Part shown: piece after piece, positions 1 through 64,000 of the stretch
Numbering within the stretch: position 1 is the first letter of the stretch
How the letters are laid out: each line of letters starts with the position of its first letter
Sequence record: PP129558
DNA from: Escherichia phage vB_EcoM_01
Reading direction: 5' to 3' (one strand)
Length of the DNA: 64,000 bases
Program-made: the position numbers and the translations under genes
The notes under the pieces: model-generated
What the model was told of the DNA's origin: nothing
Databases searched by the model: none
The model's input: the letters and a program-made list of their open reading frames with translations, nothing else

Positions 1-187
1 GAAAGTGCATTCCTCGCAAAACACCGAAGTTTGATTTAGACATGTTATCTTGAACGAAAGTTTGTCTACCAATGATATCTTCGTATTTTTGTTCATTATA
101 TGTTTCTAAAAAGAAACCACGATCATCTTTATAAACATCTGGTTTGATAATTACCGCACCTTCAATTTTTGTTTTTTCTACTTTCAT
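1..187 (-). CDS. rmlC: dTDP-4-dehydrorhamnose 3,5-epimerase (RmlC), N-terminal 62 codons; gene runs off the window start
   Basis: Minus-strand translation from ATG at 187 gives [33 protein letters not shown]...[20 protein letters not shown], matching the RmlC N-terminal signature as recalled from memory (RGFF.ET, FVQDNxSKS, VLRGxHF). ATGA start/stop overlap with rmlA. Absent from the ORF track only because it is truncated by the window edge. Confidence 0.7.
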
Positions 188-1062
188 TTTCTCTCCGCTA
201 ATTTGAGTAGGTATTGCCCGTACTCTGTTTTCTTCAGTGAGTTTCCATGATATACCAAAGTCTCTAAAGAAATCCACCCTTTTTTGAAAGCAATTTCTTC
301 CAGGCACGCAATCTTCAATCCTTGACGGTTCTCAATAGTCTGCACGAATTGACCAGCTTCCATCAGACTGGCGTGTGTTCCTGTGTCAAGCCAAGTAAAT
401 CCTCGTCCGAGAACTTCCACTTGTAACTTCCTGTCTTCGAGGTAGCTGCGATTGATATCTGTGATCTCCAGTTCTCCACGCGCGGAAGGGGTTACTTCTA
501 ATGCACGTTGAACAACAGAGTTATCATAGAAATACAAACCTGTGACAGCATAATCTGATTTAGGATTTTCAGGTTTCTCTTCAATAGAAATAGCTTGACG
601 ATTACTCCCAAATTCAACCACACCAAATCGTTCAGGATCTTTCACCAAATACCCGAAGATACAAGCTCCGCCACAAACATCTACCATCTCACTGGCGTTA
701 ATCAGTAGTTTACCAAAGCTTTGTCCGAAGAATAGGTTGTCACCTAAAATAAGAGCAACAGAGTCTTCTCCGATAAAATCTTTACCGATGATGAAAGCGT
801 CCGCAAGACCTCGTGGCTCGGATTGGATTGCGTAAGTGAGTTTTATCCCAAACATAGACCCATCTCCGAGAAGATACTCAAAGTCTTCCTGATCGCCTGG
901 TGTGGTGATGATTAAGATATCCTTAATGTCAGCCAACATCAATACCGATAAAGGGTAGTAGATCATGGGTTTGTCATACACAGGGAGCAATTGCTTGCTC
1001 ACACTGCGTGTTACCGGATGAAGGCGGGTTCCACTTCCTCCCGCCAAAATAATACCTTTCAT
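184..1062 (-). CDS. rmlA: glucose-1-phosphate thymidylyltransferase (RmlA)
   Basis: 292 aa; N-terminal [18 protein letters not shown] nucleotidyltransferase motif, overall length and pattern typical of RmlA/RfbA. Confidence 0.9.
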
Positions 1063-1070
1063 AACCCTCC

Positions 1071-2063
1071 TTAAATCTTCTCACTCCACCATTGAGGGTT
1101 GTTTAAGTACCATTCAATCGTTGAGTAGAGATCTTGTTCAAATGTAGAGTTTGCACTCCAACCCAGTTCAGACTCTATTTTAGAAGGATTGATTTCATAA
1201 CGCAAGTCATGTCCTTTACGATCTTCAACAAAAGTTATCAAGTTGGAAGAAGGGTAGGTTCCTGCTTCTGGATGTACAGTATCCATGTAGTCACAAACCA
1301 TATAGATGATCTCCATATTGGTTTTGGGATTACGTGTTCCAACATTATACGTTTGACCTGGTTCTCCACCTGTTGCCACTTGAAGAATAGCTCGCGCATG
1401 ATCCTCAACAAAAAGCCAGTCTCGCACCTGATCGCCTTTACCATACACCGGAATCTCTTTATTCGTCAAGATACTTGTGATGATTTTTGGGATCAGCTTT
1501 TCTGGATGTTGATAAGGTCCAAAGTTATTGGAGCAGTTGGTTATCACAACAGGTAAACCGTAGGTACGGTACCAAGCTTTCACAAGATGGTCAGATGCTG
1601 CCTTAGACGCACTGTACGGGCTTGAAGGGGCATAAGCTGTCTCTTCGGTAAAGGGAACGCCAGAGTCTGCCATATCACCGTACACTTCGTCTGTGGAGAC
1701 GTGTACGAACATCTTCAGTTTATTTTTTGGGAGGAGCCTTGCAGCTTCCAATAAATTGTATGTACCAATAATATTGGAGTCGATGAAAACTCGTGGATTC
1801 TTGATAGAATTATCCACATGACTCTCTGCCGCTAAGTGAATGATGAAATCGGGATTGCACTCTACTACTAAACTTTTTACTTGGGCTTCGTTTGCCAAAT
1901 CTGTCATGCTTAGTTTAACGTGAGTGATATCGCCTACATTCTCAATATCTGCTGCATAGCTCATCTTATCAACGACAAAAACTTCGTTATTAGGATCTTG
2001 ACAAAGAGAGCGCACCACGGCACTCCCAATAAAACCAAGACCACCTGTTACCAGATAGCGCAT
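1071..2063 (-). CDS. rmlB: dTDP-glucose 4,6-dehydratase (RmlB)
   Basis: 330 aa; N-terminal GGLGFIGS Rossmann motif and YSASK catalytic YxxxK motif of short-chain dehydratases; AAGGAG RBS 6 nt upstream. Confidence 0.9.
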
Positions 2064-2072
2064 CAGTTCTCC

Positions 2073-2399
2073 TTACCAGACGTTTTGTGATACTAATGTT
2101 TCAGTTTCAATATTATACTTATTAAGCAGTTCAAAATAGATCTCATTCGCTTTTTTATTTAAGCTTGTGAGGTCTATGGCACAAGCACCACAGCCGCTAC
2201 ACAGCTTGACACCGAAGACACAATCTTCAGGATCTGCATCGTACCACGGGGAAATGTTGTCCAAGCCCAAACCTTCGCAGAGAAACCAATTAAAGTCCCC
2301 ATCGAACTGGTCTTCAACTTGTGGGTCGTCTCCAAATATTTCTTTCCATTTATCATATGGTGCACCCTGTAACATATGCCATTCGATATCAATACCCAT
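2073..2399 (-). CDS. hypothetical protein (Cys-rich, CSGCGAC motif)
   Basis: 108 aa ORF in the gene-dense minus-strand operon; start overlaps the stop of the upstream small ORF. Confidence 0.4.
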   Translation of the reverse strand: MGIDIEWHMLQGAPYDKWKEIFGDDPQVEDQFDGDFNWFLCEGLGLDNISPWYDADPEDCVFGVKLCSGCGACAIDLTSLNKKANEIYFELLNKYNIETETLVSQNVW

Positions 2400-2553
2400 T
2401 ATTCATCTCCTCCTCTTCTTGAGCAGCTTTAATAATTGCTTCATAAATATCGTAAGCAATACCTCCACAACATCTAGCTTCGAAAGCTATTGCTTCTGCA
2501 ATGTGATCTGTTAATTCTCGTGGAATGCGGACATACTCTTTTTCACTCTCCAT
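2389..2553 (-). CDS. hypothetical small protein (54 aa)
   Basis: ATG at 2553 to TGA at 2389-2391, found by manual translation; below the ORF-track length cutoff; overlaps neighbours at both ends. Confidence 0.25.
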   Translation of the reverse strand: MESEKEYVRIPRELTDHIAEAIAFEARCCGGIAYDIYEAIIKAAQEEEEMNNGY

Positions 2554-2695
2554 CTTCTACCTCCAACCCTTCTTTTTCAAAGACTACTACTCGTCCCTCA
2601 CCATGACAATTCAGGCAAGGAAATGTTACCATAATTTCCACTTCCATCTGTCCCGTCCCACCGCACACAGGACAAAAAATAAGTTTTTCAGCCAC
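2543..2695 (-). CDS. hypothetical zinc-ribbon protein (50 aa, CPVCGG...CLNCHG)
   Basis: GTG start at 2695 preceded by AAGGAGG; two CxxC pairs; stop overlaps the next start. Confidence 0.3.
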   Translation of the reverse strand: MAEKLIFCPVCGGTGQMEVEIMVTFPCLNCHGEGRVVVFEKEGLEVEDGE

Positions 2696-2904
2696 TATTC
2701 CTCCTTAATTATTTCAAACTTGGCAACACCATTTACAATAATATGACCACAAGACATAACTCCTAGCCAAGGATCGCCGTTTTTCTTCAGGCGTTTACCG
2801 AATACATCACAAAAACCATTCTTCATTTCAGAGGCTTCATAAGAAGCCCCTTTGTCAAAAACGTCTTTGAATGTGTCGATTATACCAACACATTTCAAAA
2901 TCAT
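2695..2904 (-). CDS. hypothetical protein
   Basis: 69 aa ORF; start overlaps the nrdB stop. Confidence 0.35.
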   Translation of the reverse strand: MILKCVGIIDTFKDVFDKGASYEASEMKNGFCDVFGKRLKKNGDPWLGVMSCGHIIVNGVAKFEIIKEE

Positions 2905-3989
2905 TCGAAGTCAAGCTCCTCATCATCAGAGAGATCTTTGTTAGCTGAATTCAATTTGTAGTTAGTTAACTGAATCTCTTGGGCTGCTGACTGAATCAAA
3001 TCAGGATTCAACCATTTTTCCATCCAAGCTAAAGGACTATGTTTAGGTGCTTTAAACTTGGCTTTCATTTTCAATCGACGATAAATAGGGGCAGCATTGA
3101 AATAAACCCACTGTTTAGACAATTCGGCGTTAAGACCTACAATAAAACGCCCTTCACTAAACAGGTAGTCACACCACTGTTCCTCTTGTTCAACAACAGT
3201 GTCGAGAATCAAAGTCAACTCTTCGATATTGTCTTCGTAAATTTTACGCCAAATTGGGTCATGCATCAATGCATCAATTACAGCATAATCCATCTTAACA
3301 TGCAAGATTTCATCTAGCATAATTTTCTGGATCAGTTTACAAGCCCCAACAAACAGTTGTTGTTCTGCCATAGCAAAAGTAGCAGAGAAGGAAGATATAA
3401 ACTGAATACCTTCTAATCCAATCAGGGCTACCATCCCTTTAAGAATCAGCAGTCGAAGTTCATCGTTAGCTTCAATCAATCCTAGAGCATACTTATGACC
3501 AGCTTCTTCCAACTGACCCATGATATCAGCAATGATACCCATACGATTGAAAATTTTATCATTAATCATAATCTGATTGATGACTTCGATTGGATCTGGA
3601 GTACATTGACGGATTATTTCAGAATACGTTAACGCATGGAGAACTTCCATTTCACTCTGCTTCATCATCATAGCACAGGCTTCATTGTTACTCAAGAATG
3701 GAGAGAACAAAGTGATGATTGATTTTGCAAGAGAATCATTTTCCCATTGGAACGATAAGTTTTTAATCATAACATCATAGTTGTTTTTAGAACAAGCTAC
3801 GAAATCTTTACGTGTCTGATCCAGATTGACTTCATTCTCATCCCAATCTTGTGCTTTTTGAAGTTTGTAGAGTTTGTGCATCTCTGGATAAGTTACGTTA
3901 ACAGAATCAAAGATCCCTAATTGTTCCCCTAAAAATACTGGATATTTTCCTGTTTTGTAAACTTCATTGTGTAAATTAATTGCTGCCAT
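2901..3989 (-). CDS. nrdB: ribonucleotide reductase class Ia beta subunit (NrdB)
   Basis: 362 aa; ferritin-like R2 pattern and acidic C-terminal tail (DLSDDEELDFE) typical of NrdB; lies next to nrdA once the N gap is discounted. Confidence 0.85.
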   Translation of the reverse strand: MAAINLHNEVYKTGKYPVFLGEQLGIFDSVNVTYPEMHKLYKLQKAQDWDENEVNLDQTRKDFVACSKNNYDVMIKNLSFQWENDSLAKSIITLFSPFLSNNEACAMMMKQSEMEVLHALTYSEIIRQCTPDPIEVINQIMINDKIFNRMGIIADIMGQLEEAGHKYALGLIEANDELRLLILKGMVALIGLEGIQFISSFSATFAMAEQQLFVGACKLIQKIMLDEILHVKMDYAVIDALMHDPIWRKIYEDNIEELTLILDTVVEQEEQWCDYLFSEGRFIVGLNAELSKQWVYFNAAPIYRRLKMKAKFKAPKHSPLAWMEKWLNPDLIQSAAQEIQLTNYKLNSANKDLSDDEELDFE

Positions 3990-5124
3990 TTAAAATTCTC
4001 CTCAATAAAAAGGGGCCGAAGCCCCTAGTTTCATCACATCTTGCAAGCTTCACAACCACCATCAGAATCTTCTTGTGCTAAAGAGTCTGCTGATTTTGTT
4101 CTACTATTAAGGTAATACAATGANNNNNNNNNNNNNNNNNNNNNNNNNNNNNNNNNNNNNNNNNNNNNNNNNNNNNNNNNNNNNNNNNNNNNNNNNNNNN
4201 NNNNNNNNNNNNNNNNNNNNNNNNNNNNNNNNNNNNNNNNNNNNNNNNNNNNNNNNNNNNNNNNNNNNNNNNNNNNNNNNNNNNNNNNNNNNNNNNNNNN
4301 NNNNNNNNNNNNNNNNNNNNNNNNNNNNNNNNNNNNNNNNNNNNNNNNNNNNNNNNNNNNNNNNNNNNNNNNNNNNNNNNNNNNNNNNNNNNNNNNNNNN
4401 NNNNNNNNNNNNNNNNNNNNNNNNNNNNNNNNNNNNNNNNNNNNNNNNNNNNNNNNNNNNNNNNNNNNNNNNNNNNNNNNNNNNNNNNNNNNNNNNNNNN
4501 NNNNNNNNNNNNNNNNNNNNNNNNNNNNNNNNNNNNNNNNNNNNNNNNNNNNNNNNNNNNNNNNNNNNNNNNNNNNNNNNNNNNNNNNNNNNNNNNNNNN
4601 NNNNNNNNNNNNNNNNNNNNNNNNNNNNNNNNNNNNNNNNNNNNNNNNNNNNNNNNNNNNNNNNNNNNNNNNNNNNNNNNNNNNNNNNNNNNNNNNNNNN
4701 NNNNNNNNNNNNNNNNNNNNNNNNNNNNNNNNNNNNNNNNNNNNNNNNNNNNNNNNNNNNNNNNNNNNNNNNNNNNNNNNNNNNNNNNNNNNNNNNNNNN
4801 NNNNNNNNNNNNNNNNNNNNNNNNNNNNNNNNNNNNNNNNNNNNNNNNNNNNNNNNNNNNNNNNNNNNNNNNNNNNNNNNNNNNNNNNNNNNNNNNNNNN
4901 NNNNNNNNNNNNNNNNNNNNNNNNNNNNNNNNNNNNNNNNNNNNNNNNNNNNNNNNNNNNNNNNNNNNNNNNNNNATTAATTGCTGCCATTTAAAATTCT
5001 CCTCAATAAAAAGGGGCCGAAGCCCCTAGTTTCATCACATCTTGCAAGCTTCACAACCACCATCAGAATCTTCTTGTGCTAAAGAGTCTGCTGATTTTGT
5101 TCTACTATTAAGGTAATACAATGA
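3973..5124. other. assembly gap: N run 4125-4975 flanked by identical ~150-bp sequence (3973-4124 = 4973-5124)
   Basis: Flanks are identical and each contains the nrdA stop, a terminator hairpin and the nrdB start; uncollapsed contig-end overlap. ORFs 4034..4990 and 4120..4980 are artefacts. Confidence 0.9.
5005..5027 (-). terminator. intrinsic terminator-like hairpin between nrdA and nrdB (duplicated at 4005-4027)
   Basis: Minus-strand RNA reads AGGGGCTTCGGCCCCT followed by TTTTTAT; GC stem with TTCG loop. Confidence 0.5.
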
Positions 5125-7275
5125 TTTGCCACCCAGTCTAGCAAAATTCAAAATAAACTGCATCTCAGCTTTCACGGATAAACGTCCACCTACCAATTTA
5201 GAATAATCTAGCCAAGAATCACAAGAAATTCCTTGGTCAGTAAACTTGGTAAAGATACCATACATTTCTGCAAGGTCTTTAGCCGGAGTATCCCAGGCAG
5301 ATTGGTAGAACATTTTCAGTTTTTCGTAGTCTGGAACAATAAATAATACACTACCTTTCTGACTTTGTTTATACATAATGGTATCACGAACAGGATACAG
5401 AGAGTTAGTAGTATTGCTTACCAAACTGCTGGACTCATTAGGTGCAATAGCAGCCAATACACTGTTACGGATACCACCTTGTTCAATGATTTCAGCACGT
5501 AAGCCTTCCCAGTCCATTTTAAGATCAAAATTACCGATACTATCTACTGTTTTAGCATAAGTGTCAATTGGTAGCCAACCTTGAGGCCATTTGGTCTTAT
5601 CGATCCATTCTGCATTACCTTTTTCCTTAGCCAGACGCAGAGAGGCTTTTGCCAACCAGAAGTAATGACGTTCTGCAAGTTCATGCATTAATTTTTTAGC
5701 ATAAGCATCTGAATAATTTACAAAATTACTTGCCAAGTAATGCGCTAAGTTTGTAATGCCTACACCAATAGATCTACGTGCTTTAGCAGTTATTTCGTTA
5801 TGTTTAAATGGATAATCCATTGTTTCAATAACGTTGTCAATTGTCAATACAGTGTAGTATGCAACATCTTCATATTCTTCAGGTAATACACGACCAGCAA
5901 CAATAGAAGATAAGAAGCATAAAGCCAATTCTTGATCTTCTGTATTCTCACCAGTAAAGAGATCCGGCATACTGTGGAAAGCTTTAGTTGGTAAGAAGAT
6001 CTCTTGACACAGGTTTGATTGATACACCGTATCCAGGAAAGGTGTATGGTTGTTAACGTTGTCAGCAAAGAACATGTAAATACGTCCTGTTTCTGCACGT
6101 TGAACAATAATCTCTGTCAGAAGATCACGAGCCTTAACAAATTTTTTCTTAATGCGACGACGGCTTACTTTGTCATAAACTGCATCAAACTCTTCTTCAC
6201 TTTTATACAAAGCTTCATAAAGTTCTGGAGCATCATCACAACTAACTAACATCCAATCTTCGTTTTTTGCTGCTCGACGCAAGAATGAACGGTTAACAAC
6301 AATAGAATAATCCAGTTTGTCTACTCGTTTATCTATAGGTGTTGTTGGATTCTTCAGTCGAATCAGATCGTCGAAGTCTGGTTCAAGTATGGTAAAGGTA
6401 ACTGTAGCACTACCTCCACGGCTTGCTTGCTTCGAAGCTCCAACACTATCTTCCATCCATTTCAGATATGGAAGAAGACCACCATGAATAATACGATTAT
6501 TCTTAACACCTTGACCTGTGGCACGAGTTTGAAGATTAACACCAATACCTGCGTTATTTAACGTATACTCATGAGCTAAGTAATTAGCAATGGCTAAAGA
6601 CTCTGCTGTATCGTCTGCGCGGAATAAACAACAAGACGCACTTCCTTTGATTGGAGTTCGTAGAGTTGTCAGATACGGCGATGGCAGATTAATCTTAAGA
6701 TCGCTAACATAAGTATAAAGTTTTTTAATATCTTCTATACGGCGTTCTTTTGGTTGGATCTCCATAACCTTCATTGCGATACCAATGAAAAGAAACTGTG
6801 GAGACTCATGCACAACATCGTTTACTGCATCTCGAATAAGATATTTATCTACCATCTGACGTAAAACAGAATAACCATAAGTTAGATTTTTATTATGCTT
6901 TACAATCTTACCGATTTCTTTGATCTCTTCATCAGTATAATCCATTTTAGCCCAATGTCCACGTTCTACCATATCATGATAAAAGGTATTCAGTGAAGGG
7001 ATACTGTGGTATCCCCCATGAGCCTGTTTGTAAATCATACCCAGAAGAAGTCTTCCTGCCATATCACTGTAAGCTTGTGTTTTCTTGTCAATACACGCTG
7101 CAATCATTGCTTTATGCAGATCACGTGTAGACACACCGTCATAACACCGCTTCACAGCTTCTAATTCAATTTCAGACCAGTTTAGTTTACCTGCTGCAAA
7201 TTCAGACCACTTGCGAAGTTTTTCTGGATTAAACTCCTCTGTCTTACCGTTAGATTTAGTTACAAAACGAATCAA
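5035..7275 (-). CDS. nrdA: ribonucleotide reductase class Ia alpha subunit (NrdA)
   Basis: 746 aa; N-terminal ATP-cone-like region and C-terminal Cys pair (CEACKM) typical of NrdA. Confidence 0.85.
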   Translation of the reverse strand: MIRFVTKSNGKTEEFNPEKLRKWSEFAAGKLNWSEIELEAVKRCYDGVSTRDLHKAMIAACIDKKTQAYSDMAGRLLLGMIYKQAHGGYHSIPSLNTFYHDMVERGHWAKMDYTDEEIKEIGKIVKHNKNLTYGYSVLRQMVDKYLIRDAVNDVVHESPQFLFIGIAMKVMEIQPKERRIEDIKKLYTYVSDLKINLPSPYLTTLRTPIKGSASCCLFRADDTAESLAIANYLAHEYTLNNAGIGVNLQTRATGQGVKNNRIIHGGLLPYLKWMEDSVGASKQASRGGSATVTFTILEPDFDDLIRLKNPTTPIDKRVDKLDYSIVVNRSFLRRAAKNEDWMLVSCDDAPELYEALYKSEEEFDAVYDKVSRRRIKKKFVKARDLLTEIIVQRAETGRIYMFFADNVNNHTPFLDTVYQSNLCQEIFLPTKAFHSMPDLFTGENTEDQELALCFLSSIVAGRVLPEEYEDVAYYTVLTIDNVIETMDYPFKHNEITAKARRSIGVGITNLAHYLASNFVNYSDAYAKKLMHELAERHYFWLAKASLRLAKEKGNAEWIDKTKWPQGWLPIDTYAKTVDSIGNFDLKMDWEGLRAEIIEQGGIRNSVLAAIAPNESSSLVSNTTNSLYPVRDTIMYKQSQKGSVLFIVPDYEKLKMFYQSAWDTPAKDLAEMYGIFTKFTDQGISCDSWLDYSKLVGGRLSVKAEMQFILNFARLGGKSLYYLNSRTKSADSLAQEDSDGGCEACKM

Positions 7276-7291
7276 CTTCTCCTCCCTATTA

Positions 7292-7546
7292 TTAATGCAT
7301 ATTCAAAACATCTACATCATAACCGAACTTCATTTCATTAAAAAGTCCATTAGCATATAGAAAACCTTCAAAATGAGTTATGTCATCAAACCCTTTTGCT
7401 TTTGCTCGACGGTCTGCTTCTTGTCTTTTAGGAGATAAACGTTTTGAAGTGTCTAGAATTACAGTTACATTACAACCAACAGTTTCATCAAAATAGACTT
7501 CGATTTCACAGCCTTCATATTTATTATCAGTCATTGTCCCTCTCAT
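7292..7546 (-). CDS. hypothetical protein
   Basis: 84 aa ORF; alternative start at 7534 (MTDNK) behind a GAGAGGG RBS. Confidence 0.35.
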   Translation of the reverse strand: MRGTMTDNKYEGCEIEVYFDETVGCNVTVILDTSKRLSPKRQEADRRAKAKGFDDITHFEGFLYANGLFNEMKFGYDVDVLNMH

Positions 7547-7953
7547 TGATTAGTATCATCTGCTTTCGCAGGATCATAAGAGTTACCGAAATCATCCATC
7601 TTAATATGTGACGCACCCCAACCTGTAAATTCTTCATCACCAAAATGAAAAATATCATTTTCTTGGTAGATTCGTTTAAAACCACAATTAGGTGAAACAG
7701 GGAAAGTGAAAAGCGTTGTATTTGCAAACACTACTCGCTTATCGTTATTGCTTCGGATATTCACATTACGCTCAACAGAATAGTGTGAATCTTCAGCCAT
7801 ACCCAGCATTACAAGCGACGCTCTAATAACAGCATTTTGTTTCTCGTGTGGGATATTGCCATTGTGTTTATTTGATTCTAGTTTCCAGATAGGGGTAGAC
7901 ATTACAGTAGACATGCTTACGGTAGCCCAAGTTGTAGTATTTACTAATGACAT
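7543..7953 (-). CDS. hypothetical protein
   Basis: ORF track gives 7543..7986; the ATG at 7953 (MSLVNTTTW) has an AAGGAGAA RBS and is the likelier start. Confidence 0.4.
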   Translation of the reverse strand: MSLVNTTTWATVSMSTVMSTPIWKLESNKHNGNIPHEKQNAVIRASLVMLGMAEDSHYSVERNVNIRSNNDKRVVFANTTLFTFPVSPNCGFKRIYQENDIFHFGDEEFTGWGASHIKMDDFGNSYDPAKADDTNQ

Positions 7954-8007
7954 ATTTTCTCCTTCATTTTGAATGGGAGGACTCACCTCCTCCCAGTATT
8001 GTGCTAT

Positions 8008-8035
8008 ATTATACTAAAACTAATACTAAAGTCAA
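8008..8035 (-). promoter_or_regulatory. sigma70-like promoter (TTGACT-N16-TATAAT) on the minus strand
   Basis: Minus strand reads TTGACT, 16-nt spacer, TATAAT; followed by a GGGAGGA/TCCTCCC hairpin in the 5-prime UTR of the 7543..7953 gene. Confidence 0.55.
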
Positions 8036-8051
8036 TAATTATTTAAACAGA

Positions 8052-9050
8052 TCACCATTTAGTATGATTTGTTAAAAGTTGACGATGTTGAATCCAGCCT
8101 TTGAAATTGCCAGACCAAAACTTACCATTACGATCTACATGGGTAATACCTGGTTCCCAAGAGTTAAAATCCCAAGGAGCATTGATAAACAAATCTTCAA
8201 AACAGTTCTCTCCATATTGTTCGCATGTTTCTTGCATTGGAGTCGCTTGATGTTCAAACGGAGAAGCATGAACCTTGCGCCCAGTCAGCAAACGACCATA
8301 GATATCTAAAGCTTTATCTTTAGTTGCATTTAAACGACGATAGCTAACCTGTGCACAACACGAAGCTGAAATAGCTTTGGCTTCTTCCAAAGTAAGCACA
8401 ACAACTTCTCCAGATTCATCTTGAACGTAGTATCCACCAAAAACAAAATGATCGTCACCTTCTGTGCCAATATTATCATAGAAATGGTCTACATAAGGTG
8501 TGTGCCATTGCCCTGGTTTCAGCACTTCTGGTGTAGATTCTTCATACTCTTTGTGCATCTCTTTAGCCAAAGCTTCGATAGTAGGATCGGCTTCTTTGTC
8601 ATCACGTAGCCACCAGAAATTTTCATATTCTGTTGCTGTCAGAACTGTTTTAATTCGTTGGAAAGGTTCCAGAAGACGGTTTGCAACTTGTTTGTGGTAC
8701 CCTGCCAAAGAGAATTCTTCTGCAAAACGTGCTGCACTAAGCGCGGCAAGATCCCACCACTCTTGAGCAGTATAACCTGCATCAATAAGAGCGTCATGAT
8801 CAACACCTTTATCCTGCATACCAGGTTGGTTAGCCCCAAAACGATAAGGACGAGCAGGTTGATTTCGCACCATTTCAATCAGTGTTTTAACAGGTATAGC
8901 ACGGCTAGAAGCAGCATTACGACTGAACAGGCGGTGAGTCATCAATTCTGAATGAATAATACGTGGATATTCTAGTTCAAAAGTTACAATCTCTTTTCCG
9001 TCTTCAGTGATGGAATGCGCAATAATACTAGCCGAAATCTGTTTTGTCAT
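8052..9050 (-). CDS. ThyX-like (flavin-dependent thymidylate synthase family) protein, divergent
   Basis: 332 aa; HRLFSRNAASSR resembles the ThyX RHRxxSxNxxSxR signature and HASPFEH resembles the ThyX HxSPFEH motif, but in non-canonical order and spacing, with a second weak HR motif (QHRQLLTNH) at the C-terminus. Confidence 0.45.
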   Translation of the reverse strand: MTKQISASIIAHSITEDGKEIVTFELEYPRIIHSELMTHRLFSRNAASSRAIPVKTLIEMVRNQPARPYRFGANQPGMQDKGVDHDALIDAGYTAQEWWDLAALSAARFAEEFSLAGYHKQVANRLLEPFQRIKTVLTATEYENFWWLRDDKEADPTIEALAKEMHKEYEESTPEVLKPGQWHTPYVDHFYDNIGTEGDDHFVFGGYYVQDESGEVVVLTLEEAKAISASCCAQVSYRRLNATKDKALDIYGRLLTGRKVHASPFEHQATPMQETCEQYGENCFEDLFINAPWDFNSWEPGITHVDRNGKFWSGNFKGWIQHRQLLTNHTKW

Positions 9051-9059
9051 TTTTTCTCC

Positions 9060-9668
9060 TTAGTTTTTAAAATTGTTCAAAGTGTTAAAAACATCCAAAC
9101 ATGTTAGCCACTGATCTTCTAAACCTGTGATCACAACATTTGGTTTTTTCTTTAGTTCTTCTAGATGGTTATCTTTATAAGGCGTATTAAAATATATTTT
9201 AACCACTTCATCTGGAAAATATAGTAGGTTATCAGCCCTGTCATCTATTGCTATATCACAAGGCAATAAATATTTTTCTTTCGTAGCAAAAAAGCCGTTG
9301 CCAGATCCTTTGCTAAAATCAATCGTATCTAATGTTCTTAAAACATGCTTATGTTTAGAACTTAAGTGACCACCTTTTGTCACACTTGCGATCAAAAGAT
9401 TGCTACCTTTTCTTGAAACATACTTTAAGAAATCTGGCATACCTGTAACAAAACCCATTGTATCATAGAGATGAGGATTATCCAGAAATCCGTAAGGATC
9501 TATGTTGAACTCTTCCCTGAAACCAGGAAAATAGTTGGTAAGATCGTAATCTGCATTTTTTGTGAATGTGTCGATTTTAACACCAAGTCCACTAATCTTA
9601 TTCAACCATTCTAACCAAGCAACATCTAATGGAGCCACAACTAAATCCCAATCACATACTATCTGCAT
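9060..9668 (-). CDS. HAD-superfamily phosphatase, possible 5-prime deoxynucleotidase
   Basis: 202 aa; N-terminal DxD motif (VCDWDLV) and a late hhhhDD motif (IAIDDRADN) typical of HAD hydrolases. Confidence 0.4.
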   Translation of the reverse strand: MQIVCDWDLVVAPLDVAWLEWLNKISGLGVKIDTFTKNADYDLTNYFPGFREEFNIDPYGFLDNPHLYDTMGFVTGMPDFLKYVSRKGSNLLIASVTKGGHLSSKHKHVLRTLDTIDFSKGSGNGFFATKEKYLLPCDIAIDDRADNLLYFPDEVVKIYFNTPYKDNHLEELKKKPNVVITGLEDQWLTCLDVFNTLNNFKN

Positions 9669-9704
9669 AAAACCTCCTCTCTCTTTTAGTATAGTTATCT
9701 TATA

Positions 9705-10280
9705 CTAACTTTCAATTTCCTGCAATAGGATTTTGACTATTTGTTTACGGCGTTTAGCTACTGTGCTTTCAGGTTCTATTTTACGCTTCTTCAACCAAGC
9801 TTTATCTTTCTTAGCTCTACACAAAGCTATCGCTTCTTTTTCAGCTTTTGCTTCTTCAAAAGATATGCCTTGCTTGTCTGCATAAGCAAGAATAGAGTTG
9901 CACAATTTACAAACCATGCGCAAATCTTCTTCTTTCACATAGATTAAACGGAAAACAAAAAGAGGAATATCATCAAAACATTGAAGTTGTTTTGCTGCGT
10001 GAATATGATCCACTTGGAAGTCTTTCATTCCTCCTCTATGTCCACATATTTCGCACTCACAATTCCAAACTTGTTTTGGTTTTCCAGTTTTCTTGTCTAT
10101 CATCACATTGCCGTCTTTATCTACGCGATCAACTTTAAAACGCCTTGCATTGATAACCTTAATTTTATTAGGGTGTCTCATCCATGCTTTTCTAAAACAT
10201 CCTCTAAGATAAGTATAAAATTCCGCTTGTGTTTTCCAGGGTGTTCCTTCACCCCACATTATTTTTGGTTCACCTGCCAA
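9705..10280 (-). CDS. HNH endonuclease
   Basis: 191 aa; CECEICGH...QVDHIHA...CKLCN matches a CxxC-HH-N-CxxC HNH zinc-finger nuclease layout. Confidence 0.55.
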   Translation of the reverse strand: MAGEPKIMWGEGTPWKTQAEFYTYLRGCFRKAWMRHPNKIKVINARRFKVDRVDKDGNVMIDKKTGKPKQVWNCECEICGHRGGMKDFQVDHIHAAKQLQCFDDIPLFVFRLIYVKEEDLRMVCKLCNSILAYADKQGISFEEAKAEKEAIALCRAKKDKAWLKKRKIEPESTVAKRRKQIVKILLQEIES

Positions 10281-10327
10281 TATTGCTCACCTTTTTAGCT
10301 GTATATTCCCCTGGTGGGATATTGTGT

Positions 10328-10359
10328 TTAAAAAACAAAAGGCGGTCTAACCCCGCCTT
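10328..10359 (-). terminator. intrinsic terminator (minus strand)
   Basis: Minus-strand hairpin AAGGCGG...CCGCCTT followed by TTTGTTTTTT, downstream of the 10448..10849 gene. Confidence 0.55.
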
Positions 10360-10447
10360 GCACATTGTTTCTGGAATAGTCAAAGTTAGTAAAAGTTTAT
10401 CACCTTTTCGGTTGAATATTTTATAAACTTCTCCTGCTCCATATTGT

Positions 10448-10849
10448 TTAGTATTGCTCGCCACTAATACGTTCCTTAAGTTGTTTAATAGCTTCAACTG
10501 CATCTACATAAGAAGAGTTATACATGTGTTTCAGTGCCACTCGGATTAAAGGATCTTTTGTGAAGAAATCAATAAGAAGCATAGCTTGATCATGTTTAGC
10601 TGCATTTGTCATAGATGGATAATTTTCACGAACCATATACGTGTTATTTTGCATAAGGGTTCTTTCTAGTTCGATACAATGAATAGCTTTATCTAGGTTA
10701 ATCTGACGTTCACCTTTAATACGTGTTGCGTATTTTGCCAATTTGCAAAAACAAGGTGTGCCACCAACCAAATAAGTTAGTTCGATAGGTTGCATTGCCA
10801 TTTTTGTGTAGTGATCACCGTCAACCTGATTATCAAAAGCATTAGACAT
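10448..10849 (-). CDS. hypothetical protein (GDHY motif; possibly DUF3310-like)
   Basis: 133 aa ORF in the operon; family assignment is from memory of a GGDHY-type motif only. Confidence 0.35.
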   Translation of the reverse strand: MSNAFDNQVDGDHYTKMAMQPIELTYLVGGTPCFCKLAKYATRIKGERQINLDKAIHCIELERTLMQNNTYMVRENYPSMTNAAKHDQAMLLIDFFTKDPLIRVALKHMYNSSYVDAVEAIKQLKERISGEQY

Positions 10850-11114
10850 AATTTTCCTCCTGAATTCCTACTGCGCCTTCTTCTGGGTAATCTGTATAAT
10901 AAGCTACCCTACCTTGATAGATAACATCACCATCATCATTGTAGATTGCTGTATCTTCTTGAATTGTTATTTTAACGTCAAGTAAATCGGGGTCTTTCTC
11001 GATGGTGTAGTTTAAACCTAACATTTCAAACAGTTCGAAAATTTCGTTACCTGTTAATGTAATGCTCATATTTCCTCCTTTTATTGTGGTTAGCAGAGTA
11101 TACACTAATATCAA
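10842..11114 (-). CDS. hypothetical protein
   Basis: 90 aa acidic ORF; ATGA-type overlap with the downstream gene. Confidence 0.35.
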   Translation of the reverse strand: MILVYTLLTTIKGGNMSITLTGNEIFELFEMLGLNYTIEKDPDLLDVKITIQEDTAIYNDDGDVIYQGRVAYYTDYPEEGAVGIQEENYV

Positions 11115-11155
11115 ATTTTTGTCAATAAAAAAGGGAGCAATAAGCTCCCTGATTA

Positions 11156-12115
11156 TTAGATTCCAATAATAGTTGCTGCTCGTTTATCTTTGGATCTGGT
11201 GTTTGCTCTACTACGTGACAAACCTCCACAAGATTCACAACGAATGATATCGAAAGAACTTACCGCAGTGTGGTATTGTTTACCAGTAACAACGTGAACG
11301 TGATCACTGCCACAACGAGAACAACGGACCTTCTCATCTGGGTAATAAGCGGATAAGTTAGGATGCTGTGGAATCCACGGAAGGATTTTCATATACAAAT
11401 CACGGAGCGAAACAACATCACCATCATTGTAAATCTGCATACGTTCAAAAGCATCACGATCACCTTCACAACATGCTTTCCATAAAGGGAACCCCTCGTT
11501 ATCCAGTTTTTCACTTTCTGTTTCGAAATATGCTCCCATTTCTTTAAGGGAATTGGAAGGAAGTGCAAATTGTTTCTTAGCTGCCTTCAATGTATCAACA
11601 ACTACATAATTAGAAGGAGGAGCCATATCGTGATATGCAAATCGTTGGTTAATGTATGCACGGTCAAACTTATATCCGTTGTGTGCCACAACTACATCTG
11701 CCTCATTCAGAAGGTTCCAAAGATCTTGGCAAAGCTCCCAATCATCTGTATGATCAATATCAAAAAGAGGATAAGAAGACAAGTTCTTACCTTCCACTTC
11801 ACCAGTATACAGGTCGGCAGAAGAGTAAGATAACAAATAACCCCTACGAATTACTTGATCTGGAGAAATGAAGGCTTTGAATCGACGGAAAGTATATGCA
11901 ATCTCTGGTGCAGTTTCAACATCAATAATTTTAATAACTGGTTGTTTCTTTTTAACTGGCTCTTGTTTACTTGCTCCGAATCGTGCAAGGAAATCGTTCA
12001 CTGTGCTTTTTCTTGTTGGACTACCTAAAACAATTGCTGCAATATTGCGAGAAGACATACCCTCTGCACTCATACTAAGGATATCTGCTTTCTGCTCTTC
12101 TGTTAATCTGCTCAC
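11156..12115 (-). CDS. DEDD-family 3-prime to 5-prime exonuclease with C-terminal zinc ribbon
   Basis: 319 aa; Exo I (IIDVETAPE), Exo II (HNGYKFD) and Exo III (YNDGDVVSLRDLY) motifs of DnaQ-like exonucleases; two CxxC pairs near the C-terminus. Confidence 0.55.
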   Translation of the reverse strand: MSRLTEEQKADILSMSAEGMSSRNIAAIVLGSPTRKSTVNDFLARFGASKQEPVKKKQPVIKIIDVETAPEIAYTFRRFKAFISPDQVIRRGYLLSYSSADLYTGEVEGKNLSSYPLFDIDHTDDWELCQDLWNLLNEADVVVAHNGYKFDRAYINQRFAYHDMAPPSNYVVVDTLKAAKKQFALPSNSLKEMGAYFETESEKLDNEGFPLWKACCEGDRDAFERMQIYNDGDVVSLRDLYMKILPWIPQHPNLSAYYPDEKVRCSRCGSDHVHVVTGKQYHTAVSSFDIIRCESCGGLSRSRANTRSKDKRAATIIGI

Positions 12116-12801
12116 TCTGCCTCCTGTTGCGAGATGTATGACTGAAGCATACTCTCAAATGTTGTATCGTCATTATCCCAGCGTTTCATGTATACCAACT
12201 GGAAAATTGTTTCTATCCATTCATCTGTTGTCATATGGACTTCTTCTCCATCCCAAGAAGTAAAATTAACACCATCTGGGAACCATGAGTAGTAAGTATC
12301 TTTAACTGTTTGGAAAAGTTCTGCTTGAGTTTTACAAGCTGAAAGAAGATTAAAACAAGTAATATCTCCGAACTTAATATCAAAATCTTGATAAGGTCGG
12401 ATACTATCTGTTTTATCTCCCATTAGCATCTGATATGCTAACCAGTAACTGCCCCAACCTTTAACTTCTTTCTTTTTACCTTTATCTACGATCCATATGT
12501 CGCCAATAGACTCGTCAATAAGAATTATATCTGGATTTTTAAATACTCCATCCTCTTTGTAGAAATTAAAAAGGATACTAGGAGTATGTAAACTATCTTT
12601 ATCTATAGATACAACGATATAAGAAAATTTACCCGTCCTTTTATAATCTTTATAACCTTGGAAACCATACTTCTCTAACTCATCATCAGCTTCTATTACA
12701 GTAACAACATCACCATTGTGGAACTCCACAAGATAATCTTTGGTTTCTGAAAGCTGGAGTGGTTTGATATCTAATCGTTCAGATTTATATTCTACAGGCA
12801 T
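12112..12801 (-). CDS. hypothetical protein; reading frame stays open upstream to 13239 without an ATG
   Basis: 229 aa from the first ATG; the same frame has no stop for another 146 codons upstream and no in-frame ATG/GTG/TTG, so the true start is unresolved. Confidence 0.4.
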   Translation of the reverse strand: MPVEYKSERLDIKPLQLSETKDYLVEFHNGDVVTVIEADDELEKYGFQGYKDYKRTGKFSYIVVSIDKDSLHTPSILFNFYKEDGVFKNPDIILIDESIGDIWIVDKGKKKEVKGWGSYWLAYQMLMGDKTDSIRPYQDFDIKFGDITCFNLLSACKTQAELFQTVKDTYYSWFPDGVNFTSWDGEEVHMTTDEWIETIFQLVYMKRWDNDDTTFESMLQSYISQQEAE

Positions 12802-13243
12802 TTTGAAGGCGTGTCTGAAAGTTTTTCCTACGCCAATAACTCCGCAATATTTTTCTAAACGTAGATGTTTTAGAATACCTAAGACTTTTGTTTTAGCTGC
12901 TTGGAAGGTGTGTCCGATATCTTCTGGCGGGTATTGCTTATCAATGATTTCGAACTCTTCCTTTGTGAAGGGACGTTTGTTTTTGGAGGCTCTTTCTGCA
13001 TTTGTATCTCCTAGCCAACCTCCAATTTTAGTCTTGCTTTTACCCCAAAACTCTGTCTTATTTTTAAATTCCTTTTGAGCACCTGAAGGGATGTGCTTCG
13101 CAATGATTGTTCTTTTCTCTAATGCAGACGCTGCTTGGAAAGCGATCTGATCGTAATCAATTGCAGCTATTGTTTCTTCGTTGACATATAAATGAAGATC
13201 TTCAGGTTTAATTAAAATATAACCGCTAATATTTCCCCCCTAA

Positions 13244-13453
13244 TTATTCATCGTCATCCTCTGTTGAGAATGTTTTAGTATACGGACATTGACGACTTTT
13301 CGGGATTGCTATAACTTCATCTTGGTTAGCGTTAGAATAGTAGCAATATTTTGTATTGCCATTAACTTCAGAATCAGACAAGATTAAAGTAATTTGACCT
13401 GCTGCTACTGTGAAACTAAAAGCTAAAAGAACGACTGTCAGAATCTTTTTCAT
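13244..13453 (-). CDS. small secreted protein (signal peptide)
   Basis: 69 aa; N-terminal MKKILTVVLLAFSFTVAAG hydrophobic signal-like segment; AGGAGG RBS immediately after the upstream terminator. Confidence 0.4.
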   Translation of the reverse strand: MKKILTVVLLAFSFTVAAGQITLILSDSEVNGNTKYCYYSNANQDEVIAIPKSRQCPYTKTFSTEDDDE

Positions 13454-13463
13454 AACGCCTCCT

Positions 13464-13492
13464 AAAAAGCCTACCTCATTAAGTAGGTAGGC
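13464..13492 (-). terminator. intrinsic terminator (minus strand)
   Basis: Perfect 8-bp stem GCCTACCT/AGGTAGGC followed by TTTTT on the minus strand, then the AGGAGG RBS of the next gene. Confidence 0.65.
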
Positions 13493-13525
13493 ATAATATC
13501 ATAACTAATCCCGCAAGTCAAGAAC

Positions 13526-14404
13526 TTATTTAAGGATTGTTGCTTTGGTTAAATCTTCCATCAGACCTCGAATCTCATTGAAGCACAGAAGGACCGAAGC
13601 TTCAATACTACCTTCTTCGTCTGCAAAATATTTCGGAAAACGTAGTTTAGAAAGTTTAAACTCTTTATCCACTACAAAATCTACAACACCGTCATATTCA
13701 AGACCGATTGCAACAACATCTTTACCATCTTCTTTTAGTTCGACAGCTTTAGACTCGTATAGGGATTCTTTACTCCAAACAACAACGCCCTCGCTATCCT
13801 CCATTTTGATATAATTTCCGAGAGTAATACGATCTGCTTCGTGATTCTCCAGCAATTCACCAAAACCTTTCACAATAGCTTCTTCATGCACACTAAAACC
13901 TACCGAAGGGAAAGTCCCCAGAACGGAACGGAGGAAAGAAGTAATCTCTTCTGCAACCTTTTTACTTCCATTAAGAACATAAAGAAGATTCGTAGTTTTA
14001 TCCAGAACCACATAATTGAAGAAATCTTCCGGTTCGGTTTCTGGGAGCAGACCAAATTCAATATCAGCTTTCAGGACTTTCATGTCTTCTTTAGCTACAA
14101 AGAATTCTTGGCCTTGGCTTTCCATATCTACTCGAATTTCTTCCAGGCGTTCATTAAGAAGACGTTTAACTTTCTTCTTGTCAACTTTCTTAACAGATTG
14201 ACCAACCTGGAGGAGTTCCAGATCGGAGAACTCTTTTACGTATTTCCCATCATCTTCAAAACGAACCAGACCAATAGTATGGGCTTGAGATCCTTCGGCA
14301 GGTACAAAGTCAATCGGAAATTCGTTGAACTCGTTCAGAGACGCTACAGAAGCATTATCACCAGCAACCATCGGAAGTGCAGATTTAAAAGATTTAACGA
14401 ACAT
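13526..14404 (-). CDS. RdgC-like recombination-associated protein (tentative)
   Basis: 292 aa; length and residue pattern (LLP..F, V.D..S.K.AE, LR.SLG..P) loosely resemble RdgC as recalled from memory; not searched. Confidence 0.35.
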   Translation of the reverse strand: MFVKSFKSALPMVAGDNASVASLNEFNEFPIDFVPAEGSQAHTIGLVRFEDDGKYVKEFSDLELLQVGQSVKKVDKKKVKRLLNERLEEIRVDMESQGQEFFVAKEDMKVLKADIEFGLLPETEPEDFFNYVVLDKTTNLLYVLNGSKKVAEEITSFLRSVLGTFPSVGFSVHEEAIVKGFGELLENHEADRITLGNYIKMEDSEGVVVWSKESLYESKAVELKEDGKDVVAIGLEYDGVVDFVVDKEFKLSKLRFPKYFADEEGSIEASVLLCFNEIRGLMEDLTKATILK

Positions 14405-14430
14405 ATATTTCCTCCTATTATTTAACTCTC

Positions 14431-14453
14431 ACAATAACCGCCCCGAAGGGCGG
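14431..14453 (-). terminator. terminator-like hairpin (minus strand)
   Basis: CCGCCC-CGAA-GGGCGG stem-loop downstream of the 14462..15190 gene; weak U tract. Confidence 0.4.
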
Positions 14454-14461
14454 CTTACAGA

Positions 14462-15190
14462 TTATTTCTTAGCAATGATTTTTGCAATATCAGGTTTAAC
14501 AAAGGTAGAAGGCTTCATGATCTTACCTTTATCATCAAAGAACACATACACTTTCTGTTTTTCATTATAAACAGCATGAACACCAGTGTATGCCCCTTCT
14601 GGACGATTGGCATTTCGTTCTTCAATTGCAGCGCATTCTTGTGCAATGGCTGAATCGATATCCGAAGTTTTCCAAGTTTTCAGCAACTGTTGTTTAGTTG
14701 GATACTTGGAATCATTACTTTTCAATACCTCTTTAATAACTTTCTTTTCTGGATATTTTGAACGGATTAGAGTGTCACGAGACATACGCATAATACCAGC
14801 AGCCATTAGTGCCATTTGAACTGGCTCTGTAAATGTTTGTTCCAAAGCATCAAAATCAGTATACACAGTTGGAGTAAAAACATCGCCTACAACATAGTCC
14901 AAGAAATTCATCGTATGTTCTTCACCAAAGAACATGTAAGTAAGATAACTGGATACTACAAAAATATCCGCTGCTGCATCCAAGAGTTCTACATGATCGT
15001 TTACTTTCGCGGCTGTTTCATACTCTTTAAGCTCTTCACGAACGAACCCGATTTGGGACATAAATAGCTCTTGAGTGAATTCAGGTTGTTCACCACCTCG
15101 TGCTTTGGCATTCCAATCAATTACGTGCTTTGCTGCATTTTTGAAAAATTCAGTATCGAATTTAATATCTTTAAAAAAATTCTCGATCAT
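14462..15190 (-). CDS. hypothetical protein, possible MazG-like NTP pyrophosphohydrolase
   Basis: 242 aa; REELKEYETAA...ELLDAAADIF resembles the EExxE...ExxD acidic motif of MazG-type enzymes; weak. Confidence 0.3.
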   Translation of the reverse strand: MIENFFKDIKFDTEFFKNAAKHVIDWNAKARGGEQPEFTQELFMSQIGFVREELKEYETAAKVNDHVELLDAAADIFVVSSYLTYMFFGEEHTMNFLDYVVGDVFTPTVYTDFDALEQTFTEPVQMALMAAGIMRMSRDTLIRSKYPEKKVIKEVLKSNDSKYPTKQQLLKTWKTSDIDSAIAQECAAIEERNANRPEGAYTGVHAVYNEKQKVYVFFDDKGKIMKPSTFVKPDIAKIIAKK

Positions 15191-15199
15191 TATAACTCC

Positions 15200-15382
15200 T
15201 TATTTAAAATAGCTTTCTAGAAAGTTGCTAATATTTACTACAGACTCACCCATGTAAATCCCTGCGAAACCGAAAACAAGCATACGTGGAATATTGAAAT
15301 ACCATTTATCTGCCGGAAAAGATGCCAGAATTACGATAGCAATTGCTATCAACATCATAAGAATTGTTGCTAAAATTATCAT
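15200..15382 (-). CDS. small membrane protein (60 aa, two hydrophobic segments)
   Basis: Start MIILATILMMLIAIAIV with GGAGG 6 nt upstream; the ORF-track version (15200..15487) extends into the duplicated segment. Confidence 0.4.
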   Translation of the reverse strand: MIILATILMMLIAIAIVILASFPADKWYFNIPRMLVFGFAGIYMGESVVNISNFLESYFK

Positions 15383-15626
15383 AAAAATGCCTCCAGGTAT
15401 TTTGCACAATGATAAGCTAAGAACATTTTTCCTCCTTATTCTGCTGGTTCCCAAGTGCCTGGGATCATTTCTCGAATACGATAGCAATTGCTATCAACAT
15501 CATAAGAATTGTTGCTAAAATTATCATAAAAATGCCTCCAGGTATTTTGCACAATGATAAGCTAAGAACATTTTTCCTCCTTATTCTGCTGGTTCCCAAG
15601 TGCCTGGGATCATTTCTCGAATACGA
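15332..15626. repeat. perfect tandem duplication of ~146 bp (15336-15480 = 15481-15625)
   Basis: Unit holds the ligase 3-prime end, an RBS and the start of the small membrane protein; same size class as the other duplications and the gap flanks. Confidence 0.85.
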
Positions 15627-16708
15627 ACACCAACAGGTTTTGTTGGAATACCTTCATCTGAAAATTCTTCATACTCTATTTCAACGAACTGATTAATCAA
15701 GGTAGAAGCATTCTCTGCTTTACGATAATTGATAGTCTCATGAGCATCTTTACGCATTAAGAATTCGACTACTTTACCATTTTCCATCTCACCTGTCAAC
15801 ACTCCATCACCATTTTTATCACTTTTTGAATTTGTTACTTTAACTTCAAGGGTGTGGCGAGGCTTACGTTTAATAACGTCATAAGAACGTTTATCAAATT
15901 CGTAAACTCCGTGAGCATTACGATATACTACACCTTCAGCTTTCTCAAGTAAAGCTTTTTCATAGAAAGCATCAAACTGTTCTTGGTTTTCAATATACTC
16001 TGTATGAACTACGCAAATAAGCTCGTCAAGACCATAATCTTCAACTACTGCCTTAAGAGCAGCAAGAACATCAACACGTTTTTCAAACGGTAGATCTGGA
16101 ACTGGAATATCGTATACGTAATAATTCAGCAAAGGTGTATTTGCATTATGCTTCTTCCAGGCACTGTTAATTTGTTGCAGACTAAGGACACCTAACCCAG
16201 CAAACACTTCACCATCAAGAGGATGACCAACAACTTCACTAATAAAGTTTGGAATACCTTTCCAATGAGGTGGCAGGTTATACACTTCTCCAGCTTTTGA
16301 TAAACACTCCCCTTTCATGTTAATCATAGAACGTAACCCGTTCAGTTTGTATTGTGCATAACCAGGGAACACAACCCTTTCAGGATAATCTTTATAATCC
16401 TGGCATTTCATTGGTGTGGAAGGAACATGGTTTTCAGCTTCTTCTTTTGTTTTATAATAGCCATTCTTTAACTGTTTTGTCCATTTGGCAAAAGCTTCAA
16501 GTTCAGCTTGTTCTTCTGGTGTTGTTTCATTGGAACGACCGATGTTTTTTGCTTCTGCTGTATAAGATTTTTCTGTGATTTTTCCACCTACCCTTCCATG
16601 AGCTACAGTAACAACTGCACCATCTGTATACACTGTCCACTGTTTAAGTTTTCCTTTTGAATCTTTACCATACAGCGTTTGATTTGTTTGTTGCATTAGT
16701 CCTCCCAT
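15581..16708 (-). CDS. ATP-dependent ligase (nucleotidyltransferase superfamily), probably DNA ligase
   Basis: 375 aa; motif I KLNGLR (KxNG variant of KxDG), motif III LDGEVF, motif IV EGVVYR, motif V DVIKRKP. Confidence 0.55.
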   Translation of the reverse strand: MGGLMQQTNQTLYGKDSKGKLKQWTVYTDGAVVTVAHGRVGGKITEKSYTAEAKNIGRSNETTPEEQAELEAFAKWTKQLKNGYYKTKEEAENHVPSTPMKCQDYKDYPERVVFPGYAQYKLNGLRSMINMKGECLSKAGEVYNLPPHWKGIPNFISEVVGHPLDGEVFAGLGVLSLQQINSAWKKHNANTPLLNYYVYDIPVPDLPFEKRVDVLAALKAVVEDYGLDELICVVHTEYIENQEQFDAFYEKALLEKAEGVVYRNAHGVYEFDKRSYDVIKRKPRHTLEVKVTNSKSDKNGDGVLTGEMENGKVVEFLMRKDAHETINYRKAENASTLINQFVEIEYEEFSDEGIPTKPVGVRIREMIPGTWEPAE

Positions 16709-16917
16709 TTAAAAACTGAAATTTTCAATCTGTTACACACTTCATCCAAATCTGCGTCGAGTAACGTTGTAGATGTTGCCAACATATAATCAATGCTTGT
16801 GAAACCTTGCCCTTTGGCATAGTCAAGCATATCTTCATACATATCTTCAAGATCACCGTCATCAAAAGTAGCTAGAAAATCCTCGTCCCCACTACGAACA
16901 TAAAATGCAGTACTCAT
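16696..16917 (-). CDS. hypothetical small, highly acidic protein
   Basis: 73 aa, very D/E-rich (SGDEDFLATFDDGDLEDMYEDMLDY). Confidence 0.3.
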   Translation of the reverse strand: MSTAFYVRSGDEDFLATFDDGDLEDMYEDMLDYAKGQGFTSIDYMLATSTTLLDADLDEVCNRLKISVFKWED

Positions 16918-17102
16918 TCATCTTCATCCCAAGATTCAAAAACGCAGCAATCATCGGTTTCTATAATACCAACACGTCCGCAGGTATTGCAAGTGATTTT
17001 ATCACCGTAGAATAAATAATTTTTATCACCCTCTGTGTTTACAGTTATGTCATTACTACCACAAGGGCAAGTCAGCCAACCAACAACGATATCTTTTTTC
17101 AT
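16914..17102 (-). CDS. hypothetical zinc-ribbon protein
   Basis: 62 aa; CPCG...CNTCG Cys pairs. Confidence 0.3.
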   Translation of the reverse strand: MKKDIVVGWLTCPCGSNDITVNTEGDKNYLFYGDKITCNTCGRVGIIETDDCCVFESWDEDE

Positions 17103-17111
17103 AATCCCTCC

Positions 17112-17438
17112 TTAAGCGTTCAGTTCGTTGTTGAGTTCGTAAATCTCTTCTTGAAGAGCATCAATCTCTTCCTCCAAACGGGAGATCTCTTCTTTTAGAT
17201 ATACCATTTCTGATTCTTTCTCTTCTAATTCATTTTCAAATTTTACTTTATTCGCCTCATTTTCATAATGCAGTTCAGCGTAATCATCACGCATTTGTTC
17301 AATAAGATGAATCAGAGATAAGATATAGTTATCCCCAGTTTCATCTCGCCACTCTTCCCCGTGGCGCAAGATTGTGATTCGTCCAGTATCTTCATCTAAA
17401 ATTGTCTCATATTTACGATCATCTGTATAAATCTGCAT
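17112..17438 (-). CDS. hypothetical coiled-coil protein
   Basis: 108 aa; C-terminal heptad-like E/L-rich region. Confidence 0.35.
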   Translation of the reverse strand: MQIYTDDRKYETILDEDTGRITILRHGEEWRDETGDNYILSLIHLIEQMRDDYAELHYENEANKVKFENELEEKESEMVYLKEEISRLEEEIDALQEEIYELNNELNA

Positions 17439-17447
17439 TATTTCTCC

Positions 17448-17852
17448 TTATTGAAGTTTAAGTGAACCACGAAGACGCTTCTCTTGCTGATCACGAATAT
17501 ATTGTGGAACCTCGTGAATTGAATCATTACCGTGCCTATTTTCAACAACTAAAGAGATAACTTGATAACCAAACTCTTCAGCAAGAGTTAGATAAGGTTT
17601 AAGTTCTTTCTCTGTGGTTGAAGTGTTAGAAACAATAATCTTGTTAAGATTAGATGCCATAGCATCACGAACAATACTCTGACACCATGCGTGTGCTTTA
17701 CCTACATTTTCTGGCTTCCAATCGTAAACACCACTTTCTGTGTAATGATATTGATCTGCCTCACAGATAGGCCAATAACCTTCAGAAATAATTTCTGCTA
17801 CTGTAGATTTACCAGCACCTGAAACGCCACGTAAAATGATAAGTTGTTTCAT
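17448..17852 (-). CDS. P-loop polynucleotide 5-prime kinase (T4 Pnk kinase-domain-like)
   Basis: 134 aa; Walker A GVSGAGKST; IIVSNTS and LAEEFGYQV segments resemble the T4 Pnk kinase domain as recalled from memory; no phosphatase domain. Confidence 0.5.
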   Translation of the reverse strand: MKQLIILRGVSGAGKSTVAEIISEGYWPICEADQYHYTESGVYDWKPENVGKAHAWCQSIVRDAMASNLNKIIVSNTSTTEKELKPYLTLAEEFGYQVISLVVENRHGNDSIHEVPQYIRDQQEKRLRGSLKLQ

Positions 17853-18785
17853 TTATCCTCCAAAGAAGTTTTCGATTTTTTCACGTCGCTCTTGCTGATT
17901 TAAAGCAGCCCATTGAGTCTTCGTAAAATTATTTCGAATCCATTCTAACAAAGCGTAATATTCTTCGTCAACAATTTGTTTGGCATTTTTTGGATTATCC
18001 CAAATCAGATCCCACTTTTTATCTCCACCGCGCATAAGAAACTTCTTAGTAAGATAGTGTGGTGATTTAATTTTTAAAAGTAAGTTGAACGGATAGTTTG
18101 TTTCACGAACTACAAACCCTTCGTGTTTACAATGCTTAGACATTTCAACAACATCTGAAAACTTAACCATTGGATGAACTTCAGGACGCTTAAATTTGGT
18201 GACAGAAGCAATCCCATCAAGAGCACCTTCAGGTAACATAAAACTTGTCCCATCAGGATTTTGAATTCTGGCACCAATTAAGTATGCACCTGGTTCTTCT
18301 TCGACAATATGTGGATCAGAAGGATCACAGATTTCAAAAAGGAAAGTTGCTTTTGCACTCTCTGTCCATTTGATGAAATGTTCTATGTCATCACACTCTG
18401 AAACAATACGATTCTTTGCAATACTTGCAAAATCTGATTCAAGGCTTCCTGTTGTCGATACAATAAGCTGACCTTTATATACACCTACAGAGGCCATAAA
18501 ACCATTTACTTTACGAACCACATCTACAAATTCATCCGCTGGTAGATCTGTGCCATTCTCAAAACGATTAAAAATCTTAGTGAAAGGCCAAATAACAACA
18601 TTGTCATCAGCGTCAACAACGATTCCGCGACATTCTAGAAGACGAGAATCAATGTTCCACAGGTTATCCCAGAAAACTTTGTTCTTATACTTAAGAACAG
18701 ATAGACCAGAATACTCTCCTTCTTTATATGTTTTCTTATGAACTAAACCTTTTTCAACCAAATCGTCGCAATTAAATTTAGTCAC
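17853..18785 (-). CDS. RNA ligase-like nucleotidyltransferase (Rnl-type)
   Basis: 310 aa; motif I KVNGFM, motif IV EGFVVR, motif V LLLKIK; sits between the kinase and the phosphoesterase. Confidence 0.45.
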   Translation of the reverse strand: MTKFNCDDLVEKGLVHKKTYKEGEYSGLSVLKYKNKVFWDNLWNIDSRLLECRGIVVDADDNVVIWPFTKIFNRFENGTDLPADEFVDVVRKVNGFMASVGVYKGQLIVSTTGSLESDFASIAKNRIVSECDDIEHFIKWTESAKATFLFEICDPSDPHIVEEEPGAYLIGARIQNPDGTSFMLPEGALDGIASVTKFKRPEVHPMVKFSDVVEMSKHCKHEGFVVRETNYPFNLLLKIKSPHYLTKKFLMRGGDKKWDLIWDNPKNAKQIVDEEYYALLEWIRNNFTKTQWAALNQQERREKIENFFGG

Positions 18786-18786
18786 A

Positions 18787-19338
18787 TTACTCTCCTTTGA
18801 TTATTTTGTGATGGTCTACAGTTACGATATCTCGTTTACTCATCATAGAAATTATCTCATCAAAATGTAAGATTTTTCCATGTGCATCCCAACCCACATC
18901 TAACATTTTACCATAAGCTTCATCAGGGAAAGATCCGTGGGAATGCCCATGTAGCATGATTGATCCACGACCTTGTTTATTCCAGGAGGCCATAGGGTAA
19001 TGGCTTAAGACGAAGAACAGCTTCTGATATTTCACTTCGTCATAATACACCACTTCTCCATACTCTGCAAGCACTTCTCGGTGTTTGCTGTAATCATGGT
19101 TCCCAACACAATAAGTGATATCCCCTTGGAGGCGGGAAGCAATCTTACGGGTATCTTCTTCAGTCCCGAAACAGAAGTCACCCAAATGCCACATCTTGAC
19201 ACCTGGACTCGTAGCGCATTTATTCCATGCTTCGATCAGTGCTTCTGTCATGTGGTCCATATCTTCCCACGGTCGATATTCAGGAGCAAACTCTCGTATA
19301 CGTTTGTGCATAAAATGCAAATCACTTGTAATAAACAT
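18787..19338 (-). CDS. calcineurin-like metallophosphoesterase
   Basis: 183 aa; DLHF, GDFCFG, GNHD and GHSH motifs of the metallophosphatase fold. Confidence 0.7.
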   Translation of the reverse strand: MFITSDLHFMHKRIREFAPEYRPWEDMDHMTEALIEAWNKCATSPGVKMWHLGDFCFGTEEDTRKIASRLQGDITYCVGNHDYSKHREVLAEYGEVVYYDEVKYQKLFFVLSHYPMASWNKQGRGSIMLHGHSHGSFPDEAYGKMLDVGWDAHGKILHFDEIISMMSKRDIVTVDHHKIIKGE

Positions 19339-19694
19339 TAGTATAATCCCTCGCTAAATAGGTCACGATCATGACCATTACGTTCGTAGTCAATCTGGTC
19401 TGCGTGTTTTGCAATAATGTATGCATCTTCACGACTCCACCAATTGTAGTATTGATCAATAAAACCTTGATTGTTTGGAAGACAATGCACTTTATCAAGC
19501 ACACCTGCTTCTTTCAATACATTCAATTGTGCTGATAATACAGGATTTGCATGTCGAACACAAGGAATAATTAACTCTTCACCATTATTCAAAATATATT
19601 TATTCGCAGCACAGACGATAACACGTTGCGCATAATGACCCTCACCAATCCAGGTAAGAGGTTGGTAACAAATGTTCTGATCAATACTACTCAT
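19338..19694 (-). CDS. hypothetical protein
   Basis: 118 aa; AAGGAGAA RBS; its 5-prime end lies in copy 1 of a tandem duplication. Confidence 0.4.
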   Translation of the reverse strand: MSSIDQNICYQPLTWIGEGHYAQRVIVCAANKYILNNGEELIIPCVRHANPVLSAQLNVLKEAGVLDKVHCLPNNQGFIDQYYNWWSREDAYIIAKHADQIDYERNGHDRDLFSEGLY

Positions 19695-19913
19695 TAAGTT
19701 TCTCCTTAATAGTGAACACGAATCATTTTAATACCATAACGCAGCATGGATTCTTTTGCAAGCATATAACACGTTGCGCATAATGACCCTCACCAATCCA
19801 GGTAAGAGGTTGGTAACAAATGTTCTGATCAATACTACTCATTAAGTTTCTCCTTAATAGTGAACACGAATCATTTTAATACCATAACGCAGCATGGATT
19901 CTTTTGCAAGCAT
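19617..19913. repeat. perfect tandem duplication of ~148 bp (19618-19765 = 19766-19913)
   Basis: Unit holds the last 18 codons of gene 19854..20210, the intergenic RBS and the first 26 codons of gene 19338..19694. Confidence 0.85.
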
Positions 19914-20210
19914 GAATTTATCCCCAGCGGCGGGGTTAGAAGTATGCACGAAAATGGTAGGTGAACCAAAGCAAGGTTTACCAAACGCCAGAAGTTCTTC
20001 CAGGTACAGGAAAACATCATACCCATCTTGGTCTGACTCCATACCCAAATCGTTGTCAAAATGCCACTCGTCTACAAAACGATAACCCTTCTGCACCTCA
20101 TTCATGTAACGAGAGGCAAGAAGTTCCTGTGAGGTTTTAAACCAGATTGCATCTGGACAACCATAATCTTTTGGATCACGTAAATCATCAAGCCAAATAA
20201 TAGTACCCAT
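19854..20210 (-). CDS. hypothetical protein
   Basis: 118 aa ORF in the operon. Confidence 0.4.
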   Translation of the reverse strand: MGTIIWLDDLRDPKDYGCPDAIWFKTSQELLASRYMNEVQKGYRFVDEWHFDNDLGMESDQDGYDVFLYLEELLAFGKPCFGSPTIFVHTSNPAAGDKFMLAKESMLRYGIKMIRVHY

Positions 20211-20220
20211 ATAACCTCCT

Positions 20221-20691
20221 CTAAGCTGGCATTATTAAAAAAGAACTCTCCACTTCAAAATGCCAATCATCCACAAGCCCTGATTCCCAATCCTTCTCTT
20301 CATGGAAAGAGCAAATCCAACGGTACATACCTGGCGGTGTATTCTCAACATCTTCTGGCAACCCGTAATCCAAAGCTGTCAAACCGTTCTCTGTAAAACT
20401 AGGATGGAGATTAGGAGCTTTCAATACAGAAACCATGCCTCCAACATCTACAGCCACAATCCACTCTGTCATGTATGGGCTGTCATATTGAGGCTCATCA
20501 GAACCTACCTCAACAGCCTCTGTGCGTAAGATGATAATAGCCTGCTCTGTGATTGGGGCTTTGACAATATAACCTTGGTCCTCAAAAAGATCGATAACCT
20601 CGAACTCATCGCCGTTTTCGACACCATAACTCTTATTCAAAGAGATAAACTTCGGGTTATCATCGTAAGCTTTAGTTACTTTAATTTTCAT
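20221..20691 (-). CDS. hypothetical acidic protein
   Basis: 156 aa, D/E-rich. Confidence 0.4.
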   Translation of the reverse strand: MKIKVTKAYDDNPKFISLNKSYGVENGDEFEVIDLFEDQGYIVKAPITEQAIIILRTEAVEVGSDEPQYDSPYMTEWIVAVDVGGMVSVLKAPNLHPSFTENGLTALDYGLPEDVENTPPGMYRWICSFHEEKDWESGLVDDWHFEVESSFLIMPA

Positions 20692-20912
20692 TTTTCCTCC
20701 TTCACTTTAACCTCAAATTCTACAGGCTTACCCTCAATGTAAAAACACTGATACTCTGCCTTATCATCCTCATCACGAGGCCAAGTTACCAAGGAGTTAT
20801 AGCAATCTTCTGGTGCTTTGAAGATGGTTTTAGTCTCCACAGTAACATTCCCATTAAGTGTTGCCAATACCACCCAACCAGCTACAGGGATCATAGTGTC
20901 TCCACTTTCCAC
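20688..20912 (-). CDS. hypothetical protein
   Basis: 74 aa; ATGA overlap with the downstream gene. Confidence 0.3.
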   Translation of the reverse strand: MESGDTMIPVAGWVVLATLNGNVTVETKTIFKAPEDCYNSLVTWPRDEDDKAEYQCFYIEGKPVEFEVKVKEEK

Positions 20913-21073
20913 GTTTTACCATTATCAACCAAGGTCTTTGCTACAGCATACTCCTTCCCATTAACAAGGAAATAATAAACTATAAAAGATTTCCCGATTG
21001 TTACTGTCTTAGTAACCTCTACACGTTTAACACCTTGCATGTATTTTGCCTTACCGGAATAGAGTAAAATCAT
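20891..21073 (-). CDS. hypothetical protein
   Basis: 60 aa ORF. Confidence 0.25.
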   Translation of the reverse strand: MILLYSGKAKYMQGVKRVEVTKTVTIGKSFIVYYFLVNGKEYAVAKTLVDNGKTWKVETL

Positions 21074-21351
21074 TTTGCATTCCTCTTGTTGTTGATAACA
21101 TCCATAGCAGTATATGGTTTATTAGTGCCATGATACTCCAGAATCATTGGAGAGCCTTCTTGCACTACTTCAAAGATACCATAAACAGAACTTTCAGCAA
21201 ATACCATTTGCTTCGTGCCTTCATCGTTTACAACGAGAGAAAACTTCTTGCCTGTCCCGTTGAGGATCTCGTATTTCTTGCCAGCAGTGAATAATCCAGA
21301 GTACCACTCATTATCTGTTGCTTTTACACACTTCAGGAAAGTCTTGATCAT
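21070..21351 (-). CDS. hypothetical protein
   Basis: 93 aa; its start region is duplicated on the far side of the N gap. Confidence 0.35.
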   Translation of the reverse strand: MIKTFLKCVKATDNEWYSGLFTAGKKYEILNGTGKKFSLVVNDEGTKQMVFAESSVYGIFEVVQEGSPMILEYHGTNKPYTAMDVINNKRNAK

Positions 21352-22003
21352 TTCTTTTTGCTCCTCTTTTTAGATTTCTCATACAAACCTAACACAGCCG
21401 CTTCTTTTGCACAAGTAGGAACTGAAGTCATTCCTCTTCTTTTTGCTTCTGGCAGTTGCAAAGTCCATATTCNGTCTCTTATNNNNNNNNNNNNNNNNNN
21501 NNNNNNNNNNNNNNNNNNNNNNNNNNNNNNNNNNNNNNNNNNNNNNNNNNNNNNNNNNNNNNNNNNNNNNNNNNNNNNNNNNNNNNNNNNNNNNNNNNNN
21601 NNNNNNNNNNNNNNNNNNNNNNNNNNNNNNNNNNNNNNNNNNNNNNNNNNNNNNNNNNNNNNNNNNNNNNNNNNNNNNNNNNNNNNNNNNNNNNNNNNNN
21701 NNNNNNNNNNNNNNNNNNNNNNNNNNNNNNNNNNNNNNNNNNNNNNNNNNNNNNNNNNNNNNNNNNNNNNNNNNNNNNNNNNNNNNNNNNNNNNNNNNNN
21801 NNNNNNNNNNNNNNNNNNNNNNNNNNNNNNNNNNNNNNNNNNNNAGAGACAGCTTTTACACACTTCAGGAAAGTCTTGATCATTTCTTTTTGCTCCTCTT
21901 TTTAGATTTCTCATACAAACCTAACACAGCCGCTTCTTTTGCACAAGTAGGAACTGAAGTCATTCCTCTTCTTTTTGCTTCTGGCAGTTGCAAAGTCCAT
22001 ATT
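21331..22003. other. assembly gap: N run 21481-21844 flanked by ~140-bp duplicated sequence
   Basis: Flanks near 21331-21473 and 21861-22003 are identical, with ambiguous bases beside the Ns; ORFs made of X codons are artefacts. Confidence 0.9.
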
Positions 22004-22233
22004 CCCCACCAATAGATTTGGTCTGCCGTGAGTGGTTCAGCCATTGGATCTGCCTCCTGCTCCTCAAGACGTTGCAACGCTTCTTCAATCTTCTCGATTG
22101 GTGTGTCAAAGACGAATGCCTCCGTATCAAACTTATCTTTCTTAGGAACTGATTTGGCTACTTTGAGAACCTCGTTTTTCGGTTTCTTAGTAACGTTCTT
22201 TGGCTTTGATAACTTCTTCGGTGTTTTCGCCAC
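21880..22233 (-). CDS. hypothetical lysine-rich protein, possibly DNA-binding
   Basis: 117 aa; KK-rich N- and C-termini; its 3-prime end lies in the gap-flanking duplicate. Confidence 0.35.
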   Translation of the reverse strand: MAKTPKKLSKPKNVTKKPKNEVLKVAKSVPKKDKFDTEAFVFDTPIEKIEEALQRLEEQEADPMAEPLTADQIYWWGIWTLQLPEAKRRGMTSVPTCAKEAAVLGLYEKSKKRSKKK

Positions 22234-22426
22234 TTACTACCTCCATACGATCTAAAAAGTCATTCACAAATCTCCAGTAACGTTGACCTGTTCTAAGATC
22301 TTCATAGATAACCACAGGATCAAACACTTTAGATATTCCGGCAGGTTTTGGAAATTCCACTACTGTATATAAACCACCTTTTGCTACACAAGAATAGGTT
22401 ACGCCTGTAATTGGATAGTTGCTCAT
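22187..22426 (-). CDS. hypothetical protein
   Basis: 79 aa ORF. Confidence 0.3.
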   Translation of the reverse strand: MSNYPITGVTYSCVAKGGLYTVVEFPKPAGISKVFDPVVIYEDLRTGQRYWRFVNDFLDRMEVVSGENTEEVIKAKERY

Positions 22427-22617
22427 TTCTTTACGTACTCCATGATTGGGGTATGGTCGCCAGTAAGCGTAACACGGCTGTAGGACACATCTTGTGTCTT
22501 CAATGTATCAATCCACTCTAAGAAGTGTTCTTTAGCTTCTGTGTAGTTCTGTGTGCCTTTAACAACGTGTATACCATCTAGCGTTACACGGAATACCATT
22601 TGAATAACGTCTTTCAT
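22423..22617 (-). CDS. hypothetical protein
   Basis: 64 aa ORF. Confidence 0.3.
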   Translation of the reverse strand: MKDVIQMVFRVTLDGIHVVKGTQNYTEAKEHFLEWIDTLKTQDVSYSRVTLTGDHTPIMEYVKK

Positions 22618-22730
22618 TTCTTACCTCCTTTGTTGTCAAAGTAGCTTACCAGAACATCGTGAACCACACACATGGCAAAAATCAGAACAATTGTTGCCAG
22701 GATTGGGTTCTCACTAATTAGTGCTATCAT
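22614..22730 (-). CDS. hypothetical small membrane peptide (38 aa)
   Basis: Internal ATG (MIALISENPILATIVLIFAMCVV) behind GGAGGTGG; the longer ORF-track version overlaps the upstream gene by ~100 nt. Confidence 0.25.
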   Translation of the reverse strand: MIALISENPILATIVLIFAMCVVHDVLVSYFDNKGGKK

Positions 22731-23037
22731 CTTTAACCACCTCCAATTGCCTTTCGAGTTTGACTCTGTTTGAGAACTGATAATGACACAACTTACATTG
22801 CATGTCAACAATCTGATCGTGATTTAACCCTACAATTTTAACTTCCTTTGCACCATCCCACTCCAAATACTCAAAGCCATCTAAATGATTACTCTTGTCC
22901 AACAGGAATGCTATCTGCTGCCATTCAATCTGAATATCATTTAAATGATATGCTGCACAGAAGATATCCTCATAGTAAAAGACGATCATTGTCATTGCTT
23001 CGTCTAGTACAACTACCTCTTGTCTTGTAAATCTCAT
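22714..23037 (-). CDS. hypothetical protein; first gene of the leftward transcription unit
   Basis: 107 aa; AGGAGG RBS; borders the divergent control region. Confidence 0.35.
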   Translation of the reverse strand: MRFTRQEVVVLDEAMTMIVFYYEDIFCAAYHLNDIQIEWQQIAFLLDKSNHLDGFEYLEWDGAKEVKIVGLNHDQIVDMQCKLCHYQFSNRVKLERQLEVVKDDSTN

Positions 23038-23039
23038 TC

Positions 23040-23517
23040 TAGCCTCCTAAACGCGTCTCTGACACACTTTTTATATATAAGATGATAAATCACCTTACCT
23101 AGTAAGTAAACTTGCTCTACGAGCCTCTTATGAAGCTTATGTTATAGGCTATACTATTACTACCTGTTTAAGCAAGGTTTTGCACACAGAAATAATTTTT
23201 TAATAAAACTCTTGACTTTTGTGTTCGAAGTATGCTACCCTAGAAATCTATTAACGAGCGCAGCGAGTTAAGGTTTTAGGTTGTTGATGTAGTACTCTGT
23301 ACTCAAGTACTGTACTCCGTACTAGATTAATAATTATTAAATATTAATAATAAATAATTATTAGATCTAACAAACAGGTACAGTGTATCAGAACTGGTAC
23401 GTACAGATCAACTTCTATCAATTAAAAATAAAATAATAAATTATTATAAATAATACTTGATCTATAGATCAGTATGAAGTACAGTACGTAACATCTTAAC
23501 AAGAATGGAGGTGTGCA
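23040..23517. promoter_or_regulatory. divergent intergenic control region; candidate replication origin or promoter hub
   Basis: 478 bp without ORFs between the leftward and rightward gene blocks; five closely spaced GTACT(C) direct repeats, two fully A/T tracts of ~40 bp, GTAC-containing motifs and a 12-bp palindrome GATCTATAGATC. Confidence 0.4.
23291..23325. repeat. iteron-like array of five GTACT(C) direct repeats
   Basis: AGTACTCTGTACTCAAGTACTGTACTCCGTACTAG read directly from the sequence. Confidence 0.6.
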
Positions 23518-23703
23518 ATGATTAGTGAGAATCCGTGCAAATGGCATCATGTGCCTATTAAAGATTGTATGTCTTGTAATCCACGTTCTATTTATAACAT
23601 TGCATCTTATGATGATGACAATGTGTTAGACGATGATGAAGGCTGGGAGGATTTAGATTGGACTGGTTATGAAACCAAAAGGGATAAAATTATTCCTAGT
23701 TGA
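23518..23703 (+). CDS. hypothetical protein
   Basis: 61 aa; GGAGG RBS; first rightward ORF. Confidence 0.3.
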   Translation: MISENPCKWHHVPIKDCMSCNPRSIYNIASYDDDNVLDDDEGWEDLDWTGYETKRDKIIPS

Positions 23704-23740
23704 CTTAAGATATCCTTCGTGCTAAACTAGAAGTGAGGAG

Positions 23741-23992
23741 ATGCCGATCACTCCCCATTTGGGGTTCGAAGGATATATGCAAAATAGCTTTTATTTTAGG
23801 TGCCGTGCTTGTAATAGGCATTTGACAAACCACTCCAGACGTGATAAAAATGGAGTCATCAAGGAATCAGACCTCTGTTCTATTTGCACAGGTTTGGCTT
23901 TTGATGATAGTCCCGAAAGGGTTTATCAGCATCAATATATAACAGACGTTCTCGTGTCAAACTTGGTAGAGGACGAACAACTAACAGATTAG
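23741..23992 (+). CDS. hypothetical Cys-rich protein
   Basis: 83 aa; CRACN...CSIC pairs. Confidence 0.3.
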   Translation: MPITPHLGFEGYMQNSFYFRCRACNRHLTNHSRRDKNGVIKESDLCSICTGLAFDDSPERVYQHQYITDVLVSNLVEDEQLTD

Positions 23993-24000
23993 GAGGAACA

Positions 24001-24249
24001 ATGTCTCTATTAGAAAAACACGTGTTTGAAGATGGTAACGGCAATGCAGTTTTTCTTTTCCATCCAGAAAAATACACATCTGAAAATAATGGTACAACTT
24101 CTATTGTAATCACTAAAGATGTTAAAGTTATTGATTTCTTGGCTCTGATGCGAGAGATGGATCTTGAAATTAATACTTTTAACGCAGAAGCTTTGGTTGT
24201 TGCTCTTCTGGAAAAGAAAGATAGTGAAGAAGTAGCAGAATATGCTTAA
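24001..24249 (+). CDS. hypothetical protein
   Basis: 82 aa; GGAGGAACA RBS. Confidence 0.3.
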   Translation: MSLLEKHVFEDGNGNAVFLFHPEKYTSENNGTTSIVITKDVKVIDFLALMREMDLEINTFNAEALVVALLEKKDSEEVAEYA

Positions 24250-24256
24250 ATAACTA

Positions 24257-24285
24257 TTGACAAACGTATCCTTCATATGTTAGGA
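24257..24285 (+). promoter_or_regulatory. candidate promoter (TTGACA-N17-TTAGGA) ahead of the tRNA array
   Basis: Consensus -35 hexamer; weak -10; shares the AACTATTGACAA context with the promoter at 24844. Confidence 0.35.
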
Positions 24286-24299
24286 TACGTTCATCAAGT

Positions 24300-24490
24300 G
24301 TGGTAACAGGGTCGTTGATTTTTGTTAAGAGGGGCTTGCACTGCGGTAGTGTTAGAGACTACTTCTTCAGAGGTTAGCTACCAAAGAGGAAAAGGAATAG
24401 TCTCGGCTCAAGAACTTTTACGCTGAAAGTTGGGCTTGGTCTTAGAGAATGTAGCGATTCTCTACAATCGTCAGCGTCTCTGTTACCACA
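24300..24490 (+). ncRNA. candidate structured RNA (~190 nt) closed by a 10-bp long-range stem
   Basis: GTGGTAACAG at 24300-24309 pairs with CTGTTACCAC at 24481-24490; internal hairpins such as TAGAGAAT/ATTCTCTA; no ORF or tRNA fold; sits between a promoter and the first tRNA. Confidence 0.3.
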
Positions 24491-24495
24491 TTTAT

Positions 24496-24570
24496 GGCCC
24501 TGTAGCTCAATGGGAGAGCTGTCGGCTCATAACCGATAGGTAGCTGGATCGAAACCAGCCAGGGCCACCA
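24496..24570 (+). tRNA. tRNA with CAT anticodon (Met or Ile2)
   Basis: Manual fold: acceptor GGCCCTG/CAGGGCC, D stem GCTC/GAGC, anticodon loop CTCATAA, T arm GCTGG-ATCGAAA-CCAGC, encoded CCA. Confidence 0.7.
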
Positions 24571-24572
24571 AC

Positions 24573-24647
24573 GTCTTTATGGTGTAATGGATAGCACAGG
24601 AGTCTTCTAAACTCTTAGTCAAGGTTCGATTCCTTGTAAAGACACCA
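24573..24647 (+). tRNA. tRNA-Arg (anticodon TCT)
   Basis: Acceptor GTCTTTA/TAAAGAC, anticodon loop CTTCTAA, T arm CAAGG-TTCGATT-CCTTG, encoded CCA. Confidence 0.75.
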
Positions 24648-24650
24648 GAA

Positions 24651-24831
24651 CATTTTAACATGAATTAGCTCAAGTGATTTGAACCCACTACTGATCATGG
24701 TGGCAGAGAATGAGGCAAGTATGTCAGACATTATAAACAAAGGCCACGGTTATATTAGAAGACATAAATGCTCGAAGAGCACCGTTCGTGGAGAGCGGGG
24801 GTTGGTGGAGTCACCATTCATGGTAAAATGT
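24651..24831 (+). ncRNA. candidate structured RNA (~180 nt) closed by a 17-bp long-range stem
   Basis: AACATTTTAACATGAAT (24651-24667) pairs with ATTCATGGTAAAATGTT (24815-24831) with one mismatch; between two tRNAs; the 63-aa ORF inside is probably not coding. Confidence 0.3.
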
Positions 24832-24843
24832 TTTAAAAAACTA

Positions 24844-24872
24844 TTGACAACTAACATTATTTTATGTTAGAT
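24844..24872 (+). promoter_or_regulatory. candidate promoter (TTGACA-N17-TTAGAT) ahead of tRNA-Ser
   Basis: Consensus -35 hexamer; the tRNA 5-prime end at 24882 is at a plausible distance from the -10. Confidence 0.4.
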
Positions 24873-24881
24873 TATAAGTAT

Positions 24882-24972
24882 GGAAGGGCAAATCGACGTG
24901 GCGACGAAAACGGTCTTGAAAACCGCCGAGCTTGAAAGAGCCTTGGGAGTTCGACTCTCCCTCCTTCCGCCA
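24882..24972 (+). tRNA. tRNA-Ser (anticodon TGA), type II
   Basis: Acceptor GGAAGGG/TCCTTCC, anticodon loop CTTGAAA, long variable arm, T arm GGGAG-TTCGACT-CTCCC, encoded CCA. Confidence 0.65.
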
Positions 24973-24977
24973 GATTA

Positions 24978-25063
24978 GGTAGATTGGTGAAATGGTAGCC
25001 ACGACAGTTTGCTAAACTGTAGTCGGAAACGGCGTGTAGGTTCGAGTCCTACATCTACCGCCA
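24978..25063 (+). tRNA. tRNA-Ser (anticodon GCT), type II
   Basis: Acceptor GGTAGAT/ATCTACC, anticodon stem ACAGT/ACTGT with loop TTGCTAA, long variable arm, T arm GTAGG-TTCGAGT-CCTAC, CCA. Confidence 0.65.
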
Positions 25064-25193
25064 AGTTCTTTTTAATGTAGCTTACTTTAGCAGAGTAAAT
25101 CTTCGGCAAGTGGCGGTAACCACTTTACCGATACCTCATAGTTAGTGGTGAGAACACTGGCTATTTTAAAAAGAATTTAAATATTAGTATTTA

Positions 25194-25281
25194 GGTGAGT
25201 TAATTCCGTAGGGGTAGCGGGGCAGACTGTAAATCTGTTATCATTGCGATTCGGGTGGTTCGACTCCATCACTCACCACCA
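25194..25281 (+). tRNA. tRNA-Tyr (anticodon GTA), type II
   Basis: Acceptor GGTGAGT/ACTCACC, anticodon loop CTGTAAA, long variable arm, T loop TTCGACT, CCA. Confidence 0.6.
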
Positions 25282-25287
25282 AATTAA

Positions 25288-25373
25288 GATGAGTTGGCTG
25301 AATGGTTTAAGCGGCGGACTGTTAATCCGTGTTCGAAAGAACAATATAGGTTCGAATCCTATACTCATCGCCA
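25288..25373 (+). tRNA. atypical type II tRNA whose anticodon loop parses as GTT
   Basis: Perfect acceptor GATGAGT/ACTCATC, T arm ATAGG-TTCGAAT-CCTAT, CCA; best anticodon arm GCGGA-CTGTTAA-TCCGT gives GTT, yet there is a 15-nt variable arm with its own GTTC-GAAA-GAAC hairpin. Confidence 0.4.
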
Positions 25374-25380
25374 GAATTAT

Positions 25381-25457
25381 GGACTTGTAGAGTTAAGGTA
25401 AACCCCCAGTCGCCAATAGGCTTCTGGAATTGCAGGTATCGAATCCTGCCGAGTCCC
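25381..25457 (+). ncRNA. tRNA-like element with aberrant anticodon arm (possible tRNA pseudogene)
   Basis: Acceptor GGACTTG/CGAGTCC and T arm GCAGG...CCTGC (8-nt loop) are present, but the anticodon region forms a bulged hairpin with an AATA tetraloop; no CCA. Confidence 0.3.
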
Positions 25458-25463
25458 AGCATT

Positions 25464-25538
25464 GCTCCTATAGTATAATGGCTATTACAACGGTTTTGTA
25501 ATCCGTGGATCTCTGTTCGATTCAGTGTGGGAGCACCA
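25464..25538 (+). tRNA. tRNA-Thr (anticodon TGT)
   Basis: Acceptor GCTCCTA/TGGGAGC, anticodon loop TTTGTAA, T loop TTCGATT, CCA. Confidence 0.6.
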
Positions 25539-25811
25539 ACACAACATTAAGAGCACTGTGATTGATCGTCGTATCCTGTGCACAAGGTCTGCTCGAAAGA
25601 CAGTGTTCTTAGTATTGTGTTGATCACAAAAAGAGTCACCCGAAACTTGACCGGAGTAGGGTTGGATGGGGCAAAATGAGAAGCGGCTCTCCCATCGACA
25701 GCAACGAAGAATAATATTTGACTTTGGTTTTGTATTATTTTAAGTTAGCTTACCGAACGTAGGGCTAGTCACCCAACGGGATACTCGTCACTGTCCCAAT
25801 CAATAAAAGTC

Positions 25812-25841
25812 TTGACAACAAATAGTAAAATGTAGTATAGT
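25812..25841 (+). promoter_or_regulatory. sigma70-like promoter (TTGACA-N18-TATAGT) ahead of tRNA-Gly
   Basis: Consensus -35 and near-consensus -10; the tRNA 5-prime end is 12 nt downstream. Confidence 0.55.
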
Positions 25842-25852
25842 AAATATATAGG

Positions 25853-25926
25853 GCGTTCTTGGTGTAGCGGTAGCATTCCGTCCTTCCAAGTCGGCGGCAC
25901 GAGTTCGATCCTCGTAGAACGCTCCA
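25853..25926 (+). tRNA. tRNA-Gly (anticodon TCC)
   Basis: Acceptor GCGTTCT/AGAACGC, anticodon loop CTTCCAA, T arm ACGAG-TTCGATC-CTCGT, CCA. Confidence 0.6.
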
Positions 25927-26024
25927 AATTATTTAATAAAGGGTTGCCAGAAAACTTTCTCTTTTACTCATGGTTTTCTCCTTCTCTCACACTTCTTCTG
26001 GTTGCCCTTCATTAAATGATTTAT

Positions 26025-26100
26025 TGGTTTGTAGTGTAGTCCGGTAGCACACGACACTTTGACTGTCGTAGGTTTGGTTCAAATCCAGACAGACCAGCCA
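26025..26100 (+). tRNA. tRNA-Gln (anticodon TTG)
   Basis: Acceptor TGGTTTG/CAGACCA, anticodon stem CGACA/TGTCG with loop CTTTGAC, T loop TTCAAAT, CCA. Confidence 0.7.
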
Positions 26101-26270
26101 TATAACGGAATTTAGCTCAGTTTGGTAGAGCGTACGCTTTGGGAGCGTAGGGTCGCAGGTTCGAATCCTGCAATNCNGACAGACCAGCCATATAACGGAA
26201 TTTAGCTCAGTTTGGTAGAGCGTACGCTTTGGGAGCGTAGGGTCGCAGGTTCGAATCCTGCAATTCCGAC
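26091..26270. repeat. 90-bp tandem duplication with ambiguous bases at the junction (26175, 26177), duplicating tRNA-Pro
   Basis: 26091-26180 equals 26181-26270 apart from ncn; copy 1 of tRNA-Pro (26106-26180) is 3-prime degraded by the ambiguous bases; probably a consensus artefact. Confidence 0.7.
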
Positions 26271-26272
26271 CA
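26196..26272 (+). tRNA. tRNA-Pro (anticodon TGG)
   Basis: Acceptor CGGAATT/AATTCCG, anticodon stem TACGC/GCGTA with loop TTTGGGA, T arm GCAGG-TTCGAAT-CCTGC, CCA. Confidence 0.7.
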
Positions 26273-26278
26273 ATTAAA

Positions 26279-26352
26279 TGTTTCGTAGTTCAATGGTAGA
26301 ACCCACGACTGATAATCGTGAGACACAAGTTCGATTCTTGTCGAAACAACCA
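26279..26352 (+). tRNA. tRNA-Ile (anticodon GAT)
   Basis: Acceptor TGTTTCG/CGAAACA, anticodon stem CACGA/TCGTG with loop CTGATAA, T arm ACAAG-TTCGATT-CTTGT, CCA. Confidence 0.75.
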
Positions 26353-26354
26353 GT

Positions 26355-26424
26355 TTCCCGTTAGACTTACAGGATAAGAGATCCACAATTTATTGTGACG
26401 CTGGTTCGAATCCAGCACGGGATA
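26355..26424 (+). ncRNA. tRNA-like element with tetraloop in place of an anticodon loop
   Basis: Perfect T arm GCTGG-TTCGAAT-CCAGC and a 6/7 acceptor pairing, but the central arm is CACAA-TTTA-TTGTG (4-nt loop); CC without A at the 3-prime end. Confidence 0.3.
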
Positions 26425-26430
26425 CCTAAT

Positions 26431-26509
26431 AGCGGGATAGAGGAGTCTGGTCGTCCTCGCCAGTTTCATATGCTGGAGATCATTGGTTCAAATCCAATTC
26501 CCGCCTCCA
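26431..26509 (+). tRNA. second tRNA with CAT anticodon (Met or Ile2); A1-C72 mismatch
   Basis: Acceptor AGCGGGA/TCCCGCC (position 1-72 unpaired), D stem GAGG/CCTC, anticodon stem CCAGT/GCTGG with loop TTCATAT, T arm ATTGG-TTCAAAT-CCAAT, CCA; lacks the three G-C pairs of an initiator anticodon stem. Confidence 0.6.
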
Positions 26510-26624
26510 AATATCGCTTGCCAGCGGTATCTTTGAAGACCTTGCCTGGTTCCTTCTAAGATGGAGGGGTGCGACTCCTTAACGCACAATTATAATAAAT
26601 CATTTCAAATTAACAGTATTTATT

Positions 26625-26648
26625 AGCCTCCTTATTGGAGGCTTTTTG
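26625..26648 (+). terminator. intrinsic terminator ending the tRNA transcription unit
   Basis: AGCCTCC-TTATT-GGAGGCT hairpin followed by TTTTT. Confidence 0.65.
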
Positions 26649-26666
26649 CTATCTATTGAATAAAAC

Positions 26667-26695
26667 TTGACTTATTATTTTTTATATGTTAAGAT
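26667..26695 (+). promoter_or_regulatory. candidate promoter (TTGACT-N17-TAAGAT)
   Basis: Near-consensus -35; TAAGAT -10-like element; about 20 nt upstream of the 26717 start. Confidence 0.4.
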
Positions 26696-26716
26696 AAAGT
26701 TTAGGAGGATTTTATT

Positions 26717-27013
26717 ATGCCTAAACTAAAACGTGGTCGTGGAAGACCAACAGCCGAAATGCAACAGATTTACGCAATGGATGCGGCGCAAGCAAGTGTA
26801 AAAGAATTATTTGCAGAGCATTATTTAGAAGCTATGCGGTATATTGTTGAACTTGTTAATGATAAGGATGCAGCAAAACCTCTCCGCTTCCAAGCAGCTA
26901 AAGCTATTAAAGAGCAAGTAGAAGAATGGTTAGAAGAACATTATGAAGCTATGGAAGAAGAAACCCCTGCCGTGCAGAATACAGATGACGTTCCTAAAAA
27001 GATCGTAATCTAA
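26717..27013 (+). CDS. hypothetical DNA-binding protein (AT-hook-like KRGRGRP)
   Basis: 98 aa; TAGGAGG RBS; GRGRP motif near the N-terminus; could be a small terminase candidate but unsupported. Confidence 0.35.
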   Translation: MPKLKRGRGRPTAEMQQIYAMDAAQASVKELFAEHYLEAMRYIVELVNDKDAAKPLRFQAAKAIKEQVEEWLEEHYEAMEEETPAVQNTDDVPKKIVI

Positions 27014-27062
27014 TCCCTCTCCTCTCTTGGGGCTTTGCCCCTCCTCCTTGTTATTTTTAACA

Positions 27063-27097
27063 CCCCTCTCCGAAAGGTTAGGGGCTTTTTTATTTTT
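27063..27097 (+). terminator. intrinsic terminator
   Basis: CCCCTCTCC-GAAA-GGTTAGGGG hairpin followed by CTTTTTTATTTTT; a second smaller hairpin GGGGC-TTT-GCCCC lies at 27029-27041. Confidence 0.6.
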
Positions 27098-27102
27098 AAT
27101 GC

Positions 27103-27132
27103 TTGCAATTGTATATCATTTTATGATAAGAT
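27103..27132 (+). promoter_or_regulatory. candidate promoter (TTGCAA-N18-TAAGAT)
   Basis: -35-like hexamer and the same TAAGAT element as at 26690. Confidence 0.35.
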
Positions 27133-27153
27133 CAGATATGAGGAGGATAAAAT

Positions 27154-27327
27154 ATGCGCAATTTTGTAGTTAAAAATGATTTTAACCGTTCTTCTTATCA
27201 TAAAGATAAAAAGAATGATTACACACGGGTTTGGAACTTGGAGGAAGAACTTTATGATGACAGAGAAGACTTGGGAAGAGATCCTAGCGGAGGCTCAACC
27301 AATGGAAGTGAAGAAGATAGTTAACAA
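27154..27327 (+). CDS. hypothetical small protein (57 aa); alternative to the ORF-track 27176..27391
   Basis: ATG at 27154 is preceded by GAGGAGG; the ORF-track alternative in another frame has no obvious RBS. Confidence 0.25.
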
Positions 27328-27374
27328 CGCCCCTTCTCTTCCTAAAATAAAATTTTATGAGGAAGTAGAAGATA

Positions 27375-27767
27375 ATGAATCTAAAGACTAAAACTGTATT
27401 AAGTTTTGTTTTAATTGTTGTTCTTATTCTTGCCGGAATGTTTGCTTATAACAAGATACGTGAGTCTGGCTACAAAGATGGTGTTGCCTATCAAACGCAA
27501 GTATATCAAGCAGCCCAAGCAAAAGCAAAACAAGATTTTGATGTTCTTCAAAAAAGAGCAGATGAAGAAAGAGCATTATTAAATACTCAAATAAACAACT
27601 TGTCTAAAAACAATGCACAATTAAAAGCAGATTTAGAGAAGAAGAAACAAACGATCAATGAGGATACAACGAATTATGCAAAAACTAATTCTGGCAGTAT
27701 GTCTTGCTTTGCCCCTAATGATGACGGGTTGTTCATCATCAACAAAAGTTTCCCCAGTTCTTATTGA
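27375..27767 (+). CDS. i-spanin-like protein (Rz-like)
   Basis: 130 aa; N-terminal transmembrane segment (VLSFVLIVVLILAGMFAY) then a coiled-coil-rich domain; GAGGAAG RBS; an embedded lipoprotein gene overlaps its 3-prime end. Confidence 0.45.
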   Translation: MNLKTKTVLSFVLIVVLILAGMFAYNKIRESGYKDGVAYQTQVYQAAQAKAKQDFDVLQKRADEERALLNTQINNLSKNNAQLKADLEKKKQTINEDTTNYAKTNSGSMSCFAPNDDGLFIINKSFPSSY

Positions 27768-28002
27768 TGAGTGTAAGGCTGTAGCCATAGAAAAGGTTAA
27801 AGGTCCAGATTCGGACTTGATGGATAAAGTATCGACACCTGTGCCATACACTAAAAATCAAATTGCAAAAGGGGTTAGTAGATCTGAAGTTGTTAACAAC
27901 CAAACTCAAAACAATGCTCTTTGGGAGCAAGATAGACGAAAGGTTCTAGGTTTACAAACATATATTAAAACACTGCAAGAAAAAGGTATTATTGCTGAAT
28001 AA
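27658..28002 (+). CDS. o-spanin-like lipoprotein (Rz1-like), embedded or overlapping
   Basis: Signal peptide with lipobox-like LMMTGC; starts in another frame inside the i-spanin gene (possible start 27676) and extends past it. Confidence 0.45.
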   Translation: MRIQRIMQKLILAVCLALPLMMTGCSSSTKVSPVLIDECKAVAIEKVKGPDSDLMDKVSTPVPYTKNQIAKGVSRSEVVNNQTQNNALWEQDRRKVLGLQTYIKTLQEKGIIAE

Positions 28003-28011
28003 GGAGGGAAT

Positions 28012-30087
28012 GTGGCAAAGAAAAAGGCAGCAGGTAGTTTAGCTGGAGTAGATATTGAAGTAAAGGCTCAACCAGGTAAACAGACTCTTGCAATGGATTT
28101 AATGCCAGAAGTTATGATTTATGGTGGTGCCGCTGGATGTGTTTCGGCTGAAACGGAATATCTTACAAAAGATGGTTGGAGGCAGATTAGTGAATATTCG
28201 GGAGAGGATATTTACCAATACAATCCTAAGAATAAGCGTTTAGAATTGGTAACACCTTATTTTGTAGAATATGATTTAAATGGAGATAACCTATACAGAA
28301 TAACAAATGGTGTAGGATTGTTCCAAGAACTTAGTATGGAACACCGTTTTGTATTCTATAAGAAAAAGAAATCAAAGAAACATTTCGAGATTCTTGTAGG
28401 AGATCTTATTGCATTACAGCAAATAGGAAAACCCCTGCAAGGTTATGTAGAAAATCCATTCGGTAAACGTGTTCCTTTTAACATACCTGGTAAAAAGAGC
28501 ACTTACTTAAAAATACACGAGGTTATTTCAACAGATGATAAGAAATATTGTTTTGAGACTCCAAGCAGCTATATTGTCTTTAGACGTGGCGATCACTGCT
28601 TCGTTACTGGGAATAGCGGCAAGTCTCGTCTGCTATTGCTGAAAGCTTTAAAATACGCCTACAAAGACCCTTTGTTTGGTGGAATACTTTTCCGTAAGAA
28701 CACCACTGCTCACCGTAAACCAGGTGGTCTGTTTACAGAAGCAAAACGTTTGTATCTTCCTTTACAACCACACGTAAAAGAAAGTACAATGGATATCATT
28801 TTTGAAGCCACTGGTGGTGGAACCCTCAAATTTGACCATTTGGAAAATGATAACGTAACAGCAGAAACAAACCATCAGGGTACACAGTATTCAATGGTAG
28901 GTTTTGACGAGTTAACCCACTTCACACAATATGAAATGCTCTATCTTCTGGGACGTATGCGTTCAGAGTCAGAAACAAGTTTCATGTTGTGCACATGTAA
29001 CCCTGACGCAGATAGTTGGGTTTTGAATTGGGTGTTACCTTATCTTGATGAGGGTGGTTATCCTAGAGAAGATATGTGTGGTAAACAAAAATATTTCATC
29101 ATTGTTAACGATGAACCTGTTTTTGCTGACACACCTGAAGAACTGAAAGAAAAATATCCAGAAAACTGTTTCATGGAAAACCCTAATACAGGGGAGACAG
29201 TTGTTATTGAACCACAAACTTTCGTATTTATTGGTGGGACAATATTTGATAACCCAGAACTCATTAGGCTTAACCCTAATTACCTAGCACAGCTTAAATC
29301 ACAAACAGCGATCAAAAGAGCACAGCTTCTGGACGGTTGTTGGTTTGCACGTATCCAGAAAGAATCTTTCTTTCAACGTGAATGGTTACATAAAATATCT
29401 TATAAAGATGTTCCTAACAATCTTAAACTAATGCGAGCATGGGATAAAGCTGTTTCAGTTCCTACAGAAACTTACCGTTATCCAGACTATACAACATCTG
29501 TCAAAATGGGTAAAGATCAAGATGGTAATATCTACATCTTTGGCGACTATGATTATGATGCTGTGGATGAGAAAAGTAAAATTTTCGGAAGGTTTCGAAG
29601 ACTACCTGGGGAAAGGGATAATTTGATTCTAAATCAATGTAAGATTGATGGACCAGAAGTTACAGTAGTGCTTCCTAAAGACCCATCTGGTGCTGGGACA
29701 ATAGAATACACAGAGTCTGCAAAGAAACTTATTCTAGAAGGTTTTGTTGTTAAACCAGATGCTATGCCAGGTAACAAGAAAAAGCTTCAGCGTTTTATGC
29801 CTTTTAGTAGTGCGTGTCAAAACGGCTTTGTTTATATTGTTGAAGATTCTTTCCCTAATGTGGAAACTTTAACCCACTTTTATAAAGAATTGGAATCTTT
29901 CAATGGTGAAAGATCTACAGCCACTATTAAAGATGACATTCCCGATGCTGCTGCCTCTTGTTTTAATACTCTGTCAAAAGAGAATACTTTCAAAGCAGTA
30001 GCAATCCCTACAACAACAAATGCTCCTACAGGATACAGTAGAATGAACAGCGGATTTCACCAACCGTATAGTGTCCGTAAAAGATAA
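28012..30087 (+). CDS. terL: terminase large subunit (TerL) with intein
   Basis: 691 aa; GTG start after AAGGAGGG; Walker B-like MVGFDELTHF and TCNPD motifs; the P-loop is split by an insertion and re-forms as GGAAG-SGKS once that insertion is removed. Confidence 0.85.
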   Translation: MAKKKAAGSLAGVDIEVKAQPGKQTLAMDLMPEVMIYGGAAGCVSAETEYLTKDGWRQISEYSGEDIYQYNPKNKRLELVTPYFVEYDLNGDNLYRITNGVGLFQELSMEHRFVFYKKKKSKKHFEILVGDLIALQQIGKPLQGYVENPFGKRVPFNIPGKKSTYLKIHEVISTDDKKYCFETPSSYIVFRRGDHCFVTGNSGKSRLLLLKALKYAYKDPLFGGILFRKNTTAHRKPGGLFTEAKRLYLPLQPHVKESTMDIIFEATGGGTLKFDHLENDNVTAETNHQGTQYSMVGFDELTHFTQYEMLYLLGRMRSESETSFMLCTCNPDADSWVLNWVLPYLDEGGYPREDMCGKQKYFIIVNDEPVFADTPEELKEKYPENCFMENPNTGETVVIEPQTFVFIGGTIFDNPELIRLNPNYLAQLKSQTAIKRAQLLDGCWFARIQKESFFQREWLHKISYKDVPNNLKLMRAWDKAVSVPTETYRYPDYTTSVKMGKDQDGNIYIFGDYDYDAVDEKSKIFGRFRRLPGERDNLILNQCKIDGPEVTVVLPKDPSGAGTIEYTESAKKLILEGFVVKPDAMPGNKKKLQRFMPFSSACQNGFVYIVEDSFPNVETLTHFYKELESFNGERSTATIKDDIPDAAASCFNTLSKENTFKAVAIPTTTNAPTGYSRMNSGFHQPYSVRKR
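28138..28614 (+). mobile_element. mini-intein (159 aa) in the TerL Walker A motif
   Basis: Begins with Cys (CVSAETEYLTKDGW, block A-like), has a block B-like LSMEHRF, ends in Asn followed by Ser; excision gives IYGGAAG-SGKSRLLL; too short for a homing endonuclease domain; penultimate residue is Gly, not the usual His. Confidence 0.6.
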
Positions 30088-30090
30088 TTG

Positions 30091-30119
30091 TTGACAAAAG
30101 TCACTTTAAAGTGTATTAT
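30091..30119 (+). promoter_or_regulatory. sigma70-like promoter (TTGACA-N17-TATTAT, with TG extension)
   Basis: Consensus -35, 17-nt spacer, TGTATTAT -10; upstream of the portal gene. Confidence 0.55.
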
Positions 30120-30188
30120 AACTAGATAGGTGAGGTTGTATATAATACAGCCTTGCCTTAACGATTTTATACCTGACTGGAGGAACAA

Positions 30189-31754
30189 GTGTCAACAGGA
30201 AAAAGAACGTACACTAAAAAGTCAGAATACTGGGACAAAGGTGCTGCAAATAAAGCTGCTCTCTCTCCAACAAAAGAGGCAGAGAAAGAGAAAACGTTAC
30301 TCCTGTCACCTGAAATAGGAACGATCGGATTAAACTCAATCAAAGCATTTACGAATTTCATGCAACCTTATGAGACTCGTTTCCCAGAATGTATTCGCAC
30401 TTTTAAAGAGATGGGTGAAGACCCTGATGTAGCTACTGCTCTTGATGCTACATATATCTTTGTAGATAGAGCATTCTTTGATTTCAAGATAAAATACAAT
30501 GTAAACTCGGCAAAGTCAAGAAAAGCTGCTAAGTTTATTGATTACATGTTACGCAATATGCAAGCCCCTCTACGTCAATATGTTAGATCACTTTTGACAT
30601 ATAAGCAATATGGTTTTGCATTTGCAGAGAAAGTTTATGAGTTGGATGAAGATCCTAAAAGTCCTTACTTTGGGTATTGGCGATTAACCAAACTGGCTTT
30701 TAGACCACAAGACACTCTTCACATGGCTCAACCTTTTACATATTCGGCAGACGGACGTTCTATTCTATCTGTTAACCAGAATATCACCAATACGATGTTA
30801 GCTCCAGGCAATACAACTTTAGAAACTGGTATTAAAGAAATTCCTTTCAGTAAAGTTTTATTTGTTGGTAGCAACATTACAGAGAATAACCCACTAGGAG
30901 TTAGTCCGCTTTTAGCTGTATATCGTAGCTGGCGTGAAAAATCTCTTATTCAGGAATTTGAGGTTATTGGGGTATCTAAAGATTTAGGTGGTATGCCAGT
31001 TCTTAAGGTTCCAAGTGACATTCTAAACAGGGCATCTTTAGATCCTGCTGGGGATGAAGCACAATCTCTTCGAGTTCTCCAAGCCAACATCGCTAACCTG
31101 CACTCTGGTGAGCAAGCCTACATGGTATTGCCTTCAGACGTTTATGAAGGCACAGTGATGCGTCAATACGATCTTGTATTCCAAGGTGTTGATGGCACAG
31201 GTAAACAGTTTGACACTCAAGCACTAATCAAACAACGCAAGCTAGATATTTATAACCGCTTTGGTGCGGGTGTGTTGATTATGGGTGATGGTGATGCAGG
31301 AAGTTTTGCGCTTTCTGACAACAAACAAACACTATTGTCTCATTTTATTGAGCGAGATGTAGATATTGTTGTAGAAGCTATAAACTCTCAACTGATCCCT
31401 CAAACACTACGACTAAACAATATCTTCCTTTCTGATGAAGATATGCCTAAGTTTGTCAGTGGTGAAATGGGTGATCCTGATATTGAAGTAAATGCTAAAG
31501 CTATTCAGCAGTTGGTAGCCTCTGGTGCAATACCTTTAACCCCAGAAGTTATTAACGAGTTCCTTGAAAAAATTGGTTTTGAATATCGCATCCCTGACGA
31601 TATTGTTGCCAATAAAGAGAAATTCTTTGAATTCATGGATAACTATATGCCTGACAAAACTTCACGATCAGGAGATGGTTTAGCTACAGCGGGAACTGGA
31701 ACATCTGATACTGTTTCTGCTTTAGATCCTTCAGCACAAAACCTGTCGAATTAA
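30189..31754 (+). CDS. portal protein (putative)
   Basis: 521 aa; GTG start after GGAGG; directly downstream of terL, with size and position typical of a portal; no motif check possible. Confidence 0.55.
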   Translation: MSTGKRTYTKKSEYWDKGAANKAALSPTKEAEKEKTLLLSPEIGTIGLNSIKAFTNFMQPYETRFPECIRTFKEMGEDPDVATALDATYIFVDRAFFDFKIKYNVNSAKSRKAAKFIDYMLRNMQAPLRQYVRSLLTYKQYGFAFAEKVYELDEDPKSPYFGYWRLTKLAFRPQDTLHMAQPFTYSADGRSILSVNQNITNTMLAPGNTTLETGIKEIPFSKVLFVGSNITENNPLGVSPLLAVYRSWREKSLIQEFEVIGVSKDLGGMPVLKVPSDILNRASLDPAGDEAQSLRVLQANIANLHSGEQAYMVLPSDVYEGTVMRQYDLVFQGVDGTGKQFDTQALIKQRKLDIYNRFGAGVLIMGDGDAGSFALSDNKQTLLSHFIERDVDIVVEAINSQLIPQTLRLNNIFLSDEDMPKFVSGEMGDPDIEVNAKAIQQLVASGAIPLTPEVINEFLEKIGFEYRIPDDIVANKEKFFEFMDNYMPDKTSRSGDGLATAGTGTSDTVSALDPSAQNLSN

Positions 31755-31782
31755 AAATATTTAATATTTTTTAATTTTTCTA

Positions 31783-31816
31783 TTGACAAAACAACAAATA
31801 TCCTGTAGACTAAGAT
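31783..31816 (+). promoter_or_regulatory. candidate promoter (TTGACA with TAGACT/TAAGAT -10-like elements)
   Basis: Consensus -35 in the CTATTGACAAA context shared with the tRNA promoters; -10 assignment ambiguous. Confidence 0.35.
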
Positions 31817-31847
31817 TTATGGGATATCTGTTTTTAAGAGGTTTCAA

Positions 31848-32327
31848 ATGGAACTCAATAAAGATACACTGTGGGAACTCTTCAAAACCTTCGCTGGTTT
31901 TAAAGAGAATTCTGAATCCCAACAAGATTCTATACCATCTCAAAAACCTGAAACTCTAGTCAAACAAAATAAATTTGATGAAGAAAAGATGCAGGTTATT
32001 GAGGTCTTGTATTGTCCACCTGAAGAAGACGATCTCCACGGAGAGCGCATGTCTGATTTGGAAATCAGGAAGATGGTTGACAACTTCAATGAGAATATTA
32101 CCAACATTAGTGGTAATCTTGGTCACATGAAGAACACCGATAAGTTTTCTCCAATTAAAGCTTGGGTAAATGAAGTCGATTGTTACATTGGTGACGAACT
32201 CGTTGTGGAAGGAACTCCCCTCGTTAAAATCCAATTCAACGACCCTGAATTATATCAAGCTCGTAAAGACGGCGTTCTTAAAGGTTTGAGTATAGGCGCA
32301 ATGGGCGTTAAAGTCAAGAAGGACTAA
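31848..32327 (+). CDS. prohead protease, XkdF-like (tentative)
   Basis: 159 aa; VIEVLYCPPEEDDLHGERMSDLEIRKMVDNF resembles the N-terminal pattern of XkdF-type phage proteases as recalled from memory; lies between portal and scaffold. Confidence 0.4.
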   Translation: MELNKDTLWELFKTFAGFKENSESQQDSIPSQKPETLVKQNKFDEEKMQVIEVLYCPPEEDDLHGERMSDLEIRKMVDNFNENITNISGNLGHMKNTDKFSPIKAWVNEVDCYIGDELVVEGTPLVKIQFNDPELYQARKDGVLKGLSIGAMGVKVKKD

Positions 32328-32329
32328 TC

Positions 32330-33445
32330 GTGGCAAATACATATTTAACTAACGTAGACTTTTCTGGAAAAGCTACGGAAGAGTCACTAGGTGCTCATAT
32401 TGCTTACACTTTTGATTTTCAAGGTGGAGCGGCATCTGGTTACAATACCCCCCTTTTATTTAAGTCAGACGGATCTCCAGACATAACTTTTGAAAAGTTA
32501 GAAGCTCTCACTAAAATGGGAGAAGATGTTACAGAGTTACGTAAAAGCTATATTCAACAAGTGATGGATCGCATTTCTGAAAAAGTGCGTGAAAAATTTG
32601 AAGCTGGTTGGGATTGGGTTTACGTTATTGATGCTGACTTCGATGCGAACGTTGCAATTTTCTGTTCAGATAACGGTATGTTCTCTGTTGGCTTTAAAGT
32701 TGACGGACTGAATGTTGAAGTTGAAGAGGTTGCTAAACCTGTTGTTCGTGTTACTGATTATCAAGTTGTTGATGGTGATGTAATGATCTCCATTGATTTC
32801 TTTGAGGACGTTTTAGACGATGCTTTGAGTAATCTCGTTAAGAGTTCCTTGAAACAAAGTCAAGTTAAAGATTATTTAGTGAAAGCTCACGCTAAAGCTA
32901 ATACAAACTCTGTGGATGCAGAGGCTAACCCCGCAGGTGATAAATCTGCAAACACAACTGGAATCAATAAAGGAGAAACCCCTTTGGAAAATATCAACAA
33001 AGAAGAATTCCTGAAATCTGCTGAATTCCAAGAACTGATGAAAGCACAGATCGCTGAAGCTGTAGAAAAAGCAGCAGCAGATGCACGTGCAGCCGCAGAA
33101 CTTGAAGCACAGGAAAAAATCGCTAAGGCAGAACAGGAAGCAGAAGAACTTCGTAAAGCTGAACAAGCTCGTATCGAAGAAGAATATACAACTGTTGTTA
33201 AATCCTATTCTTTCGTAGAAGAAGACAAAGTTGAAGCTCTCGTTAAATATCTGGTAGACAATAAAGATATCGCTGAAACTATCGTCAAAGCATTCGAAAA
33301 AGCACGTGCAGAAGTGGACGCAGTTAAGAAAGAATTTGGAACAGAACGTGGTGTTGATGTGATCAATACTCAACCTGTAGCTAAATCTTCTTCTGAACTG
33401 ATTAGTCAGAAAGCTGCTGAACTTAAAAAAGCCCAGAAACAATAA
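32330..33445 (+). CDS. scaffolding protein (putative)
   Basis: 371 aa; GTG start coupled to the upstream stop; long A/E/K-rich coiled-coil segment; directly upstream of the capsid genes. Confidence 0.45.
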   Translation: MANTYLTNVDFSGKATEESLGAHIAYTFDFQGGAASGYNTPLLFKSDGSPDITFEKLEALTKMGEDVTELRKSYIQQVMDRISEKVREKFEAGWDWVYVIDADFDANVAIFCSDNGMFSVGFKVDGLNVEVEEVAKPVVRVTDYQVVDGDVMISIDFFEDVLDDALSNLVKSSLKQSQVKDYLVKAHAKANTNSVDAEANPAGDKSANTTGINKGETPLENINKEEFLKSAEFQELMKAQIAEAVEKAAADARAAAELEAQEKIAKAEQEAEELRKAEQARIEEEYTTVVKSYSFVEEDKVEALVKYLVDNKDIAETIVKAFEKARAEVDAVKKEFGTERGVDVINTQPVAKSSSELISQKAAELKKAQKQ

Positions 33446-33464
33446 TCTTAGGAGATTAAATTAA

Positions 33465-33863
33465 ATGGCTAAAGGAATTACTTTATCTAACTCTCGCCAG
33501 GAATTCGGACACCTGGTTCTGGGTGGAGTGTTTAGCTCTGACCTTGGACACTGTGTACGTGAAGTTAACCTGGTTAAAACAGCAACCATGAAAATTGGTT
33601 CTATCCTGAAAGCTGACAACACTGAAGCTGCTAAAGCTGAAGCTGCCGATGCTGCTAAAGTTCTGATTTGGACTGATGCTCTGTTCGGTATTGACGATGT
33701 AGCAGTAGGTGACACTTTCACCGCAGTTGTTGGCGTACGTGATCTTACTCTGAACCGCTTTGCAGTATACTACAAAGATGGCTCCCTGGTAGATGACGCT
33801 GGCGTAGCAGCACTGGAAACACATGATCTGAAACTGACCGAAAAAGTCGTTTTCACTTCTTAA
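33465..33863 (+). CDS. head decoration protein (lambda gpD-like position, tentative)
   Basis: 132 aa; immediately upstream of the gpE-like major capsid gene; host-like codon usage. Confidence 0.35.
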   Translation: MAKGITLSNSRQEFGHLVLGGVFSSDLGHCVREVNLVKTATMKIGSILKADNTEAAKAEAADAAKVLIWTDALFGIDDVAVGDTFTAVVGVRDLTLNRFAVYYKDGSLVDDAGVAALETHDLKLTEKVVFTS

Positions 33864-33884
33864 TTTTAATAGGAGATTAATATA

Positions 33885-34886
33885 ATGCCAGCAGTAATTT
33901 TAGATCAGGTTGTAGATTTCAGCCCTATGATCGAACTTCAGGATTCCCCTGATACACTGATTGCCAGCCTGAATCTGTTCAGTGTTGACTATCATTCAAC
34001 TACCGCTATTGAAATCGGTAAAGAAAAAGCTGAAGATGCTCTGATCTCCGCTCGTGAGCGTGGTGGTGAGCGTAACTTCCTGACCATGAAAAATCCAGAA
34101 CTGAAAGCGTTCCGCATTCCGTTCTTCCCTCTGGATAAAAACATCAAAGCTCAAGATATTCAATCTTTCCGTAGCTTTGCAATGGCAGGAATCAATGACT
34201 CTCTGCGCACAGACGCTGAAGTTGTTAACCGCTATATGTCCCAGATTCTGCGTGACGTAGCAAAAACCAAAGAGAAAATCTTTGCAGAAGCAGTTATGGG
34301 TCGTGCCTATAACGGCGTAGGTGGTGCAGCTAACTCTGCATACAACTGGTATACCGAATGGGGTGCTACCCAGAAATCTGTTGCTGTAGACTTTGCTTCT
34401 ACCACTGTTTCTCCAGCAGCCACTATCGAACAAGAAGCTCGTGCTTACATCATCGATACTAAACAAGATGGCTCTACCGCTACCCGTATCGTAGCTCTGT
34501 GTTCTCGTGAGTTTTTCGCATCTCTGGTTAACTCTCCATTTGTTCGCCAGGCATATCAGTATTTCCAGGGAACTCCTAACCTTCTGCGTGACCGCCTTAG
34601 CGGTAACATGGATGTTCAGGTGTTCGAATGGAACGGTGTAACTTACATTGAAGATATCCACGGTAACATCCCTGCTGGTGAAGCATATGTTCTGCCTATG
34701 GGTATCGAAGGTATGTTCCAGGCGCACTACGCTCCTGCGGATACCCCAGAACTGGCTAACACCCAGGCTCGTGAACTGTATACCTTCATGATCAGCCAGC
34801 ACCGCACTATTCAGCTTCAGTCTGAATTCTCGCTGCTCGCAGTTAACACCCGTCCAGAACTGGTAGTTAAACTGACTACGGCTTAA
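33885..34886 (+). CDS. major capsid protein (lambda gpE-like)
   Basis: 333 aa; C-terminal NTQARELYTF resembles lambda gpE GNTQARGLRTY as recalled; length matches; strong host-like codon bias; terminator follows. Confidence 0.75.
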   Translation: MPAVILDQVVDFSPMIELQDSPDTLIASLNLFSVDYHSTTAIEIGKEKAEDALISARERGGERNFLTMKNPELKAFRIPFFPLDKNIKAQDIQSFRSFAMAGINDSLRTDAEVVNRYMSQILRDVAKTKEKIFAEAVMGRAYNGVGGAANSAYNWYTEWGATQKSVAVDFASTTVSPAATIEQEARAYIIDTKQDGSTATRIVALCSREFFASLVNSPFVRQAYQYFQGTPNLLRDRLSGNMDVQVFEWNGVTYIEDIHGNIPAGEAYVLPMGIEGMFQAHYAPADTPELANTQARELYTFMISQHRTIQLQSEFSLLAVNTRPELVVKLTTA

Positions 34887-34908
34887 TAGAACTCTGTTAA
34901 GATTAGAG

Positions 34909-34941
34909 GCTCGTCCGTGATGGGCGAGCCTTTTCTGTTTA
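34909..34941 (+). terminator. intrinsic terminator after the capsid gene
   Basis: GGCTCG...CGAGCC stem followed by TTTTCTGTTT. Confidence 0.6.
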
Positions 34942-34970
34942 CAATAAGAGTTTACAACGAGGAGATTGAT

Positions 34971-35315
34971 ATGTCAAACCCAGAATTGAAACGTTACTTT
35001 AGTTATCACGAAATGATTCGTGATTTCGAATCGCTTTCACCACTGATCGATGCTGATAAAACATTAGTATCTGCGCCACCAATGTCTTTCTATCTGAAAG
35101 ATGGTCGTATTGCATTAGGTGGAAACTTCATTCACTTCCTCACGCGTTTGAGAGAAGAAACAGGTATTCTTGTGCATCCTTTTGCAAGTGAAGAACACAT
35201 GGGTTACTATCTTGTAAGTTACGAAGACTATGCACCTGTAAAAATCAAAGAAGAAGTTTTAAAAGTAGAAGCGGTAGACACTCCAGCTAAAAAACGTTCC
35301 CTTCGTAAAAAATAA
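34971..35315 (+). CDS. hypothetical head-tail joining or completion protein
   Basis: Start at the ATG behind GAGGAG (MSNPELKRY); the ORF-track start at 34917 lies inside the terminator. Confidence 0.3.
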   Translation: MSNPELKRYFSYHEMIRDFESLSPLIDADKTLVSAPPMSFYLKDGRIALGGNFIHFLTRLREETGILVHPFASEEHMGYYLVSYEDYAPVKIKEEVLKVEAVDTPAKKRSLRKK

Positions 35316-35324
35316 GGTGGGCTT

Positions 35325-35873
35325 ATGCTGAATGCGGTAGAGTTGGCACCACTGATCCGAATTCTTGTTTATAACCCTTCTCAAGAAGTATTGCCAGATG
35401 CAATGCTGATTCAGATCATCCAAACTTGGATTGATATTATAGGGAATGAAGATAAGGATAAGTGTGCAGTATTGTGGAACAGCTTGATTTCTGTTTTAGA
35501 GTATTTATGGAACAACGATGTTCTTAACAACAGTACTCAAACAGGAGGAGCTATGTCCCGCAGAGAAAAGATGGGTGAAGTCGAAGTTGAAGTTAAATTT
35601 AACAACGGTCAAGTCACTTATAAATCTCCGTGGGAAGATATCTATCATAACTATTTAAATGGTCTTATGGTGATCCCTGGGTGCACGGCAGGACGAGGAG
35701 CAACCAGTAAAGTTCTTATTGGTGGTGTTGATGCTCGTGAGATTGATCGAGTAAACAGTGATCCTAACTCTGTAAATGGTCTTGGTAATGTTGCAAGTGT
35801 TGATCGGAATACACGCAACGTTAATTATTTACGAAATTACGGACCTGTTTCTTTTTATCGTAGGGACAAATAA
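35325..35873 (+). CDS. hypothetical virion protein
   Basis: 182 aa; AAGGTGG RBS; in the head-tail connector region. Confidence 0.3.
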   Translation: MLNAVELAPLIRILVYNPSQEVLPDAMLIQIIQTWIDIIGNEDKDKCAVLWNSLISVLEYLWNNDVLNNSTQTGGAMSRREKMGEVEVEVKFNNGQVTYKSPWEDIYHNYLNGLMVIPGCTAGRGATSKVLIGGVDAREIDRVNSDPNSVNGLGNVASVDRNTRNVNYLRNYGPVSFYRRDK

Positions 35874-36361
35874 TGGAAAGTGAGATCTTACCAGGTGACG
35901 ATACAGATTGGGAAACCATTATCAAAAAGATGATGGACCTTGAACAAGTTCAAATTGAAGCTGGTTTTTTAACAAACAAAAGGCATCCTGAATCAGATCT
36001 CACTATTCCTGCAATAGCAGCTATTCAACAATATGGTAATGAAACAAATAACATACCTGCTCGCCCTTTTATAACAGATGGTGCTGTTATCTCACAGAAC
36101 AATATCGCTAAAAAGATGAAGCAGGTTTTTGCAAATTACCTAATGAACAATGTTGGATTAGCTGTTTTTGAGCCTATAGCGAGAGCCTCTAGAGAAGGAA
36201 TAGCTCAAGCGATTGCAATGCAACGTTATCGTCCTTTATCTCCTGTGACAATTAAGATACGACAAGATAAAGGCAACTATTCTAATCATATCTTAATAGA
36301 TACGGCACACATGATAAATGCAATCGAAACAAAAATCACAAAAAGCAAGTCTAAAAAATAA
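35873..36361 (+). CDS. hypothetical virion protein
   Basis: 162 aa; ATGA-type coupling to the upstream gene. Confidence 0.3.
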   Translation: MESEILPGDDTDWETIIKKMMDLEQVQIEAGFLTNKRHPESDLTIPAIAAIQQYGNETNNIPARPFITDGAVISQNNIAKKMKQVFANYLMNNVGLAVFEPIARASREGIAQAIAMQRYRPLSPVTIKIRQDKGNYSNHILIDTAHMINAIETKITKSKSKK

Positions 36362-36362
36362 C

Positions 36363-36391
36363 TTGCATAAACTTTGTTTTTGATGTATACT
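36363..36391 (+). promoter_or_regulatory. sigma70-like promoter (TTGCAT-N17-TGnTATACT)
   Basis: Near-consensus -35, 17-nt spacer, extended -10; upstream of the tail genes. Confidence 0.5.
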
Positions 36392-36406
36392 AAAAAGGAG
36401 ATACAA

Positions 36407-36823
36407 GTGTTACTAGATCAATTTACTCTCCTTGATCTAACTGAATACCAAGGTCGTAGACGAGTCTACAAAGAGGCCGTTGGTTCAGTTATTGCTAACT
36501 TAGAAAGTAGTGTAGAATATGAACCATTTACTATTGAAGCTGCAAGCTTACAACCGATATCTGGTAAAACACTGAATGCACTACCTGAAGGTTACAGATC
36601 TAAGGCTCAATATAGTTTCTGGACTAAAACAGAAATGAAGGGGTTACAACAAGGAACAGAACAGTTATCAGATCAGATATTGATAGATGGTAAATGGTAT
36701 TCTGTTTATTCCCTTAAAGATTGGACCAGAACATCTTTCTTAGTCCATCATCACTGTGTTGCAATATTAGACGATCAAAACAACTCCTGGTCTTATGGAA
36801 CAGAAGGAGGAAATTTTGGCTAA
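36407..36823 (+). CDS. hypothetical tail-completion or neck protein
   Basis: GTG at 36407 behind AAAGGAGA is the likelier start than the ORF-track ATG at 36374. Confidence 0.3.
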   Translation: MLLDQFTLLDLTEYQGRRRVYKEAVGSVIANLESSVEYEPFTIEAASLQPISGKTLNALPEGYRSKAQYSFWTKTEMKGLQQGTEQLSDQILIDGKWYSVYSLKDWTRTSFLVHHHCVAILDDQNNSWSYGTEGGNFG

Positions 36824-37454
36824 TATTTACCAACAAATAGAAGCATACGAAAATGCCATCTACTTAAATATAGGTGGCTTCCTTCAAGAATTAGTGGGGT
36901 TGCCAGTCTATGTTATGGATAAGCCATTCATTAAACCGGATACTCCTTACCTAGCACTACGTATTATCACTTCCAGCGATTCTGGAGGTTGGTCTTACCG
37001 AAGCTCTATTCAAAATGATATGTATTCCTACGAGATGGATAATACCTACGAGATTGAACTTGTAGCCTATCGTGGAAGACCTACCACTTTGATGAGCTAT
37101 GTTCTGGCTGCTCTCCGTGGTGCAGAGGAATTAAAATACAAACATCTCTATTCTAAAGGTCTTGGTTTTTTAGGAGCCTCCAATATAGCTCAAGCCAATA
37201 CAATTGTAGACGGAGATAAGACTGAATTAAGAGCGCGTATGGTTATGACGTTCAACACTCGTATGAGTATTGAAGATATTGCTACTACACCAATAGAAGC
37301 AATCAACATGCACATCCGTTCATTCAGAGATAGTTACAATGATCCTATCCCTTTAGATTTAATTCTAAACAGGGTTTATGCAATTACTTTGGTTCCAGGC
37401 GAATACTCGTCAGTCAATCAAAATGGATCATTATTTAACAACCCTACCGAATAA
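36795..37454 (+). CDS. hypothetical virion protein
   Basis: 219 aa; alternative TTG start at 36816 behind GAAGGAGG. Confidence 0.3.
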   Translation: MEQKEEILANIYQQIEAYENAIYLNIGGFLQELVGLPVYVMDKPFIKPDTPYLALRIITSSDSGGWSYRSSIQNDMYSYEMDNTYEIELVAYRGRPTTLMSYVLAALRGAEELKYKHLYSKGLGFLGASNIAQANTIVDGDKTELRARMVMTFNTRMSIEDIATTPIEAINMHIRSFRDSYNDPIPLDLILNRVYAITLVPGEYSSVNQNGSLFNNPTE

Positions 37455-37488
37455 ACTCATTGGAATTAAGTTTCTAACAGGAGCATAA

Positions 37489-38862
37489 ATGGCAACTTTT
37501 CGTGAAAAGGTAGCAACCGTAACTTTACTGTATGGTGCTACATCAATTCGTGAAACCCAGTTTGATATTCCCCTGATCCTTACAGGTCAGAACGTAACTG
37601 GCGAAGCGATTCAATATTACTCTTCTTCCGATGCACTTTTGGAAGCAGGTTATGGATTAAATGATCCAGCGTATATTATGGCAGTCAAACTGTTTAACGG
37701 TTTGTTCCCACCAGATCAAGTCATGGTTGGTAAGCGTGAAGTTACAAACTTTACTCTAACTCCAATCGTAGAAGATAGTGCAACTTACACAATTACCATC
37801 AAAAATGGTACCAAGAAAAAAGAATTTAAATTCATTGCTGATGACACTGCAACTGCACAAGAGATTGTAGTTGGTCTGACTGAAATGATCAATGCAGATC
37901 TTGTTTATGGTCCACTGTTTACAGTAGCTAACAACGGCGCTGCAATGACTTTCACTCCAGTAGAAGGTAAGTTTGGTTCTATTGACAGCACAGGTTTCAC
38001 TCAAGAAACTGTCTATGCTAATGCTATTACGGAAGATATTGCTGCTCTGCATGATATTGATAGTAGCTGGTTCTGGACCCTTTCAGATTCCCATGAAACA
38101 GAAGATGTTCTAGCTTTGGCTGCATGGGTAGAAGAGAATGATAAAGTTTACTTCTTCTCTAGCTCTGAACCTGGAATTAAAACGAAAGCAGAAGATAACG
38201 TTCTGGAACGACTGAATGACCTCGGTTATAATAACACTTGCTTTGCTTTGTGGATGACCGATGCAGATTCTGTATTCCCAGAAGCGGCAGTTGTTGGTGC
38301 AATCTGTTCTCGTCAACCTGGTTTAACTACTCTTCACGGTAAAACACTGGTAGGTGTAGAGATCGAGAAACTGGATCAGACTTCGGAAAACAATATTGTT
38401 CAACAGAACGGTAACATCTATCGTAAAGAGCATGGAACTCTGTTCTATCGTGATGGATTGATGGTTAGCGGTTTCTTTGTTGACTATGTTGTTCATGCTT
38501 TGTGGTTTAAAGCTCGCACAGAAGAATCACTGTTTACACTGTTTAAACAACAATCTATGCTGGGTGGTGGCGTTCGTGCTACTTCAAACGGTCTGGCTTT
38601 GATTCGACAAGCTGTTCTGGCTAACCCGATCCAAGTAGGTATCCTCAACGGTTCCATCGCTAATGAAGTTGTTACTTCTGAAGAGACTGGTTTGCGTGTC
38701 GATCTGAAACCTATTGTTTATATTCCTTCTCGTGCCGATATGACTGATGCGCAAATCAATGCTCGTCTGGTCGATGGGATGAAGATTGAATATGTTTACG
38801 CTGGCTTCTTCCATTACGTTAAAGTTCAGGTCAACGTCCTGACTAACCGTACTGCAAACTAA
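37489..38862 (+). CDS. tail sheath protein (putative)
   Basis: 457 aa; strongly biased codon usage; sheath-tube-chaperone-tape measure gene order. Confidence 0.55.
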   Translation: MATFREKVATVTLLYGATSIRETQFDIPLILTGQNVTGEAIQYYSSSDALLEAGYGLNDPAYIMAVKLFNGLFPPDQVMVGKREVTNFTLTPIVEDSATYTITIKNGTKKKEFKFIADDTATAQEIVVGLTEMINADLVYGPLFTVANNGAAMTFTPVEGKFGSIDSTGFTQETVYANAITEDIAALHDIDSSWFWTLSDSHETEDVLALAAWVEENDKVYFFSSSEPGIKTKAEDNVLERLNDLGYNNTCFALWMTDADSVFPEAAVVGAICSRQPGLTTLHGKTLVGVEIEKLDQTSENNIVQQNGNIYRKEHGTLFYRDGLMVSGFFVDYVVHALWFKARTEESLFTLFKQQSMLGGGVRATSNGLALIRQAVLANPIQVGILNGSIANEVVTSEETGLRVDLKPIVYIPSRADMTDAQINARLVDGMKIEYVYAGFFHYVKVQVNVLTNRTAN

Positions 38863-38863
38863 T

Positions 38864-38888
38864 ACGGCGGGGGTTAAGCCCCCGTTAT
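38864..38888 (+). terminator. terminator-like hairpin after the sheath gene
   Basis: CGGGGG-TTAAG-CCCCCG stem-loop; poor U tract. Confidence 0.35.
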
Positions 38889-38908
38889 CAAAATAAAGAG
38901 GATTTATA

Positions 38909-39388
38909 ATGGATAAAATGCTTACTGGCGTAATGGCCTACGACCCATCTCAAGTTATCCTTTCATTAGGTGGTTGGGAACCGTGGGGTTTTGCGGCTGA
39001 TACTAAAATCGTTATTGCTAAATCTAACGATATTATCAACCCTTATTCAGGGACTGATGGCGACGTTTCACTAGCTTTGAGTCGTAACCGTTTGGGAACA
39101 CTCACCATGTCTTTGCAACGCACATCTCCAGCTAACGAAGTACTTGCAACATATGCACAAACAATGTATTCTACTCGTCAAGTAGCGTTCAGTGTTTACT
39201 TGGAAGACCCACGTGGCTATTACATTAGCACGATTGGATGGATTCAAAGTCAGCCTGAAGATACTATTGGCGAAATGATTACAGAGAACCAATGGGTTAT
39301 TGGTCTTAAAGATGCAAGCCTTCTGCGTAATGAAGTTGGTGTAGGTTTGAGCACCCTTAACTCAATCTCTGCTCTGACAATTCAATAA
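38909..39388 (+). CDS. tail tube protein (putative)
   Basis: 159 aa; immediately downstream of the sheath; terminator follows. Confidence 0.45.
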   Translation: MDKMLTGVMAYDPSQVILSLGGWEPWGFAADTKIVIAKSNDIINPYSGTDGDVSLALSRNRLGTLTMSLQRTSPANEVLATYAQTMYSTRQVAFSVYLEDPRGYYISTIGWIQSQPEDTIGEMITENQWVIGLKDASLLRNEVGVGLSTLNSISALTIQ

Positions 39389-39394
39389 TAAATA

Positions 39395-39416
39395 AAGGGC
39401 AGAAATGCCCTTTTTA
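39395..39416 (+). terminator. intrinsic terminator
   Basis: AAGGGCA-GAAA-TGCCCTT hairpin followed by TTTTTAT. Confidence 0.7.
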
Positions 39417-39433
39417 TCATTAGAGAGGAAAAT

Positions 39434-39916
39434 ATGTCACAAGAACAAGATAACACAATTCAAAAATATGCTCGACCAGAAGAAGTAGTTGAGATTCCGT
39501 TAGATGGAAACAGATCTGTTACTTTCCGTATTATGAAGTGGAGTCCATCTAAAGTGTTTGACAGGATTCCAGAATTGGGTAGTGTTCTGGTTGTTCCTAT
39601 GACTATGTATAGCACAGCAACAATGTCCGCAGACGAAGACCTTGAGTCACGTATTGCTATGGCACTGATCCAACTTTTTGCAGGTTTGGAAGAAAAGAAT
39701 TTAACTGTCTTTTTGCGTAAAATTTTAGATGAGGTTTATACTCAAGACGGTTATAACGTTGCAGAAAATTTTGATGAATTATTTATGGCTCACCCAGAAC
39801 TAGTGTTAGATCTTACGGCTAAAGTTCTGGAGGTAAACTACGGCCCTTTTTTCAAACGAGGTTTCGGAAAACTGTTCACACAGCTTCAGGCGATGACGAG
39901 TTTAGCAGCAAATTAA
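39434..39916 (+). CDS. tail assembly chaperone (G-like), zero-frame product
   Basis: 160 aa; sits between tube and tape measure; carries the slippery heptamer near its 3-prime end. Confidence 0.55.
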   Translation: MSQEQDNTIQKYARPEEVVEIPLDGNRSVTFRIMKWSPSKVFDRIPELGSVLVVPMTMYSTATMSADEDLESRIAMALIQLFAGLEEKNLTVFLRKILDEVYTQDGYNVAENFDELFMAHPELVLDLTAKVLEVNYGPFFKRGFGKLFTQLQAMTSLAAN

Positions 39917-40182
39917 CACCTGCGATTGAACATGCTATCGACACAGCAACGAAAACCCTTACTTTGAAGTGGTATGAGGTTATTCTTTGCAAAGTCGTTA
40001 AAGATACCTCGGAAACACTGAAAACATTGGATAACTACGGTGTAGATTATCTTTTAAAACTATATGAGTATTTAACATACGAAGAGTATGTTGAAGCCAT
40101 GTATGTTAAAGACACTTCAATAAAGAGAAAACATCAAAACCAGACAAATAAAATGTCAGATTTGTTTAAGAAACTTGTTTAA
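39434..40182 (+). CDS. tail assembly chaperone frameshift fusion (GT-like); -1 shift at 39847-39853
   Basis: The -1 frame from 39847 has no stop until 40182 and reads ...TLTLKWYEVILCKVV..., joining the downstream 72-aa ORF; predicted fusion about 250 aa. Confidence 0.5.
39847..39853 (+). other. programmed -1 ribosomal frameshift slippery heptamer T_TTT_TTC
   Basis: Heptamer is in the X_XXY_YYZ register of the zero frame (CCT TTT TTC); the -1 frame is open from here and runs in phase into ORF 39964..40182. Confidence 0.6.
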
Positions 40183-40202
40183 TCCAACACGAGGAACATA
40201 CT

Positions 40203-42191
40203 TTGTTAGAAATTAACGCCTCCAAAATTAGTAACGTGGTTACGTTTAAGGTGGACAAGAACAGTCTCAAGGAAGCAAAAGATGCCGTGTTGAGTGTTCA
40301 GAAGTTTGCAAATAAAATGCAACCCACTATGAACATGACCAAGTTTAGACAACAAATGAAAGAGATTGAGCGTGAACTTAAGAAAGCTCAAACTCAAAGT
40401 CAAAAACCTATGCGAGCACCTACTCCCGCTGGAGCGGGTGCTCCTGTAGGAGGATCTGGTAGACCTAGAACTCCTAAAACCCCGCAAGGAAGAGAAGAAG
40501 AAAAAGCTCGTAAAGCTGCTGAACGCGAAGCTAAAGCAGCAGCACGTAGGGAAGATTTAGGTAATCTTCGTTTGCAGAACTTTAACTACAGAGCAAGAGC
40601 ATTTAGTAAAGCCAGTCCTGGCGCTATGCAAGAAGCTAGAGACGTTATGGGTAAAGCTGTAGAGCAATACAAAAAGGGTGAAATAACTCTTCAACGTATG
40701 AACCAAGCTCTTGCTCACCAGTTAGATGCCTTACGCAGATCTCATCGTGAAAAGAATGCTGAAATAGAAGACGAGGTTCGCGGTCGTCGCCGTATTCGTA
40801 GAGAGCTAGAAGCAGAAGCTAAAATGCGTATACGTATGCGAAATCGTGAACTTAGAGATATAGAACGCAACCGTAAGCGTGAATTAGCTCAACAAAAACG
40901 TGATCGTGATCGTCGATATGGACAATTAAAAGAAGGTGCAGCAGGTCTTAATCCACGCATGATTGCATCCTCTTTAATAGGTGCTGGGCTGTTTGCAGGT
41001 GGTTCTGTAGTTGGTAACACGTTGATGAATACTAACGAAAGAATTAAACTTGTAAGTCGTGGTGCTGAAAACGTTCAGACAAACGCCAACGCTATTTTGG
41101 CAATGACAGCTTGGGGTGAACAGAACGGTGTAGACTCTGCAAATATTATTAAGTCAATAGATAATATTAAAGACGTTCGTGAACGTCTTGGTAATACAGT
41201 TTTAGCCTCAAAATGGAATGAGAAAGAAGGGAAGTGGAAAGGCGGTGATAATGGCATAAATGACATTATGAACTTGTTTGGATGGAATCCAGAACAGCTT
41301 AAACCTTTACAGAACGATCCTTTAGCTTTTATTCAGGCTACTGTTAATGAAGGTGAGCGTCGAGGTATGAACTCTGCTCAAATCGGGCGACTTCTTGAAA
41401 ACCTTGGTGATGACCTTATGCACTACCAACGTATGTTTAGTAAAAACGGCGAAGGGTATAATGAAGTATTGAAAATGCTTCAAAGAACAGGTGCAACATT
41501 AACTCAAGAACAAATAGATGCTTCTAAAGAGTTTACTCGTTTTGCTGCAACAGTTCAGCTTGTAGGTCAAGGTATGCAGAACCACTTCTTAGAGGGTTTT
41601 GTGAAAGCCTTACCTAAAGATGATTCTTGGTTGGATAACGTTAAAGTGCTAGATCAGTTTGCCAAAGATTTAGGTGAAGAACTCGGTAAGACAACAGTTC
41701 AATTAGGAGGTTTTGCTAAAGAATTGGGAGATGGTTTCGGATCTTTTACCAATTGGCTTAAAGAAACATTCCCAGATACATTCGGAGACAACACAGATCC
41801 TAATAAATCTATGGCACAAAAAGCATACGAGGCAACGCAAAGTGGAGACAGCAATCCTGTAGCAGATTGGTTGTACAATTTAACAGGTATTGATACACAA
41901 GATATTGGTCGTATGTGGAGAGGAGAACAAACAAGGACACGTGCTTTTGGATTTGGTAATCCTCTTGAAGATTTACGTGAATCAGCCTATACACCTAACG
42001 TAAGTTTGGCTCGTAATCAACCTGTTGTTGAGAATACGGTAGCAATACCAAGTGATCTTATCAAAGTTACGATCAGCCCTTCTTCCGAGTTTGGAAATAT
42101 TCTTGATGCAAGAATTCAAAATAGCGGAAATAGTATTTTCCAACGTTTGTCTCTTTCAACTCTAAGTGGACAATCTAACACTGGTGGTTAA
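40203..42191 (+). CDS. tail tape measure protein
   Basis: 662 aa; TTG start behind GAGGAA; long R/E/K/A-rich helical N-terminal region; follows the frameshifting chaperone. Confidence 0.7.
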   Translation: MLEINASKISNVVTFKVDKNSLKEAKDAVLSVQKFANKMQPTMNMTKFRQQMKEIERELKKAQTQSQKPMRAPTPAGAGAPVGGSGRPRTPKTPQGREEEKARKAAEREAKAAARREDLGNLRLQNFNYRARAFSKASPGAMQEARDVMGKAVEQYKKGEITLQRMNQALAHQLDALRRSHREKNAEIEDEVRGRRRIRRELEAEAKMRIRMRNRELRDIERNRKRELAQQKRDRDRRYGQLKEGAAGLNPRMIASSLIGAGLFAGGSVVGNTLMNTNERIKLVSRGAENVQTNANAILAMTAWGEQNGVDSANIIKSIDNIKDVRERLGNTVLASKWNEKEGKWKGGDNGINDIMNLFGWNPEQLKPLQNDPLAFIQATVNEGERRGMNSAQIGRLLENLGDDLMHYQRMFSKNGEGYNEVLKMLQRTGATLTQEQIDASKEFTRFAATVQLVGQGMQNHFLEGFVKALPKDDSWLDNVKVLDQFAKDLGEELGKTTVQLGGFAKELGDGFGSFTNWLKETFPDTFGDNTDPNKSMAQKAYEATQSGDSNPVADWLYNLTGIDTQDIGRMWRGEQTRTRAFGFGNPLEDLRESAYTPNVSLARNQPVVENTVAIPSDLIKVTISPSSEFGNILDARIQNSGNSIFQRLSLSTLSGQSNTGG

Positions 42192-42198
42192 TAAAATA

Positions 42199-42220
42199 CC
42201 TCGCTTCGGCGGGGTTTTTT
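42199..42220 (+). terminator. intrinsic terminator after the tape measure gene
   Basis: CCTCGC-TTCG-GCGGGG hairpin followed by TTTTTT. Confidence 0.7.
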
Positions 42221-42228
42221 CGTTTCCC

Positions 42229-42258
42229 TTGACACGAAGTTTCTATATGTGTTACAAT
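42229..42258 (+). promoter_or_regulatory. sigma70-like promoter (TTGACA-N18-TACAAT)
   Basis: Consensus -35 and near-consensus -10; followed by a GGAAGAT/ATCTTCC hairpin in the 5-prime UTR. Confidence 0.5.
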
Positions 42259-42317
42259 AATCAATATGGGAAGATCTTGCATCTTCCTTTTGGCATTATC
42301 ATTACTACGAGGTTATC

Positions 42318-43019
42318 ATGGCAGCAATGACTCCACAACAGTCGGTGAGAGCCGTCTATAAGGCAGAACAGGAAATCAACTCTACCGAGAATAAAAATAC
42401 CTCGGCATCTACTGTAAAGGGTGATAATGGTTTCTGCATTTTAGCAAGTGTTTATAATAGTTCAAGTGATCAATACATTCAAAACTTTAAAGCAATTACT
42501 TTCGATTCGGTCCCTGAAGTAGGTGTAACTCGTGAGGCAGATGTTACAAGTTTTCCAGTAGAATCAGGATCGGATGTAAGTGACCACGTTCAAATAAAAA
42601 ACAACAGATTTAAACTTTCAGGTATAATTACCGAAACACCAATTCGGCTTATGCGAGATCAATTATACAGTGCAGGTGTAAATGGGGCAAGGATTTCTCA
42701 AGCAATAGAATATCTAGATCAAATATTTGAGTCAAGACAACCAATAGTTCTTTTGACAGAACACAGGACTTTTGAAAATGTTATTCTCAAAGGCTACTCT
42801 TATGATTATAAATCTGAATTTGCTATGCAATTTGATTTAGAGTTTGAACAAATCCGTCTCGTTTCTAAGGCCACTACTAATGCTATTGCTGTAAAAACAG
42901 CACCAAATAAATCGACTGGTGGTGATGTGAAAGGTCAAGTTGCTTCGAATGGTCCTAAGTCAGATATTACAGTAAGAACTGCTGAAGCTACTAATACCCC
43001 AACAAACAACGGAGGTTAA
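42318..43019 (+). CDS. hypothetical tail or baseplate protein
   Basis: 233 aa; first gene after the tape measure. Confidence 0.3.
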   Translation: MAAMTPQQSVRAVYKAEQEINSTENKNTSASTVKGDNGFCILASVYNSSSDQYIQNFKAITFDSVPEVGVTREADVTSFPVESGSDVSDHVQIKNNRFKLSGIITETPIRLMRDQLYSAGVNGARISQAIEYLDQIFESRQPIVLLTEHRTFENVILKGYSYDYKSEFAMQFDLEFEQIRLVSKATTNAIAVKTAPNKSTGGDVKGQVASNGPKSDITVRTAEATNTPTNNGG

Positions 43020-43021
43020 TA

Positions 43022-43435
43022 GTGACAACTTATTCTAAAACAACAAGGTCTACAAGTAATACAGGCTACAGTGCAGTTTATCTAGAGGACCATTCTACTT
43101 ATTTTGCATGGTATCTGAAAACTGAAGAGTATCCTGATCAAACATATACAGTTACATTGGATGGAGTTGATTATGACATTCGTTTAAGGTGGAACACTAG
43201 GGACGAGTCTTGGCAATGTCAGATTGGATTATCTGGAGATGATCCAAGTATAAGTTTCAAAGTTACAAATGGTTTAGATCTTCTTAAACCTTATAAATAT
43301 CTTGAAAGTGTGCCAGATGGTCAATTGTATATAGTAGATACAGTTAAGATTAATGGTCGTCCTGGGTATACAACTACAGGTCGAGATAAACGTTTTGTAT
43401 TGGTTTATATTGATAACAAACCTAATCAGGCGTAA
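43022..43435 (+). CDS. hypothetical tail or baseplate protein
   Basis: 137 aa. Confidence 0.3.
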   Translation: MTTYSKTTRSTSNTGYSAVYLEDHSTYFAWYLKTEEYPDQTYTVTLDGVDYDIRLRWNTRDESWQCQIGLSGDDPSISFKVTNGLDLLKPYKYLESVPDGQLYIVDTVKINGRPGYTTTGRDKRFVLVYIDNKPNQA

Positions 43436-43444
43436 GGAGATAAT

Positions 43445-44455
43445 ATGGCAGAAAGAGAGTATACAAAAGCTCCTGCCCCTAATTTAAACAGGGCATACAA
43501 ATTATTAATTGGTTCTGCCACAAACACAATACAGAAGAGAACTAAGAACTCGGCATTTAAATCTACAGTAGATTTGGATACCAAGTTAGGGACAACAGAA
43601 AAATCCTCTTCTAATTTGTATTTGTTGCAAGACCATCAAATAACCTTCAGTATTAAGAAAGATAATAACAAAGATCCTAACCAAGCAGAGATTGTAGTTT
43701 ATAACCTTTCGGATGATACTGTTAACTATATAAACCGTGGTATCCGAAATAACTTGGCTGTTGCTTTAGCGGTAGGATACGAAGGTGAAGAGTTGGTTAT
43801 GATCTTCAAAGGAACTATCCAGTGGGTTAGTGATACTTTTGACTCGGTAGACAGGAAAACCACTTTACACTGTTTGGATGGCGGGATTAACATTGCAGAA
43901 GCAAGAACAAGTCGCAGTTATCCAAAAGGAACTAAAATCAAACGTGTTGTGACAGATTTGGTAAAGGATTTAGGAACTACAGAAGGTAATATACACGTAG
44001 ATAATGATCAAACCTTATCTTCAGCAACAGCTATGTGTGGAAACACTTCACATTACCTAGAACATATTTGTAAAAGTATTGATCACAATGTATCAATACA
44101 AGATGGATCTGTTTATGTCACTCCTCGTTCACAAATGTCTAGTGCACGTAGCGCCTATATTAGCCCTGAAACTGGTCTGATAGGAAGTCCAGAACCATTC
44201 CACAACGATATAAAACCTACTAAAAAAGTTACCAAGTCCTCTAAGAAGGCAAAGAAACCTACAGACGGTGTTAAATTCAAATGCCAAATGAATGGTGCAA
44301 TATTACCAGAAAAAACAATCTGGTTAAAAAGCCGAGATTATGATGGTCCGTTTAAAGTTGTTTCTGTGTCTCACAATGGTGATAAAGAGGGTAAAGAGTG
44401 GGTTACTGAAGTGGAGTGTGTATCCGTGTCTGAAATAATGACTAAGGAGAAATAA
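43445..44455 (+). CDS. baseplate hub-like protein (tentative)
   Basis: 336 aa; positioned between tape measure and the spike-like gene. Confidence 0.3.
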   Translation: MAEREYTKAPAPNLNRAYKLLIGSATNTIQKRTKNSAFKSTVDLDTKLGTTEKSSSNLYLLQDHQITFSIKKDNNKDPNQAEIVVYNLSDDTVNYINRGIRNNLAVALAVGYEGEELVMIFKGTIQWVSDTFDSVDRKTTLHCLDGGINIAEARTSRSYPKGTKIKRVVTDLVKDLGTTEGNIHVDNDQTLSSATAMCGNTSHYLEHICKSIDHNVSIQDGSVYVTPRSQMSSARSAYISPETGLIGSPEPFHNDIKPTKKVTKSSKKAKKPTDGVKFKCQMNGAILPEKTIWLKSRDYDGPFKVVSVSHNGDKEGKEWVTEVECVSVSEIMTKEK

Positions 44456-45189
44456 TGGATGCATTAAATTTTGTCACAGCAATGCGTGGCTTAATGACAG
44501 AACAATTAGCAGAAGTCCATACAGCCCTGCCAGTCCGTGTGACTGGCGTTAATTATGGTGCTAAAACTGTCACTTTAGAATCTATTGTTAAAAACACACG
44601 ATCTAGTGAAGATGAAATAGATTACCCTACTTTTGAAGATGTTCCTTTTATGGTTAATGGGGGTGGGACAGGAAGAATCTCATTCCCTATTAAAGCTGGC
44701 GATTTAGGAACTGTTATATTTTCTGAAAGAGATCCTTCTAATGCACTGCAAACTAGTGGAGAAACCTCTTCATCATCCACTTTTATGCAGCCTTGTGGAT
44801 TATACCCTATTTGTTTTATTCCCAAAATAGCTACAGGAACAGATTCAACAGAAGCTGTAGATTCTGAAAAGGTAGTTATTTCTAATAACAAAAACACGTA
44901 CGCTTCTTTCGACCCTACAGGTAATATTTCAATATGGAATAGTCAAGGGATGAAAATAGATATTACTACCTCCGGTATTACTATTACAGATGGCACAGGG
45001 ACTTTGGATCTAAAAGGTGGTAATTTAACTTTCAAAGGCGGCGTGGCAGATATCAATGGTCTTAAAATAGACCAGAACGGTTTGATGACAGATGGTAATG
45101 GCATCGGATTCCATACTCACACGCACACGGTTCGTAACATTCAGAGCGGTAACTCAAGTGCCGAGTCCTTAAAACCAACAGGAGCCTAA
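44455..45189 (+). CDS. baseplate spike protein (gpV-like, tentative)
   Basis: 244 aa; ATGA coupling; Gly-rich C-terminal region with GxxG repeats. Confidence 0.35.
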   Translation: MDALNFVTAMRGLMTEQLAEVHTALPVRVTGVNYGAKTVTLESIVKNTRSSEDEIDYPTFEDVPFMVNGGGTGRISFPIKAGDLGTVIFSERDPSNALQTSGETSSSSTFMQPCGLYPICFIPKIATGTDSTEAVDSEKVVISNNKNTYASFDPTGNISIWNSQGMKIDITTSGITITDGTGTLDLKGGNLTFKGGVADINGLKIDQNGLMTDGNGIGFHTHTHTVRNIQSGNSSAESLKPTGA

Positions 45190-45190
45190 C

Positions 45191-45817
45191 ATGGGAATCC
45201 CTTTTGACTTAAAACTTGGGCCAAACAACGACCTCATCATGGATGATGGGGATTTGGTCCTCACTACAACCAGAACAGAAATTGCAGCACAAACTCTTGG
45301 GATAACTCTGAACACGTATCGTGGGGAGTGGTTTTTAAATACTAACTTCGGTGTTCCTTACTTACAAGAGATTATTGGTGTTGCCAGAAAGAAAGATATT
45401 GTAGACAGAATATTTTTAGCAGAGATTGCCAAAAACGTTTACATAGATACAATAAACAGTTATAAATCTGCTTATGATATGGATCAACGTTATTACTCAA
45501 TGACAGTTATGGTCACAGTTGGAGCAGATACAGTAACATCTATATTCAATACTCAACCTTCTGAAGAGTTTATTTACCCTGAAGCTGGTGAAGACAATGC
45601 AGCGATCATTTGTGAAGCTTACAGTATTGTTGAGAATTCGAATAGACTTTATCGCTTTATCAACTTTGTTGGTTTGCCACGTGATACCTACTCTACTTGG
45701 TGGAATGAATGGTCTACAGAGTCAGCAGTGGAAAGAATCATGGTTAACGAAAAAGGTGATGCATTAGCTACAAACAATAATTTCGGTATAACAGCTATGA
45801 CAGGAGTAGAAGAGTAA
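45191..45817 (+). CDS. baseplate protein (tentative)
   Basis: 208 aa; N-terminal NDLIMDDGDLVL pattern reminiscent of small baseplate proteins. Confidence 0.3.
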   Translation: MGIPFDLKLGPNNDLIMDDGDLVLTTTRTEIAAQTLGITLNTYRGEWFLNTNFGVPYLQEIIGVARKKDIVDRIFLAEIAKNVYIDTINSYKSAYDMDQRYYSMTVMVTVGADTVTSIFNTQPSEEFIYPEAGEDNAAIICEAYSIVENSNRLYRFINFVGLPRDTYSTWWNEWSTESAVERIMVNEKGDALATNNNFGITAMTGVEE

Positions 45818-46290
45818 TGGCAGATTTAACTACGATCAAAATTTCTGATCTTACACAAACAACCTCTGTGTCTGATACAGATTTCTTTGTAACAGATCAG
45901 GCTGGAATAACAAAGAAAACTTCTTTGAAAGTGCTGTTGAGTGGTGCAGGGGTAACTAGAAACCGTCTGAATGCACGGGGAACAGTAACTAGCACCTTGG
46001 CATTAGATATTAGTTCGGCAGAATATTTTTCAGCAACTTTATCTTCTGCAACGTGCACAATTAGTTTTACTAATATTCCAGTAGCAACAAATGCAGTTTT
46101 AAACTTTACTTTAGCTTTGCGTCAAGGAAGTGGTGCAAATAAAGTCGTATGGCCTTCTTCTGTAAAATGGAGTTTTGGTCGTTCCCCAGTTTTGAGTTAT
46201 CGTCAAGGTGCAACAGACACTTTTGAGTTTATCAGTTATGATAATGGAGCAACTTGGACAGGTAGCTTAGTTTTAGCAGGAGTTATTTAA
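45817..46290 (+). CDS. hypothetical tail protein
   Basis: 157 aa; ATGA coupling. Confidence 0.3.
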   Translation: MADLTTIKISDLTQTTSVSDTDFFVTDQAGITKKTSLKVLLSGAGVTRNRLNARGTVTSTLALDISSAEYFSATLSSATCTISFTNIPVATNAVLNFTLALRQGSGANKVVWPSSVKWSFGRSPVLSYRQGATDTFEFISYDNGATWTGSLVLAGVI

Positions 46291-49166
46291 TGTCAAGAGT
46301 TAAGCACAATATTGACAACACGTTTCAGTTGATTGAAGGGTTGGTTCAGTTTTTGGAAAGAAATACTGGGCTTACCATAGATCCTACGGTTCAGCATTAC
46401 ATTATCAACCCACAAAACGTATTGGCGAACAACAGACACTTTATTAACTGGACAGCGCAGGAAGGGCAACCAAACGGTGACGCTACTACCGAAGGTCAAT
46501 CTGTGCTTATCACTGGTTTTGCTTATGCATATTTGGCTACAGGGGATAAAAAATATCTTGAATCTGCCGAGAAGTATTGGCAAGCCTATATAGATCACTT
46601 CTTCGGGGGCCAACCTATTCCTGATCCTCCGGCTAAGTATCGTCCCAACTGGATCATCAATGGTAAAGAACCACGTTTAGCACATTACCCTCTCACAGAT
46701 GATGGGTATCCTACGCACGGCGGGTTCAAAGGTAGCATGATGACTTGGATTAACGGAAGGACTGTTATTCCTAAAGGTGCACCGCATTGGGGGGAATACT
46801 TAGATAAAGCTTGGTTTGCTTTCAATGGCAATCTTGGTTGGAACTCCGTTAACGCAACAGTTTATGCAACTAACCCAGATGGTTCAACCAACTGGAAAGA
46901 ATATGGAGATCAGTGGGACGTTGAATGGATTATAGACCGTCTAGGACGTAAAGTTGATTGGGATGGTAACATTTTATCTACTGGTCATAGCTTTGCAGAA
47001 TATGGAACAGTGCAACTTAAAAATGCTTCTGTGAACGGGGACTATAAATTCAACTACGCTACATGCAATCCTGTAGAACACGGTGGATATCTGCTTAAGC
47101 GTAATGAGATGTGGCATAACCGTCCTGTAAACGTTCCGGTAGAGTTAGGCTATCAAGATAATGCTTCCGATGCTGAAACGTGGTGGTGTGATGCAAACTA
47201 CTTGATGTATCAGATCACAGGAGAGAGAAAATACTGGCTTTGCTGGCAATCTTCTTTATTGTTGTGTCAAGACTACTCAAACATCGATATGTTTGATAAA
47301 TTCTTCCGTAGATCTACGACAGCAATAATTCCTTTTACAGATGGTATCTCGTATGATTACTCATACCCATCTACAGCAATACCTAAATATTCTCGTGACG
47401 AATTAGGATACACAGTAATTCGCCAAGATGTTTCAGCACAAACAACTCTAGAACAACAGGCAGTTTGGTTCAGAGTAGATCAGAATTCAAAACTGCGTAT
47501 TGAGTTTCAAGGTGTAGATGATGCAGGGGAAGGTGTTCTTTTCCGTCCAGAGCTAGAATTAAGCAAAACTAAGAGTGAAACAGACACAGTGACATATCGT
47601 TGTGGCTTACCTCTTGGTGCAGCTAATATGACTAAGATGGATATACCTTTATCTAGTTTTATGCGCACCGAACCTCCTGGAGGTGGTGTATATATTATTG
47701 CTGAACCCAGAATTATTGTTGACTGGGGAAGCAATACTGTGATACAATATAAATATGCAACTGGTATTGCTGGGACAAATAGTGATCAGATAGTTTCTGC
47801 TAATATGGATTCAGATGGTGGTTTTACTGTTGGGTTTTGGTTAACACCAACTAAAACAGCCAATTTAAAATCTATTACATATCGTTCATACGCAGATGAT
47901 TTTAACATCACTATTACGGATTCAGCAGGTTGGAGATGGTGGGCCATGTTAGAAAAAACAAATTCTGCATGGGTTACTAAAGCTTTAAGTCCTGCTGATT
48001 TCAAATTAAGTACTTGGCAACCTAATCACAATGACACAGAGACAAAACCTTCGTCAATAAACTTGACTACTGTTGATCAGATCAACATTGCATTGGATTC
48101 TGAACCTGCAAATGGCTTGACAGGGGCAATCGACTTTTATTGCGTTAACGATATCCCATCTTTGTATTCTTCAGCCGCTGGCGATGATTACACAATGTAT
48201 TTCAGGGTTACAGTTTCATCTGAAAATCCTTATACAGCAAAACTTGGAGATTGTACAATACTGGACTACAAACTTGACAGTTTGAATTATACTCCAGGAA
48301 TCATTCCATTTTCCAATATTAGTGATCCTAACACAGCATTATATGACGGTTGGCGTGGTATTCCTTACCCAGGTTATCAATACCCATCCTTATATTGTTT
48401 TAAAGGGAGAGATATTGACTGGGTTCGTATGAACAACAGTATAGACTTTTTATATGATTCACAAATGTGGTTTTATAATAAGTTTGCCCCTGTGATGCCT
48501 GGGCCAATGGCACAAGCTTATGTTTGGGATCGTTGGGATGCTCATAAATATGGAAACAAGAATGAGTTCACAATGTATCATTGGAACGATAAAGCTTGGG
48601 ATGGTTATGAAGCACGAGCATTCTTCTGTGCGTGTCATACAGTATACGAACTGAAACAACGAGGAGCAGAAGTTCCTGAAAAACTTTTAACAGTTTGTAA
48701 AAACTGGATCAACTATCTGAAGTGGTTCCAAGACAACAACGAAGGAAGAACACCAACAATATTTTATCCCGATGGAGAAGTGGCTGCGCCTGTAGATGAC
48801 TTTACAAGTCACATGTCTGCGCTCTTTATGGCGGGATGTGCTATAATGGGGATGGCTGGATATGATTCAGAAATTCCTAACATTAAAATAGTAGCAGATC
48901 GCTGTTTTGAACTTATTCAGGAAAATTATATTGTTCTTGGTCCTAATCACGTTATGAATGGTTGTTGGAGTGCTGCCCCTAGACCAGACAGTGATAACGG
49001 AGTCTTCTTTGGCTTCCACGCCGGAGAGTTGTTACGTGGTTTTGGGTTGTATGCCTTATACAAAAAACTTAATCCCCAAAATGCATTACCTGTTTTGGAT
49101 TCGAGCAATATTCCTGCACTTACTGTTTTGACAATGGCAAACATTAGTGTGGACGTTACCGAGTAA
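46290..49166 (+). CDS. large tail fibre or tailspike-like protein
   Basis: 958 aa; W/Y/N/G-rich; size and position in the tail module; no domain assignable by eye. Confidence 0.4.
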   Translation: MSRVKHNIDNTFQLIEGLVQFLERNTGLTIDPTVQHYIINPQNVLANNRHFINWTAQEGQPNGDATTEGQSVLITGFAYAYLATGDKKYLESAEKYWQAYIDHFFGGQPIPDPPAKYRPNWIINGKEPRLAHYPLTDDGYPTHGGFKGSMMTWINGRTVIPKGAPHWGEYLDKAWFAFNGNLGWNSVNATVYATNPDGSTNWKEYGDQWDVEWIIDRLGRKVDWDGNILSTGHSFAEYGTVQLKNASVNGDYKFNYATCNPVEHGGYLLKRNEMWHNRPVNVPVELGYQDNASDAETWWCDANYLMYQITGERKYWLCWQSSLLLCQDYSNIDMFDKFFRRSTTAIIPFTDGISYDYSYPSTAIPKYSRDELGYTVIRQDVSAQTTLEQQAVWFRVDQNSKLRIEFQGVDDAGEGVLFRPELELSKTKSETDTVTYRCGLPLGAANMTKMDIPLSSFMRTEPPGGGVYIIAEPRIIVDWGSNTVIQYKYATGIAGTNSDQIVSANMDSDGGFTVGFWLTPTKTANLKSITYRSYADDFNITITDSAGWRWWAMLEKTNSAWVTKALSPADFKLSTWQPNHNDTETKPSSINLTTVDQINIALDSEPANGLTGAIDFYCVNDIPSLYSSAAGDDYTMYFRVTVSSENPYTAKLGDCTILDYKLDSLNYTPGIIPFSNISDPNTALYDGWRGIPYPGYQYPSLYCFKGRDIDWVRMNNSIDFLYDSQMWFYNKFAPVMPGPMAQAYVWDRWDAHKYGNKNEFTMYHWNDKAWDGYEARAFFCACHTVYELKQRGAEVPEKLLTVCKNWINYLKWFQDNNEGRTPTIFYPDGEVAAPVDDFTSHMSALFMAGCAIMGMAGYDSEIPNIKIVADRCFELIQENYIVLGPNHVMNGCWSAAPRPDSDNGVFFGFHAGELLRGFGLYALYKKLNPQNALPVLDSSNIPALTVLTMANISVDVTE

Positions 49167-49174
49167 GGGGTAAA

Positions 49175-51328
49175 ATGAAACAAGCTATATTTACTGTCAC
49201 GCGAGACAAGAGAGTAAATGCGAGTTCATTTAACTACACGACTGTTGATGGAACAGCAGTCGCTGGTAGAGATTATATTGCAAAATCGGGAACACTTGTG
49301 TTCCCTGATGATGCTGATTCTGCTACCATTGTGGTTGAAGTATTTGAACGACCAAAGAACTCAATAGATCTTAACTTCTCCCTCCAAGTTTCAGGGATTA
49401 GTCAAAATAACATGATGGTTGAAACGACCATCAATTGTATTATAACTACTATCCAAGAAAATACTACTCCAATAACTTGGACTACAAAAGACGTTAAAAT
49501 GTTCTCTCCTATGTATTGGACAATAGACTCTCAAGCAACGGAAAGTTGTTCTATTGTATCTCATGGAGACTCTTTTACTGCAAGATTTGTAAACAGAACA
49601 ACAGCAGGTTTGGCAGGGGTTATCTGGAGCACAGTTGACAAATATGATCACAAAGGTGTTGGGTATTTACCCCACACAGATTTAAGTTCAGAGAAACTTT
49701 GGTTTAAAATGGAAATTAGTCAAAACATGCCAGGTTTTAAAGAAGAACCTTTGGTGCCGACTTTGACTGTAACTCTCCTGGATAAAAGTGTTCATTATAT
49801 CAGTTTAGGATTCTACGCTTCAGATATTTCAGAAGATGGTAAAACAGCTACAATCAAGTTAGATTTTGGTAATATCTTTTCTGGCCCTAATAATGATATT
49901 CCTTTGGATATGAGTGCTGTAGATAATATTTTCTTCTCTTTGATTACAGCAAGGTATGAAGAAATAGAAGAGGTTGTACCTATTGACAGTCAAGAGGCTT
50001 GGTTTACTTTCACTCTTCTTGAACCTACCTCTGGTTATAGTATGATGAAAGTCAGCAATCTTGTCCAGCCTGAACATGATATTCGCATGTGCACATCTTA
50101 TGATGATATGTATAACCTGACTCCAGAGAGAGTTATTTATAATACGTATGCACTAGGTTATCGTGGAATGATTAACCATTACAACGGAATGTCTCACTAT
50201 TATGAGTTCTCATGGAACGGAACATCTTGGGCTTTAAATAGATCTGTTTTCCTGAATCCGGCTACAGAAGCTTGGCTTAACAGTTTCCATTCTATAGCTA
50301 ATGAAAATGGCTACACAATAATGAACTCTTTGAGTTTTGAGTTGATGAGCACAGTTTGTCCTGTTGAATGGGTCCAGCATGATTGGAACGATGCTCTTGC
50401 AGCAACAGGGTATAAGCCTCCTAGTTACGTGTTGTCTCCAACTATTGACGAAGGCATGGAATATTTGCAAAATGTTATTAACAAAATAGCATCTATTTCT
50501 CAAGCTAATAACATTCCAGTCGTCATTCAAATTGGTGAACCTTGGTGGTGGTATAATACAGCAAGTAAAATGCCTTGCATATACGATTACACTACCAAAC
50601 TGGCATTCAACACAGAAACTGGCTTATTTGCACAAGATGCAGGAACAATAGATAATTATAAAACAGGAACGCCGTTTGACGAATACTATGCGTTTTTGTC
50701 TCGTAAACTAGGATTAAGAGTTACAAAGTTTGCAACAGATACTAGAGCAACTTACCCAGGAGCTAAAGTAACATTGCTTCCGTTCTTACCATCGATTATC
50801 GGCAACGGTTTGATGGAGAAAGTTAACTTTCCGTCTGATTACTACATTCCTGAAGCTTTTGATTTTTACTGTTCAGAGTGTTACGACTGGCTTCTGGAAG
50901 GTAAGATGATGAAAGCATTTGATGCAATTACCATACCACATGAAAAATTAGGTTTTGAATATTCTGATATTCACTATCTTTCAGGTTTTGTTCCAGATGC
51001 TACTCTTGCGCCTTTGTATGGCTTCGATCCTGAATCAAACTACCGCACGTATCTTTGGAAAATGATTATAGGTAATATAGTGTTGAACGCCAATAAGTTC
51101 AATGGGCTTACACAATATATATGGGCCTACCCTCAAATAATGCATGATTCCATCACGGTAGTTAATTCTCAATCCCAAGTTTTCTATATGGGTAATGTGC
51201 CTTTGAATTGTTATTTGCAAGATATCACTCTTAAACAAGCAAATGTTGAGATTGCTACCATAAGTGGAATTACATTAGCTACTAAATCTGGAGAAGATTT
51301 AGTAACAACACAAAAATTTTATATATAG
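49175..51328 (+). CDS. large tail-associated protein
   Basis: 717 aa; in the tail fibre module. Confidence 0.35.
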   Translation: MKQAIFTVTRDKRVNASSFNYTTVDGTAVAGRDYIAKSGTLVFPDDADSATIVVEVFERPKNSIDLNFSLQVSGISQNNMMVETTINCIITTIQENTTPITWTTKDVKMFSPMYWTIDSQATESCSIVSHGDSFTARFVNRTTAGLAGVIWSTVDKYDHKGVGYLPHTDLSSEKLWFKMEISQNMPGFKEEPLVPTLTVTLLDKSVHYISLGFYASDISEDGKTATIKLDFGNIFSGPNNDIPLDMSAVDNIFFSLITARYEEIEEVVPIDSQEAWFTFTLLEPTSGYSMMKVSNLVQPEHDIRMCTSYDDMYNLTPERVIYNTYALGYRGMINHYNGMSHYYEFSWNGTSWALNRSVFLNPATEAWLNSFHSIANENGYTIMNSLSFELMSTVCPVEWVQHDWNDALAATGYKPPSYVLSPTIDEGMEYLQNVINKIASISQANNIPVVIQIGEPWWWYNTASKMPCIYDYTTKLAFNTETGLFAQDAGTIDNYKTGTPFDEYYAFLSRKLGLRVTKFATDTRATYPGAKVTLLPFLPSIIGNGLMEKVNFPSDYYIPEAFDFYCSECYDWLLEGKMMKAFDAITIPHEKLGFEYSDIHYLSGFVPDATLAPLYGFDPESNYRTYLWKMIIGNIVLNANKFNGLTQYIWAYPQIMHDSITVVNSQSQVFYMGNVPLNCYLQDITLKQANVEIATISGITLATKSGEDLVTTQKFYI

Positions 51329-51336
51329 GAGTAAAA

Positions 51337-54174
51337 ATGTCAACTACAATTACTAATTTACCCGAAACATCAAAAGTTAATGATTCTGATTACCTGGTTT
51401 TAGACCAACCTGATAAGACTGTTAAAAGCACAGTTTCCAACTTTCTTACTGACACTGGGGTGGTTTTAGCCACCCAGTTGAAAGNNNNANNNGGGNCTGA
51501 GTTAATAGGACACAGAAACGCTACGGTTGGTGCCACTCTGGATTCAATTGCAGTCCGCTCAGATCAATTTTCTACTATTCAGGAATGGGCATCATACCCG
51601 GCAAAGAATAAAATTTTAGCGGAGGGTACTTATACTCTTGACTCAACTCNTNNNNGTGTTGAATGTGAATCACTAACCACTGAGGGTGTAGTTANNNNNN
51701 NNNNNNNNNNNNNNNNNNNNNNNNNNNNNNNNNNNNNNNNNNNNNNNNNNNNNNNNNNNNNNNNNNNNNNNNNNNNNNNNNNNNNNNNNNNNNNNNNNNN
51801 NNNNNNNNNNNNNNNNNNNNNNNNNNNNNNNNNNNNNNNNNNNNNNNNNNNNNNNNNNNNNNNNNNNNNNNNNNNNNNNNNNNNNNNNNNNNNNNNNNNN
51901 NNNNNNNNNNNNNNNNNNNNNNNNNNNNNNNNNNNNNNNNNNNNNNNNNNNNNNNNNNNNNNNNNNNNNNNNNNNNNNNNNNNNNNNNNNNNNNNNNNNN
52001 NNNNNNNNNNNNNNNNNNNNNNNNNNNNNNNNNNNNNNNNNNNNNNNNNNNNNNNNNNNNNNNNNNNNNNNNNNNNNNNNNNNNNNNNNNNNNNNNNNNN
52101 NNNNNNNNNNNNNNNNNNNNNNNNNNNNNNNNNNNNNNNNNNNNNNNNNNNNNNNNNNNNNNNNNNNNNNNNNNNNNNNNNNNNNNNNNNNNNNNNNNNN
52201 NNNNNNNNNNNNNNNNNNNNNNNNNNNNNNNNNNNNNNNNNNNNNNNNNNNNNNNNNNNNNNNNNNNNNNNNNNNNNNNNNNNNNNNNNNNNNNNNNNNN
52301 NNNNNNNNNNNNNNNNNNNNNNNNNNNNNNNNNNNNNNNNNNNNNNNNNNNNNNNNNNNNNNNNNNNNNNNNNNNNNNNNNNNNNNNNNNNNNNNNNNNN
52401 NNNNNNNNNNNNNNNNNNNNNNNNNNNNNNNNNNNNNNNNNNNNNNNNNNNNNNNNNNNNNNNNNNNNNNNNNNNNNNNNNNNNNNNNNNNNNNNNNNNN
52501 NNNNNNNNNNNNNNNNNNNNNNNNNNNNNNNNNNNNNNNNNNNNNNNNNNNNNNNNNNNNNNNNNNNNNNNNNNNNNNNNNNNNNNNNNNNNNNNNNNNN
52601 NNNNNNNNNNNNNNNNNNNNNNNNNNNNNNNNNNNNNNNNNNNNNNNNNNNNNNNNNNNNNNNNNNNNNNNNNNNNNNNNNNNNNNNNNNNNNNNNNNNN
52701 NNNNNNNNNNNNNNNNNNNNNNNNNNNNNNNNNNNNNNNNNNNNNNNNNNNNNNNNNNNNNNNNNNNNNNNNNNNNNNNNNNNNNNNNNNNNNNNNNNNN
52801 NNNNNNNNNNNNNNNNNNNNNNNNNNNNNNNNNNNNNNNNNNNNNNNNNNNNNNNNNNNNNNNNNNNNNNNNNNNNNNNNNNNNNNNNNNNNNNNNNNNN
52901 NNNNNNNNNNNNNNNNNNNNNNNNNNNNNNNNNNNNNNNNNNNNNNNNNNNNNNNNNNNNNNNNNNNNNNNNNNNNNNNNNNNNNNNNNNNNNNNNNNNN
53001 NNNNNNNNNNNNNNNNNNNNNNNNNNNNNNNNNNNNNNNNNNNNNNNNNNNNNNNNNNNNNNNNNNNNNNNNNNNNNNNNNNNNNNNNNNNNNNNNNNNN
53101 NNNNNNNNNNNNNNNNNNNNNNNNNNNNNNNNNNNNNNNNNNNNNNNNNNNNNNNNNNNNNNNNNNNNNNNNNNNNNNNNNNNNNNNNNNNNNNNNNNNN
53201 NNNNNNNNNNNNNNNNNNNNNNNNNNNNNNNNNNNNNNNNNNNNNNNNNNNNNNNNNNNNNNNNNNNNNNNNNNNNNNNNNNNNNNNNNNNNNNNNNNNN
53301 NNNNNNNNNNNNNNNNNNNNNNNNNNNNNNNNNNNNNNNNNNNNNNNNNNNNNNNNNNNNNNNNNNNNNNNNNNNNNNNNNNNNNNNNNNNNNNNNNNNN
53401 NNNNNNNNNNNNNNNNNNNNNNNNNNNNNNNNNNNNNNNNNNNNNNNNNNNNNNNNNNNNNNNNNNNNNNNNNNNNNNNNNNNNNNNNNNNNNNNNNNNN
53501 NNNNNNNNNNNNNNNNNNNNNNNNNNNNNNNNNNNNNNNNNNNNNNNNNNNNNNNNNNNNNNNNNNNNNNNNNNNNNNNNNNNNNNNNNNNNNNNNNNNN
53601 NNNNNNNNNNNNNNNNNNNNNNNNNNNNNNNNNNNNNNNNNNNNNNNNNNNNNNNNNNNNNNNNNNNNNNNNNNNNNNNNNNNNNNNNNNNNNNNNNNNN
53701 NNNNNNNNNNNNNNNNNNNNNNNNNNNNNNNNNNNNNNNNNNNNNNNNNNNNNNNNNNNNNNNNNNNNNNNNNNNNNNNNNNNNNNNNNNNNNNNNNNNN
53801 NNNNNNNNNNNNNNNNNNNNNNNNNNNNNNNNNNNNNNNNNNNNNNNNNNNNNNNNNNNNNNNNNNNNNNNNNNNNNNNNNNNNNNNNNNNNNNNNNNNN
53901 NNNNNNNNNNNNNNNNNNNNNNNNNNNNNNNNNNNNNNNNNNNNNNNNNNNNNNNNNNNNNNNNNNNNNNNNNNNNNNNNNNNNNNNNNNNNNNNNNNNN
54001 NNGGTTATCTATGATAAGGAGACGCAAAGGGCGTATTCCCTACCTGCTGATATTGCCCCAGGTACTACTGCCATTAGTCTTAGTGCTGCTGTACTTGTGC
54101 ATTCGGCGGGTTCTGTAGACCTTGGGGAATTAGCTGTATCTTGTGATTTAAAAAGTAATGAGAACACACTATGA
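51337..54174 (+). CDS. tail fibre protein interrupted by an assembly gap
   Basis: N-terminus MSTTITNLPETSKVNDSDYLVLD is fibre-like; the interior is an N run, so length and frame continuity are unknown. Confidence 0.35.
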   Translation: MSTTITNLPETSKVNDSDYLVLDQPDKTVKSTVSNFLTDTGVVLATQLKXXXGXELIGHRNATVGATLDSIAVRSDQFSTIQEWASYPAKNKILAEGTYTLDSTXXXVECESLTTEGVVXXXXXXXXXXXXXXXXXXXXXXXXXXXXXXXXXXXXXXXXXXXXXXXXXXXXXXXXXXXXXXXXXXXXXXXXXXXXXXXXXXXXXXXXXXXXXXXXXXXXXXXXXXXXXXXXXXXXXXXXXXXXXXXXXXXXXXXXXXXXXXXXXXXXXXXXXXXXXXXXXXXXXXXXXXXXXXXXXXXXXXXXXXXXXXXXXXXXXXXXXXXXXXXXXXXXXXXXXXXXXXXXXXXXXXXXXXXXXXXXXXXXXXXXXXXXXXXXXXXXXXXXXXXXXXXXXXXXXXXXXXXXXXXXXXXXXXXXXXXXXXXXXXXXXXXXXXXXXXXXXXXXXXXXXXXXXXXXXXXXXXXXXXXXXXXXXXXXXXXXXXXXXXXXXXXXXXXXXXXXXXXXXXXXXXXXXXXXXXXXXXXXXXXXXXXXXXXXXXXXXXXXXXXXXXXXXXXXXXXXXXXXXXXXXXXXXXXXXXXXXXXXXXXXXXXXXXXXXXXXXXXXXXXXXXXXXXXXXXXXXXXXXXXXXXXXXXXXXXXXXXXXXXXXXXXXXXXXXXXXXXXXXXXXXXXXXXXXXXXXXXXXXXXXXXXXXXXXXXXXXXXXXXXXXXXXXXXXXXXXXXXXXXXXXXXXXXXXXXXXXXXXXXXXXXXXXXXXXXXXXXXXXXXXXXXXXXXXXXXXXXXXXXXXXXXXXXXXXXXXXXXXXXXXXXXXXXXXXXXXXXXXXXXXXXXXXXXXXXXXXXXXXXXXXXXXXXXXXXXXXXXXXXXXXXXXXXXXXXXXXXXXXXXXXXVIYDKETQRAYSLPADIAPGTTAISLSAAVLVHSAGSVDLGELAVSCDLKSNENTL
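51485..54002. other. assembly gap: scattered ambiguous bases (51485-51655) and N run 51695-54002
   Basis: Runs of n in the sequence; the ORFs across it on both strands are artefacts. Confidence 0.95.
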
Positions 54175-54413
54175 GAAAATTTTTAATAGGTATGTTCTGT
54201 ACATATCCTGATAATAAAGTCAGTTCTACGAAAGTCTGGAACGCTGTAGGCATGTCGGTTATGACAGGCATGTTTATCTTTTTAGGAATAGAAAAAGAAA
54301 TTCCTGAATGGATGGGTTGGGCTTTTGTTTTCATGATAACTCCTTCTCGCCTCATGAAAAATCTTATTGATTTACGCTGGGGCAGATCACAATCTACCAA
54401 AGAGGATGACTAA
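54171..54413 (+). CDS. small membrane protein (possible holin-like, two hydrophobic segments)
   Basis: 80 aa; two hydrophobic stretches and a charged C-terminus; overlaps neighbours by ATGA. Confidence 0.3.
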   Translation: MRKFLIGMFCTYPDNKVSSTKVWNAVGMSVMTGMFIFLGIEKEIPEWMGWAFVFMITPSRLMKNLIDLRWGRSQSTKEDD

Positions 54414-55900
54414 TGGACGAATATGGTTTGACAGATGCGGGATTTGTAATCCCGACTTTTGACGATGTTTTAAACAACTACATGACAGCAGTAAAAAACA
54501 CATTTGGTGCAGATGCAGCCACTTCGGAAGATACTGTGATCGGACAACTGTTTAGAATAATTGCATACACAGATTACACATTGTGGGAAGGTATGCAAGG
54601 TGTTTATAATACTCAAACACTGGATGGTGCAGAAGGTATTTATCTTGATGAAATCTTTTCTAAACGCGGTTTCTATCGAGCAGGTGCAGCAGCAAGTACA
54701 GGTTATGCATATGTTAAGAGTAATAACAAAGCAGCTTGGACTTATGAGCTAGGCACGGATATTTACTTCAACTCTGATAGTGATATGAACTACTATGTTA
54801 GCACACCAACTATGTTGAATGCTAAGATTGCAGCTTATCAAATCTCTCGTGCTAATGCAACTGCTACAGGTGTTCCAAATATTACTTTTTATGCACAAAG
54901 TGCGGTCGATGGAGGACTAAACAGTAAAACACTTGCACCTGGTTCTTCTACATTTATAACCGATCTTGAAACTTTTATCAAGGCAAATTTAACAGAAGCT
55001 GATCGTAGTCTTGTATTTTCTGATTCAGGTAACTTATCAATTGGTTTTACTTCTTTAACCAGTGATACTCCAGTGGGTCTGGTAACTCCTATTAAATTTT
55101 ATGCTAGTGTTCCGGTTGGAACCAAATGGAGTGAGATTCCGGTAGTTGCAGCAGAGAAAGGATACAATCCTGTTGGTGTGGAGTCTATTACAGGGATATC
55201 TTCTACCTTTACAGGTTATCTTGACAGTGGTAACTTCTATTCATTTTCTCCTGGTCGAGATGTTGAGACAGACGCAGAATTCCGCTCTCGTTTCAATGAC
55301 AACGTTGATGAAGCTAACGCAGGGACACGAGCAGCTATTGTGAAAGCTCTGTTGCTTACAGATGGTGTTACTAAGGTGAAGATTTATGATAACCCTACGT
55401 TACATGATCAAGAACACGCTCCAGCTATGACTTTCCAGACTATAGTTTATGGTGGCAGTGCAGAAGAAATTGCAAATGTTATCTATAAAACCAAACCAAT
55501 TAACACTTTGACACACGGAACAACTAACATAACAGTTACAACAGAAGATGGAGGACAAGAAATTATTCGCTTCTCCCCTGGTGCTTCTGCTATGTATTCT
55601 GTAAAACTTGTTTATCAAACTGTCAACGGAACAACTTTAAGTGGAACAGAAAAACAAAACATCGTAGAAGCTTTACAAAACCTGCAAGCTTACTTTGAGT
55701 TAGGTTCTTCAGTAACAAACGATCAAATCAAAGGTGTTATTTATGCAGCACTTGCTTTTGGACGCTTGACTTCTCTTCGTGTTTATGTTAAACTTAATAC
55801 TGAGGATGACAGTAAATATACAGAGAATAATATAGTTCCTGCTTATAATGTTGTCCCTTCTTTTGACCTTGATAACATTTCTTACGAGTATGGAGTGTAA
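54413..55900 (+). CDS. baseplate J-like protein (tentative)
   Basis: 495 aa; size and position beside the gpI-like protein and tail fibre genes. Confidence 0.4.
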   Translation: MDEYGLTDAGFVIPTFDDVLNNYMTAVKNTFGADAATSEDTVIGQLFRIIAYTDYTLWEGMQGVYNTQTLDGAEGIYLDEIFSKRGFYRAGAAASTGYAYVKSNNKAAWTYELGTDIYFNSDSDMNYYVSTPTMLNAKIAAYQISRANATATGVPNITFYAQSAVDGGLNSKTLAPGSSTFITDLETFIKANLTEADRSLVFSDSGNLSIGFTSLTSDTPVGLVTPIKFYASVPVGTKWSEIPVVAAEKGYNPVGVESITGISSTFTGYLDSGNFYSFSPGRDVETDAEFRSRFNDNVDEANAGTRAAIVKALLLTDGVTKVKIYDNPTLHDQEHAPAMTFQTIVYGGSAEEIANVIYKTKPINTLTHGTTNITVTTEDGGQEIIRFSPGASAMYSVKLVYQTVNGTTLSGTEKQNIVEALQNLQAYFELGSSVTNDQIKGVIYAALAFGRLTSLRVYVKLNTEDDSKYTENNIVPAYNVVPSFDLDNISYEYGV

Positions 55901-55902
55901 AA

Positions 55903-56532
55903 ATGGCAGTGAGTGTTGACCATGTAACAACTTGGGCCAGTATCAATGAAGACGTTAAAAACCTTCTGATTGAAGATTTTAAATCTTCTCCTAACATTGT
56001 CAAGCTCCTCTACATCGTATCCAGTGAAAAGCAAAAGATAGATCAGGCAATGATCTATCTTGCTAAACACCGCTTGATCTCCACAGCCACAGGCAAATAC
56101 CTAGATATCTTAGGAGAAGAAATGGGGATCGAACGTAATGGCTCTGATGATGAAGAGTATAGAACAATATTAAAAATCAGGGCTTACCGCGTAGCCTCAT
56201 CGGGGACTCGTGGTGACATAATTGATATCTTCGCCCGTTTCACAGGAACAGAGCGTGAAACGCTTAATACTTACGTAGGTTTGAATAAAACCTTTGATGT
56301 GTTTTTCTACAACCTGTGTCTTCAATCTGATCAAGCTTTAGAGCAGTTGCTAAGTGTTTTCCCTATTATTAGTAGCTACCGTCTTGGAGCAAAAGCAGGA
56401 TCAGCTTTTGGTTTTAGTTCTTATTATGCTACCAAACCACCTCATGGTATTGGTGGTTTAGGTTCCCTGTACATGGAATCTACTGGGGATGAAACAGGAC
56501 GCATGTGTACGCTTCTCAAGCAAATAGATTAA
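55903..56532 (+). CDS. baseplate or tail protein (gpI-like position)
   Basis: 209 aa; between the J-like protein and a tail fibre. Confidence 0.3.
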   Translation: MAVSVDHVTTWASINEDVKNLLIEDFKSSPNIVKLLYIVSSEKQKIDQAMIYLAKHRLISTATGKYLDILGEEMGIERNGSDDEEYRTILKIRAYRVASSGTRGDIIDIFARFTGTERETLNTYVGLNKTFDVFFYNLCLQSDQALEQLLSVFPIISSYRLGAKAGSAFGFSSYYATKPPHGIGGLGSLYMESTGDETGRMCTLLKQID

Positions 56533-56541
56533 GGAGTTTAA

Positions 56542-57603
56542 ATGGCGAAGCCAATATATTATCCTGACTGGGCTACACAAACTGTAACGCTCCCAGGAAC
56601 TTTAAACACAAACAAAATTAGACCTAAAGAAACCATCCGCACAGTTGGTATGGATTATGGTCAAATCATGACTTGCGAAGAAATGAACTGGATTCTTAAT
56701 AATATCGGTTTATGGATTCGTTATTTGGTGGATGACTTTATTCCAACTTTACCTAATACTTACTTGCCTTTAGTTGGAACTAAGATTACAATGGCAGGTG
56801 ATGCTACTGGTGAGGCTACTTGGAACGGTGATAAAGAAGTTATTTTATCTGTCCAAGTTCAAGATAACAGTCATAATCACTTATCGGCAAACATTACAGA
56901 TGCTACTAGTTCAATAGTAACACCAAATGTGTTGGTAAAACGTGATGCAGGTGGTGCTATTTATGGTGGTGATGTTTATGTTAATGGTACTTCCACAACA
57001 GATCCTGCAACCCTGTTTTTCAAGAACTTTGCAGGACAGACTAATGGTGAGATTTCTGCCGAATACCAAAGTGGAGGTCAGCTTTATATTTATCGTAGAA
57101 ATCCTAGTACAGGTAGTGTAGCCGCAGGTGTTCGTTTATATGATGCAGGTTATGTTCTAATAGACAATCCAAGATCAAACAATGGACAAGACACTTCTAA
57201 CGGAAATGCCTTGGTTCGCTTAGATTATCTGAATTCTCGTTTGACTTCTCTTCAGAACACATTGCAAACGAATATTAATACTGTTCAAAACAACCTGAAT
57301 AGTGTTAACAACAACCTCTCTTCCCGTATAAACAATGTAGAAAGTAATCATCAAAGTCAGATTACAAATAACTACAACTATGCTAATGGAACCTTTGTAA
57401 GAGATATTCGTTACACTAGCCAAGGTGTGTATTATCCGCCAGGGAACGAAGTTTCTTGGACTTATATCTGTTCTTCTGGTTATGTTCTTTCTGGTATTAT
57501 TGTTCAGGAAACAGGTCGTAGTTCTGCGGATAACATTGGTGGGGTTTACTTCAAACGCCTCCAGCGCAACGTTAACGGAAACTGGTACGATATTGGAGGC
57601 TAA
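56542..57603 (+). CDS. tail fibre protein
   Basis: 353 aa; N/Q/S/T-rich repeats (NTLQTNINTVQNNLNSVNNNLSS); followed by an assembly chaperone. Confidence 0.45.
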   Translation: MAKPIYYPDWATQTVTLPGTLNTNKIRPKETIRTVGMDYGQIMTCEEMNWILNNIGLWIRYLVDDFIPTLPNTYLPLVGTKITMAGDATGEATWNGDKEVILSVQVQDNSHNHLSANITDATSSIVTPNVLVKRDAGGAIYGGDVYVNGTSTTDPATLFFKNFAGQTNGEISAEYQSGGQLYIYRRNPSTGSVAAGVRLYDAGYVLIDNPRSNNGQDTSNGNALVRLDYLNSRLTSLQNTLQTNINTVQNNLNSVNNNLSSRINNVESNHQSQITNNYNYANGTFVRDIRYTSQGVYYPPGNEVSWTYICSSGYVLSGIIVQETGRSSADNIGGVYFKRLQRNVNGNWYDIGG

Positions 57604-58149
57604 ATGATATTTACAAATTTTAAAAAGTATATTCCTGAAGATCCTGAACTAAAAGAATTGGTAGAAGCAGAGAACATTCTTTTCCTTCGTTGTGATCAAG
57701 GTTACGATTGGTATGATTTACGTAGCACAGAATTCAATAACGATAAAATGAAAGTCGTTTTTGATGATCAAAATCGTATTGTGTTTTGGAATACTGATCC
57801 TACACTACTTTGCCCTGAAGATCTTTCTATAGCACAAGTAGACTTTAATATAGATACTTTTGAGGATATTAGGAACAAGGTTTTGGATTTAGAAACCTTA
57901 ACTCTTAAGGATAAAGAGTATTCCCGTGAAGAGTTGATGACGCAAGCTAGTGCAAAGATTCGCTCTTTACAAGAGACAGCGGTAGCACTTATAACACCTT
58001 TACAATATGCTAAAGATTTAGAAATGGCTACTGAAGATGAATTAGCTTATCTTAAAAATCTTCAAGTTTATGTGGTTAAACTAAACCGTGTTCCGCTTCA
58101 AAAAAACTATCCTTACACTATAGATTGGCCTACATTACCGACGGAATAA
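57604..58149 (+). CDS. tail fibre assembly protein (Tfa-like)
   Basis: 181 aa; C-terminal YPYTIDWPTLP resembles the conserved Tfa C-terminus; directly downstream of a fibre gene. Confidence 0.5.
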   Translation: MIFTNFKKYIPEDPELKELVEAENILFLRCDQGYDWYDLRSTEFNNDKMKVVFDDQNRIVFWNTDPTLLCPEDLSIAQVDFNIDTFEDIRNKVLDLETLTLKDKEYSREELMTQASAKIRSLQETAVALITPLQYAKDLEMATEDELAYLKNLQVYVVKLNRVPLQKNYPYTIDWPTLPTE

Positions 58150-58158
58150 GGGATCACT

Positions 58159-58494
58159 ATGGAATTTCAAGAAGCATGGGGACTTGCAAAGGATGCAATC
58201 ATCCCTTTAATCGGAGTCATCTGGTTCTTTTTCAAACAAAAAATGGATAAATTCGGCTCTGATCTTGAGGAAATGGAGGAGAAAAGTCGAGAGCTAGAGA
58301 AGAAGTTGGTCTTTGTTGAATCAACTTATGCAACTAAAGCCGAACTTACCCAGATGCTAAATCAAATTAACTCTACATTAATGGCAAATAATAACACTCT
58401 TGAGCAAAAGATTGAAAAGATTATGGACCTCAAGAATGCTACTATTCAAATGATGCTAGATGACATAGTTAAACGTACACAGAATAAGGGGTAA
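58159..58494 (+). CDS. hypothetical membrane-anchored coiled-coil protein
   Basis: 111 aa; N-terminal hydrophobic segment (AIIPLIGVIWFFF) then coiled coil. Confidence 0.3.
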   Translation: MEFQEAWGLAKDAIIPLIGVIWFFFKQKMDKFGSDLEEMEEKSRELEKKLVFVESTYATKAELTQMLNQINSTLMANNNTLEQKIEKIMDLKNATIQMMLDDIVKRTQNKG

Positions 58495-58497
58495 TTA

Positions 58498-61400
58498 ATG
58501 GCAACATTCCCAACATATCCAGCAACGTCTCTTGAACAGGGCGTAGATCTGGTTATTTTCTCGTCTAACCAACTCCATGATGTTATTAATGGAAGTGCTA
58601 CAGAGAGTATTGAAACAGAATCAGGGTTGATACCAACCCTGAGAAAAGCCCTTGTTGACAACTTTTTCTTTAAAAGTCCATTAGATTGGGCGCAAGGCAC
58701 AAACGAAACAGTTTTTAACCAACTTCGTTATTTCCAGAACGGAGTGTTGAGTGGTTATTACTATGCGCCTAATGCTACGCTGGTAAACCCAATTCCTATG
58801 CAAGGGACTCCAGTAGGAGATAACAACTGGGTATTGTGGGGACTGAAGACAGAACAACTAGCAACAGAAGTCACCCCTTGGGTATATTCTGGTGCAACTG
58901 GTTATGAAACAGTAATCAGTCCTCCCTACATCTTTGATAGTGCTATTGTTACAATCAATGGTGTTATTCAGGTTCTGGGAGAAGCTTTCCGCATAGAAGA
59001 TAGTAAAATCATTTTATCTGAACCTTTGGGACATGATCCTGCAACAGGACTGCCAAACAAGCTTTTTGCCTATATTGGTAAAATCGTAGCTTCCGCAGAT
59101 ACAGATCCTAACTTAGAAAACCGTCTTGTCAGTTTAGAAACAAAAACTGAAGAACTGACAGAAAGCATGGATAAAGTACCTTTACAAACTATTGCTCGTA
59201 AATACGGTTTGTTGGATGATGAAGTAGCTTACGCAACAGCGGGTCAATCATTAACAGGGATTAAAGCTCTGTATGATCCGGTAGCACAATCTTCCTACAC
59301 ATTGCCTCCTAACATCACAGGGACTTTAACATCTTTGTCTGTTTCTGGAGTAATGACTTATTCTGGCGGATCTGTAGACCTTTCTGCATTAGCTGTTGAA
59401 CGTGGACAGTTTGTTCATTTGCCTACAAGCTTTGGTAATAACGTAACTCTGACAGCTAAAAATCAGACGATTGGGCGTGGCGCTGGTCGCTATCGTTGGG
59501 CGGGGAGTTTACCAAAAAGTATTTTAGCTTCTGATACATTGGAAACAAGTGGTGGATTAGGTCCAAATGCATGGGTTCTAACTAATACAGAAGGACTGTT
59601 AACCCCTCGTGGTGGAACATACAACGATTTATTCGATGTTGTCTACTTGTCAGAATTTGCTAACAATACAACTACCTATGCCACACCAGAAGCAGCTTTC
59701 CAGGCGGCACTGTTAGCAGCAAAAGCTTCGAAAAGTAAGATTCTCGACGCTTACGGTTGTGATATGACTTTCACGACAAGCTCTTTTGATATTCAAGATA
59801 TCACTTTGCGTGGGGGTGTGTTCCGTGGTCAACGCGACTATCGTGTGCAAAATGCTACAGTAGAAGGCACAACTTTCCGTAACTCTCGTGTTATGTATTG
59901 GGGTGGTGCTGTGCGCATGTTCGATTGTTTGTGGGACGGTGCTCCTCGCGCAGGTCAAGTTGGTAGCTTGGTATTCCAAGGCAACCCAATATCAGGTACT
60001 TTTGAAATTGATAATTGTACTTTTAAAAATGGGTTATATGGCATCCTTCAACAAGGAACAGGGGAACCAGTAACACGTGGTGTCTTCCGTAACCTTACCT
60101 TCATGGACATGCAAGGTGATGCAATAGAACTGAACGTCATCAATAAACATTATGACGATGGTTGTGTGATTGAGAATATTTACCTGTCTAATATCGATGG
60201 GACTAACGCTCCTATTCCTCTGTCCAACTGGGGTATCGGTATCGGTGTAGCTGGTAAAGGACCATATGGTTACGGAATCCCTGATGATCAATATTGCAAG
60301 AATATTACAATTCGTAACGTTTTTGCAAAACGTTGTCGTCAGATTGTCCACGTAGAAGTTGGTCGTAATATCTCTATCGAAAACATTCATGGCGATCCAG
60401 ATCAAACCGTATCTGTTGGGACAGGTTTGGCAACAGGCGCAGTTGTAATGTATGGAAGTAAAGATTTTACGATTGACGGTGTTTACGGAGAGCCTAAAAC
60501 AGACGGTAGCACACTTGCAAGTAATATCCGTATGATTTATTTGGAGTGGGGAACTAACGCAGTTCTGGACGAAGAGGGTAATCCGGTAGTTCCGGCACAG
60601 GGTAGACCTTCAAACCCATGCTTTAACTATTCTGTTCGTAACATTCACACCAAAACTGGGCGTGTTTTTGCGGGAGTTTCCGCTGGGCCAGGTTATGAAA
60701 ACAGAGTTAGCTTTGAAAATATTCGTTGCGCTGCATTGCAGTTGTTCGGTATAGCTTCTTGGCTTTCAATGTCTAACATCACCTGTAATATCTTCGATTG
60801 TGTTGGTCAACCTGAATCTGGTCCAGGGACATTTTATGATGGATTCTTCCGTAGAGAAAAATCTGTTCTTGAAATGGTTAACGTAAACTGTTACCCAGAT
60901 GGCAAGACGATGGTTACTGGTCGTCCACAGTGGAGCCGTTGCCGTTACTCGGATATTCATCGTGTCAACTGTAATGTTGAAGCTAATATGTATACCAATA
61001 TCGCAGGTGGTATTGGAGCTATTGTAGGGACAACGGGCAAAGTTTATTACTTAGAGCCTAATCCTAGTCGAAACATTGATGGAATGCATTTCCCAACAGG
61101 GAAAGAGTTTGACAAAGGTGATATGATAGTCAAGGCGGATAATACGTTCTTCCTTGTAACAACAAGTGGGGCATATATTCCAGATATCCCAGCTTTCGGT
61201 ATTCGAGCTACACAAGCAGGAGATACCTTCCTGACACAGAACTTGACTCCTAACGGGACAGCAACAAATGCTTCTTGGTTGTATCATTACCCTCTGTCAG
61301 CAGGGACACGTATCCGTATTCCTGGTGCTGGCGTAGGTGGAGCAGATTTGGACACAGTTATTACTCGTGCACCTTATCAAGATAATGATACGTGGACTAA

Positions 61401-61551
61401 CCCAGTTAAAATAGACATTGCAGATCCAATTGTAACGCCTACAAGTGCTGGAGTTAGAATTAAAACCATACCTAATGATTCCAGTAATGTTTCTGTAGGT
61501 AATACTGCGGTTATTCGCCCAACGCCAGTAGTAGATGTGCCAACAACCTAA
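58498..61551 (+). CDS. tailspike or tail fibre with beta-helix-like repeats (possible depolymerase)
   Basis: 1017 aa; central region with recurring N-I-x-I/V-x-N motifs (NITIRNVF, ISIENIHG, YSVRNIHT, SFENIRC) suggestive of a parallel beta-helix. Confidence 0.45.
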   Translation: MATFPTYPATSLEQGVDLVIFSSNQLHDVINGSATESIETESGLIPTLRKALVDNFFFKSPLDWAQGTNETVFNQLRYFQNGVLSGYYYAPNATLVNPIPMQGTPVGDNNWVLWGLKTEQLATEVTPWVYSGATGYETVISPPYIFDSAIVTINGVIQVLGEAFRIEDSKIILSEPLGHDPATGLPNKLFAYIGKIVASADTDPNLENRLVSLETKTEELTESMDKVPLQTIARKYGLLDDEVAYATAGQSLTGIKALYDPVAQSSYTLPPNITGTLTSLSVSGVMTYSGGSVDLSALAVERGQFVHLPTSFGNNVTLTAKNQTIGRGAGRYRWAGSLPKSILASDTLETSGGLGPNAWVLTNTEGLLTPRGGTYNDLFDVVYLSEFANNTTTYATPEAAFQAALLAAKASKSKILDAYGCDMTFTTSSFDIQDITLRGGVFRGQRDYRVQNATVEGTTFRNSRVMYWGGAVRMFDCLWDGAPRAGQVGSLVFQGNPISGTFEIDNCTFKNGLYGILQQGTGEPVTRGVFRNLTFMDMQGDAIELNVINKHYDDGCVIENIYLSNIDGTNAPIPLSNWGIGIGVAGKGPYGYGIPDDQYCKNITIRNVFAKRCRQIVHVEVGRNISIENIHGDPDQTVSVGTGLATGAVVMYGSKDFTIDGVYGEPKTDGSTLASNIRMIYLEWGTNAVLDEEGNPVVPAQGRPSNPCFNYSVRNIHTKTGRVFAGVSAGPGYENRVSFENIRCAALQLFGIASWLSMSNITCNIFDCVGQPESGPGTFYDGFFRREKSVLEMVNVNCYPDGKTMVTGRPQWSRCRYSDIHRVNCNVEANMYTNIAGGIGAIVGTTGKVYYLEPNPSRNIDGMHFPTGKEFDKGDMIVKADNTFFLVTTSGAYIPDIPAFGIRATQAGDTFLTQNLTPNGTATNASWLYHYPLSAGTRIRIPGAGVGGADLDTVITRAPYQDNDTWTNPVKIDIADPIVTPTSAGVRIKTIPNDSSNVSVGNTAVIRPTPVVDVPTT

Positions 61552-61557
61552 TGGAAT

Positions 61558-61583
61558 AGAGGGGGAATCCCCCCTCTTCTTCC
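61558..61583 (+). terminator. terminator-like hairpin
   Basis: AGAGGGGG-AATC-CCCCCTCT stem; weak U tract. Confidence 0.35.
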
Positions 61584-61613
61584 AATAGAATGGTCTAATG
61601 ATAGGAGAGATAA

Positions 61614-63638
61614 ATGAATTTAACAAGACCTAATAGTGCGATAGCCGATCTGGTAGAAGCTACTTATCGAAAACGTCGCAGCTTTGAGGCAGGTTTTACA
61701 TTACGTAATTCCCGTGAAGTTTTGCTGTTAGCAGCAGAAGGGAATTATTACCAATGGAAAGGAACTTTTCCTAAAGTAGTTCCAGCAAACTCTACGCCAG
61801 CCACCACAGGTGGTATTTCTTCCCTTGCATGGCAAAGTGTTGGGACCGCTGATGATATAGCAATTATCAATGCCAAGTTTACGGCAGTGCAACAACAGAT
61901 CGATGATTTGTCAGAAGCAATACCTGAAGCTGGTAAATCGGCTTATCAGATCGCACTTGATAATGGTTTTGTTGGAACAGAAGCACAATGGCTTGCTTCT
62001 TTGAAAGGGGATACTGGTGCTCAACTTAATATTAAAGGATCATTAGCAAGCACTAGTGAACTACCATCTACAGGTAACGTTGCAGGGGATGGTTATATCG
62101 TAGGTGATGTTATTTACGCTTGGGACGGTTCTGTTTGGAAACTTATTTCTTCTCTTGGACCAGAAGGGAAATCAGCTTACGAGGTATGGTTGGCAGATGG
62201 TAATACAGGATCTGTTTATGACTTTCTTGCCTCTATAAAAGGTGATAAAGGAGACGTTGGTCCTACAGGTCCACAGGGTGCACCTGGTGTCAACGCTAAT
62301 GGTTTTGATTATCGTGGGGATTTGCCTTCTACAAGTAACTTACCACAACCTAACTCTGAAAACGTAAGCCAAGCTTATTCTATCAGTGGTAATCTTTATG
62401 TCTCCAATGGGACAGCTTGGGTCAACATGGGTAATATTGTTGGTCCTCAAGGTCCACAAGGTGAGGCAGGTAAAGACGGTCTAGATGGAACAGATGGAGA
62501 TGAAGGGAAATCTGCATATCAAAGTTGGCTGGATGCTGGTAATGAAGGGACAGAAGTAGATTTTATTGCCTCGCTTAAAGGTCCAAAAGGAGACAAGGGA
62601 GAGCAAGGAGAACGAGGACCACAAGGCGAATTAGGTCCACAAGGACCAGTGGGTGCAACAGGATCAGGTTTAGAGATTATCGGGGTTCTGAACAGCGAAG
62701 CTGAACTTCCTCCGACTGGAGAAGTAGGTGACGCATATAAAATTAATAATGATTTGTATGTTTGGGTTCAAGATGCTACGGAATGGATGAATGTTGGTAG
62801 TCTTGGAGGAACATCAATTACAGCTAAAGGTCATGTTCCGAACAGTGAAGCTCTACCTGTTTACAATAACTATGGTGATGCTTACTTAACTGAAGACACT
62901 AGTAATCTTTACATCTATACCTACGATCAAGACACCAATTCCGCATCTTTTGTTGACATGGGAAGTATTAAAGGCGACAAAGGTGAAAAAGGGGATAAAG
63001 GAGATAAGGGTGATCCTGGAACAAACGGAACCAACGGTACTGATGGGACCAACGGTAAGGACGGCGCACAGTGGTTTGTAGCAACAACTAATCCAGTCAC
63101 AGGAGACGGTGTTATCAATGATTACGCCTTCAATACTACTACTGGAGCAGTATTTAAGAAAACAGATTCTTCTACGTGGACACTTATAGGAACTCTTCCT
63201 AGTATACCAGAAGCCCCTCAAGACGGCTTGACGTATGGTCGTTCTGATGGAAACTGGATCGAAATATCAGGATCAGATCCTACGGAAGCTATAACACCAA
63301 CTAAAGTTACAGCAGGTTTCATGGAACTTGAAACAACTACTGCCAACTCTGGAGCATCTTGGACTCCTTCTGGAACTTCCAATATGTATGTTGTTACAGT
63401 AACTGACGCTCTGACAGTTGGAGCATGGCCTGGTGTCACTGGCTCTACAAAACCTAAAGCGTTTTCAGCAATGATTTATTTGATTCAAGATACAACGGGA
63501 CACACGGTTACACTAGATGCGTCTTATGGAGCACTAAATGATACAGAAATAGCAACTACTGCTAACGCAGTAACAATTTTGCAATTAACGTATCCTGGTG
63601 TGGGTGATATCGTGGACATGGTTGTTGTAACACGATAA
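61614..63638 (+). CDS. tail fibre with collagen-like Gly-X-Y repeats and three phage-tail-fibre-repeat motifs
   Basis: 674 aa; Gly-X-Y runs (GPQGPQGEAGKDGLDG, GPKGDKGEQGERGPQGELGPQGPVGATG, GDKGEKGDKGDKGDPGTNGTNGTDG) and three GKSAYxxWLxxGxxGxxxxFxASLKG repeats. Confidence 0.6.
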   Translation: MNLTRPNSAIADLVEATYRKRRSFEAGFTLRNSREVLLLAAEGNYYQWKGTFPKVVPANSTPATTGGISSLAWQSVGTADDIAIINAKFTAVQQQIDDLSEAIPEAGKSAYQIALDNGFVGTEAQWLASLKGDTGAQLNIKGSLASTSELPSTGNVAGDGYIVGDVIYAWDGSVWKLISSLGPEGKSAYEVWLADGNTGSVYDFLASIKGDKGDVGPTGPQGAPGVNANGFDYRGDLPSTSNLPQPNSENVSQAYSISGNLYVSNGTAWVNMGNIVGPQGPQGEAGKDGLDGTDGDEGKSAYQSWLDAGNEGTEVDFIASLKGPKGDKGEQGERGPQGELGPQGPVGATGSGLEIIGVLNSEAELPPTGEVGDAYKINNDLYVWVQDATEWMNVGSLGGTSITAKGHVPNSEALPVYNNYGDAYLTEDTSNLYIYTYDQDTNSASFVDMGSIKGDKGEKGDKGDKGDPGTNGTNGTDGTNGKDGAQWFVATTNPVTGDGVINDYAFNTTTGAVFKKTDSSTWTLIGTLPSIPEAPQDGLTYGRSDGNWIEISGSDPTEAITPTKVTAGFMELETTTANSGASWTPSGTSNMYVVTVTDALTVGAWPGVTGSTKPKAFSAMIYLIQDTTGHTVTLDASYGALNDTEIATTANAVTILQLTYPGVGDIVDMVVVTR

Positions 63639-63641
63639 CAG

Positions 63642-63666
63642 AAGCCCCGAAAGGGGCTTTCTTTTT
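63642..63666 (+). terminator. intrinsic terminator
   Basis: AAGCCCC-GAAA-GGGGCTT hairpin followed by TCTTTTT. Confidence 0.7.
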
Positions 63667-63679
63667 ATGGAGGGTTTAA

Positions 63680-64000
63680 ATGTTTCCAATTCCAATATTT
63701 ACTATTATGACCAGCACTGGTGTCGTTCCTCTGCCAGCAGGTATTGTTAAAAAAGTAATCACTTTAGATTACCCAGATAATGCTGGCAATTCTAATAGCA
63801 GTTTAGCAATTTTGCTTAATGATGGTAGATTGTTTACTCAAGGCGCAAACCTTTTTGGTGAGATTGCAGATGGAACTCGTAGTGCACGATTCAATAATTT
63901 CCACTTAGCTTCTACTGTAGTAGCGGATGTGTTTACCGCAGATCGTTGTTTTGTTATTAAAACTAACAGTGGAGGATGGCAATATTCAGGATTGACAGCA
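63680..64000 (+). CDS. hypothetical tail-associated protein, 5-prime partial at window end
   Basis: ATG at 63680 behind GGAGGG; open to the last base of the window (107 codons). Confidence 0.35.
   Translation, partial: MFPIPIFTIMTSTGVVPLPAGIVKKVITLDYPDNAGNSNSSLAILLNDGRLFTQGANLFGEIADGTRSARFNNFHLASTVVADVFTADRCFVIKTNSGGWQYSGLTA

Follow-up and report, generated by a model that had tools for sequence, protein, structure and literature searches.

We propose that the phage studied here builds a rhamnose-containing glycan on an acceptor other than the bulk bases of its DNA, a reading drawn from sequence and predicted structure to which we give a probability of roughly 0.5. The genes rmlB, rmlA, rmlC and rmlD, forming a translationally coupled operon, convert glucose-1-phosphate and dTTP into dTDP-L-rhamnose, the putative donor for four soluble phage glycosyltransferases (GTs), and a short rhamnose-containing glycan could be assembled with it in the cytoplasm. 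The candidate acceptors would be, in this order, one or more phage virion proteins and an undecaprenyl-linked glycan of the host envelope. The window (the whole 64,000 nucleotide stretch of Escherichia phage vB_EcoM_01 that was analysed, record PP129558) is the nucleotide-metabolism arm of a lytic phAPEC8-like coliphage (Phapecoctavirus, Stephanstirmvirinae); by alignment, Phapecoctavirus genomes match 94% of positions 1-15190 at 97-98% identity. For the parts outside the window we have used the 98%-identical phage ukendt as a reference.

The phAPEC8-like coliphages of the genus Phapecoctavirus carry a complete rmlB-A-C-D operon. All the genes called in the initial annotation within positions 1-15190 (rmlC, rmlA, rmlB, nrdB, nrdA and those for the ThyX-like, HAD and MazG-like proteins) are present according to Pfam and NCBIfam profiles, all of them on the minus strand (rmlC in part), and rmlD, which it had proposed to look for just outside the window, lies directly beyond the left edge. 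The sugar genes and their immediate neighbors are the following:

1..187, minus strand: rmlC, 5' part (first 62 codons), dTDP-4-dehydrorhamnose 3,5-epimerase, truncated by the window edge
184..1062, minus strand: rmlA, glucose-1-phosphate thymidylyltransferase, 292 aa (Pfam NTP_transferase, 1.9e-73)
1071..2063, minus strand: rmlB, dTDP-glucose 4,6-dehydratase, 330 aa (Pfam GDP_Man_Dehyd/Epimerase)
2073..2904, minus strand: small ORFs between rmlB and nrdB, 108 aa (2073-2399) and 69 aa (2695-2904)

Family membership (NCBIfam equivalogs) assigns all four predicted Rml proteins to the dTDP-L-rhamnose pathway. RmlA scored 468.6 bits (cut-off 360.65), RmlB 431.5 with the dTDP-glucose 4,6-dehydratase equivalog (cut-off 365.1) and the full-length RmlC of ukendt 225.8 (cut-off 155.75), while the ukendt RmlD also exceeded its own threshold, which supports an intact dTDP-L-rhamnose pathway in this lytic phage. 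RmlA, with 64-66% identity to E. coli RfbA/RffH and 71% to the RmlA of phi92, keeps the GGSGTRL motif and the allosteric LEEIA; the RmlB translation includes GxxGxxG, TDEVYG and YSASK, and the partial RmlC LRGMHF. The spacing along rmlB, rmlA, rmlC and rmlD is an 8-bp gap followed by overlaps of 4 and 7 bp, the rmlC ATG at 187 sharing an ATGA with the rmlA stop. The proposal of one overlapping operon that extends into the reductase genes held for the tight coupling of the four rml genes but not for nrdB, which is separated from them by ~830 bp. Two further, shorter ORFs are annotated in this interval in ukendt, and the 108-aa ORF matches phrog_15453, a PHROG of unknown function.

The initial annotation reasoned that a virus with such a pathway must glycosylate something and that glycosyltransferases should be sought outside the window. 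Four adjacent GT genes are indeed found ~12 kb past the right edge, ~73 kb from rml, adjoining the primase/helicase and DNA polymerase genes (as annotated in ukendt and Bas62). All are supported by PHROG and Pfam GT matches: two are GT4-like GT-B paralogues, the third is a GT2-like GT-A bearing a DDD motif, and the last, a small protein, is a glycosyltransferase by PHROG annotation; we looked for transmembrane segments in the cassette glycosyltransferases and found none. Homologues of RmlA (>65% identity) and of the GT-A (>40%) occur in the same three lineages, Phapecoctavirus, Justusliebigvirus and Klebsiella phage 05F01, with no sign of the Vequintavirus group among the counts or matches listed for either protein. 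Judged by this co-occurrence, the cassette is likely the functional partner of rml.

The structural models would point to acceptors other than DNA. The fold closest to the GT-A model (pLDDT 87) was the viral GT-A A197 of STIV, followed by protein- and teichoic-acid-glycosylating GT-A enzymes that include the TDP-rhamnose-using RmlT, along with TarP and TarS. The GT-B model (pLDDT 93) was GT4-like, with BshA, PglA, MshA, PimA and the protein O-GTs GtfC, Gtf3 and SdgB among its top neighbors. No T4-type DNA GT appeared among the top fold matches of either model, and the proximity of these predicted folds to enzymes that glycosylate proteins and teichoic acids would argue for a non-DNA glycan. 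In a Serratia prophage, three of the four cassette genes have homologues that are flanked by the lysis genes on one side and the terminase genes on the other, and in a lambdoid contig a GT-A and GT-B pair adjoins the lysis genes, indicating that the module moves without nucleotide-modifying partners. Other observations fit a virion acceptor less well: obvious Ser/Thr-rich tails were not seen in the capsid, decoration, sheath and tube proteins, and both gene sets lie among early/middle-type DNA-metabolism genes, away from the structural genes, which would be compatible with a DNA or host target as well.

A possible, although rather unlikely, alternative is that the soluble GTs add rhamnose and other sugars to an undecaprenyl-linked intermediate (e.g., Und-PP-GlcNAc) or to the LPS core, leaving the infected cell with an altered LPS, O-antigen or other surface glycan. 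If so, superinfection would be blocked or the progeny kept from adsorbing to debris. The GT-B neighbors PglA, PimA, MshA and BshA act on lipid-linked or small acceptors, and the GT-A neighbors TarP (prophage-encoded), TarS and RmlT glycosylate wall teichoic acid in the cytoplasm. In temperate phages, the cassette homologues sit next to lysis genes; such sites are typical moron positions and point in the same direction. Moreover, adsorption of these phages needs surface glycans, namely the NGR glycan and the LPS core (PMC8594841; PMC11990801), and dysregulation of RmlA by itself can disturb O-antigen output in E. coli (PMC12773781). Against this, a flippase, a ligase, a polymerase and any membrane-anchored component are all missing from the phage, which would therefore require the host Wzx and WaaL. 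The time for surface turnover is also short for a strictly lytic phage, and the known seroconverting phages of Gram-negatives rely instead on membrane Gtr systems.

Glycosylation of the phage DNA itself appears quite improbable. Here, the GTs would place rhamnose from dTDP-rhamnose on a hydroxylated or hydroxymethylated base, with the ThyX-like, HAD and MazG-like proteins making the modified precursor and excluding the canonical dNTP. The initial annotation considered rml, the ribonucleotide reductase genes and these three genes as a candidate nucleotide or DNA modification island. The relevant features of this region, with the ribonucleotide reductase genes, are:

2901..3989, minus strand: nrdB, class Ia ribonucleotide reductase small subunit (Pfam Ribonuc_red_sm, 6.3e-33)
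3975..5124, no strand assigned: 1001-bp tandem duplication at the nrdA/nrdB junction (3975-4123 identical to 4976-5124)
5012..5027, minus strand: strong terminator-like hairpin AGGGGCTTCGGCCCCT plus T-run, directly after nrdA
5035..7275, minus strand: nrdA, class Ia ribonucleotide reductase large subunit, a context gene (Pfam Ribonuc_red_lgC 2.9e-97, lgN, ATP-cone)
8052..9050, minus strand: long-form phage ThyX-like protein, 332 aa (Pfam Thy1; phrog_85, 2.1e-109)
9060..9668, minus strand: HAD-type predicted 5'(3')-deoxyribonucleotidase, 202 aa (weak NT5C match; phrog_420)
14462..15190, minus strand: MazG/HisE-type nucleotide pyrophosphohydrolase-like protein, 242 aa (Pfam PRA-PH; phrog_671)

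NrdB and NrdA are 84% and 87% identical to those of phi92, and nrdB is a context gene outside the sugar pathway. The duplication, of which 852 bases (4124-4975) are masked as N, is found in none of the reference phages, which align there with a ~1 kb gap; it contains a second copy of the hairpin (4011-4026) and gives rise to a spurious 318-aa ORF (4034-4990).

The label of divergent ThyX-like protein proved accurate: it passes the Pfam Thy1 gathering score (35.0 vs 24.8, to a partial profile), falls under the NCBIfam thyX equivalog cut-off (31.6 vs 87.9) and had no match in a PDB sequence search. Its family, with at least 5000 cluster representatives and the motif THR-x7-SSR kept in 108 of 112 sequences, extends to 1034 phage records, including rV5, ICP1, Pakpunavirus (PAK_P-like) and N4-like phages, all of which lack rml. 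The HAD protein scored slightly below the NT5C/HAD cut-off (23.7 bits vs 24.8), its phi92 orthologue gp079 being annotated as a predicted 5'(3')-deoxyribonucleotidase, and its family is found in 400 phage records, rV5-like phages among them. The MazG-like protein passes the PRA-PH gathering score (28.1 vs 21.3) and belongs to a family with 336 phage records that include PVP-SE1 and rV5. Judged by this distribution, the three are core genes unlinked to rml, and the single island does not stand, since they are common to phages without rml and the GT cassette. A HAD, ThyX-like, NrdA, NrdB and Grx module is ancestral in phi92 and PVP-SE1; as the same module exists in rml-less relatives, the neighborhood of rml is positional and at most helps to supply dTTP.

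The phage rml pathway is already known, and rhamnosylation of hydroxymethylated bases through it was put forward by Olsen et al. (2020; PMC7552041); each of the listed relatives has these genes annotated, with phAPEC8 cited as annotation source, so that the impression of a branch not described for a phage was mistaken. The location of rml within a nucleotide-metabolism module, and of the cassette beside primase/helicase and DNA polymerase, favors a DNA target, as does the precedent of the UDP-arabinose pathway that RB69 and DLP3 encode for DNA glycosylation (PMC13326640). The GT-A also gave weak local matches (~40 residues each) to TAGT (E 1.3e-3), structures of which rank 23-24 in the viral fold search, and to phrog_842, the T-even beta-glucosyl-HMC alpha-glucosyltransferase (E 5.5e-6), which speak weakly against our preferred reading. 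However, the phi92-like Justusliebigvirus Bas60-62 have the same rml operon and four-GT cassette, and these sister phages are "exceptionally susceptible" to restriction-modification systems (PMC8594841). HincII RFLP patterns were obtained from five Phapecoctavirus isolates, including ESCO13 and ESCO25 (RmlA 97% identical to that of the window), and the only uncut DNA came from three other phages, of which two or more belonged to the Tevenvirinae (PMC10269720). Neither a ThyA-type hydroxymethylase/hydroxylase nor TET/JBP appeared among the Pfam matches of 74 unannotated ukendt proteins (25 of the 28 matched families listed), and the ukendt record annotation includes no base hydroxymethylase or TET/JBP either. 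DNA is therefore disfavored as the target, and bulk hypermodification unlikely, the restriction evidence concerning bulk rather than sparse or motif-specific modification.

A purely metabolic role, independent of the GT cassette, seems very improbable; here the Rml enzymes would buffer or divert dTTP and glucose-1-phosphate, or make dTDP-sugars that halt host glycan synthesis or division. Rml does adjoin dTTP-producing enzymes, and hyperactive RmlA in E. coli drains the deoxythymidine pools, stops O-antigen synthesis and blocks division (PMC12773781). Yet selection maintains the whole four-step route to the finished donor dTDP-L-rhamnose in two genera, the conserved Glu motif LEEIA of the allosteric site indicates that feedback control of RmlA is probably intact, a dTTP drain would harm a phage replicating 150 kb of DNA at 39% GC, and the strict co-occurrence with the GT cassette would be left unaccounted for.

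The rml operon was acquired horizontally, as an old insertion that separates nrdB from grx and has the same site in phi92; the PVP-SE1 orthologues gp139 (NrdB) and gp141 (Grx) directly flank this position, and the 108-aa ORF has a GC3 (0.40) close to that of the rml genes. That these are recent host-derived passengers with no role in infection is extremely improbable and largely refuted by the shared site and the low host identity: the raised GC3 of rmlA/rmlB (0.39-0.41 vs 0.23-0.31 in neighbors and 0.35 in nrdB) is a trace of foreign origin and the B-A order recalls the E. coli rffG-rffH pair, but identity to E. coli is only 65-67% for the DNA and 33-66% for the proteins, the phage proteins of the two genera being closer to each other (54-71%), the reading frames are intact with equivalog cut-offs exceeded, and conservation reaches 95-99% across dozens of isolates from several continents.

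Our preferred reading is tied to proven virion glycosylation by a slender thread. In its favor, there is weak similarity (27-28% over ~130 aa, E ~1e-8) to glycosyltransferases encoded at the right-end GT locus in mycobacteriophages of cluster F, two members of which, Che8 and Rita, have glycans on their capsid proteins (PMC11256854); against it, Che8 gp108-110 match the coliphage GT-A at E ~0.01 only. Among known systems, a glycosylated DNA would be akin to the glucosyl-hmC of T4 and the arabinosyl-5hoC of RB69.

The rml genes at the left end of the window are predicted, by the family membership of their products, to make dTDP-L-rhamnose, and we propose that this sugar would end in a short glycan on an acceptor other than DNA. 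The literature already contains the locus, its annotation and the DNA modification hypothesis, and the finding itself is thus known. The initial annotation had taken the nucleotide-sugar branch to be undescribed for a phage, but both the pathway and the idea of DNA rhamnosylation have been published (PMC7552041, PMC8594841). What is added here is a far-off cassette of four glycosyltransferases paired with rml, the history of the operon as an insertion, the portability of this cassette among phages and a consolidated case against bulk DNA modification.

Most of the region 1-15190 (94%) aligns at 97-98% identity to many Phapecoctavirus (Stephanstirmvirinae) Escherichia phages, among them vB_EcoM-Ro121c4YLVW, ukendt, nieznany, phAPEC8 and ESCO13. 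Every gene up to about 23000 is on the minus strand; the tRNA genes come next and then the plus-strand structural genes, so that the tRNA cluster separates the early arm from the late arm, which runs divergently. The features referred to below are the following.

Features of the window (coordinates, strand, what it is)
187 to the left edge, minus, rmlC, first 62 codons, with the ATG (187) overlapping the stop codon of rmlA
184-1062, minus, rmlA
1071-2063, minus, rmlB
2901-3989, minus, nrdB
5035-7275, minus, nrdA
8052-9050, minus, ThyX-like protein
9060-9668, minus, HAD-type protein (predicted)
14462-15190, minus, MazG-like protein
17448-17852, minus, small P-loop kinase-like protein (AAA_33)
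17853-18785, minus, T4 Rnl1-type RNA ligase
18787-19338, minus, calcineurin-like phosphoesterase
24496-26509, plus, cluster of 11 tRNA genes (two Met, Arg, Ser, Asn, Thr, Gly, Gln, two Pro, Ile)

Within the tRNA cluster two copies of tRNA-Pro(tgg) lie side by side, with single N bases at 26175 and 26177. The adjacent trio at 17448-19338 resembles a split module for tRNA repair (Pnkp plus Rnl), which would likely counter anticodon nucleases. A short direct repeat is found in the intergenic stretch between the MazG-like and ligase genes, where the hairpin TCCCAAGTGCCTGGGA occurs twice (15449-15464 and 15594-15609, 145 bp apart), each copy with identical promoter-like hexamers just 5' of it (15349-15376 and 15494-15521). 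Three runs of N interrupt the window, at 4124-4975, at 21483-21844 (among small early genes) and at 51695-54002, the last within a large tail-spike-like gene (51337-54174).

The identification of the rml products rests on scores above the equivalog cut-offs, those of NCBIfam for RmlA (468.6 against 360.65) and RmlB (431.5 against 365.1). Because the window ends within rmlC, the full-length RmlC and the RmlD of ukendt, a 98% identical Phapecoctavirus reference, were scored instead and were also above the cut-offs (225.8 against 155.75 and 237.4 against 224.05, respectively). The catalytic motifs are intact in the translations and alignments (GGxGTRL in RmlA; GxxGxxG, TDEV and YxxxK in RmlB; RG(L/M)H in RmlC), and alignment with the E. 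coli enzymes shows that the allosteric motif of RmlA is conserved as well. The gene calls of the initial annotation for RmlA, RmlB and the start of RmlC hold, as do those for NrdB and NrdA, which are clear. It had also placed the rml genes in one operon with nrdB and nrdA; the rml genes are indeed tightly coupled, but about 830 bp of small ORFs part them from nrdB. A strong terminator-like hairpin is found just 3' of nrdA. An rmlD gene and glycosyltransferases, which it had suggested seeking just outside the window, are both present in ukendt. There the operon is complete (rmlB, rmlA, rmlC and, directly after it, rmlD) and is followed by glutaredoxin, lysozyme and PhoH genes.

The ribonucleotide reductase genes themselves carry an oddity of this record. 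The sequence 3975-4123 is identical to 4976-5124, an exact repeat of 149 bp on either side of 852 masked bases, which indicates a tandem duplication of 1001 bp comprising the junction of the nrdA 3' end, the terminator and the nrdB 5' end. The duplication is absent from every reference phage compared and could be an assembly artefact or a genuine duplication or insertion; the 318-aa "ORF" at 4034-4990 was discarded as an artefact of it. In phi92 an additional gene of 218 aa separates nrdA and nrdB.

The gene order of phi92, a member of the sister genus Justusliebigvirus, gives a glimpse of how the operon arrived. It reads HNH, thymidine kinase, HAD, ThyX-like, two small ORFs, NrdA, an ORF, NrdB, small ORFs, RmlB, RmlA, RmlC, RmlD and Grx, the same order as in the window, and the notes of the phi92 record map the genes flanking rml to gp131, gp134, gp136, NrdA, gp139 and gp141 of PVP-SE1, a relative devoid of rml. 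These orthologues, together with the phi92 order, imply an ancestral module into which rml was inserted, between nrdB and grx. The GC3 values agree with this reading, being raised in rmlA, rmlB and an adjacent 108-aa ORF (0.39-0.41) in comparison with nrdB (0.35) and the other neighbours (0.23-0.31). Protein identities to phi92 are 71% for RmlA, 62% for RmlB, 63% for RmlC and 54% for RmlD, and to E. coli 64-66%, 51-52%, 52% and 33%, respectively; E. coli DNA matches the rml region at merely 65-67%. Judging from these comparisons, the insertion is old and did not come from E. coli.

The initial annotation had grouped rml with the ThyX-like, HAD and MazG-like genes in a single modification island. 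This grouping does not stand, for the other three proteins are found in phages without rml as well. Full-length homologues of the ThyX-like protein occur in 1034 phage records, including Vequintavirus (rV5, 54%), ICP1 (54%), Pakpunavirus (49%), the N4-like G7C (41%) and phiCbK-like phages, and metagenomes add at least 5000 cluster representatives. rV5 and PVP-SE1-type phages likewise carry the HAD and MazG-like proteins. For RmlA the matches number 178 records, a few unrelated or metagenomic ones aside, as compared with 336-1034 for these three proteins. Its homologues above 65% identity are confined to Phapecoctavirus, Justusliebigvirus (ca. 71%) and Klebsiella phage 05F01 (67%). Adjacency to RNR and ThyX genes is thus insufficient to define a modification island, and the informative signal is the co-occurrence with the distant glycosyltransferases. 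Among the database records close to these genera, several assigned to "Campylobacter phage" (MG0656xx, e.g., B15, A150, A110a and A145; host Campylobacter jejuni) hardly differ from the Phapecoctavirus, Justusliebigvirus or Vequintavirus genomes of E. coli phages; their host labels are probably wrong.

The three widespread proteins were recognised with different degrees of confidence. The description of 8052-9050 as divergent ThyX-like is apt, as it passes Pfam Thy1 on a partial match (35.0, gathering score 24.8, profile positions 59-191 only) and fails the canonical thyX equivalog TIGR02170 of NCBIfam (31.6, cut-off 87.9). It retains the HR-x7-S-x-R core of the canonical motif but is about 100 residues longer and has Thr for the first Arg of RHR. 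In the motif THR-x7-S-S-R the His, Arg and Ser are kept, and the substitution by Thr is seen in 108 of 112 representatives. The family appears to be a distinct long-form clade of ThyX, with nothing peculiar to this phage; no biochemical characterisation of it was found in the literature. Its signature reads THR-x7-SSR(A)(I/V)P in place of RHR-x7-S, and some members, at about 630-650 aa, represent fusions or tandems. The MazG-like call was also borne out, by a score above the gathering cut-off of Pfam PRA-PH, a MazG/HisE-type family (28.1 against 21.3, residues 34-85 only), and by a match to phrog_671 "nucleotide pyrophosphohydrolase" (2e-29). For the "HAD phosphatase" an NT5C/HAD match does exist, but it is weak and just under the Pfam cut-off (23.7 bits against 24.8), with no match in NCBIfam. 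We keep it as HAD-type, predicted, from its DxD-like N-terminal start (MQIVCDWDLV) and the fold prediction of the phi92 annotators only. A PDB sequence search retrieved no match for the HAD protein, none at E<=1 for the ThyX-like protein and, at this same threshold, nothing meaningful for the MazG-like protein and three of the four glycosyltransferases.

These glycosyltransferases (gp216-219) are annotated in ukendt as four consecutive genes at 145.5-148.7 kb, between the endolysin and the primase/helicase and DNA polymerase genes, ca. 73 kb from rml and ca. 12 kb past the right end of the window. The first, gp216, is a small protein that takes its glycosyltransferase label from PHROGs. It is followed by gp217, a GT-A enzyme in which the FIFDDD motif is invariant and YGxED is also present, and by the paralogues gp218 and gp219 (41% identical), which have Glyco_trans_1_2/GT4-type matches and represent the GT-B fold. 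Transmembrane segments were found in none of the four. The close homologues of the GT-A protein fall in exactly the three lineages of RmlA: Phapecoctavirus, Justusliebigvirus (75-76%) and Klebsiella phage 05F01 (44%). Bas62 (Justusliebigvirus) has the same four-gene cassette adjoining the primase/helicase, and the arrangement is retained in more distant environmental relatives. Because rml and the cassette occur in the same lineages we pair them, and their co-occurrence suggests that the rml donor feeds the four enzymes. The cassette is also found outside this setting: a Serratia prophage has homologues of gp216, gp217 and gp218 between lysis and terminase genes, and a lambdoid contig has a GT-A and GT-B pair adjoining lysis genes. 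On this distribution, the module moves among phages without nucleotide-modifying partners.

Elsewhere in ukendt, likewise outside the window, a Ter-type cluster (1-9560) codes for vWA-TerF-like, TerD, TelA, a TerC membrane protein, a ComF-like PRTase, a phosphatase and a hydrolase; this cluster is conserved beside the glycosyltransferases in the distant environmental relatives. The "hypothetical" genes of ukendt that lie outside the window include NADAR, Macro and Sir2 domain proteins, which may reverse ADP-ribosylation or serve NAD-related counter-defence.

What, then, is glycosylated? We give a probability of about 0.5 to a short glycan that contains rhamnose and is attached to something other than DNA and, within this reading, would rank glycosylation of a virion protein first. 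In a PDB fold search the closest structure to the GT-A model (pLDDT 87) was the viral GT-A A197 of STIV, followed by collagen, mucin-type and O-mannose protein glycosyltransferases, the teichoic acid enzymes TarS and TarP and the TDP-rhamnose enzyme RmlT. The GT-B model (pLDDT 93) is GT4-like, with BshA, PglA, MshA and PimA as neighbours and the protein O-glycosyltransferases GtfC, Gtf3 and SdgB also near. All these PDB neighbours act on something other than DNA. Against viral models (BFVD) the GT-A protein appears generic GT2-like, with TAGT-domain proteins first at ranks 23-24. An attempt to read the acceptor from these searches was given up, since generic GT2-like and GT4-like neighbours do not identify one. 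No obvious Ser/Thr-rich C-terminal tails that could act as acceptors were seen on the capsid, decoration, sheath and tube proteins.

The second candidate within the non-DNA reading, remodelling of a lipid-linked glycan of the host envelope, is possible but doubtful, and its likelihood is a share of the 0.5 rather than an addition to it. TarP is soluble, is encoded by a prophage and remodels a glycopolymer of the envelope of its host. TarP, TarS and Listeria RmlT, of which the last uses TDP-rhamnose, resemble the coliphage GT-A only at the fold level (10-13% identity), and they act on teichoic acid, which the Gram-negative host of the coliphage does not have.

Glycosylation of the phage DNA, the use suggested by Olsen et al. 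(2020) as rhamnosylation of hydroxymethylated nucleotides (PMC7552041), is unlikely. In its favour can be cited a local match of the GT-A protein to phrog_842, the T-even beta-glucosyl-HMC alpha-glucosyltransferase (E 5.5e-6, ca. 40 residues), and another to TAGT (E 1.3e-3, below the cut-off, short), both limited to the nucleotide-binding/DxD segment. The initial annotation had named restriction resistance of the phage DNA as a check, and the literature shows sensitivity. Maffei et al. (2021) described Vequintavirinae and relatives as "exceptionally susceptible" to RM systems, including the phi92-like Bas60-62, "despite ... a putative dTDP glycosylation machinery" (PMC8594841). Of the phages in a collection from APEC, just three were HincII-resistant, at least two of them Tevenvirinae, while five Phapecoctavirus and three Justusliebigvirus isolates gave HincII RFLP patterns, i.e., were cut (PMC10269720); the RmlA of two of the cut isolates, ESCO13 and ESCO25, is 97% identical to that of the window. 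A 2024 paper sums up the same tension (PMC10844046). Neither the ukendt annotation nor a pooled Pfam scan of its 74 unannotated proteins (25 families listed of 28 matched) contained a ThyA-family hydroxymethylase or hydroxylase or a TET/JBP protein, and the listed families included no further glycosyltransferase. The only thymidylate-synthase-like protein of ukendt is the ThyX-like one, carried by phages without rml too. Taken together, the RM sensitivity, the HincII cutting and the absence of these enzymes from the ukendt annotation and the listed families make bulk hypermodification of any base very unlikely in this phage group. Sparse or sequence-specific rhamnosylation, leaving most restriction sites cleavable, would call for an undescribed acceptor chemistry; the ThyX-like family with its THR motif might, for instance, produce a hydroxymethyl base, or the sugar might be placed directly on a base that is methylated or unmodified. 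We consider it a long shot, though if true it would be the first 6-deoxyhexose and the first dTDP-sugar-dependent DNA modification.

A purely metabolic role of the Rml enzymes is similarly improbable. When RmlA is dysregulated in E. coli, dTTP can be depleted and the synthesis of O-antigen halted (PMC12773781), but the phage RmlA retains its allosteric motif. A feedback-insensitive RmlA as host-shutoff device was discarded on the conservation of the allosteric Glu motif and on the active-site Phe, which E. coli RfbA and RffH have too. Diversion of the ECA precursor dTDP-4-keto-6-deoxyglucose, which feeds ECA Fuc4NAc, was dropped as well: phage RmlA and RmlB would raise this precursor, and the primary receptor of the phage group is now the NGR glycan, not ECA (PMC11990801). 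That rml is a neutral passenger derived from the host is hardly credible.

A full dTDP-rhamnose pathway and four glycosyltransferases make an expensive load for a lytic coliphage, and this load is conserved over two genera, of which many members were isolated as candidate phages for therapy or biocontrol. Should their virions bear a rhamnose glycan, the immune recognition and pharmacokinetics of therapeutic phages would be affected, as reported for mycobacteriophages; should the host envelope be remodelled, this would represent a new route of superinfection exclusion in a lytic phage.

Among known systems, the rmlBACD of Phapecoctavirus (phAPEC8, ukendt, ESCO13 and others) and Justusliebigvirus (phi92, Bas60-62) is the same locus as that of the window, at 97-98% nucleotide identity in the former and with matching gene order and position in phi92. 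The window differs only in details of its own, namely the duplicated and partly masked nrdA/nrdB stretch. The bacterial pathway (E. coli rfbBDAC, and rffG/rffH of the ECA cluster) comprises the same four enzyme families with equivalog-level scores, but in the phages the order is B-A-C-D, the carrier is lytic and there are no adjoining O-antigen, capsule or S-layer genes. The T-even systems (glucosyl-hmC in T4, arabinosyl-5-hydroxycytosine in RB69 and DLP3) also have phage-encoded glycosyltransferases, with genes among those of DNA metabolism, and RB69 and DLP3 supply their own nucleotide sugar, UDP-arabinose, as the rml phages do theirs (PMC13326640). They require, however, a ThyA-family dCMP hydroxymethylase or hydroxylase, of the kind not found in ukendt, and render their DNA restriction-resistant (PMC13326640), whereas that of the rml phage group is sensitive.

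For virion glycosylation, the mycobacteriophages of clusters F and O offer the comparison. The cluster F phages Che8 and Rita have glycans on their capsid proteins, and the soluble glycosyltransferases of clusters F and O are encoded away from the structural genes, as here (PMC11256854). The GT-A-like mycobacteriophage enzymes lie in a right-end locus (ca. 330 records, those listed being of cluster F type). In cluster F phages other than Che8 they are 27-28% identical to the coliphage GT-A over ca. 130 aa, a weak similarity. Orthology with the Che8 enzymes was rejected on a marginal best match (gp108, E ca. 0.01; none to gp109 or gp110), and because of this value we claim no membership in Che8-type clusters. 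Capsid glycans have been found in the mycobacteriophages, while glycosylated virions are unreported for the coliphage group; the mycobacteriophages lack the sugar-nucleotide pathway that the rml coliphages carry.

Follow-up and report, generated by a model that had tools for sequence, protein, structure and literature searches.

A phage ThyX relative in which the His53 segment follows the helical core

Profile comparison of a protein encoded in the window, the whole stretch of 64,000 nucleotides of Escherichia phage vB_EcoM_01 DNA analyzed here, revealed a ThyX relative in which two conserved regions of ThyX occur in swapped order. On the evidence of the alignments and controls described below, the REARRANGEMENT of the ThyX motif order is real and far beyond chance. 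The REARRANGEMENT is best described as a translocation of one internal element, the alpha1-alpha2-His53 segment, and in this best-fitting reading the original chain ends are otherwise kept. Judged from its sequence, the gene product is a flavoenzyme of the ThyX family, and its most likely reaction is the conversion of dUMP to dTMP.

Identification of the ThyX-like protein

The window resembles Phapecoctavirus-type Escherichia phages of ~150 kb, and the 332-aa protein showed 99-100% identity with proteins of Phapecoctavirus phages. The orthologue of phage KKP 3954 is 100% identical and that of vB_EcoM_ESCO37, where the product name is 'putative thymidylate synthase', 99% identical. PHROG 85 'thymidylate synthase' matched the whole protein (E 2e-109). 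The Pfam family Thy1 (PF02511) matched residues 22-175 with profile positions 59-191 of 191, at 35.0 bits and above the 24.8-bit gathering threshold. TIGR02170, the NCBIfam thyX equivalog, scored 31.6 bits, far under its cutoff of 87.9 bits, the curated level that licenses the name thyX. PDB sequence searches with the single protein and with a profile of 38 close relatives yielded no ThyX match. Pfam found nothing in residues 176-332, and the fragments 176-332 and 215-275 searched alone matched neither Pfam nor NCBIfam. Kinship with ThyX was visible only via Pfam, profile-profile or structure comparison, and the displaced segment was detectable only by hhalign or in a re-ordered context. The features of the gene and its product are as follows, with Thermotoga maritima ThyX abbreviated as Tm.

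8052..9050, minus strand: ThyX-like open reading frame, ATG start, 332 aa, stop codon at 8052..8054 (ORF list and translation)
8994..9050, minus strand, residues 1-19: N-terminal beta-strand (6-14) and tight turn (AF2 hairpin E6-14/E20-29)
8526..8993, minus strand, residues 20-175: ThyX core in collinear order, corresponding to Tm ThyX 60-201
Residues ~64-94, within the core: family-specific insertion, which carries the invariant G77-M78
8901..8939, minus strand, residues 38-50: ThyX signature THRLFSRNAASSR (translation and residue map)
8373..8525, minus strand, residues 176-226: family-specific linker, consisting of a W-H183-x-P185-Y/F loop and a three-stranded beta-meander (188-219)
8241..8372, minus strand, residues 227-270: displaced segment, corresponding to Tm ThyX 21-62 (helices alpha1 and alpha2 and the His53 loop; hhalign)
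8250..8270, minus strand, residues 261-267: HASPFEH, equivalent to Tm H53-E-T-P-F-E58-H59 (translation)
8055..8240, minus strand, residues 271-332: family-specific C-terminal tail of variable length
8079..8114, minus strand, residues 313-324: tail motif GNFxGWxQxR, present as SGNFKGWIQHRQ (translation)

Swapped order of the conserved ThyX regions

In hhalign, an alignment of 89 family sequences (38-53% identity to the phage protein) was set against one of 120 canonical ThyX proteins, for which T. maritima ThyX, checked against PDB 1KQ4, served as the reference. This comparison, of the kind that an earlier note on this DNA had proposed, identified a ThyX relative that is not collinear with ThyX. 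Two significant matches were found in swapped order: residues 20-176 aligned with Tm 60-201 (score 49.6, P 1.9e-6), and residues 227-270 with Tm 21-62 (score 47.0, P 4.8e-6). When the columns were re-ordered, both matches merged into one collinear hit to Tm 20-199, and the score rose from 50 to 85 (E 1.7e-12). The displaced segment alone scored 46.4, compared with 11.6 +/- 2.3 for 100 column shuffles (maximum 19.9) and 15.7 for the reversed segment; with 247 sequences it reached 52.7 (E 6.7e-9).

Re-ordering had the same effect on the single sequence. Pasting residues 215-268 between residues 19 and 20 raised the Pfam Thy1 score from 35.0 to 47.6 bits and its profile coverage to 14-191. The TIGR02170 score increased from 31.6 to 44.5 bits (coverage 16-205), still well short of the 87.9-bit cutoff. 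A control construct with the reversed segment scored 30.9 bits for Thy1 and 24.4 bits for TIGR02170, and coverage was not extended.

The order of the motifs agreed with the alignments. The earlier note had read an HR..S.N..S.R motif near residue 40, which is confirmed as THRLFSRNAASSR: T38-H39-R40-L-F-S43-R-N45-A-A-S48-S-R50. Of the signature RHRxxSxNxxSxR(Y), the H, S, N, S and R are kept, the first Arg (Tm R78) is replaced by Thr (T38) in 85/89 sequences, and the trailing Tyr (Tm Y91) by Ala (A51) in 89/89. The HASPFEH motif that had been placed near residue 250 is present, slightly further along, at 261-267. Canonical ThyX follows the order N-terminal strand, alpha1-alpha2-HxxPFEH, beta3, RHR motif and helical core, and the phage protein departs from it. 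FEH was expected about 25 residues ahead of RHR in canonical ThyX and lies exactly 25 residues ahead in 120/120 sequences, with HxxPFEH after RHR in 0/120. A regular expression search of 270 family sequences located FEH downstream of the RHR-like motif in 237 (median +218 residues) and upstream in none; the remaining 33 lacked a match to one of the two motifs. The proposal that the signature motifs are rearranged is therefore borne out by the two swapped matches and the motif order. The profile alignment, the shuffles, the re-ordering and the motif order exclude that the protein is an ordinary collinear ThyX whose motifs are coincidental.

Conservation and replacement of ThyX active-site residues

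Residue equivalences were taken from the hhalign map, and conservation was counted in the 89 sequences. The Tm residue, the residue of the phage protein and the count are given on each line.

Tm H79: H39, 89/89
Tm N85: N45, 85/89
Tm S88: S48, 88/89
Tm R90: R50, 89/89
Tm R147: R125, 89/89
Tm N169: N144, 89/89
Tm R174: R149, 89/89
Tm S30: S236, 89/89
Tm H53: H261, 89/89
Tm E58: E266, 84/89
Tm H59: H267, 88/89

S263, within the displaced motif, is conserved in 87/89. The set that binds and activates dUMP (Tm S88, R90, R147 and R174) is retained. In canonical ThyX, R174 activates dUMP, and S88, R90 and Y91 help the loss of water from the flavin carbinolamine; the Y91A substitution in T. maritima ThyX made carbinolamine consumption >100-fold slower (PMC8316439). 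H53, which another monomer contributes, stacks on flavin or folate and is kept in place by Y91 and N85; R78 faces N1/C2=O of FADH- (PMC11940539). Among the flavin and folate contacts of the phage protein, H261, H39, N45 and N144 are conserved, and the equivalents of R78 and Y91, residues that work on canonical ThyX calls 'strictly conserved' or of functional importance (PMC11940539, PMC8316439), are replaced. G77-M78, K120, H183, P185 and R323 are invariant residues specific to the family.

Both motifs also attract inteins. Among 150 listed cluster representatives of the family, 17 were 520-680 aa long, and Pfam scans of seven long representatives revealed mostly intein and homing-endonuclease domains (Intein_splicing, HNH, LAGLIDADG). 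All five insertion sites lie inside conserved motifs. Three are located after H33, after R40 and between S48 and S49, and the fourth follows the residue two past R149 (D151 here, a His in the relatives with inteins). The fifth is in the displaced motif, between H261 and the next Ser, in relatives including P0152, P0168 and P0250. The presence of inteins inside both motifs provides independent support that both are functional.

Genomic neighborhood and substrate

On one side of the gene, an NT5C-like HAD nucleotidase (23.7 bits, just below the cutoff) and an HNH endonuclease are encoded; the other side carries RNR alpha and beta, with glutaredoxin and nucleotide-sugar enzymes farther out. The orthologue neighbors a dCTP deaminase in the N4-like phage PBM-3, dCMP deaminase and a MazG-like enzyme in roseophage DSS3phi2, a dNMP kinase and RNR in the phiCbK-like phage Magneto, and RNR in ICP1; in Stenotrophomonas phage Moby the neighbors are mostly hypothetical. 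A related 149-kb genome has a single annotated thymidylate synthase, and a tblastn search of it with probe sequences detected no ThyA, canonical ThyX, DHFR, dCMP deaminase or dUTPase (best E = 0.03). The protein is thus the only thymidylate synthase candidate of the phage. The missing DHFR fits a ThyX-type enzyme, because such an enzyme yields tetrahydrofolate.

From the neighbors, the earlier note had suggested a substrate other than dUMP. This suggestion is not well supported, since the neighbors are enzymes of dNTP synthesis and the residues that bind and activate dUMP are invariant or nearly so. A broader form of the idea sees in the protein a flavoenzyme of the ThyX fold whose chemistry or substrate has changed: it would act on UMP (as PolB does) or dCMP, form a hydroxymethyl product, or use another reductant or one-carbon donor, and the changed reaction would account for the rearrangement and for the missing R78 and Y91. 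The family-wide changes of R78 to Thr and Y91 to Ala affect residues tied to FADH- stabilization and carbinolamine water loss (PMC11940539, PMC8316439), and together with the new invariant residues G77-M78, K120, H183-P185 and R323 and the low equivalog score they speak for this idea. The retained equivalents of S88, R90, R147 and R174 nevertheless point to a uracil nucleotide, several lineages show a supply of dUMP (dCTP or dCMP deaminase) or a dNMP kinase/RNR context, and no other gene of the phage is a candidate for thymidylate synthesis. It also counts against this idea that carriers such as N4, rV5 and ICP1 have, to our knowledge, not been reported with modified thymine or cytosine. We regard altered chemistry as a minority possibility. 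It is likewise unlikely that the family forms a class of its own, in mechanism, among flavin-dependent enzymes that modify pyrimidine nucleotides at C5; in that reading, the loss of Arg78, which stabilizes flavin N1, and of Tyr91, the proposed general acid, and the gain of the invariant R323, H183, K120 and G77-M78 would go with another catalytic solution and subunit arrangement or a non-dTMP product. The replacement of R78 and Y91 throughout the family may leave room for an altered mechanism.

Predicted fold, linker and tail

An AF2 monomer model was obtained with pLDDT 80 and pTM 0.81. The model has the ThyX alpha/beta fold, with a core fold the same as that of canonical ThyX; the TM-score of the sequential comparison is ~0.5. 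In the predicted order, strand 6-14 is followed by a tight turn and by strand 20-29 (Tm beta3), with which it forms a hairpin, and then by the THR...S.R loop and the helical core. After the core come the W-H-x-P-Y loop, the meander 188-219, helices 221-236 and 244-255 (Tm alpha1 and alpha2), HASPFEH and a tail of short strands. The meander strands E188-193, E202-210 and E216-219 had pLDDT 83-92, and tail residues 291-320 had 91-92. The displaced helices were modelled with low confidence (pLDDT 55-59 for residues 231-260).

The linker, residues 176-226, had no hhalign match and no counterpart in canonical ThyX; its H183 and P185 are invariant in 89/89 sequences. The tail, residues 271-332, was matched by hhalign neither to canonical ThyX nor to the N-terminal part of the protein itself. 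The tail is predicted as short strands, whereas canonical ThyX has a helix there. Of the second, weak HR motif that had been noticed at the C-terminus, the arginine stands, with R323 invariant in 89/89; H322 varies (Y in 42, H in 25 of 89), and homology to the RHR region was not detectable. Q321 is conserved in 86/89 and N315 in 84/89. The shortest family members retain only the terminal tail motif. In such relatives, e.g. P0246, the tail motif is spaced FEH-x18-R, identical to the canonical FEH-x18-R78; R78 is the arginine missing from the N-terminal motif.

Kind of rearrangement

Circular permutation and tandem or partial duplication had both been put forward in the earlier note. In a strict circular permutation, the parent is cut once and its termini are joined, and no segment of the parent remains at the new N-terminus. 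Cyclic re-ordering of the protein (176-332, then 1-175) gave a single alignment to Tm 21-199 with a score of 66.7, compared with 85 for the transposition order. When residues 226-268 were pasted between residues 19 and 20, the sequence aligned end to end with Tm 1-200 with small indels only. The addition of residues 1-19 to a global hhalign alignment gave a weak gain (85.6 vs 79.4 +/- 2.8 for shuffled residues). S13 is conserved in 88/89 family sequences. Residues 1-19 probably correspond to Tm 1-19, the N-terminal strand of canonical ThyX. The retained strand and the lower score of the cyclic order are at odds with a strict circular permutation.

Neither the tail (268-332) nor the meander (176-226) resembled the N-terminal part of the protein or canonical ThyX any better than shuffled nulls, which argues against tandem or partial duplication. 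The tail was also considered as a degenerate copy of the beta3-alpha3-RHR region. It was compared with canonical ThyX and with the N-terminal part of the same protein, and in a third test short-tailed relatives served as the master sequence; none of the three exceeded shuffled nulls. The meander as the original N-terminal strands found no support in hhalign or in the global alignment, to which it contributed nothing (79.4 vs a null of 79.6).

These results bear on a looser scenario, a classical circular permutant that arose through tandem duplication and trimming, with meander 188-219 as the original N-terminal strands and the C-terminal HR as a relic of a second RHR. It would explain the single alignment of the cyclic order, the canonical spacing of the tail arginine in the shortest members and the invariance of R323 where the N-terminal equivalent of R78 is lost. 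We consider it improbable, as the transposition order scores higher, the retained N-terminal strand hairpins directly onto the beta3 equivalent, the tail and meander show no similarity above the nulls, the predicted short strands of the tail differ from the canonical helix, and in the global alignment the meander adds nothing, while residues 1-19 add a little. Translocation of the alpha1-alpha2-His53 segment is the description that fits best.

Distribution of the family

Matches to the protein were found in 1034 phage records, of which 993 cover at least 80% of the query. The carriers include rV5-like, ICP1, PAK_P1/KPP10-like, N4-like, phiCbK-like, Flavobacterium and other phages. Of the cluster representatives at 50% identity, at least 5000 match; most of these have 300-345 aa, and 1634 match at E <= 1e-30. 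Members in a viral structure library are likewise labelled thymidylate synthase. A search of one genome per species across 185,579 species, made with two exact peptide patterns and hence of low sensitivity, located 10 loci, all on MAG contigs. The roseophage orthologue is under purifying selection, with dN/dS 0.18 (PMC11934525).

Two records show the gene in pieces: ECP26 is annotated with 245 + 97 aa, and the KKP 3954 match is in two pieces. A natural split into two polypeptides was considered and rejected, as the rV5-like phages JohannBauhin and typing phage 5 carry a single intact CDS of 327 aa. The apparent second feature in rV5-like records is the adjacent gene, which has a one-base overlap.

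A catalytically dead ThyX derivative with a binding or regulatory role, e.g. as a sink for dUMP or folate or a regulator of nucleotide enzymes of the host, could be imagined from the loss of R78 and Y91 and from the host, which already has ThyA. It is very improbable given the near-perfect conservation of the remaining catalytic set at only 38-55% identity, the targeting of the motifs by inteins and the consistent location of the gene among dNTP-synthesis enzymes. Apart from the two broken records, nothing suggests a collinear ThyX with chance motifs or an assembly or frameshift artefact joining unrelated pieces, and its probability is negligible in view of the same full-length architecture in >1000 phage records, the 300-345 aa of most of the matching cluster representatives, the intact CDS of well-sequenced rV5-like phages, the uniform motif order and the strong homology statistics.

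Discussion

The translocation can be pictured as follows. In canonical ThyX, the His element of ~40 residues (Tm ~20-59, two helices and HxxPFEH) lies in the loop between the N-terminal strand and beta3. In the phage protein, the vacated place would be a tight hairpin, residues 15-19, and the element would be resupplied ~200 residues later, behind the core and the new beta-meander linker and ahead of the new C-terminal tail. Such a relocation is plausibly tolerable in structural terms, because His53 of canonical ThyX acts in trans, on an active site formed for the most part by the tetramer's other subunits; the oligomeric arrangement of the phage protein may be similar in this respect. The proposed activity would use FAD, NAD(P)H and methylene-tetrahydrofolate and would feed the replication of the AT-rich (~38% GC) phage genome. 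The missing R78 and Y91 may be compensated by family-specific invariant residues, with R323, H183 and K120 as candidates.

Humans lack ThyX, which is a drug target, and its unusual flavin-carbinolamine mechanism is debated, including the roles of Tyr91 and Arg78. The proteins described here form a very large natural family. It occurs in >1000 phages with sequenced genomes and in metagenomic clusters numbering in the thousands; the model phages N4, ICP1 and rV5 and several therapeutic phage groups are among the carriers. If active, this family without R78 and Y91 would be a natural experiment on the indispensable parts of the ThyX active site. It is also a clear case of protein evolution by the translocation of a segment that works in trans.

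Annotation pipelines name the family 'thymidylate synthase' from a partial domain match, and filters based on the RHRX7S motif or equivalog models miss it or handle it inconsistently. The main ThyX phylogeny filtered sequences on RHRX7S (PMC2826268). In the literature searched, members are called simply thyX or thymidylate synthase, as for an N4 gp30-like gene (PMC2784036) and rV5 gp106 (PMC3606486), and the roseophage gene was named thyX (PMC11934525). The Pseudomonas phage ThyX of PMC9348578 is an ordinary ThyX of 225 aa and is not relevant here. The literature searched, which covers a minority of subscription-journal papers, yielded no description of a rearranged or permuted ThyX, only papers on genome permutation, and no report in which a member of the family was tested biochemically or genetically.

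Comparison with known systems

Canonical ThyX (e.g. T. maritima TM0449, PDB 1O26/1KQ4) and the phage protein have in common the core fold, the substrate loop S-x-R, counterparts of R147, N169 and R174, the HxxPFEH element with the helices ahead of it and a genomic role among dNTP-synthesis genes. The phage protein differs in the position of the His53 segment after the core and in being ~110 residues longer, owing to the insertion at ~64-94, the meander linker and the tail. The family further differs from canonical ThyX in the Thr at R78 and the Ala at Y91, and scores far below the equivalog cutoff.

Two other members of the fold are collinear. The chlorovirus enzyme, PBCV-1 ThyX A674R (PDB 2CFA/4FZB), has ~216 aa and shows 12-18% identity to the phage protein over the aligned part. 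PolB (PDB 4P5A), the UMP/dUMP C5-methylase of polyoxin biosynthesis in Streptomyces cacaoi, is encoded in a biosynthetic gene cluster and not in a phage dNTP module; we identified no specific shared derived features between PolB and the phage protein. The permuted groups of DNA methyltransferases likewise combine one fold with conserved catalytic motifs whose linear order differs. Those groups are usually described as circular permutations, whereas the phage ThyX-like protein is best fitted by the translocation of one segment.

Gene neighborhood of the ThyX-like gene

The following features were located in the window.
184-2063 (-): nucleotide-sugar epimerase-like gene (PHROG 540) and its neighbor
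2901..3989: nrdB
4124-4975: run of 852 Ns, between nrdB and nrdA
5035..7275: nrdA
9060-9668 (-): NT5C-like HAD 5'-deoxynucleotidase gene (202 aa), directly upstream of the ThyX-like gene
9705-10280 (-): free-standing HNH endonuclease gene (PHROG 1985, E 8.5e-66)
21483-21844: run of 362 Ns
51695-54002: run of 2308 Ns

The NT5C-like gene is separated from the ThyX-like gene by 9 nt. Its product scored 23.7 bits on Pfam, below the cutoff of 24.8 bits, carries a D-x-D motif at its N-terminal end, and belongs to PHROG 420, a group of 'unknown function'. A dNMP phosphatase adjoining a putative dTMP synthase is a counter-intuitive pairing. The HNH endonuclease gene is the second gene upstream of the ThyX-like gene; near the ThyX-like orthologue of N4-like phages, HNH genes are likewise found.

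The spacing between nrdB and nrdA was 1045 nt in vB_EcoM_01, compared to 44 nt in phage ESCO37, indicating an insertion of approximately 1 kb in vB_EcoM_01, the sequence of which is masked. This insertion is possibly a homing endonuclease or another mobile element. Besides the three N runs, a few single Ns occur elsewhere in the window.

The epimerase-like gene and its neighbor are placed within the dNTP-metabolism cluster and are annotated in ESCO37 as dTDP-4-dehydrorhamnose 3,5-epimerase and reductase. They could have a role in host surface or DNA sugar chemistry.

Nucleotide metabolism of a related phage

The related phage genome OM386659.1 carries genes for glutaredoxin and for RNRs of classes Ia and III, and its annotated putative products include orotate phosphoribosyltransferase, PRPP synthetase, and GTP cyclohydrolase II. 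DHFR, dUTPase, and dCMP deaminase were not detectable by tblastn across the whole genome; therefore, the host must supply the dUMP that this phage's thymidylate synthase uses.

Relatives in sequence databases

The ThyX-like orthologue appeared to be broken, in two pieces or as two CDSs, in OR067838.1 (KKP 3954) and in phage vB_EcoM-ECP26 (UniProt A0A4Y5TVX3 and A0A4Y5TVY4). Because related high-quality genomes contain a single intact CDS, the split in these records probably stems from frameshift errors in the sequences as deposited. All cellular-genome matches to the family (L010-L019, ten loci matched by peptide patterns) lay on metagenome-assembled contigs of 7-128 kb, whose labels included Sinomicrobium, Pedobacter, Bermanella, and Chloroflexi. 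A phage origin is likely for these contigs, which would have been assigned to bacterial MAGs during binning.

Inteins in the ThyX-like family

Approximately 11% of the listed cluster representatives had lengths of 520-680 aa, and their matches were interrupted at the motifs. These long relatives, all from outside the window, are as follows.
P0128, P0135, P0143, P0149, P0152, P0168, P0187, P0205, P0209, P0215, P0216, P0218, P0227, P0231, P0250, P0254, P0255

Of the seven long relatives scanned, most contained intein domains as well as homing-endonuclease domains of the HNH or LAGLIDADG type. Five distinct insertion sites were found in the family, every one within the catalytic motifs, which marks the ThyX-like family, much like RNR, as a hot spot for inteins.

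Follow-up and report, generated by a model that had tools for sequence, protein, structure and literature searches.

Background

To our knowledge, only two genes of Escherichia coli, infC and pcnB, are started with AUU. The first, which begins with AUU or AUC, is autoregulated by IF3 (PMC5499595, PMC3592434), and pcnB is cited as using its AUU to limit expression (PMC3592434, on the strength of its reference 6). Initiation from AUU, AUC and AUA amounted to about 1-2% of that from AUG in one survey and was about 6-8-fold lower than from AUG when measured with a reporter (PMC5499595, PMC3592434).

Here we describe a phage gene with a start that, on comparative grounds, appears to be of the infC/pcnB kind. 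The gene lies in a 64,000-nucleotide stretch of Escherichia phage vB_EcoM_01 (PP129558; hereafter the window), which comes from a Phapecoctavirus, a phAPEC8-like coliphage. As in E. coli infC, a start codon that is near-cognate at its third position (AUU/AUC in infC) is conserved in orthologues, follows closely upon the stop of an upstream gene and is preceded by a Shine-Dalgarno (SD) sequence; both starts belong to the codon class that IF3 discriminates against (PMC5499595, PMC3592434). In contrast to infC, which encodes a translation factor, the phage gene encodes a nuclease for which no autoregulatory loop is apparent, and its clade also uses AUA and CUG. The pcnB gene (poly(A) polymerase I) resembles it in having an AUU start and a nucleic-acid enzyme as product, plausibly harmful in excess, and the role presumed for AUU in pcnB, as the citing paper relays it, is to throttle translation. 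The two proteins are unrelated, however, and the phage case is built on comparison. We propose, with a probability of about 0.85, that 13230..12112 on the minus strand is one intact gene, encoding a 372-residue flap-endonuclease (FEN)-type 5'-3' exonuclease of Phapecoctavirus and translated from the ATT at 13230..13228.

Results and discussion

An open stretch upstream of the annotated start

The frame of the open reading frame (ORF) at 12801..12112 (minus strand) stays open upstream to 13239. The 146 codons concerned (13239..12802) contain no stop and no ATG, GTG or TTG, as an earlier note on this DNA had pointed out; the sequence also bears out its placement of position 13239, 4 nt past the stop (TAA, 13246..13244) of a 69-aa ORF at 13453..13244 and beside a run of six G (13240..13235). 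An in-frame TAG at 13242..13240 opens the frame, and all three frames are shut just upstream by this TAG, the TAA and a TGA at 13250..13248. The same note had called the stretch unlikely by chance, and our estimates agree: 146 codons free of stops have a probability of about 2e-5 under the base composition of the region and about 3e-4 under that of the window, and 143 coding codons free of canonical starts have one of about 3e-3 under the codon usage of 50 long window ORFs.

Nowhere else in the window does a frame stay open for so long before its first canonical start codon. Seven other window stretches of at least 40 codons before the first canonical start gave no PHROG sign of a hidden N-terminal extension, and such an extension is, within the window, specific to the exonuclease gene. 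The full absence of ATG, GTG and TTG over 143 codons is a trait of some lineages and not of the whole family, since the first in-frame canonical codon of relatives falls anywhere from 9 to 195 codons past the proposed start. The idea that this long absence is itself selected is unsupported, given that relatives carry in-frame canonical codons from as little as 9 codons past the start.

The extension as coding sequence

The apparently startless stretch is the genuine front third of the exonuclease gene, and it codes for protein that forms part of the nuclease fold. Against six diverged relatives it is under purifying selection, with pN of 0.16-0.26 and a saturated pS of 0.65-0.80, and against one close relative it differs at 0, 0 and 5 sites in the first, second and third codon positions. 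Using tblastn, at least 80% of the 375-aa frame was covered in 900 phage records, including rV5, PVP-SE1, ICP1 and PaP1, and the extension was kept down to 25-30% identity in distant phages. The open frame matches the phage 'exonuclease' profile phrog_107 over residues 13-370 (E 9.9e-56), and the extension by itself matches it with an E value of 5.2e-7. A decaying gene, one of the options raised in the earlier note, is refuted by the purifying selection, the conservation in 900 phage records and the confident single-domain fold described below.

These data also bear on the reading adopted in most database records, in which the gene proper has 229 residues and begins at the ATG at 12801..12799 and the 146 upstream codons are non-coding or decayed remains. 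About 60 GenBank/RefSeq records are annotated in this way, and the 229-aa protein cluster is found on 385 contigs. We nevertheless consider this start very improbable, because the extension is under purifying selection and conserved in distant phages. The ATG has no SD (duplex energy +0.4 kcal/mol), and the methionine that it encodes, Met144 (counting the ATT as residue 1, as throughout), lies between the conserved FRH and YK motifs and is replaced by Leu in many homologues. Starting there would cut into the conserved nuclease core and leave a product that lacks the invariant Asp25. Gene callers moreover choose a different first canonical codon in each relative, so that called lengths vary from 229 to 373 aa, which marks the 229-aa model as an artefact. 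Orthologues that start at this ATG with unconserved upstream sequence had been named as the observation that would count against a longer gene; most database orthologues do have the ATG as their annotated start, yet what lies upstream of it is conserved at the protein level, so these annotations are truncations and not counter-evidence.

Relationship to 5' nucleases

All 372 residues were predicted by AlphaFold2 to form a single unit (pLDDT 94.8) with the PIN-like alpha/beta fold of 5'-nuclease domains. The hhalign match with the 5'-nuclease domain of Taq (93% probability, E 3e-7) covered residues 103-308 and begins 41 residues ahead of Met144. In the corresponding alignment with T5 D15, Y148/K149/R152 pair with T5 Y82/K83/R86, E180/D182/D183 with E128/D130/D131, D210/D212 with D153/D155, and D272/D275 with D201/D204. 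Across an alignment of 31 homologues these acidic and YK..R residues are invariant or nearly so. Also invariant in the 31 homologues is Asp25, encoded within the extension at 13158..13156 (minus strand); in the structure model it ends the strand formed by residues 16-25 and is followed by a helix. Its motif and topology suggest a role as the first metal-binding Asp in the active site of FENs, equivalent to T5 D26 and Taq D18; when the family profile was compared by hhalign with residues 1-70 of T5 D15, no usable alignment that pairs Asp25 with T5 Asp26 was obtained. The residue aligned by hhalign with the second-strand Asp (T5 Asp68, Taq Asp67) is Val134, within GVIGVGKTFRH, so the chemistry of the metal site may differ from that of classical FENs. 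The protein further differs from T5 D15-type FENs by an insertion of about 60 residues that separates the first strand from the FRH/YK region.

The protein is too diverged from the family that includes T5 D15, T4 RNase H, the Pol I 5'-nuclease domain, E. coli ExoIX and T7 gene 6 exonuclease to pass Pfam thresholds. Pfam scans of the full, N-terminal and C-terminal window proteins gave no meaningful match, and the window protein reached the gathering threshold of neither PF02739 nor PF01367. Eight of the 31 homologues match PF02739 with E values down to 1.7e-6, and five homologues scanned singly scored 24-28 bits against its cut-off of 34.3. Sequence and profile searches of the PDB found nothing relevant. 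By predicted fold and conserved residues, the window protein would belong to the FEN / 5'-3' exonuclease superfamily, and its activity is a prediction from these features.

The start codon

The full-length coding sequence (13230..12112, minus strand) comprises 372 codons and a TGA stop. Its most likely start codon is the ATT at 13230..13228, the first in-frame near-cognate codon past the TAG. It lies 4 nt past the GGGGG core of an SD, AGGGGGG (13241..13235), in the layout AGGGGGG-AAAT-ATT, so that the G run sits in the ribosome-binding site and outside the coding sequence. The duplex of this SD with the 16S anti-SD has an energy of -10.9 kcal/mol, the seventh strongest among 57 window genes. 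RNA structure around the start was like that of shuffled sequence (z -0.43), and no structural element is proposed. That the ATT is the codon actually used we infer from the geometry of the SD and from comparison with relatives.

For this comparison, relatives with 46-100% amino-acid identity to the window protein were clustered at 95% identity into 25 lineages. The homologous start codon is ATT in nine, ATC in eight, ATA in six, CTG in one and TTG in one (L094, the lone lineage with TTG), and ATG or GTG in 0/25. The SD, AGGAGG or AGGGGG in relatives, stands 4-5 nt before this codon, counted from GGAGG/GGGGG, in all 25, with duplex energies clade-wide of -7.3 to -13.6 kcal/mol. No canonical start lies between the in-frame upstream stop and the conserved coding sequence in the window, nor in 24 of the 25 lineages. 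In four lineages (L019, L080, L081 and L083) an in-frame TAA stands immediately before the ATC, so that initiation there cannot lie further upstream. The peptide right after the start codon is conserved (ISGYILI, ISHKFNTIS and similar). Sequence comparison thus shows a non-canonical start codon, with an SD at fixed spacing, to be conserved clade-wide. Non-AUG initiation, another option in the earlier note, gains support from the position of the ATT 4 nt past a strong SD and from the homologous ATT, ATC, ATA or CTG in 24/25 lineages.

The more distant rV5 and PVP-SE1 groups have ATG, GTG or TTG at the aligned position. Their Vequintavirinae 'exodeoxyribonucleases', rV5 ORF94 and PVP-SE1 gp123, are full-length orthologues with 37-42% identity that share the N-terminus position and SD spacing of the window gene. 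Where the window has ATT, rV5 ORF94 starts with TTG and PVP-SE1 gp123 with GTG, codons that are canonical but weaker than ATG.

Other placements of the start

Further in-frame ATT codons occur at codons 5 and 7 (13218..13216 and 13212..13210, minus strand), and relatives conserve Ile at the first of these. A start at either seems unlikely: at 16 and 22 nt from the SD core they are out of reach of SD-directed placement, whereas the codon at 13230 has its fixed spacing of 4-5 nt in 25 lineages and coincides with the canonical starts of rV5 and PVP-SE1; residues 5-7, moreover, form a beta strand in the structure model. The G homopolymer had also been suspected of a sequencing error that conceals the true start; one might equally suppose that such an error masks a fusion of the gene to the upstream ORF. 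Run length is indeed variable or error-prone, being G6 in the window and G5 in the start regions of six relatives (phAPEC8, ev052, iGC_PHA_EC001, EF1-1, ESCO13 and IMG/VR L008), but the downstream protein is the same with either. Just upstream of the run, GATGAATAATTAG carries TGA, TAA and TAG, one per frame and all within 11 nt, with no ATG, GTG or TTG after them, so that no length of the run can expose a start. Over 60 independently sequenced genomes also have the same arrangement. The stops in all frames and the unchanged protein of G5 relatives refute an error that hides the start, and we give this explanation practically no weight.

The abutment of the G run on a stop codon could instead suggest that programmed frameshifting, read-through of the stop or ribosome hopping joins the exonuclease to the small protein encoded upstream, and a fusion-like database protein of 444 aa (P0005) might be taken in its favour. 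Such a fusion is scarcely plausible, since the two ORFs are offset by 0, 1 or 2 depending on the relative, L074 and L077 have another gene upstream, and stops shut all three frames. P0005 itself was rejected as a true fusion: it is a gene-caller artefact in which a TAG of the contig was read as Gln, and the locus does not translate to P0005.

Proposed mechanism and regulation

The strong SD AGGGGGG, 4 nt upstream, would position the ribosome on the ATT; initiator tRNA would read this codon, and the protein, by established knowledge of initiation, would begin with fMet. The weak start codon would keep nuclease synthesis low, and synthesis is expected to be IF3-sensitive, like that of E. coli infC and pcnB. 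Ribosomes finishing translation of the 69-aa ORF (13453..13244, minus strand), whose stop lies 13 nt upstream of the ATT, probably contribute to initiation. Expression level, the share of coupling and IF3 dependence are all points that we infer. The 69-aa ORF has a signal-peptide-like N-terminus (phrog_4641) and may be the translational-coupling partner of the exonuclease; most close relatives have it at the same place, with 8-18 nt between its stop and the exonuclease start and the two frames offset by 0, 1 or 2.

As a variant of the ATT start, the codon could be used mainly by termination-reinitiation, with ribosomes that end the upstream ORF restarting nearby, in which case nuclease expression would rely less on 30S subunits that bind freely than on ribosomes translating the upstream gene. 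In every clade member examined, the end of an upstream gene lies 1-18 nt ahead of the start codon, its stop is often inside or abutting the SD (TAGGAGG), and the close stop is kept even where another gene takes this place, in L074 one for a methyltransferase and in L077 one for an HNH endonuclease. An analogy is offered by the infC-type UAA-GGU-AUU junction, where about half of the yield has been ascribed to re-initiation (PMC3592434). Against this, the strong and well-spaced SD is conserved, as de novo initiation requires, and tight packing is normal in phage genomes, so that proximity alone tells little. We regard predominant reinitiation as less likely than not.

A neighbor-joining tree of the 25 lineages implies at least nine changes of start codon. 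For third-base changes among T, C and A, at least seven in number, never arriving at G has by our own estimate a chance of roughly (2/3)^7 = 0.06, which is only suggestive of selection. Active maintenance by selection of an AUH start (AUU, AUC or AUA, never AUG) as a regulatory device throughout this clade of large coliphage-like viruses is a tentative idea that we hold to be rather less probable than its absence. If it were true, one option would be an infC-like sensor of the host IF3-to-ribosome ratio, and another would be a strict tie between the synthesis of a potentially harmful flap nuclease and translation of the upstream gene; either would give a second case, this one viral, of a non-canonical start that is conserved throughout a family and has a regulatory role. 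An AUU, AUC or AUA start with a near-perfect SD at fixed spacing occurs in 23/25 lineages, and the family offers a natural test system for how weak start codons let phages adjust the amount or the timing of an enzyme that cuts DNA, and for whether IF3 discrimination acts on phage mRNAs.

Database annotation

The 372-residue model is already known from the record of phage ESCO13. ESCO13_00118 (AQM50955.1 / YP_009786567.1; UniRef100_A0A1Q1N971) is identical to the window protein; in the record (KX552041.2 / NC_047770.1) its coding sequence begins at the same ATT and is accompanied by a ribosome-binding-site feature. This start is a database gene model only, and the ESCO13 genome paper neither mentions nor justifies it (PMC5374246). 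Searches of the literature on the start codon of this gene, or on Phapecoctavirus and start codon together, found nothing. Among the best 60 of 64 Phapecoctavirus matches, the two ESCO13 entries alone have a gene model that covers the N-terminal stretch. In the public records examined, nearly all Phapecoctavirus entries and many metagenomic gene calls carry an exonuclease that is truncated or has been given an arbitrary start. Missing from the truncated model are a portion of the nuclease core and the invariant Asp. This model spreads through protein databases, and gene callers restricted to ATG, GTG and TTG will repeat the error.

Genomic neighborhood

All features described here lie on the minus strand. 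A consensus scan located a sigma-70-like promoter, TTGACT-17-TATTAT with an extended -10 TG (10/12 matches), at 13521..13493. By this pattern match, it is the probable promoter of a three-gene unit made up of the small ORF, the exonuclease and a DNA polymerase 3'-5' exonuclease subunit. Hairpins resembling terminators occur at 13492..13469 and, as the next strong one, at 11150..11132, past the third gene; both are pattern matches. The third gene (12115..11156) has an RNase_H_2 domain and matches phrog_403, and its GTG start overlaps the exonuclease stop in the sequence GTGA.

Results

All features discussed at the exonuclease locus lie on the minus strand. As the earlier note had observed, the frame of the ORF 12112..12801 stays open to 13239, giving a 146-codon extension in which stops, ATG, GTG and TTG are all absent. 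Its view that such a stretch is improbable by chance was also borne out: given the base composition of the region or of the window, 146 codons would all escape a stop with a probability of 2e-5 to 3e-4, and under window codon usage the probability that 143 coding codons include no canonical start codon is ~3e-3. The frame, the window's longest open stretch of this kind, is opened by an in-frame TAG at 13242..13240; a six-G run occupies 13240..13235, and the upstream ORF's stop ends at 13244.

The 375-codon translation matches PHROG 107 ("exonuclease") over residues 13-370 (E 1e-55), and the extension matches it by itself (E 5e-7). A tblastn search found 1214 phage records; in 900 of them, among which are rV5, PVP-SE1, ICP1 and PaP1 (27-42% identity), the match spans 80% or more of the frame. 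Compared with six diverged relatives, the extension has a pN of 0.16-0.26 and a pS of 0.65-0.80, with synonymous sites near saturation, a pattern much like that seen in the C-terminal part. Only five differences separate the extension from that of a close relative, and each falls at a third codon position. In an AlphaFold2 model generated from a 31-sequence alignment, all 372 residues are folded (pLDDT 94.8, pTM 0.88).

Profile comparison with T5 D15 (the D15 sequence used being 100% identical to T5 records) aligned four motif groups: Y148/K149/R152 with T5 Y82/K83/R86, E180/D182/D183 with E128/D130/D131, D210/D212 with D153/D155, and D272/D275 with D201/D204. The Taq 5'-nuclease domain (sequence used checked against 1TAQ) aligned with residues 103-308 at 93% probability. 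By these alignments, the annotated ATG at 12801 (Met144) falls mid-way through the conserved core, with the FRH motif before it and the YK motif after it. Asp25, within the extension, is invariant in 31 homologues; motif and topology, not an alignment, suggest that it is the first catalytic Asp. Where T5 D15 has Asp68, the exonuclease has Val134, a real departure from classical flap endonucleases (FENs). A Pfam scan of the window protein gave no match, and distant homologues fell below threshold against PF02739. The exonuclease is a FEN-family phage enzyme related to T5 D15, T4 RNase H and T7 gene 6.

The codons that follow the TAG are GGG GGA AAT ATT AGC GGT TAT, and the ATT (13230..13228) lies 4 nt downstream of the GGGGG core in AGGGGGG. 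The duplex of this Shine-Dalgarno (SD) sequence with the 16S anti-SD has a predicted energy of -10.9 kcal/mol, ranking 7th among 57 window genes; RNA structure at the start does not stand out (z -0.43). The annotated starts of rV5 ORF94 (AGGAGGG-TCT-TTG AGT) and PVP-SE1 gp123 (GAGAGGG-CTA-GTG GGA) align with this ATT. We consider the gene to be 13230..12112, starting at ATT, with a probability of about 0.85.

Relatives were gathered from IMG/VR, JGI/ENA metagenomes and Logan assemblies, and each start region was read. Clustering at 95% identity yielded 25 lineages, which share 46-100% identity with the protein of the window. All 25 have a GGAGG, GGGGG or GGAGA core followed 4 or 5 nt on by an in-frame near-cognate codon, namely ATT (nine lineages), ATC (eight), ATA (six), CTG (one) or, in the most distant lineage, TTG; none has ATG or GTG. 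In four lineages (L019, L080, L081 and L083) an in-frame TAA directly precedes the ATC, so that initiation further upstream is impossible. Canonical codons present a few codons further on, such as the ATG nine codons later in L074-L076, have no SD, and the peptide ahead of them is conserved (I-[ST]-x-[KE]-F-[NK]-T-I-S) and so must be translated. On a neighbour-joining tree of the 25 lineages, the start codon changed at least nine times, for the most part by third-base exchanges of T, C and A; together with the absence of ATG and GTG, this suggests, rather than proves, selection against ATG at this position. The CTG of L077 (Logan SRR7990610 contig, ~position 735) comes right after the TAA of the upstream HNH gene (AGGAGGTAAC CTG). 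Since CTG is two substitutions from ATT, ATG or CTT may have been an intermediate in this lineage.

More distant Vequintavirinae-type orthologues start with ATG, GTG or TTG. TTG and GTG are about as frequent as ATG in L006/L043 (rV5 group), L007/L032 (PVP-SE1 group), L030, L037, L038 and L044, so weak start codons are over-represented far above the window's genes overall (43 ATG, 10 GTG and 4 TTG among 57). The bias to weak start codons may reach beyond the clade with AUU, AUC or AUA (AUH) starts.

Of the three options in the earlier note, non-AUG initiation is supported by the conserved near-cognate codon at SD-defined spacing and the lack of a canonical start. A homopolymer error hiding the true start is refuted: ahead of the G run, GATGAATAATTAG closes each of the three frames with a stop (TGA, TAA or TAG), and no canonical start follows these stops, so no run length yields a start or a fusion. 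Run length does vary, six Phapecoctavirus relatives having G5 against the window's G6, with the same downstream protein; the G run is part of the ribosome-binding site. Decay of the gene is also refuted, by the evidence on selection and on the fold. A real 229-aa gene from the ATG at 12801, as in the database model, was likewise rejected on selection and fold, on that ATG having no SD (+0.4 kcal/mol), and on Met144 being Leu in many homologues.

Entry from the upstream ORF by frameshifting, read-through or hopping was rejected because the frame offset is 0, 1 or 2 among relatives and the upstream gene itself differs (methyltransferase, L074; HNH endonuclease, L077). A 444-aa database protein, P0005, resembles such a fusion and is a gene-calling artefact, the contig having TAG where the protein has Gln. 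In its source, L072 (Logan SRR30397360 contig, gene 1501-2835), the gene caller applied an alternative genetic-code model, took the in-frame TAG for Gln and so joined the small upstream ORF to the exonuclease; the stop in the DNA is a normal TAG. Such calling is a likely origin of false fusions in large protein collections. The analysis shows an intact gene of 372 codons in which no canonical start is present and a conserved AUH codon stands at the distance set by the SD.

Approximately 60 Phapecoctavirus genomes, phAPEC8, ESCO13 and Schickermooser among them, match the 3.5-kb stretch around the open frame at 95-96% identity. The genes come in the order RdgC-like (14404..13526), a 69-aa ORF whose N-terminus resembles a signal peptide (13453..13244; phrog_4641), the open frame (13239..12112) and a DNA-polymerase 3'-5' exonuclease subunit gene (12115..11156), whose GTG start overlaps the preceding stop as GTGA. 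Pattern matching places a sigma-70-like promoter with extended -10 (TTGACT-17-TATTAT with TG; 13521..13493) ahead of the 69-aa ORF and a terminator-like hairpin (11150..11132) after the polymerase-exonuclease subunit gene, which suggests that the small ORF, exonuclease and subunit genes form one three-gene transcription unit. The promoter-like site and, immediately after it, a terminator-like hairpin (T5 tail) occupy 13469-13521; the SD and ATG of the 69-aa ORF come next. This hairpin would occupy the 5' end of a transcript from the adjoining promoter-like site, and could be an end point for transcripts arriving from the RdgC gene.

Small ORFs of the phrog_4641 type (64-82 aa, signal-peptide-like N-terminus, acidic C-terminus ...TFSTEDDDE; window 13244-13453, L014-L027, L072, L073) immediately precede the exonuclease gene in most of the clade, and the methyltransferase or HNH endonuclease takes their place in more distant members. 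Masked N totals 3538 bases in the window (stretches 4124-4975, 21483-21844 and 51695-54002; isolated N at 21473, 26175, 26177 and within 51485-51655). Long "ORFs" spanning N stretches are artefacts, and no N stretch touches the open frame.

Discussion

The correct gene model is already present in one set of records: in ESCO13 (KX552041.2 / NC_047770.1), the annotated CDS 45700..46818 begins at the same ATT, is accompanied by a ribosome-binding-site feature and encodes the window's 372-aa sequence. UniRef holds 12 identical Phapecoctavirus entries. The ESCO13 genome paper does not mention the start, and our literature search found no description of it. This stretch occurs, at 95% identity or more, in 64 record entries. 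Among the 60 of them that were listed, a gene model spans the N-terminal part in ESCO13 only (its GenBank and RefSeq entries); the rest have nothing there, a spurious small ORF or no annotation whatever. Gene callers in related phages take the first canonical codon, giving proteins of 229-373 aa; in ECGD1, for example, the annotated start is a GTG that lies 31 codons inside the open frame. The case belongs to infC/pcnB-type non-canonical initiation, the gene being that of a FEN-family phage exonuclease. The feature that appears new is the clade-wide AUH start with a strong SD at fixed spacing, in 23 of 25 lineages (24 with the one CUG).

The initiator tRNA reads AUU, AUC and AUA as near-cognates, and the exonuclease would accordingly begin with fMet. 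Initiation at these codons is well below AUG, from 1-2% of AUG to ~6-8x lower depending on the system, and they form the class that IF3 discriminates against (PMC5499595, PMC3592434). The same class is used by infC, which is autoregulated and starts with AUU or AUC across bacteria, and by pcnB, whose AUU start limits expression. A strong SD may partly offset the weak codon. The upstream gene's stop lies 1-18 nt before the start in all clade members examined, often inside the SD (TAGGAGG), so termination-reinitiation, a contribution measured for the infC junction (PMC3592434), likely contributes here as well. A weak start could plausibly serve to keep a DNA-cutting enzyme at a low, controlled dose.

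The window's phage tRNA cluster (24496-26509) contains 11 tRNAs, two with anticodon CAT on the plus strand. In the one at 26431-26509 (79 nt), the acceptor stem is topped by an A1xC72 mismatch, as is characteristic of initiator tRNAs, and the anticodon stem does not have the three G:C pairs found in initiators. The other, at 24496-24570, has the acceptor stem GGCCCTG/CAGGGCC, which we take to resemble that of E. coli tRNA-Ile2 (ileX); it may be an AUA-reading Ile tRNA and not a Met tRNA.
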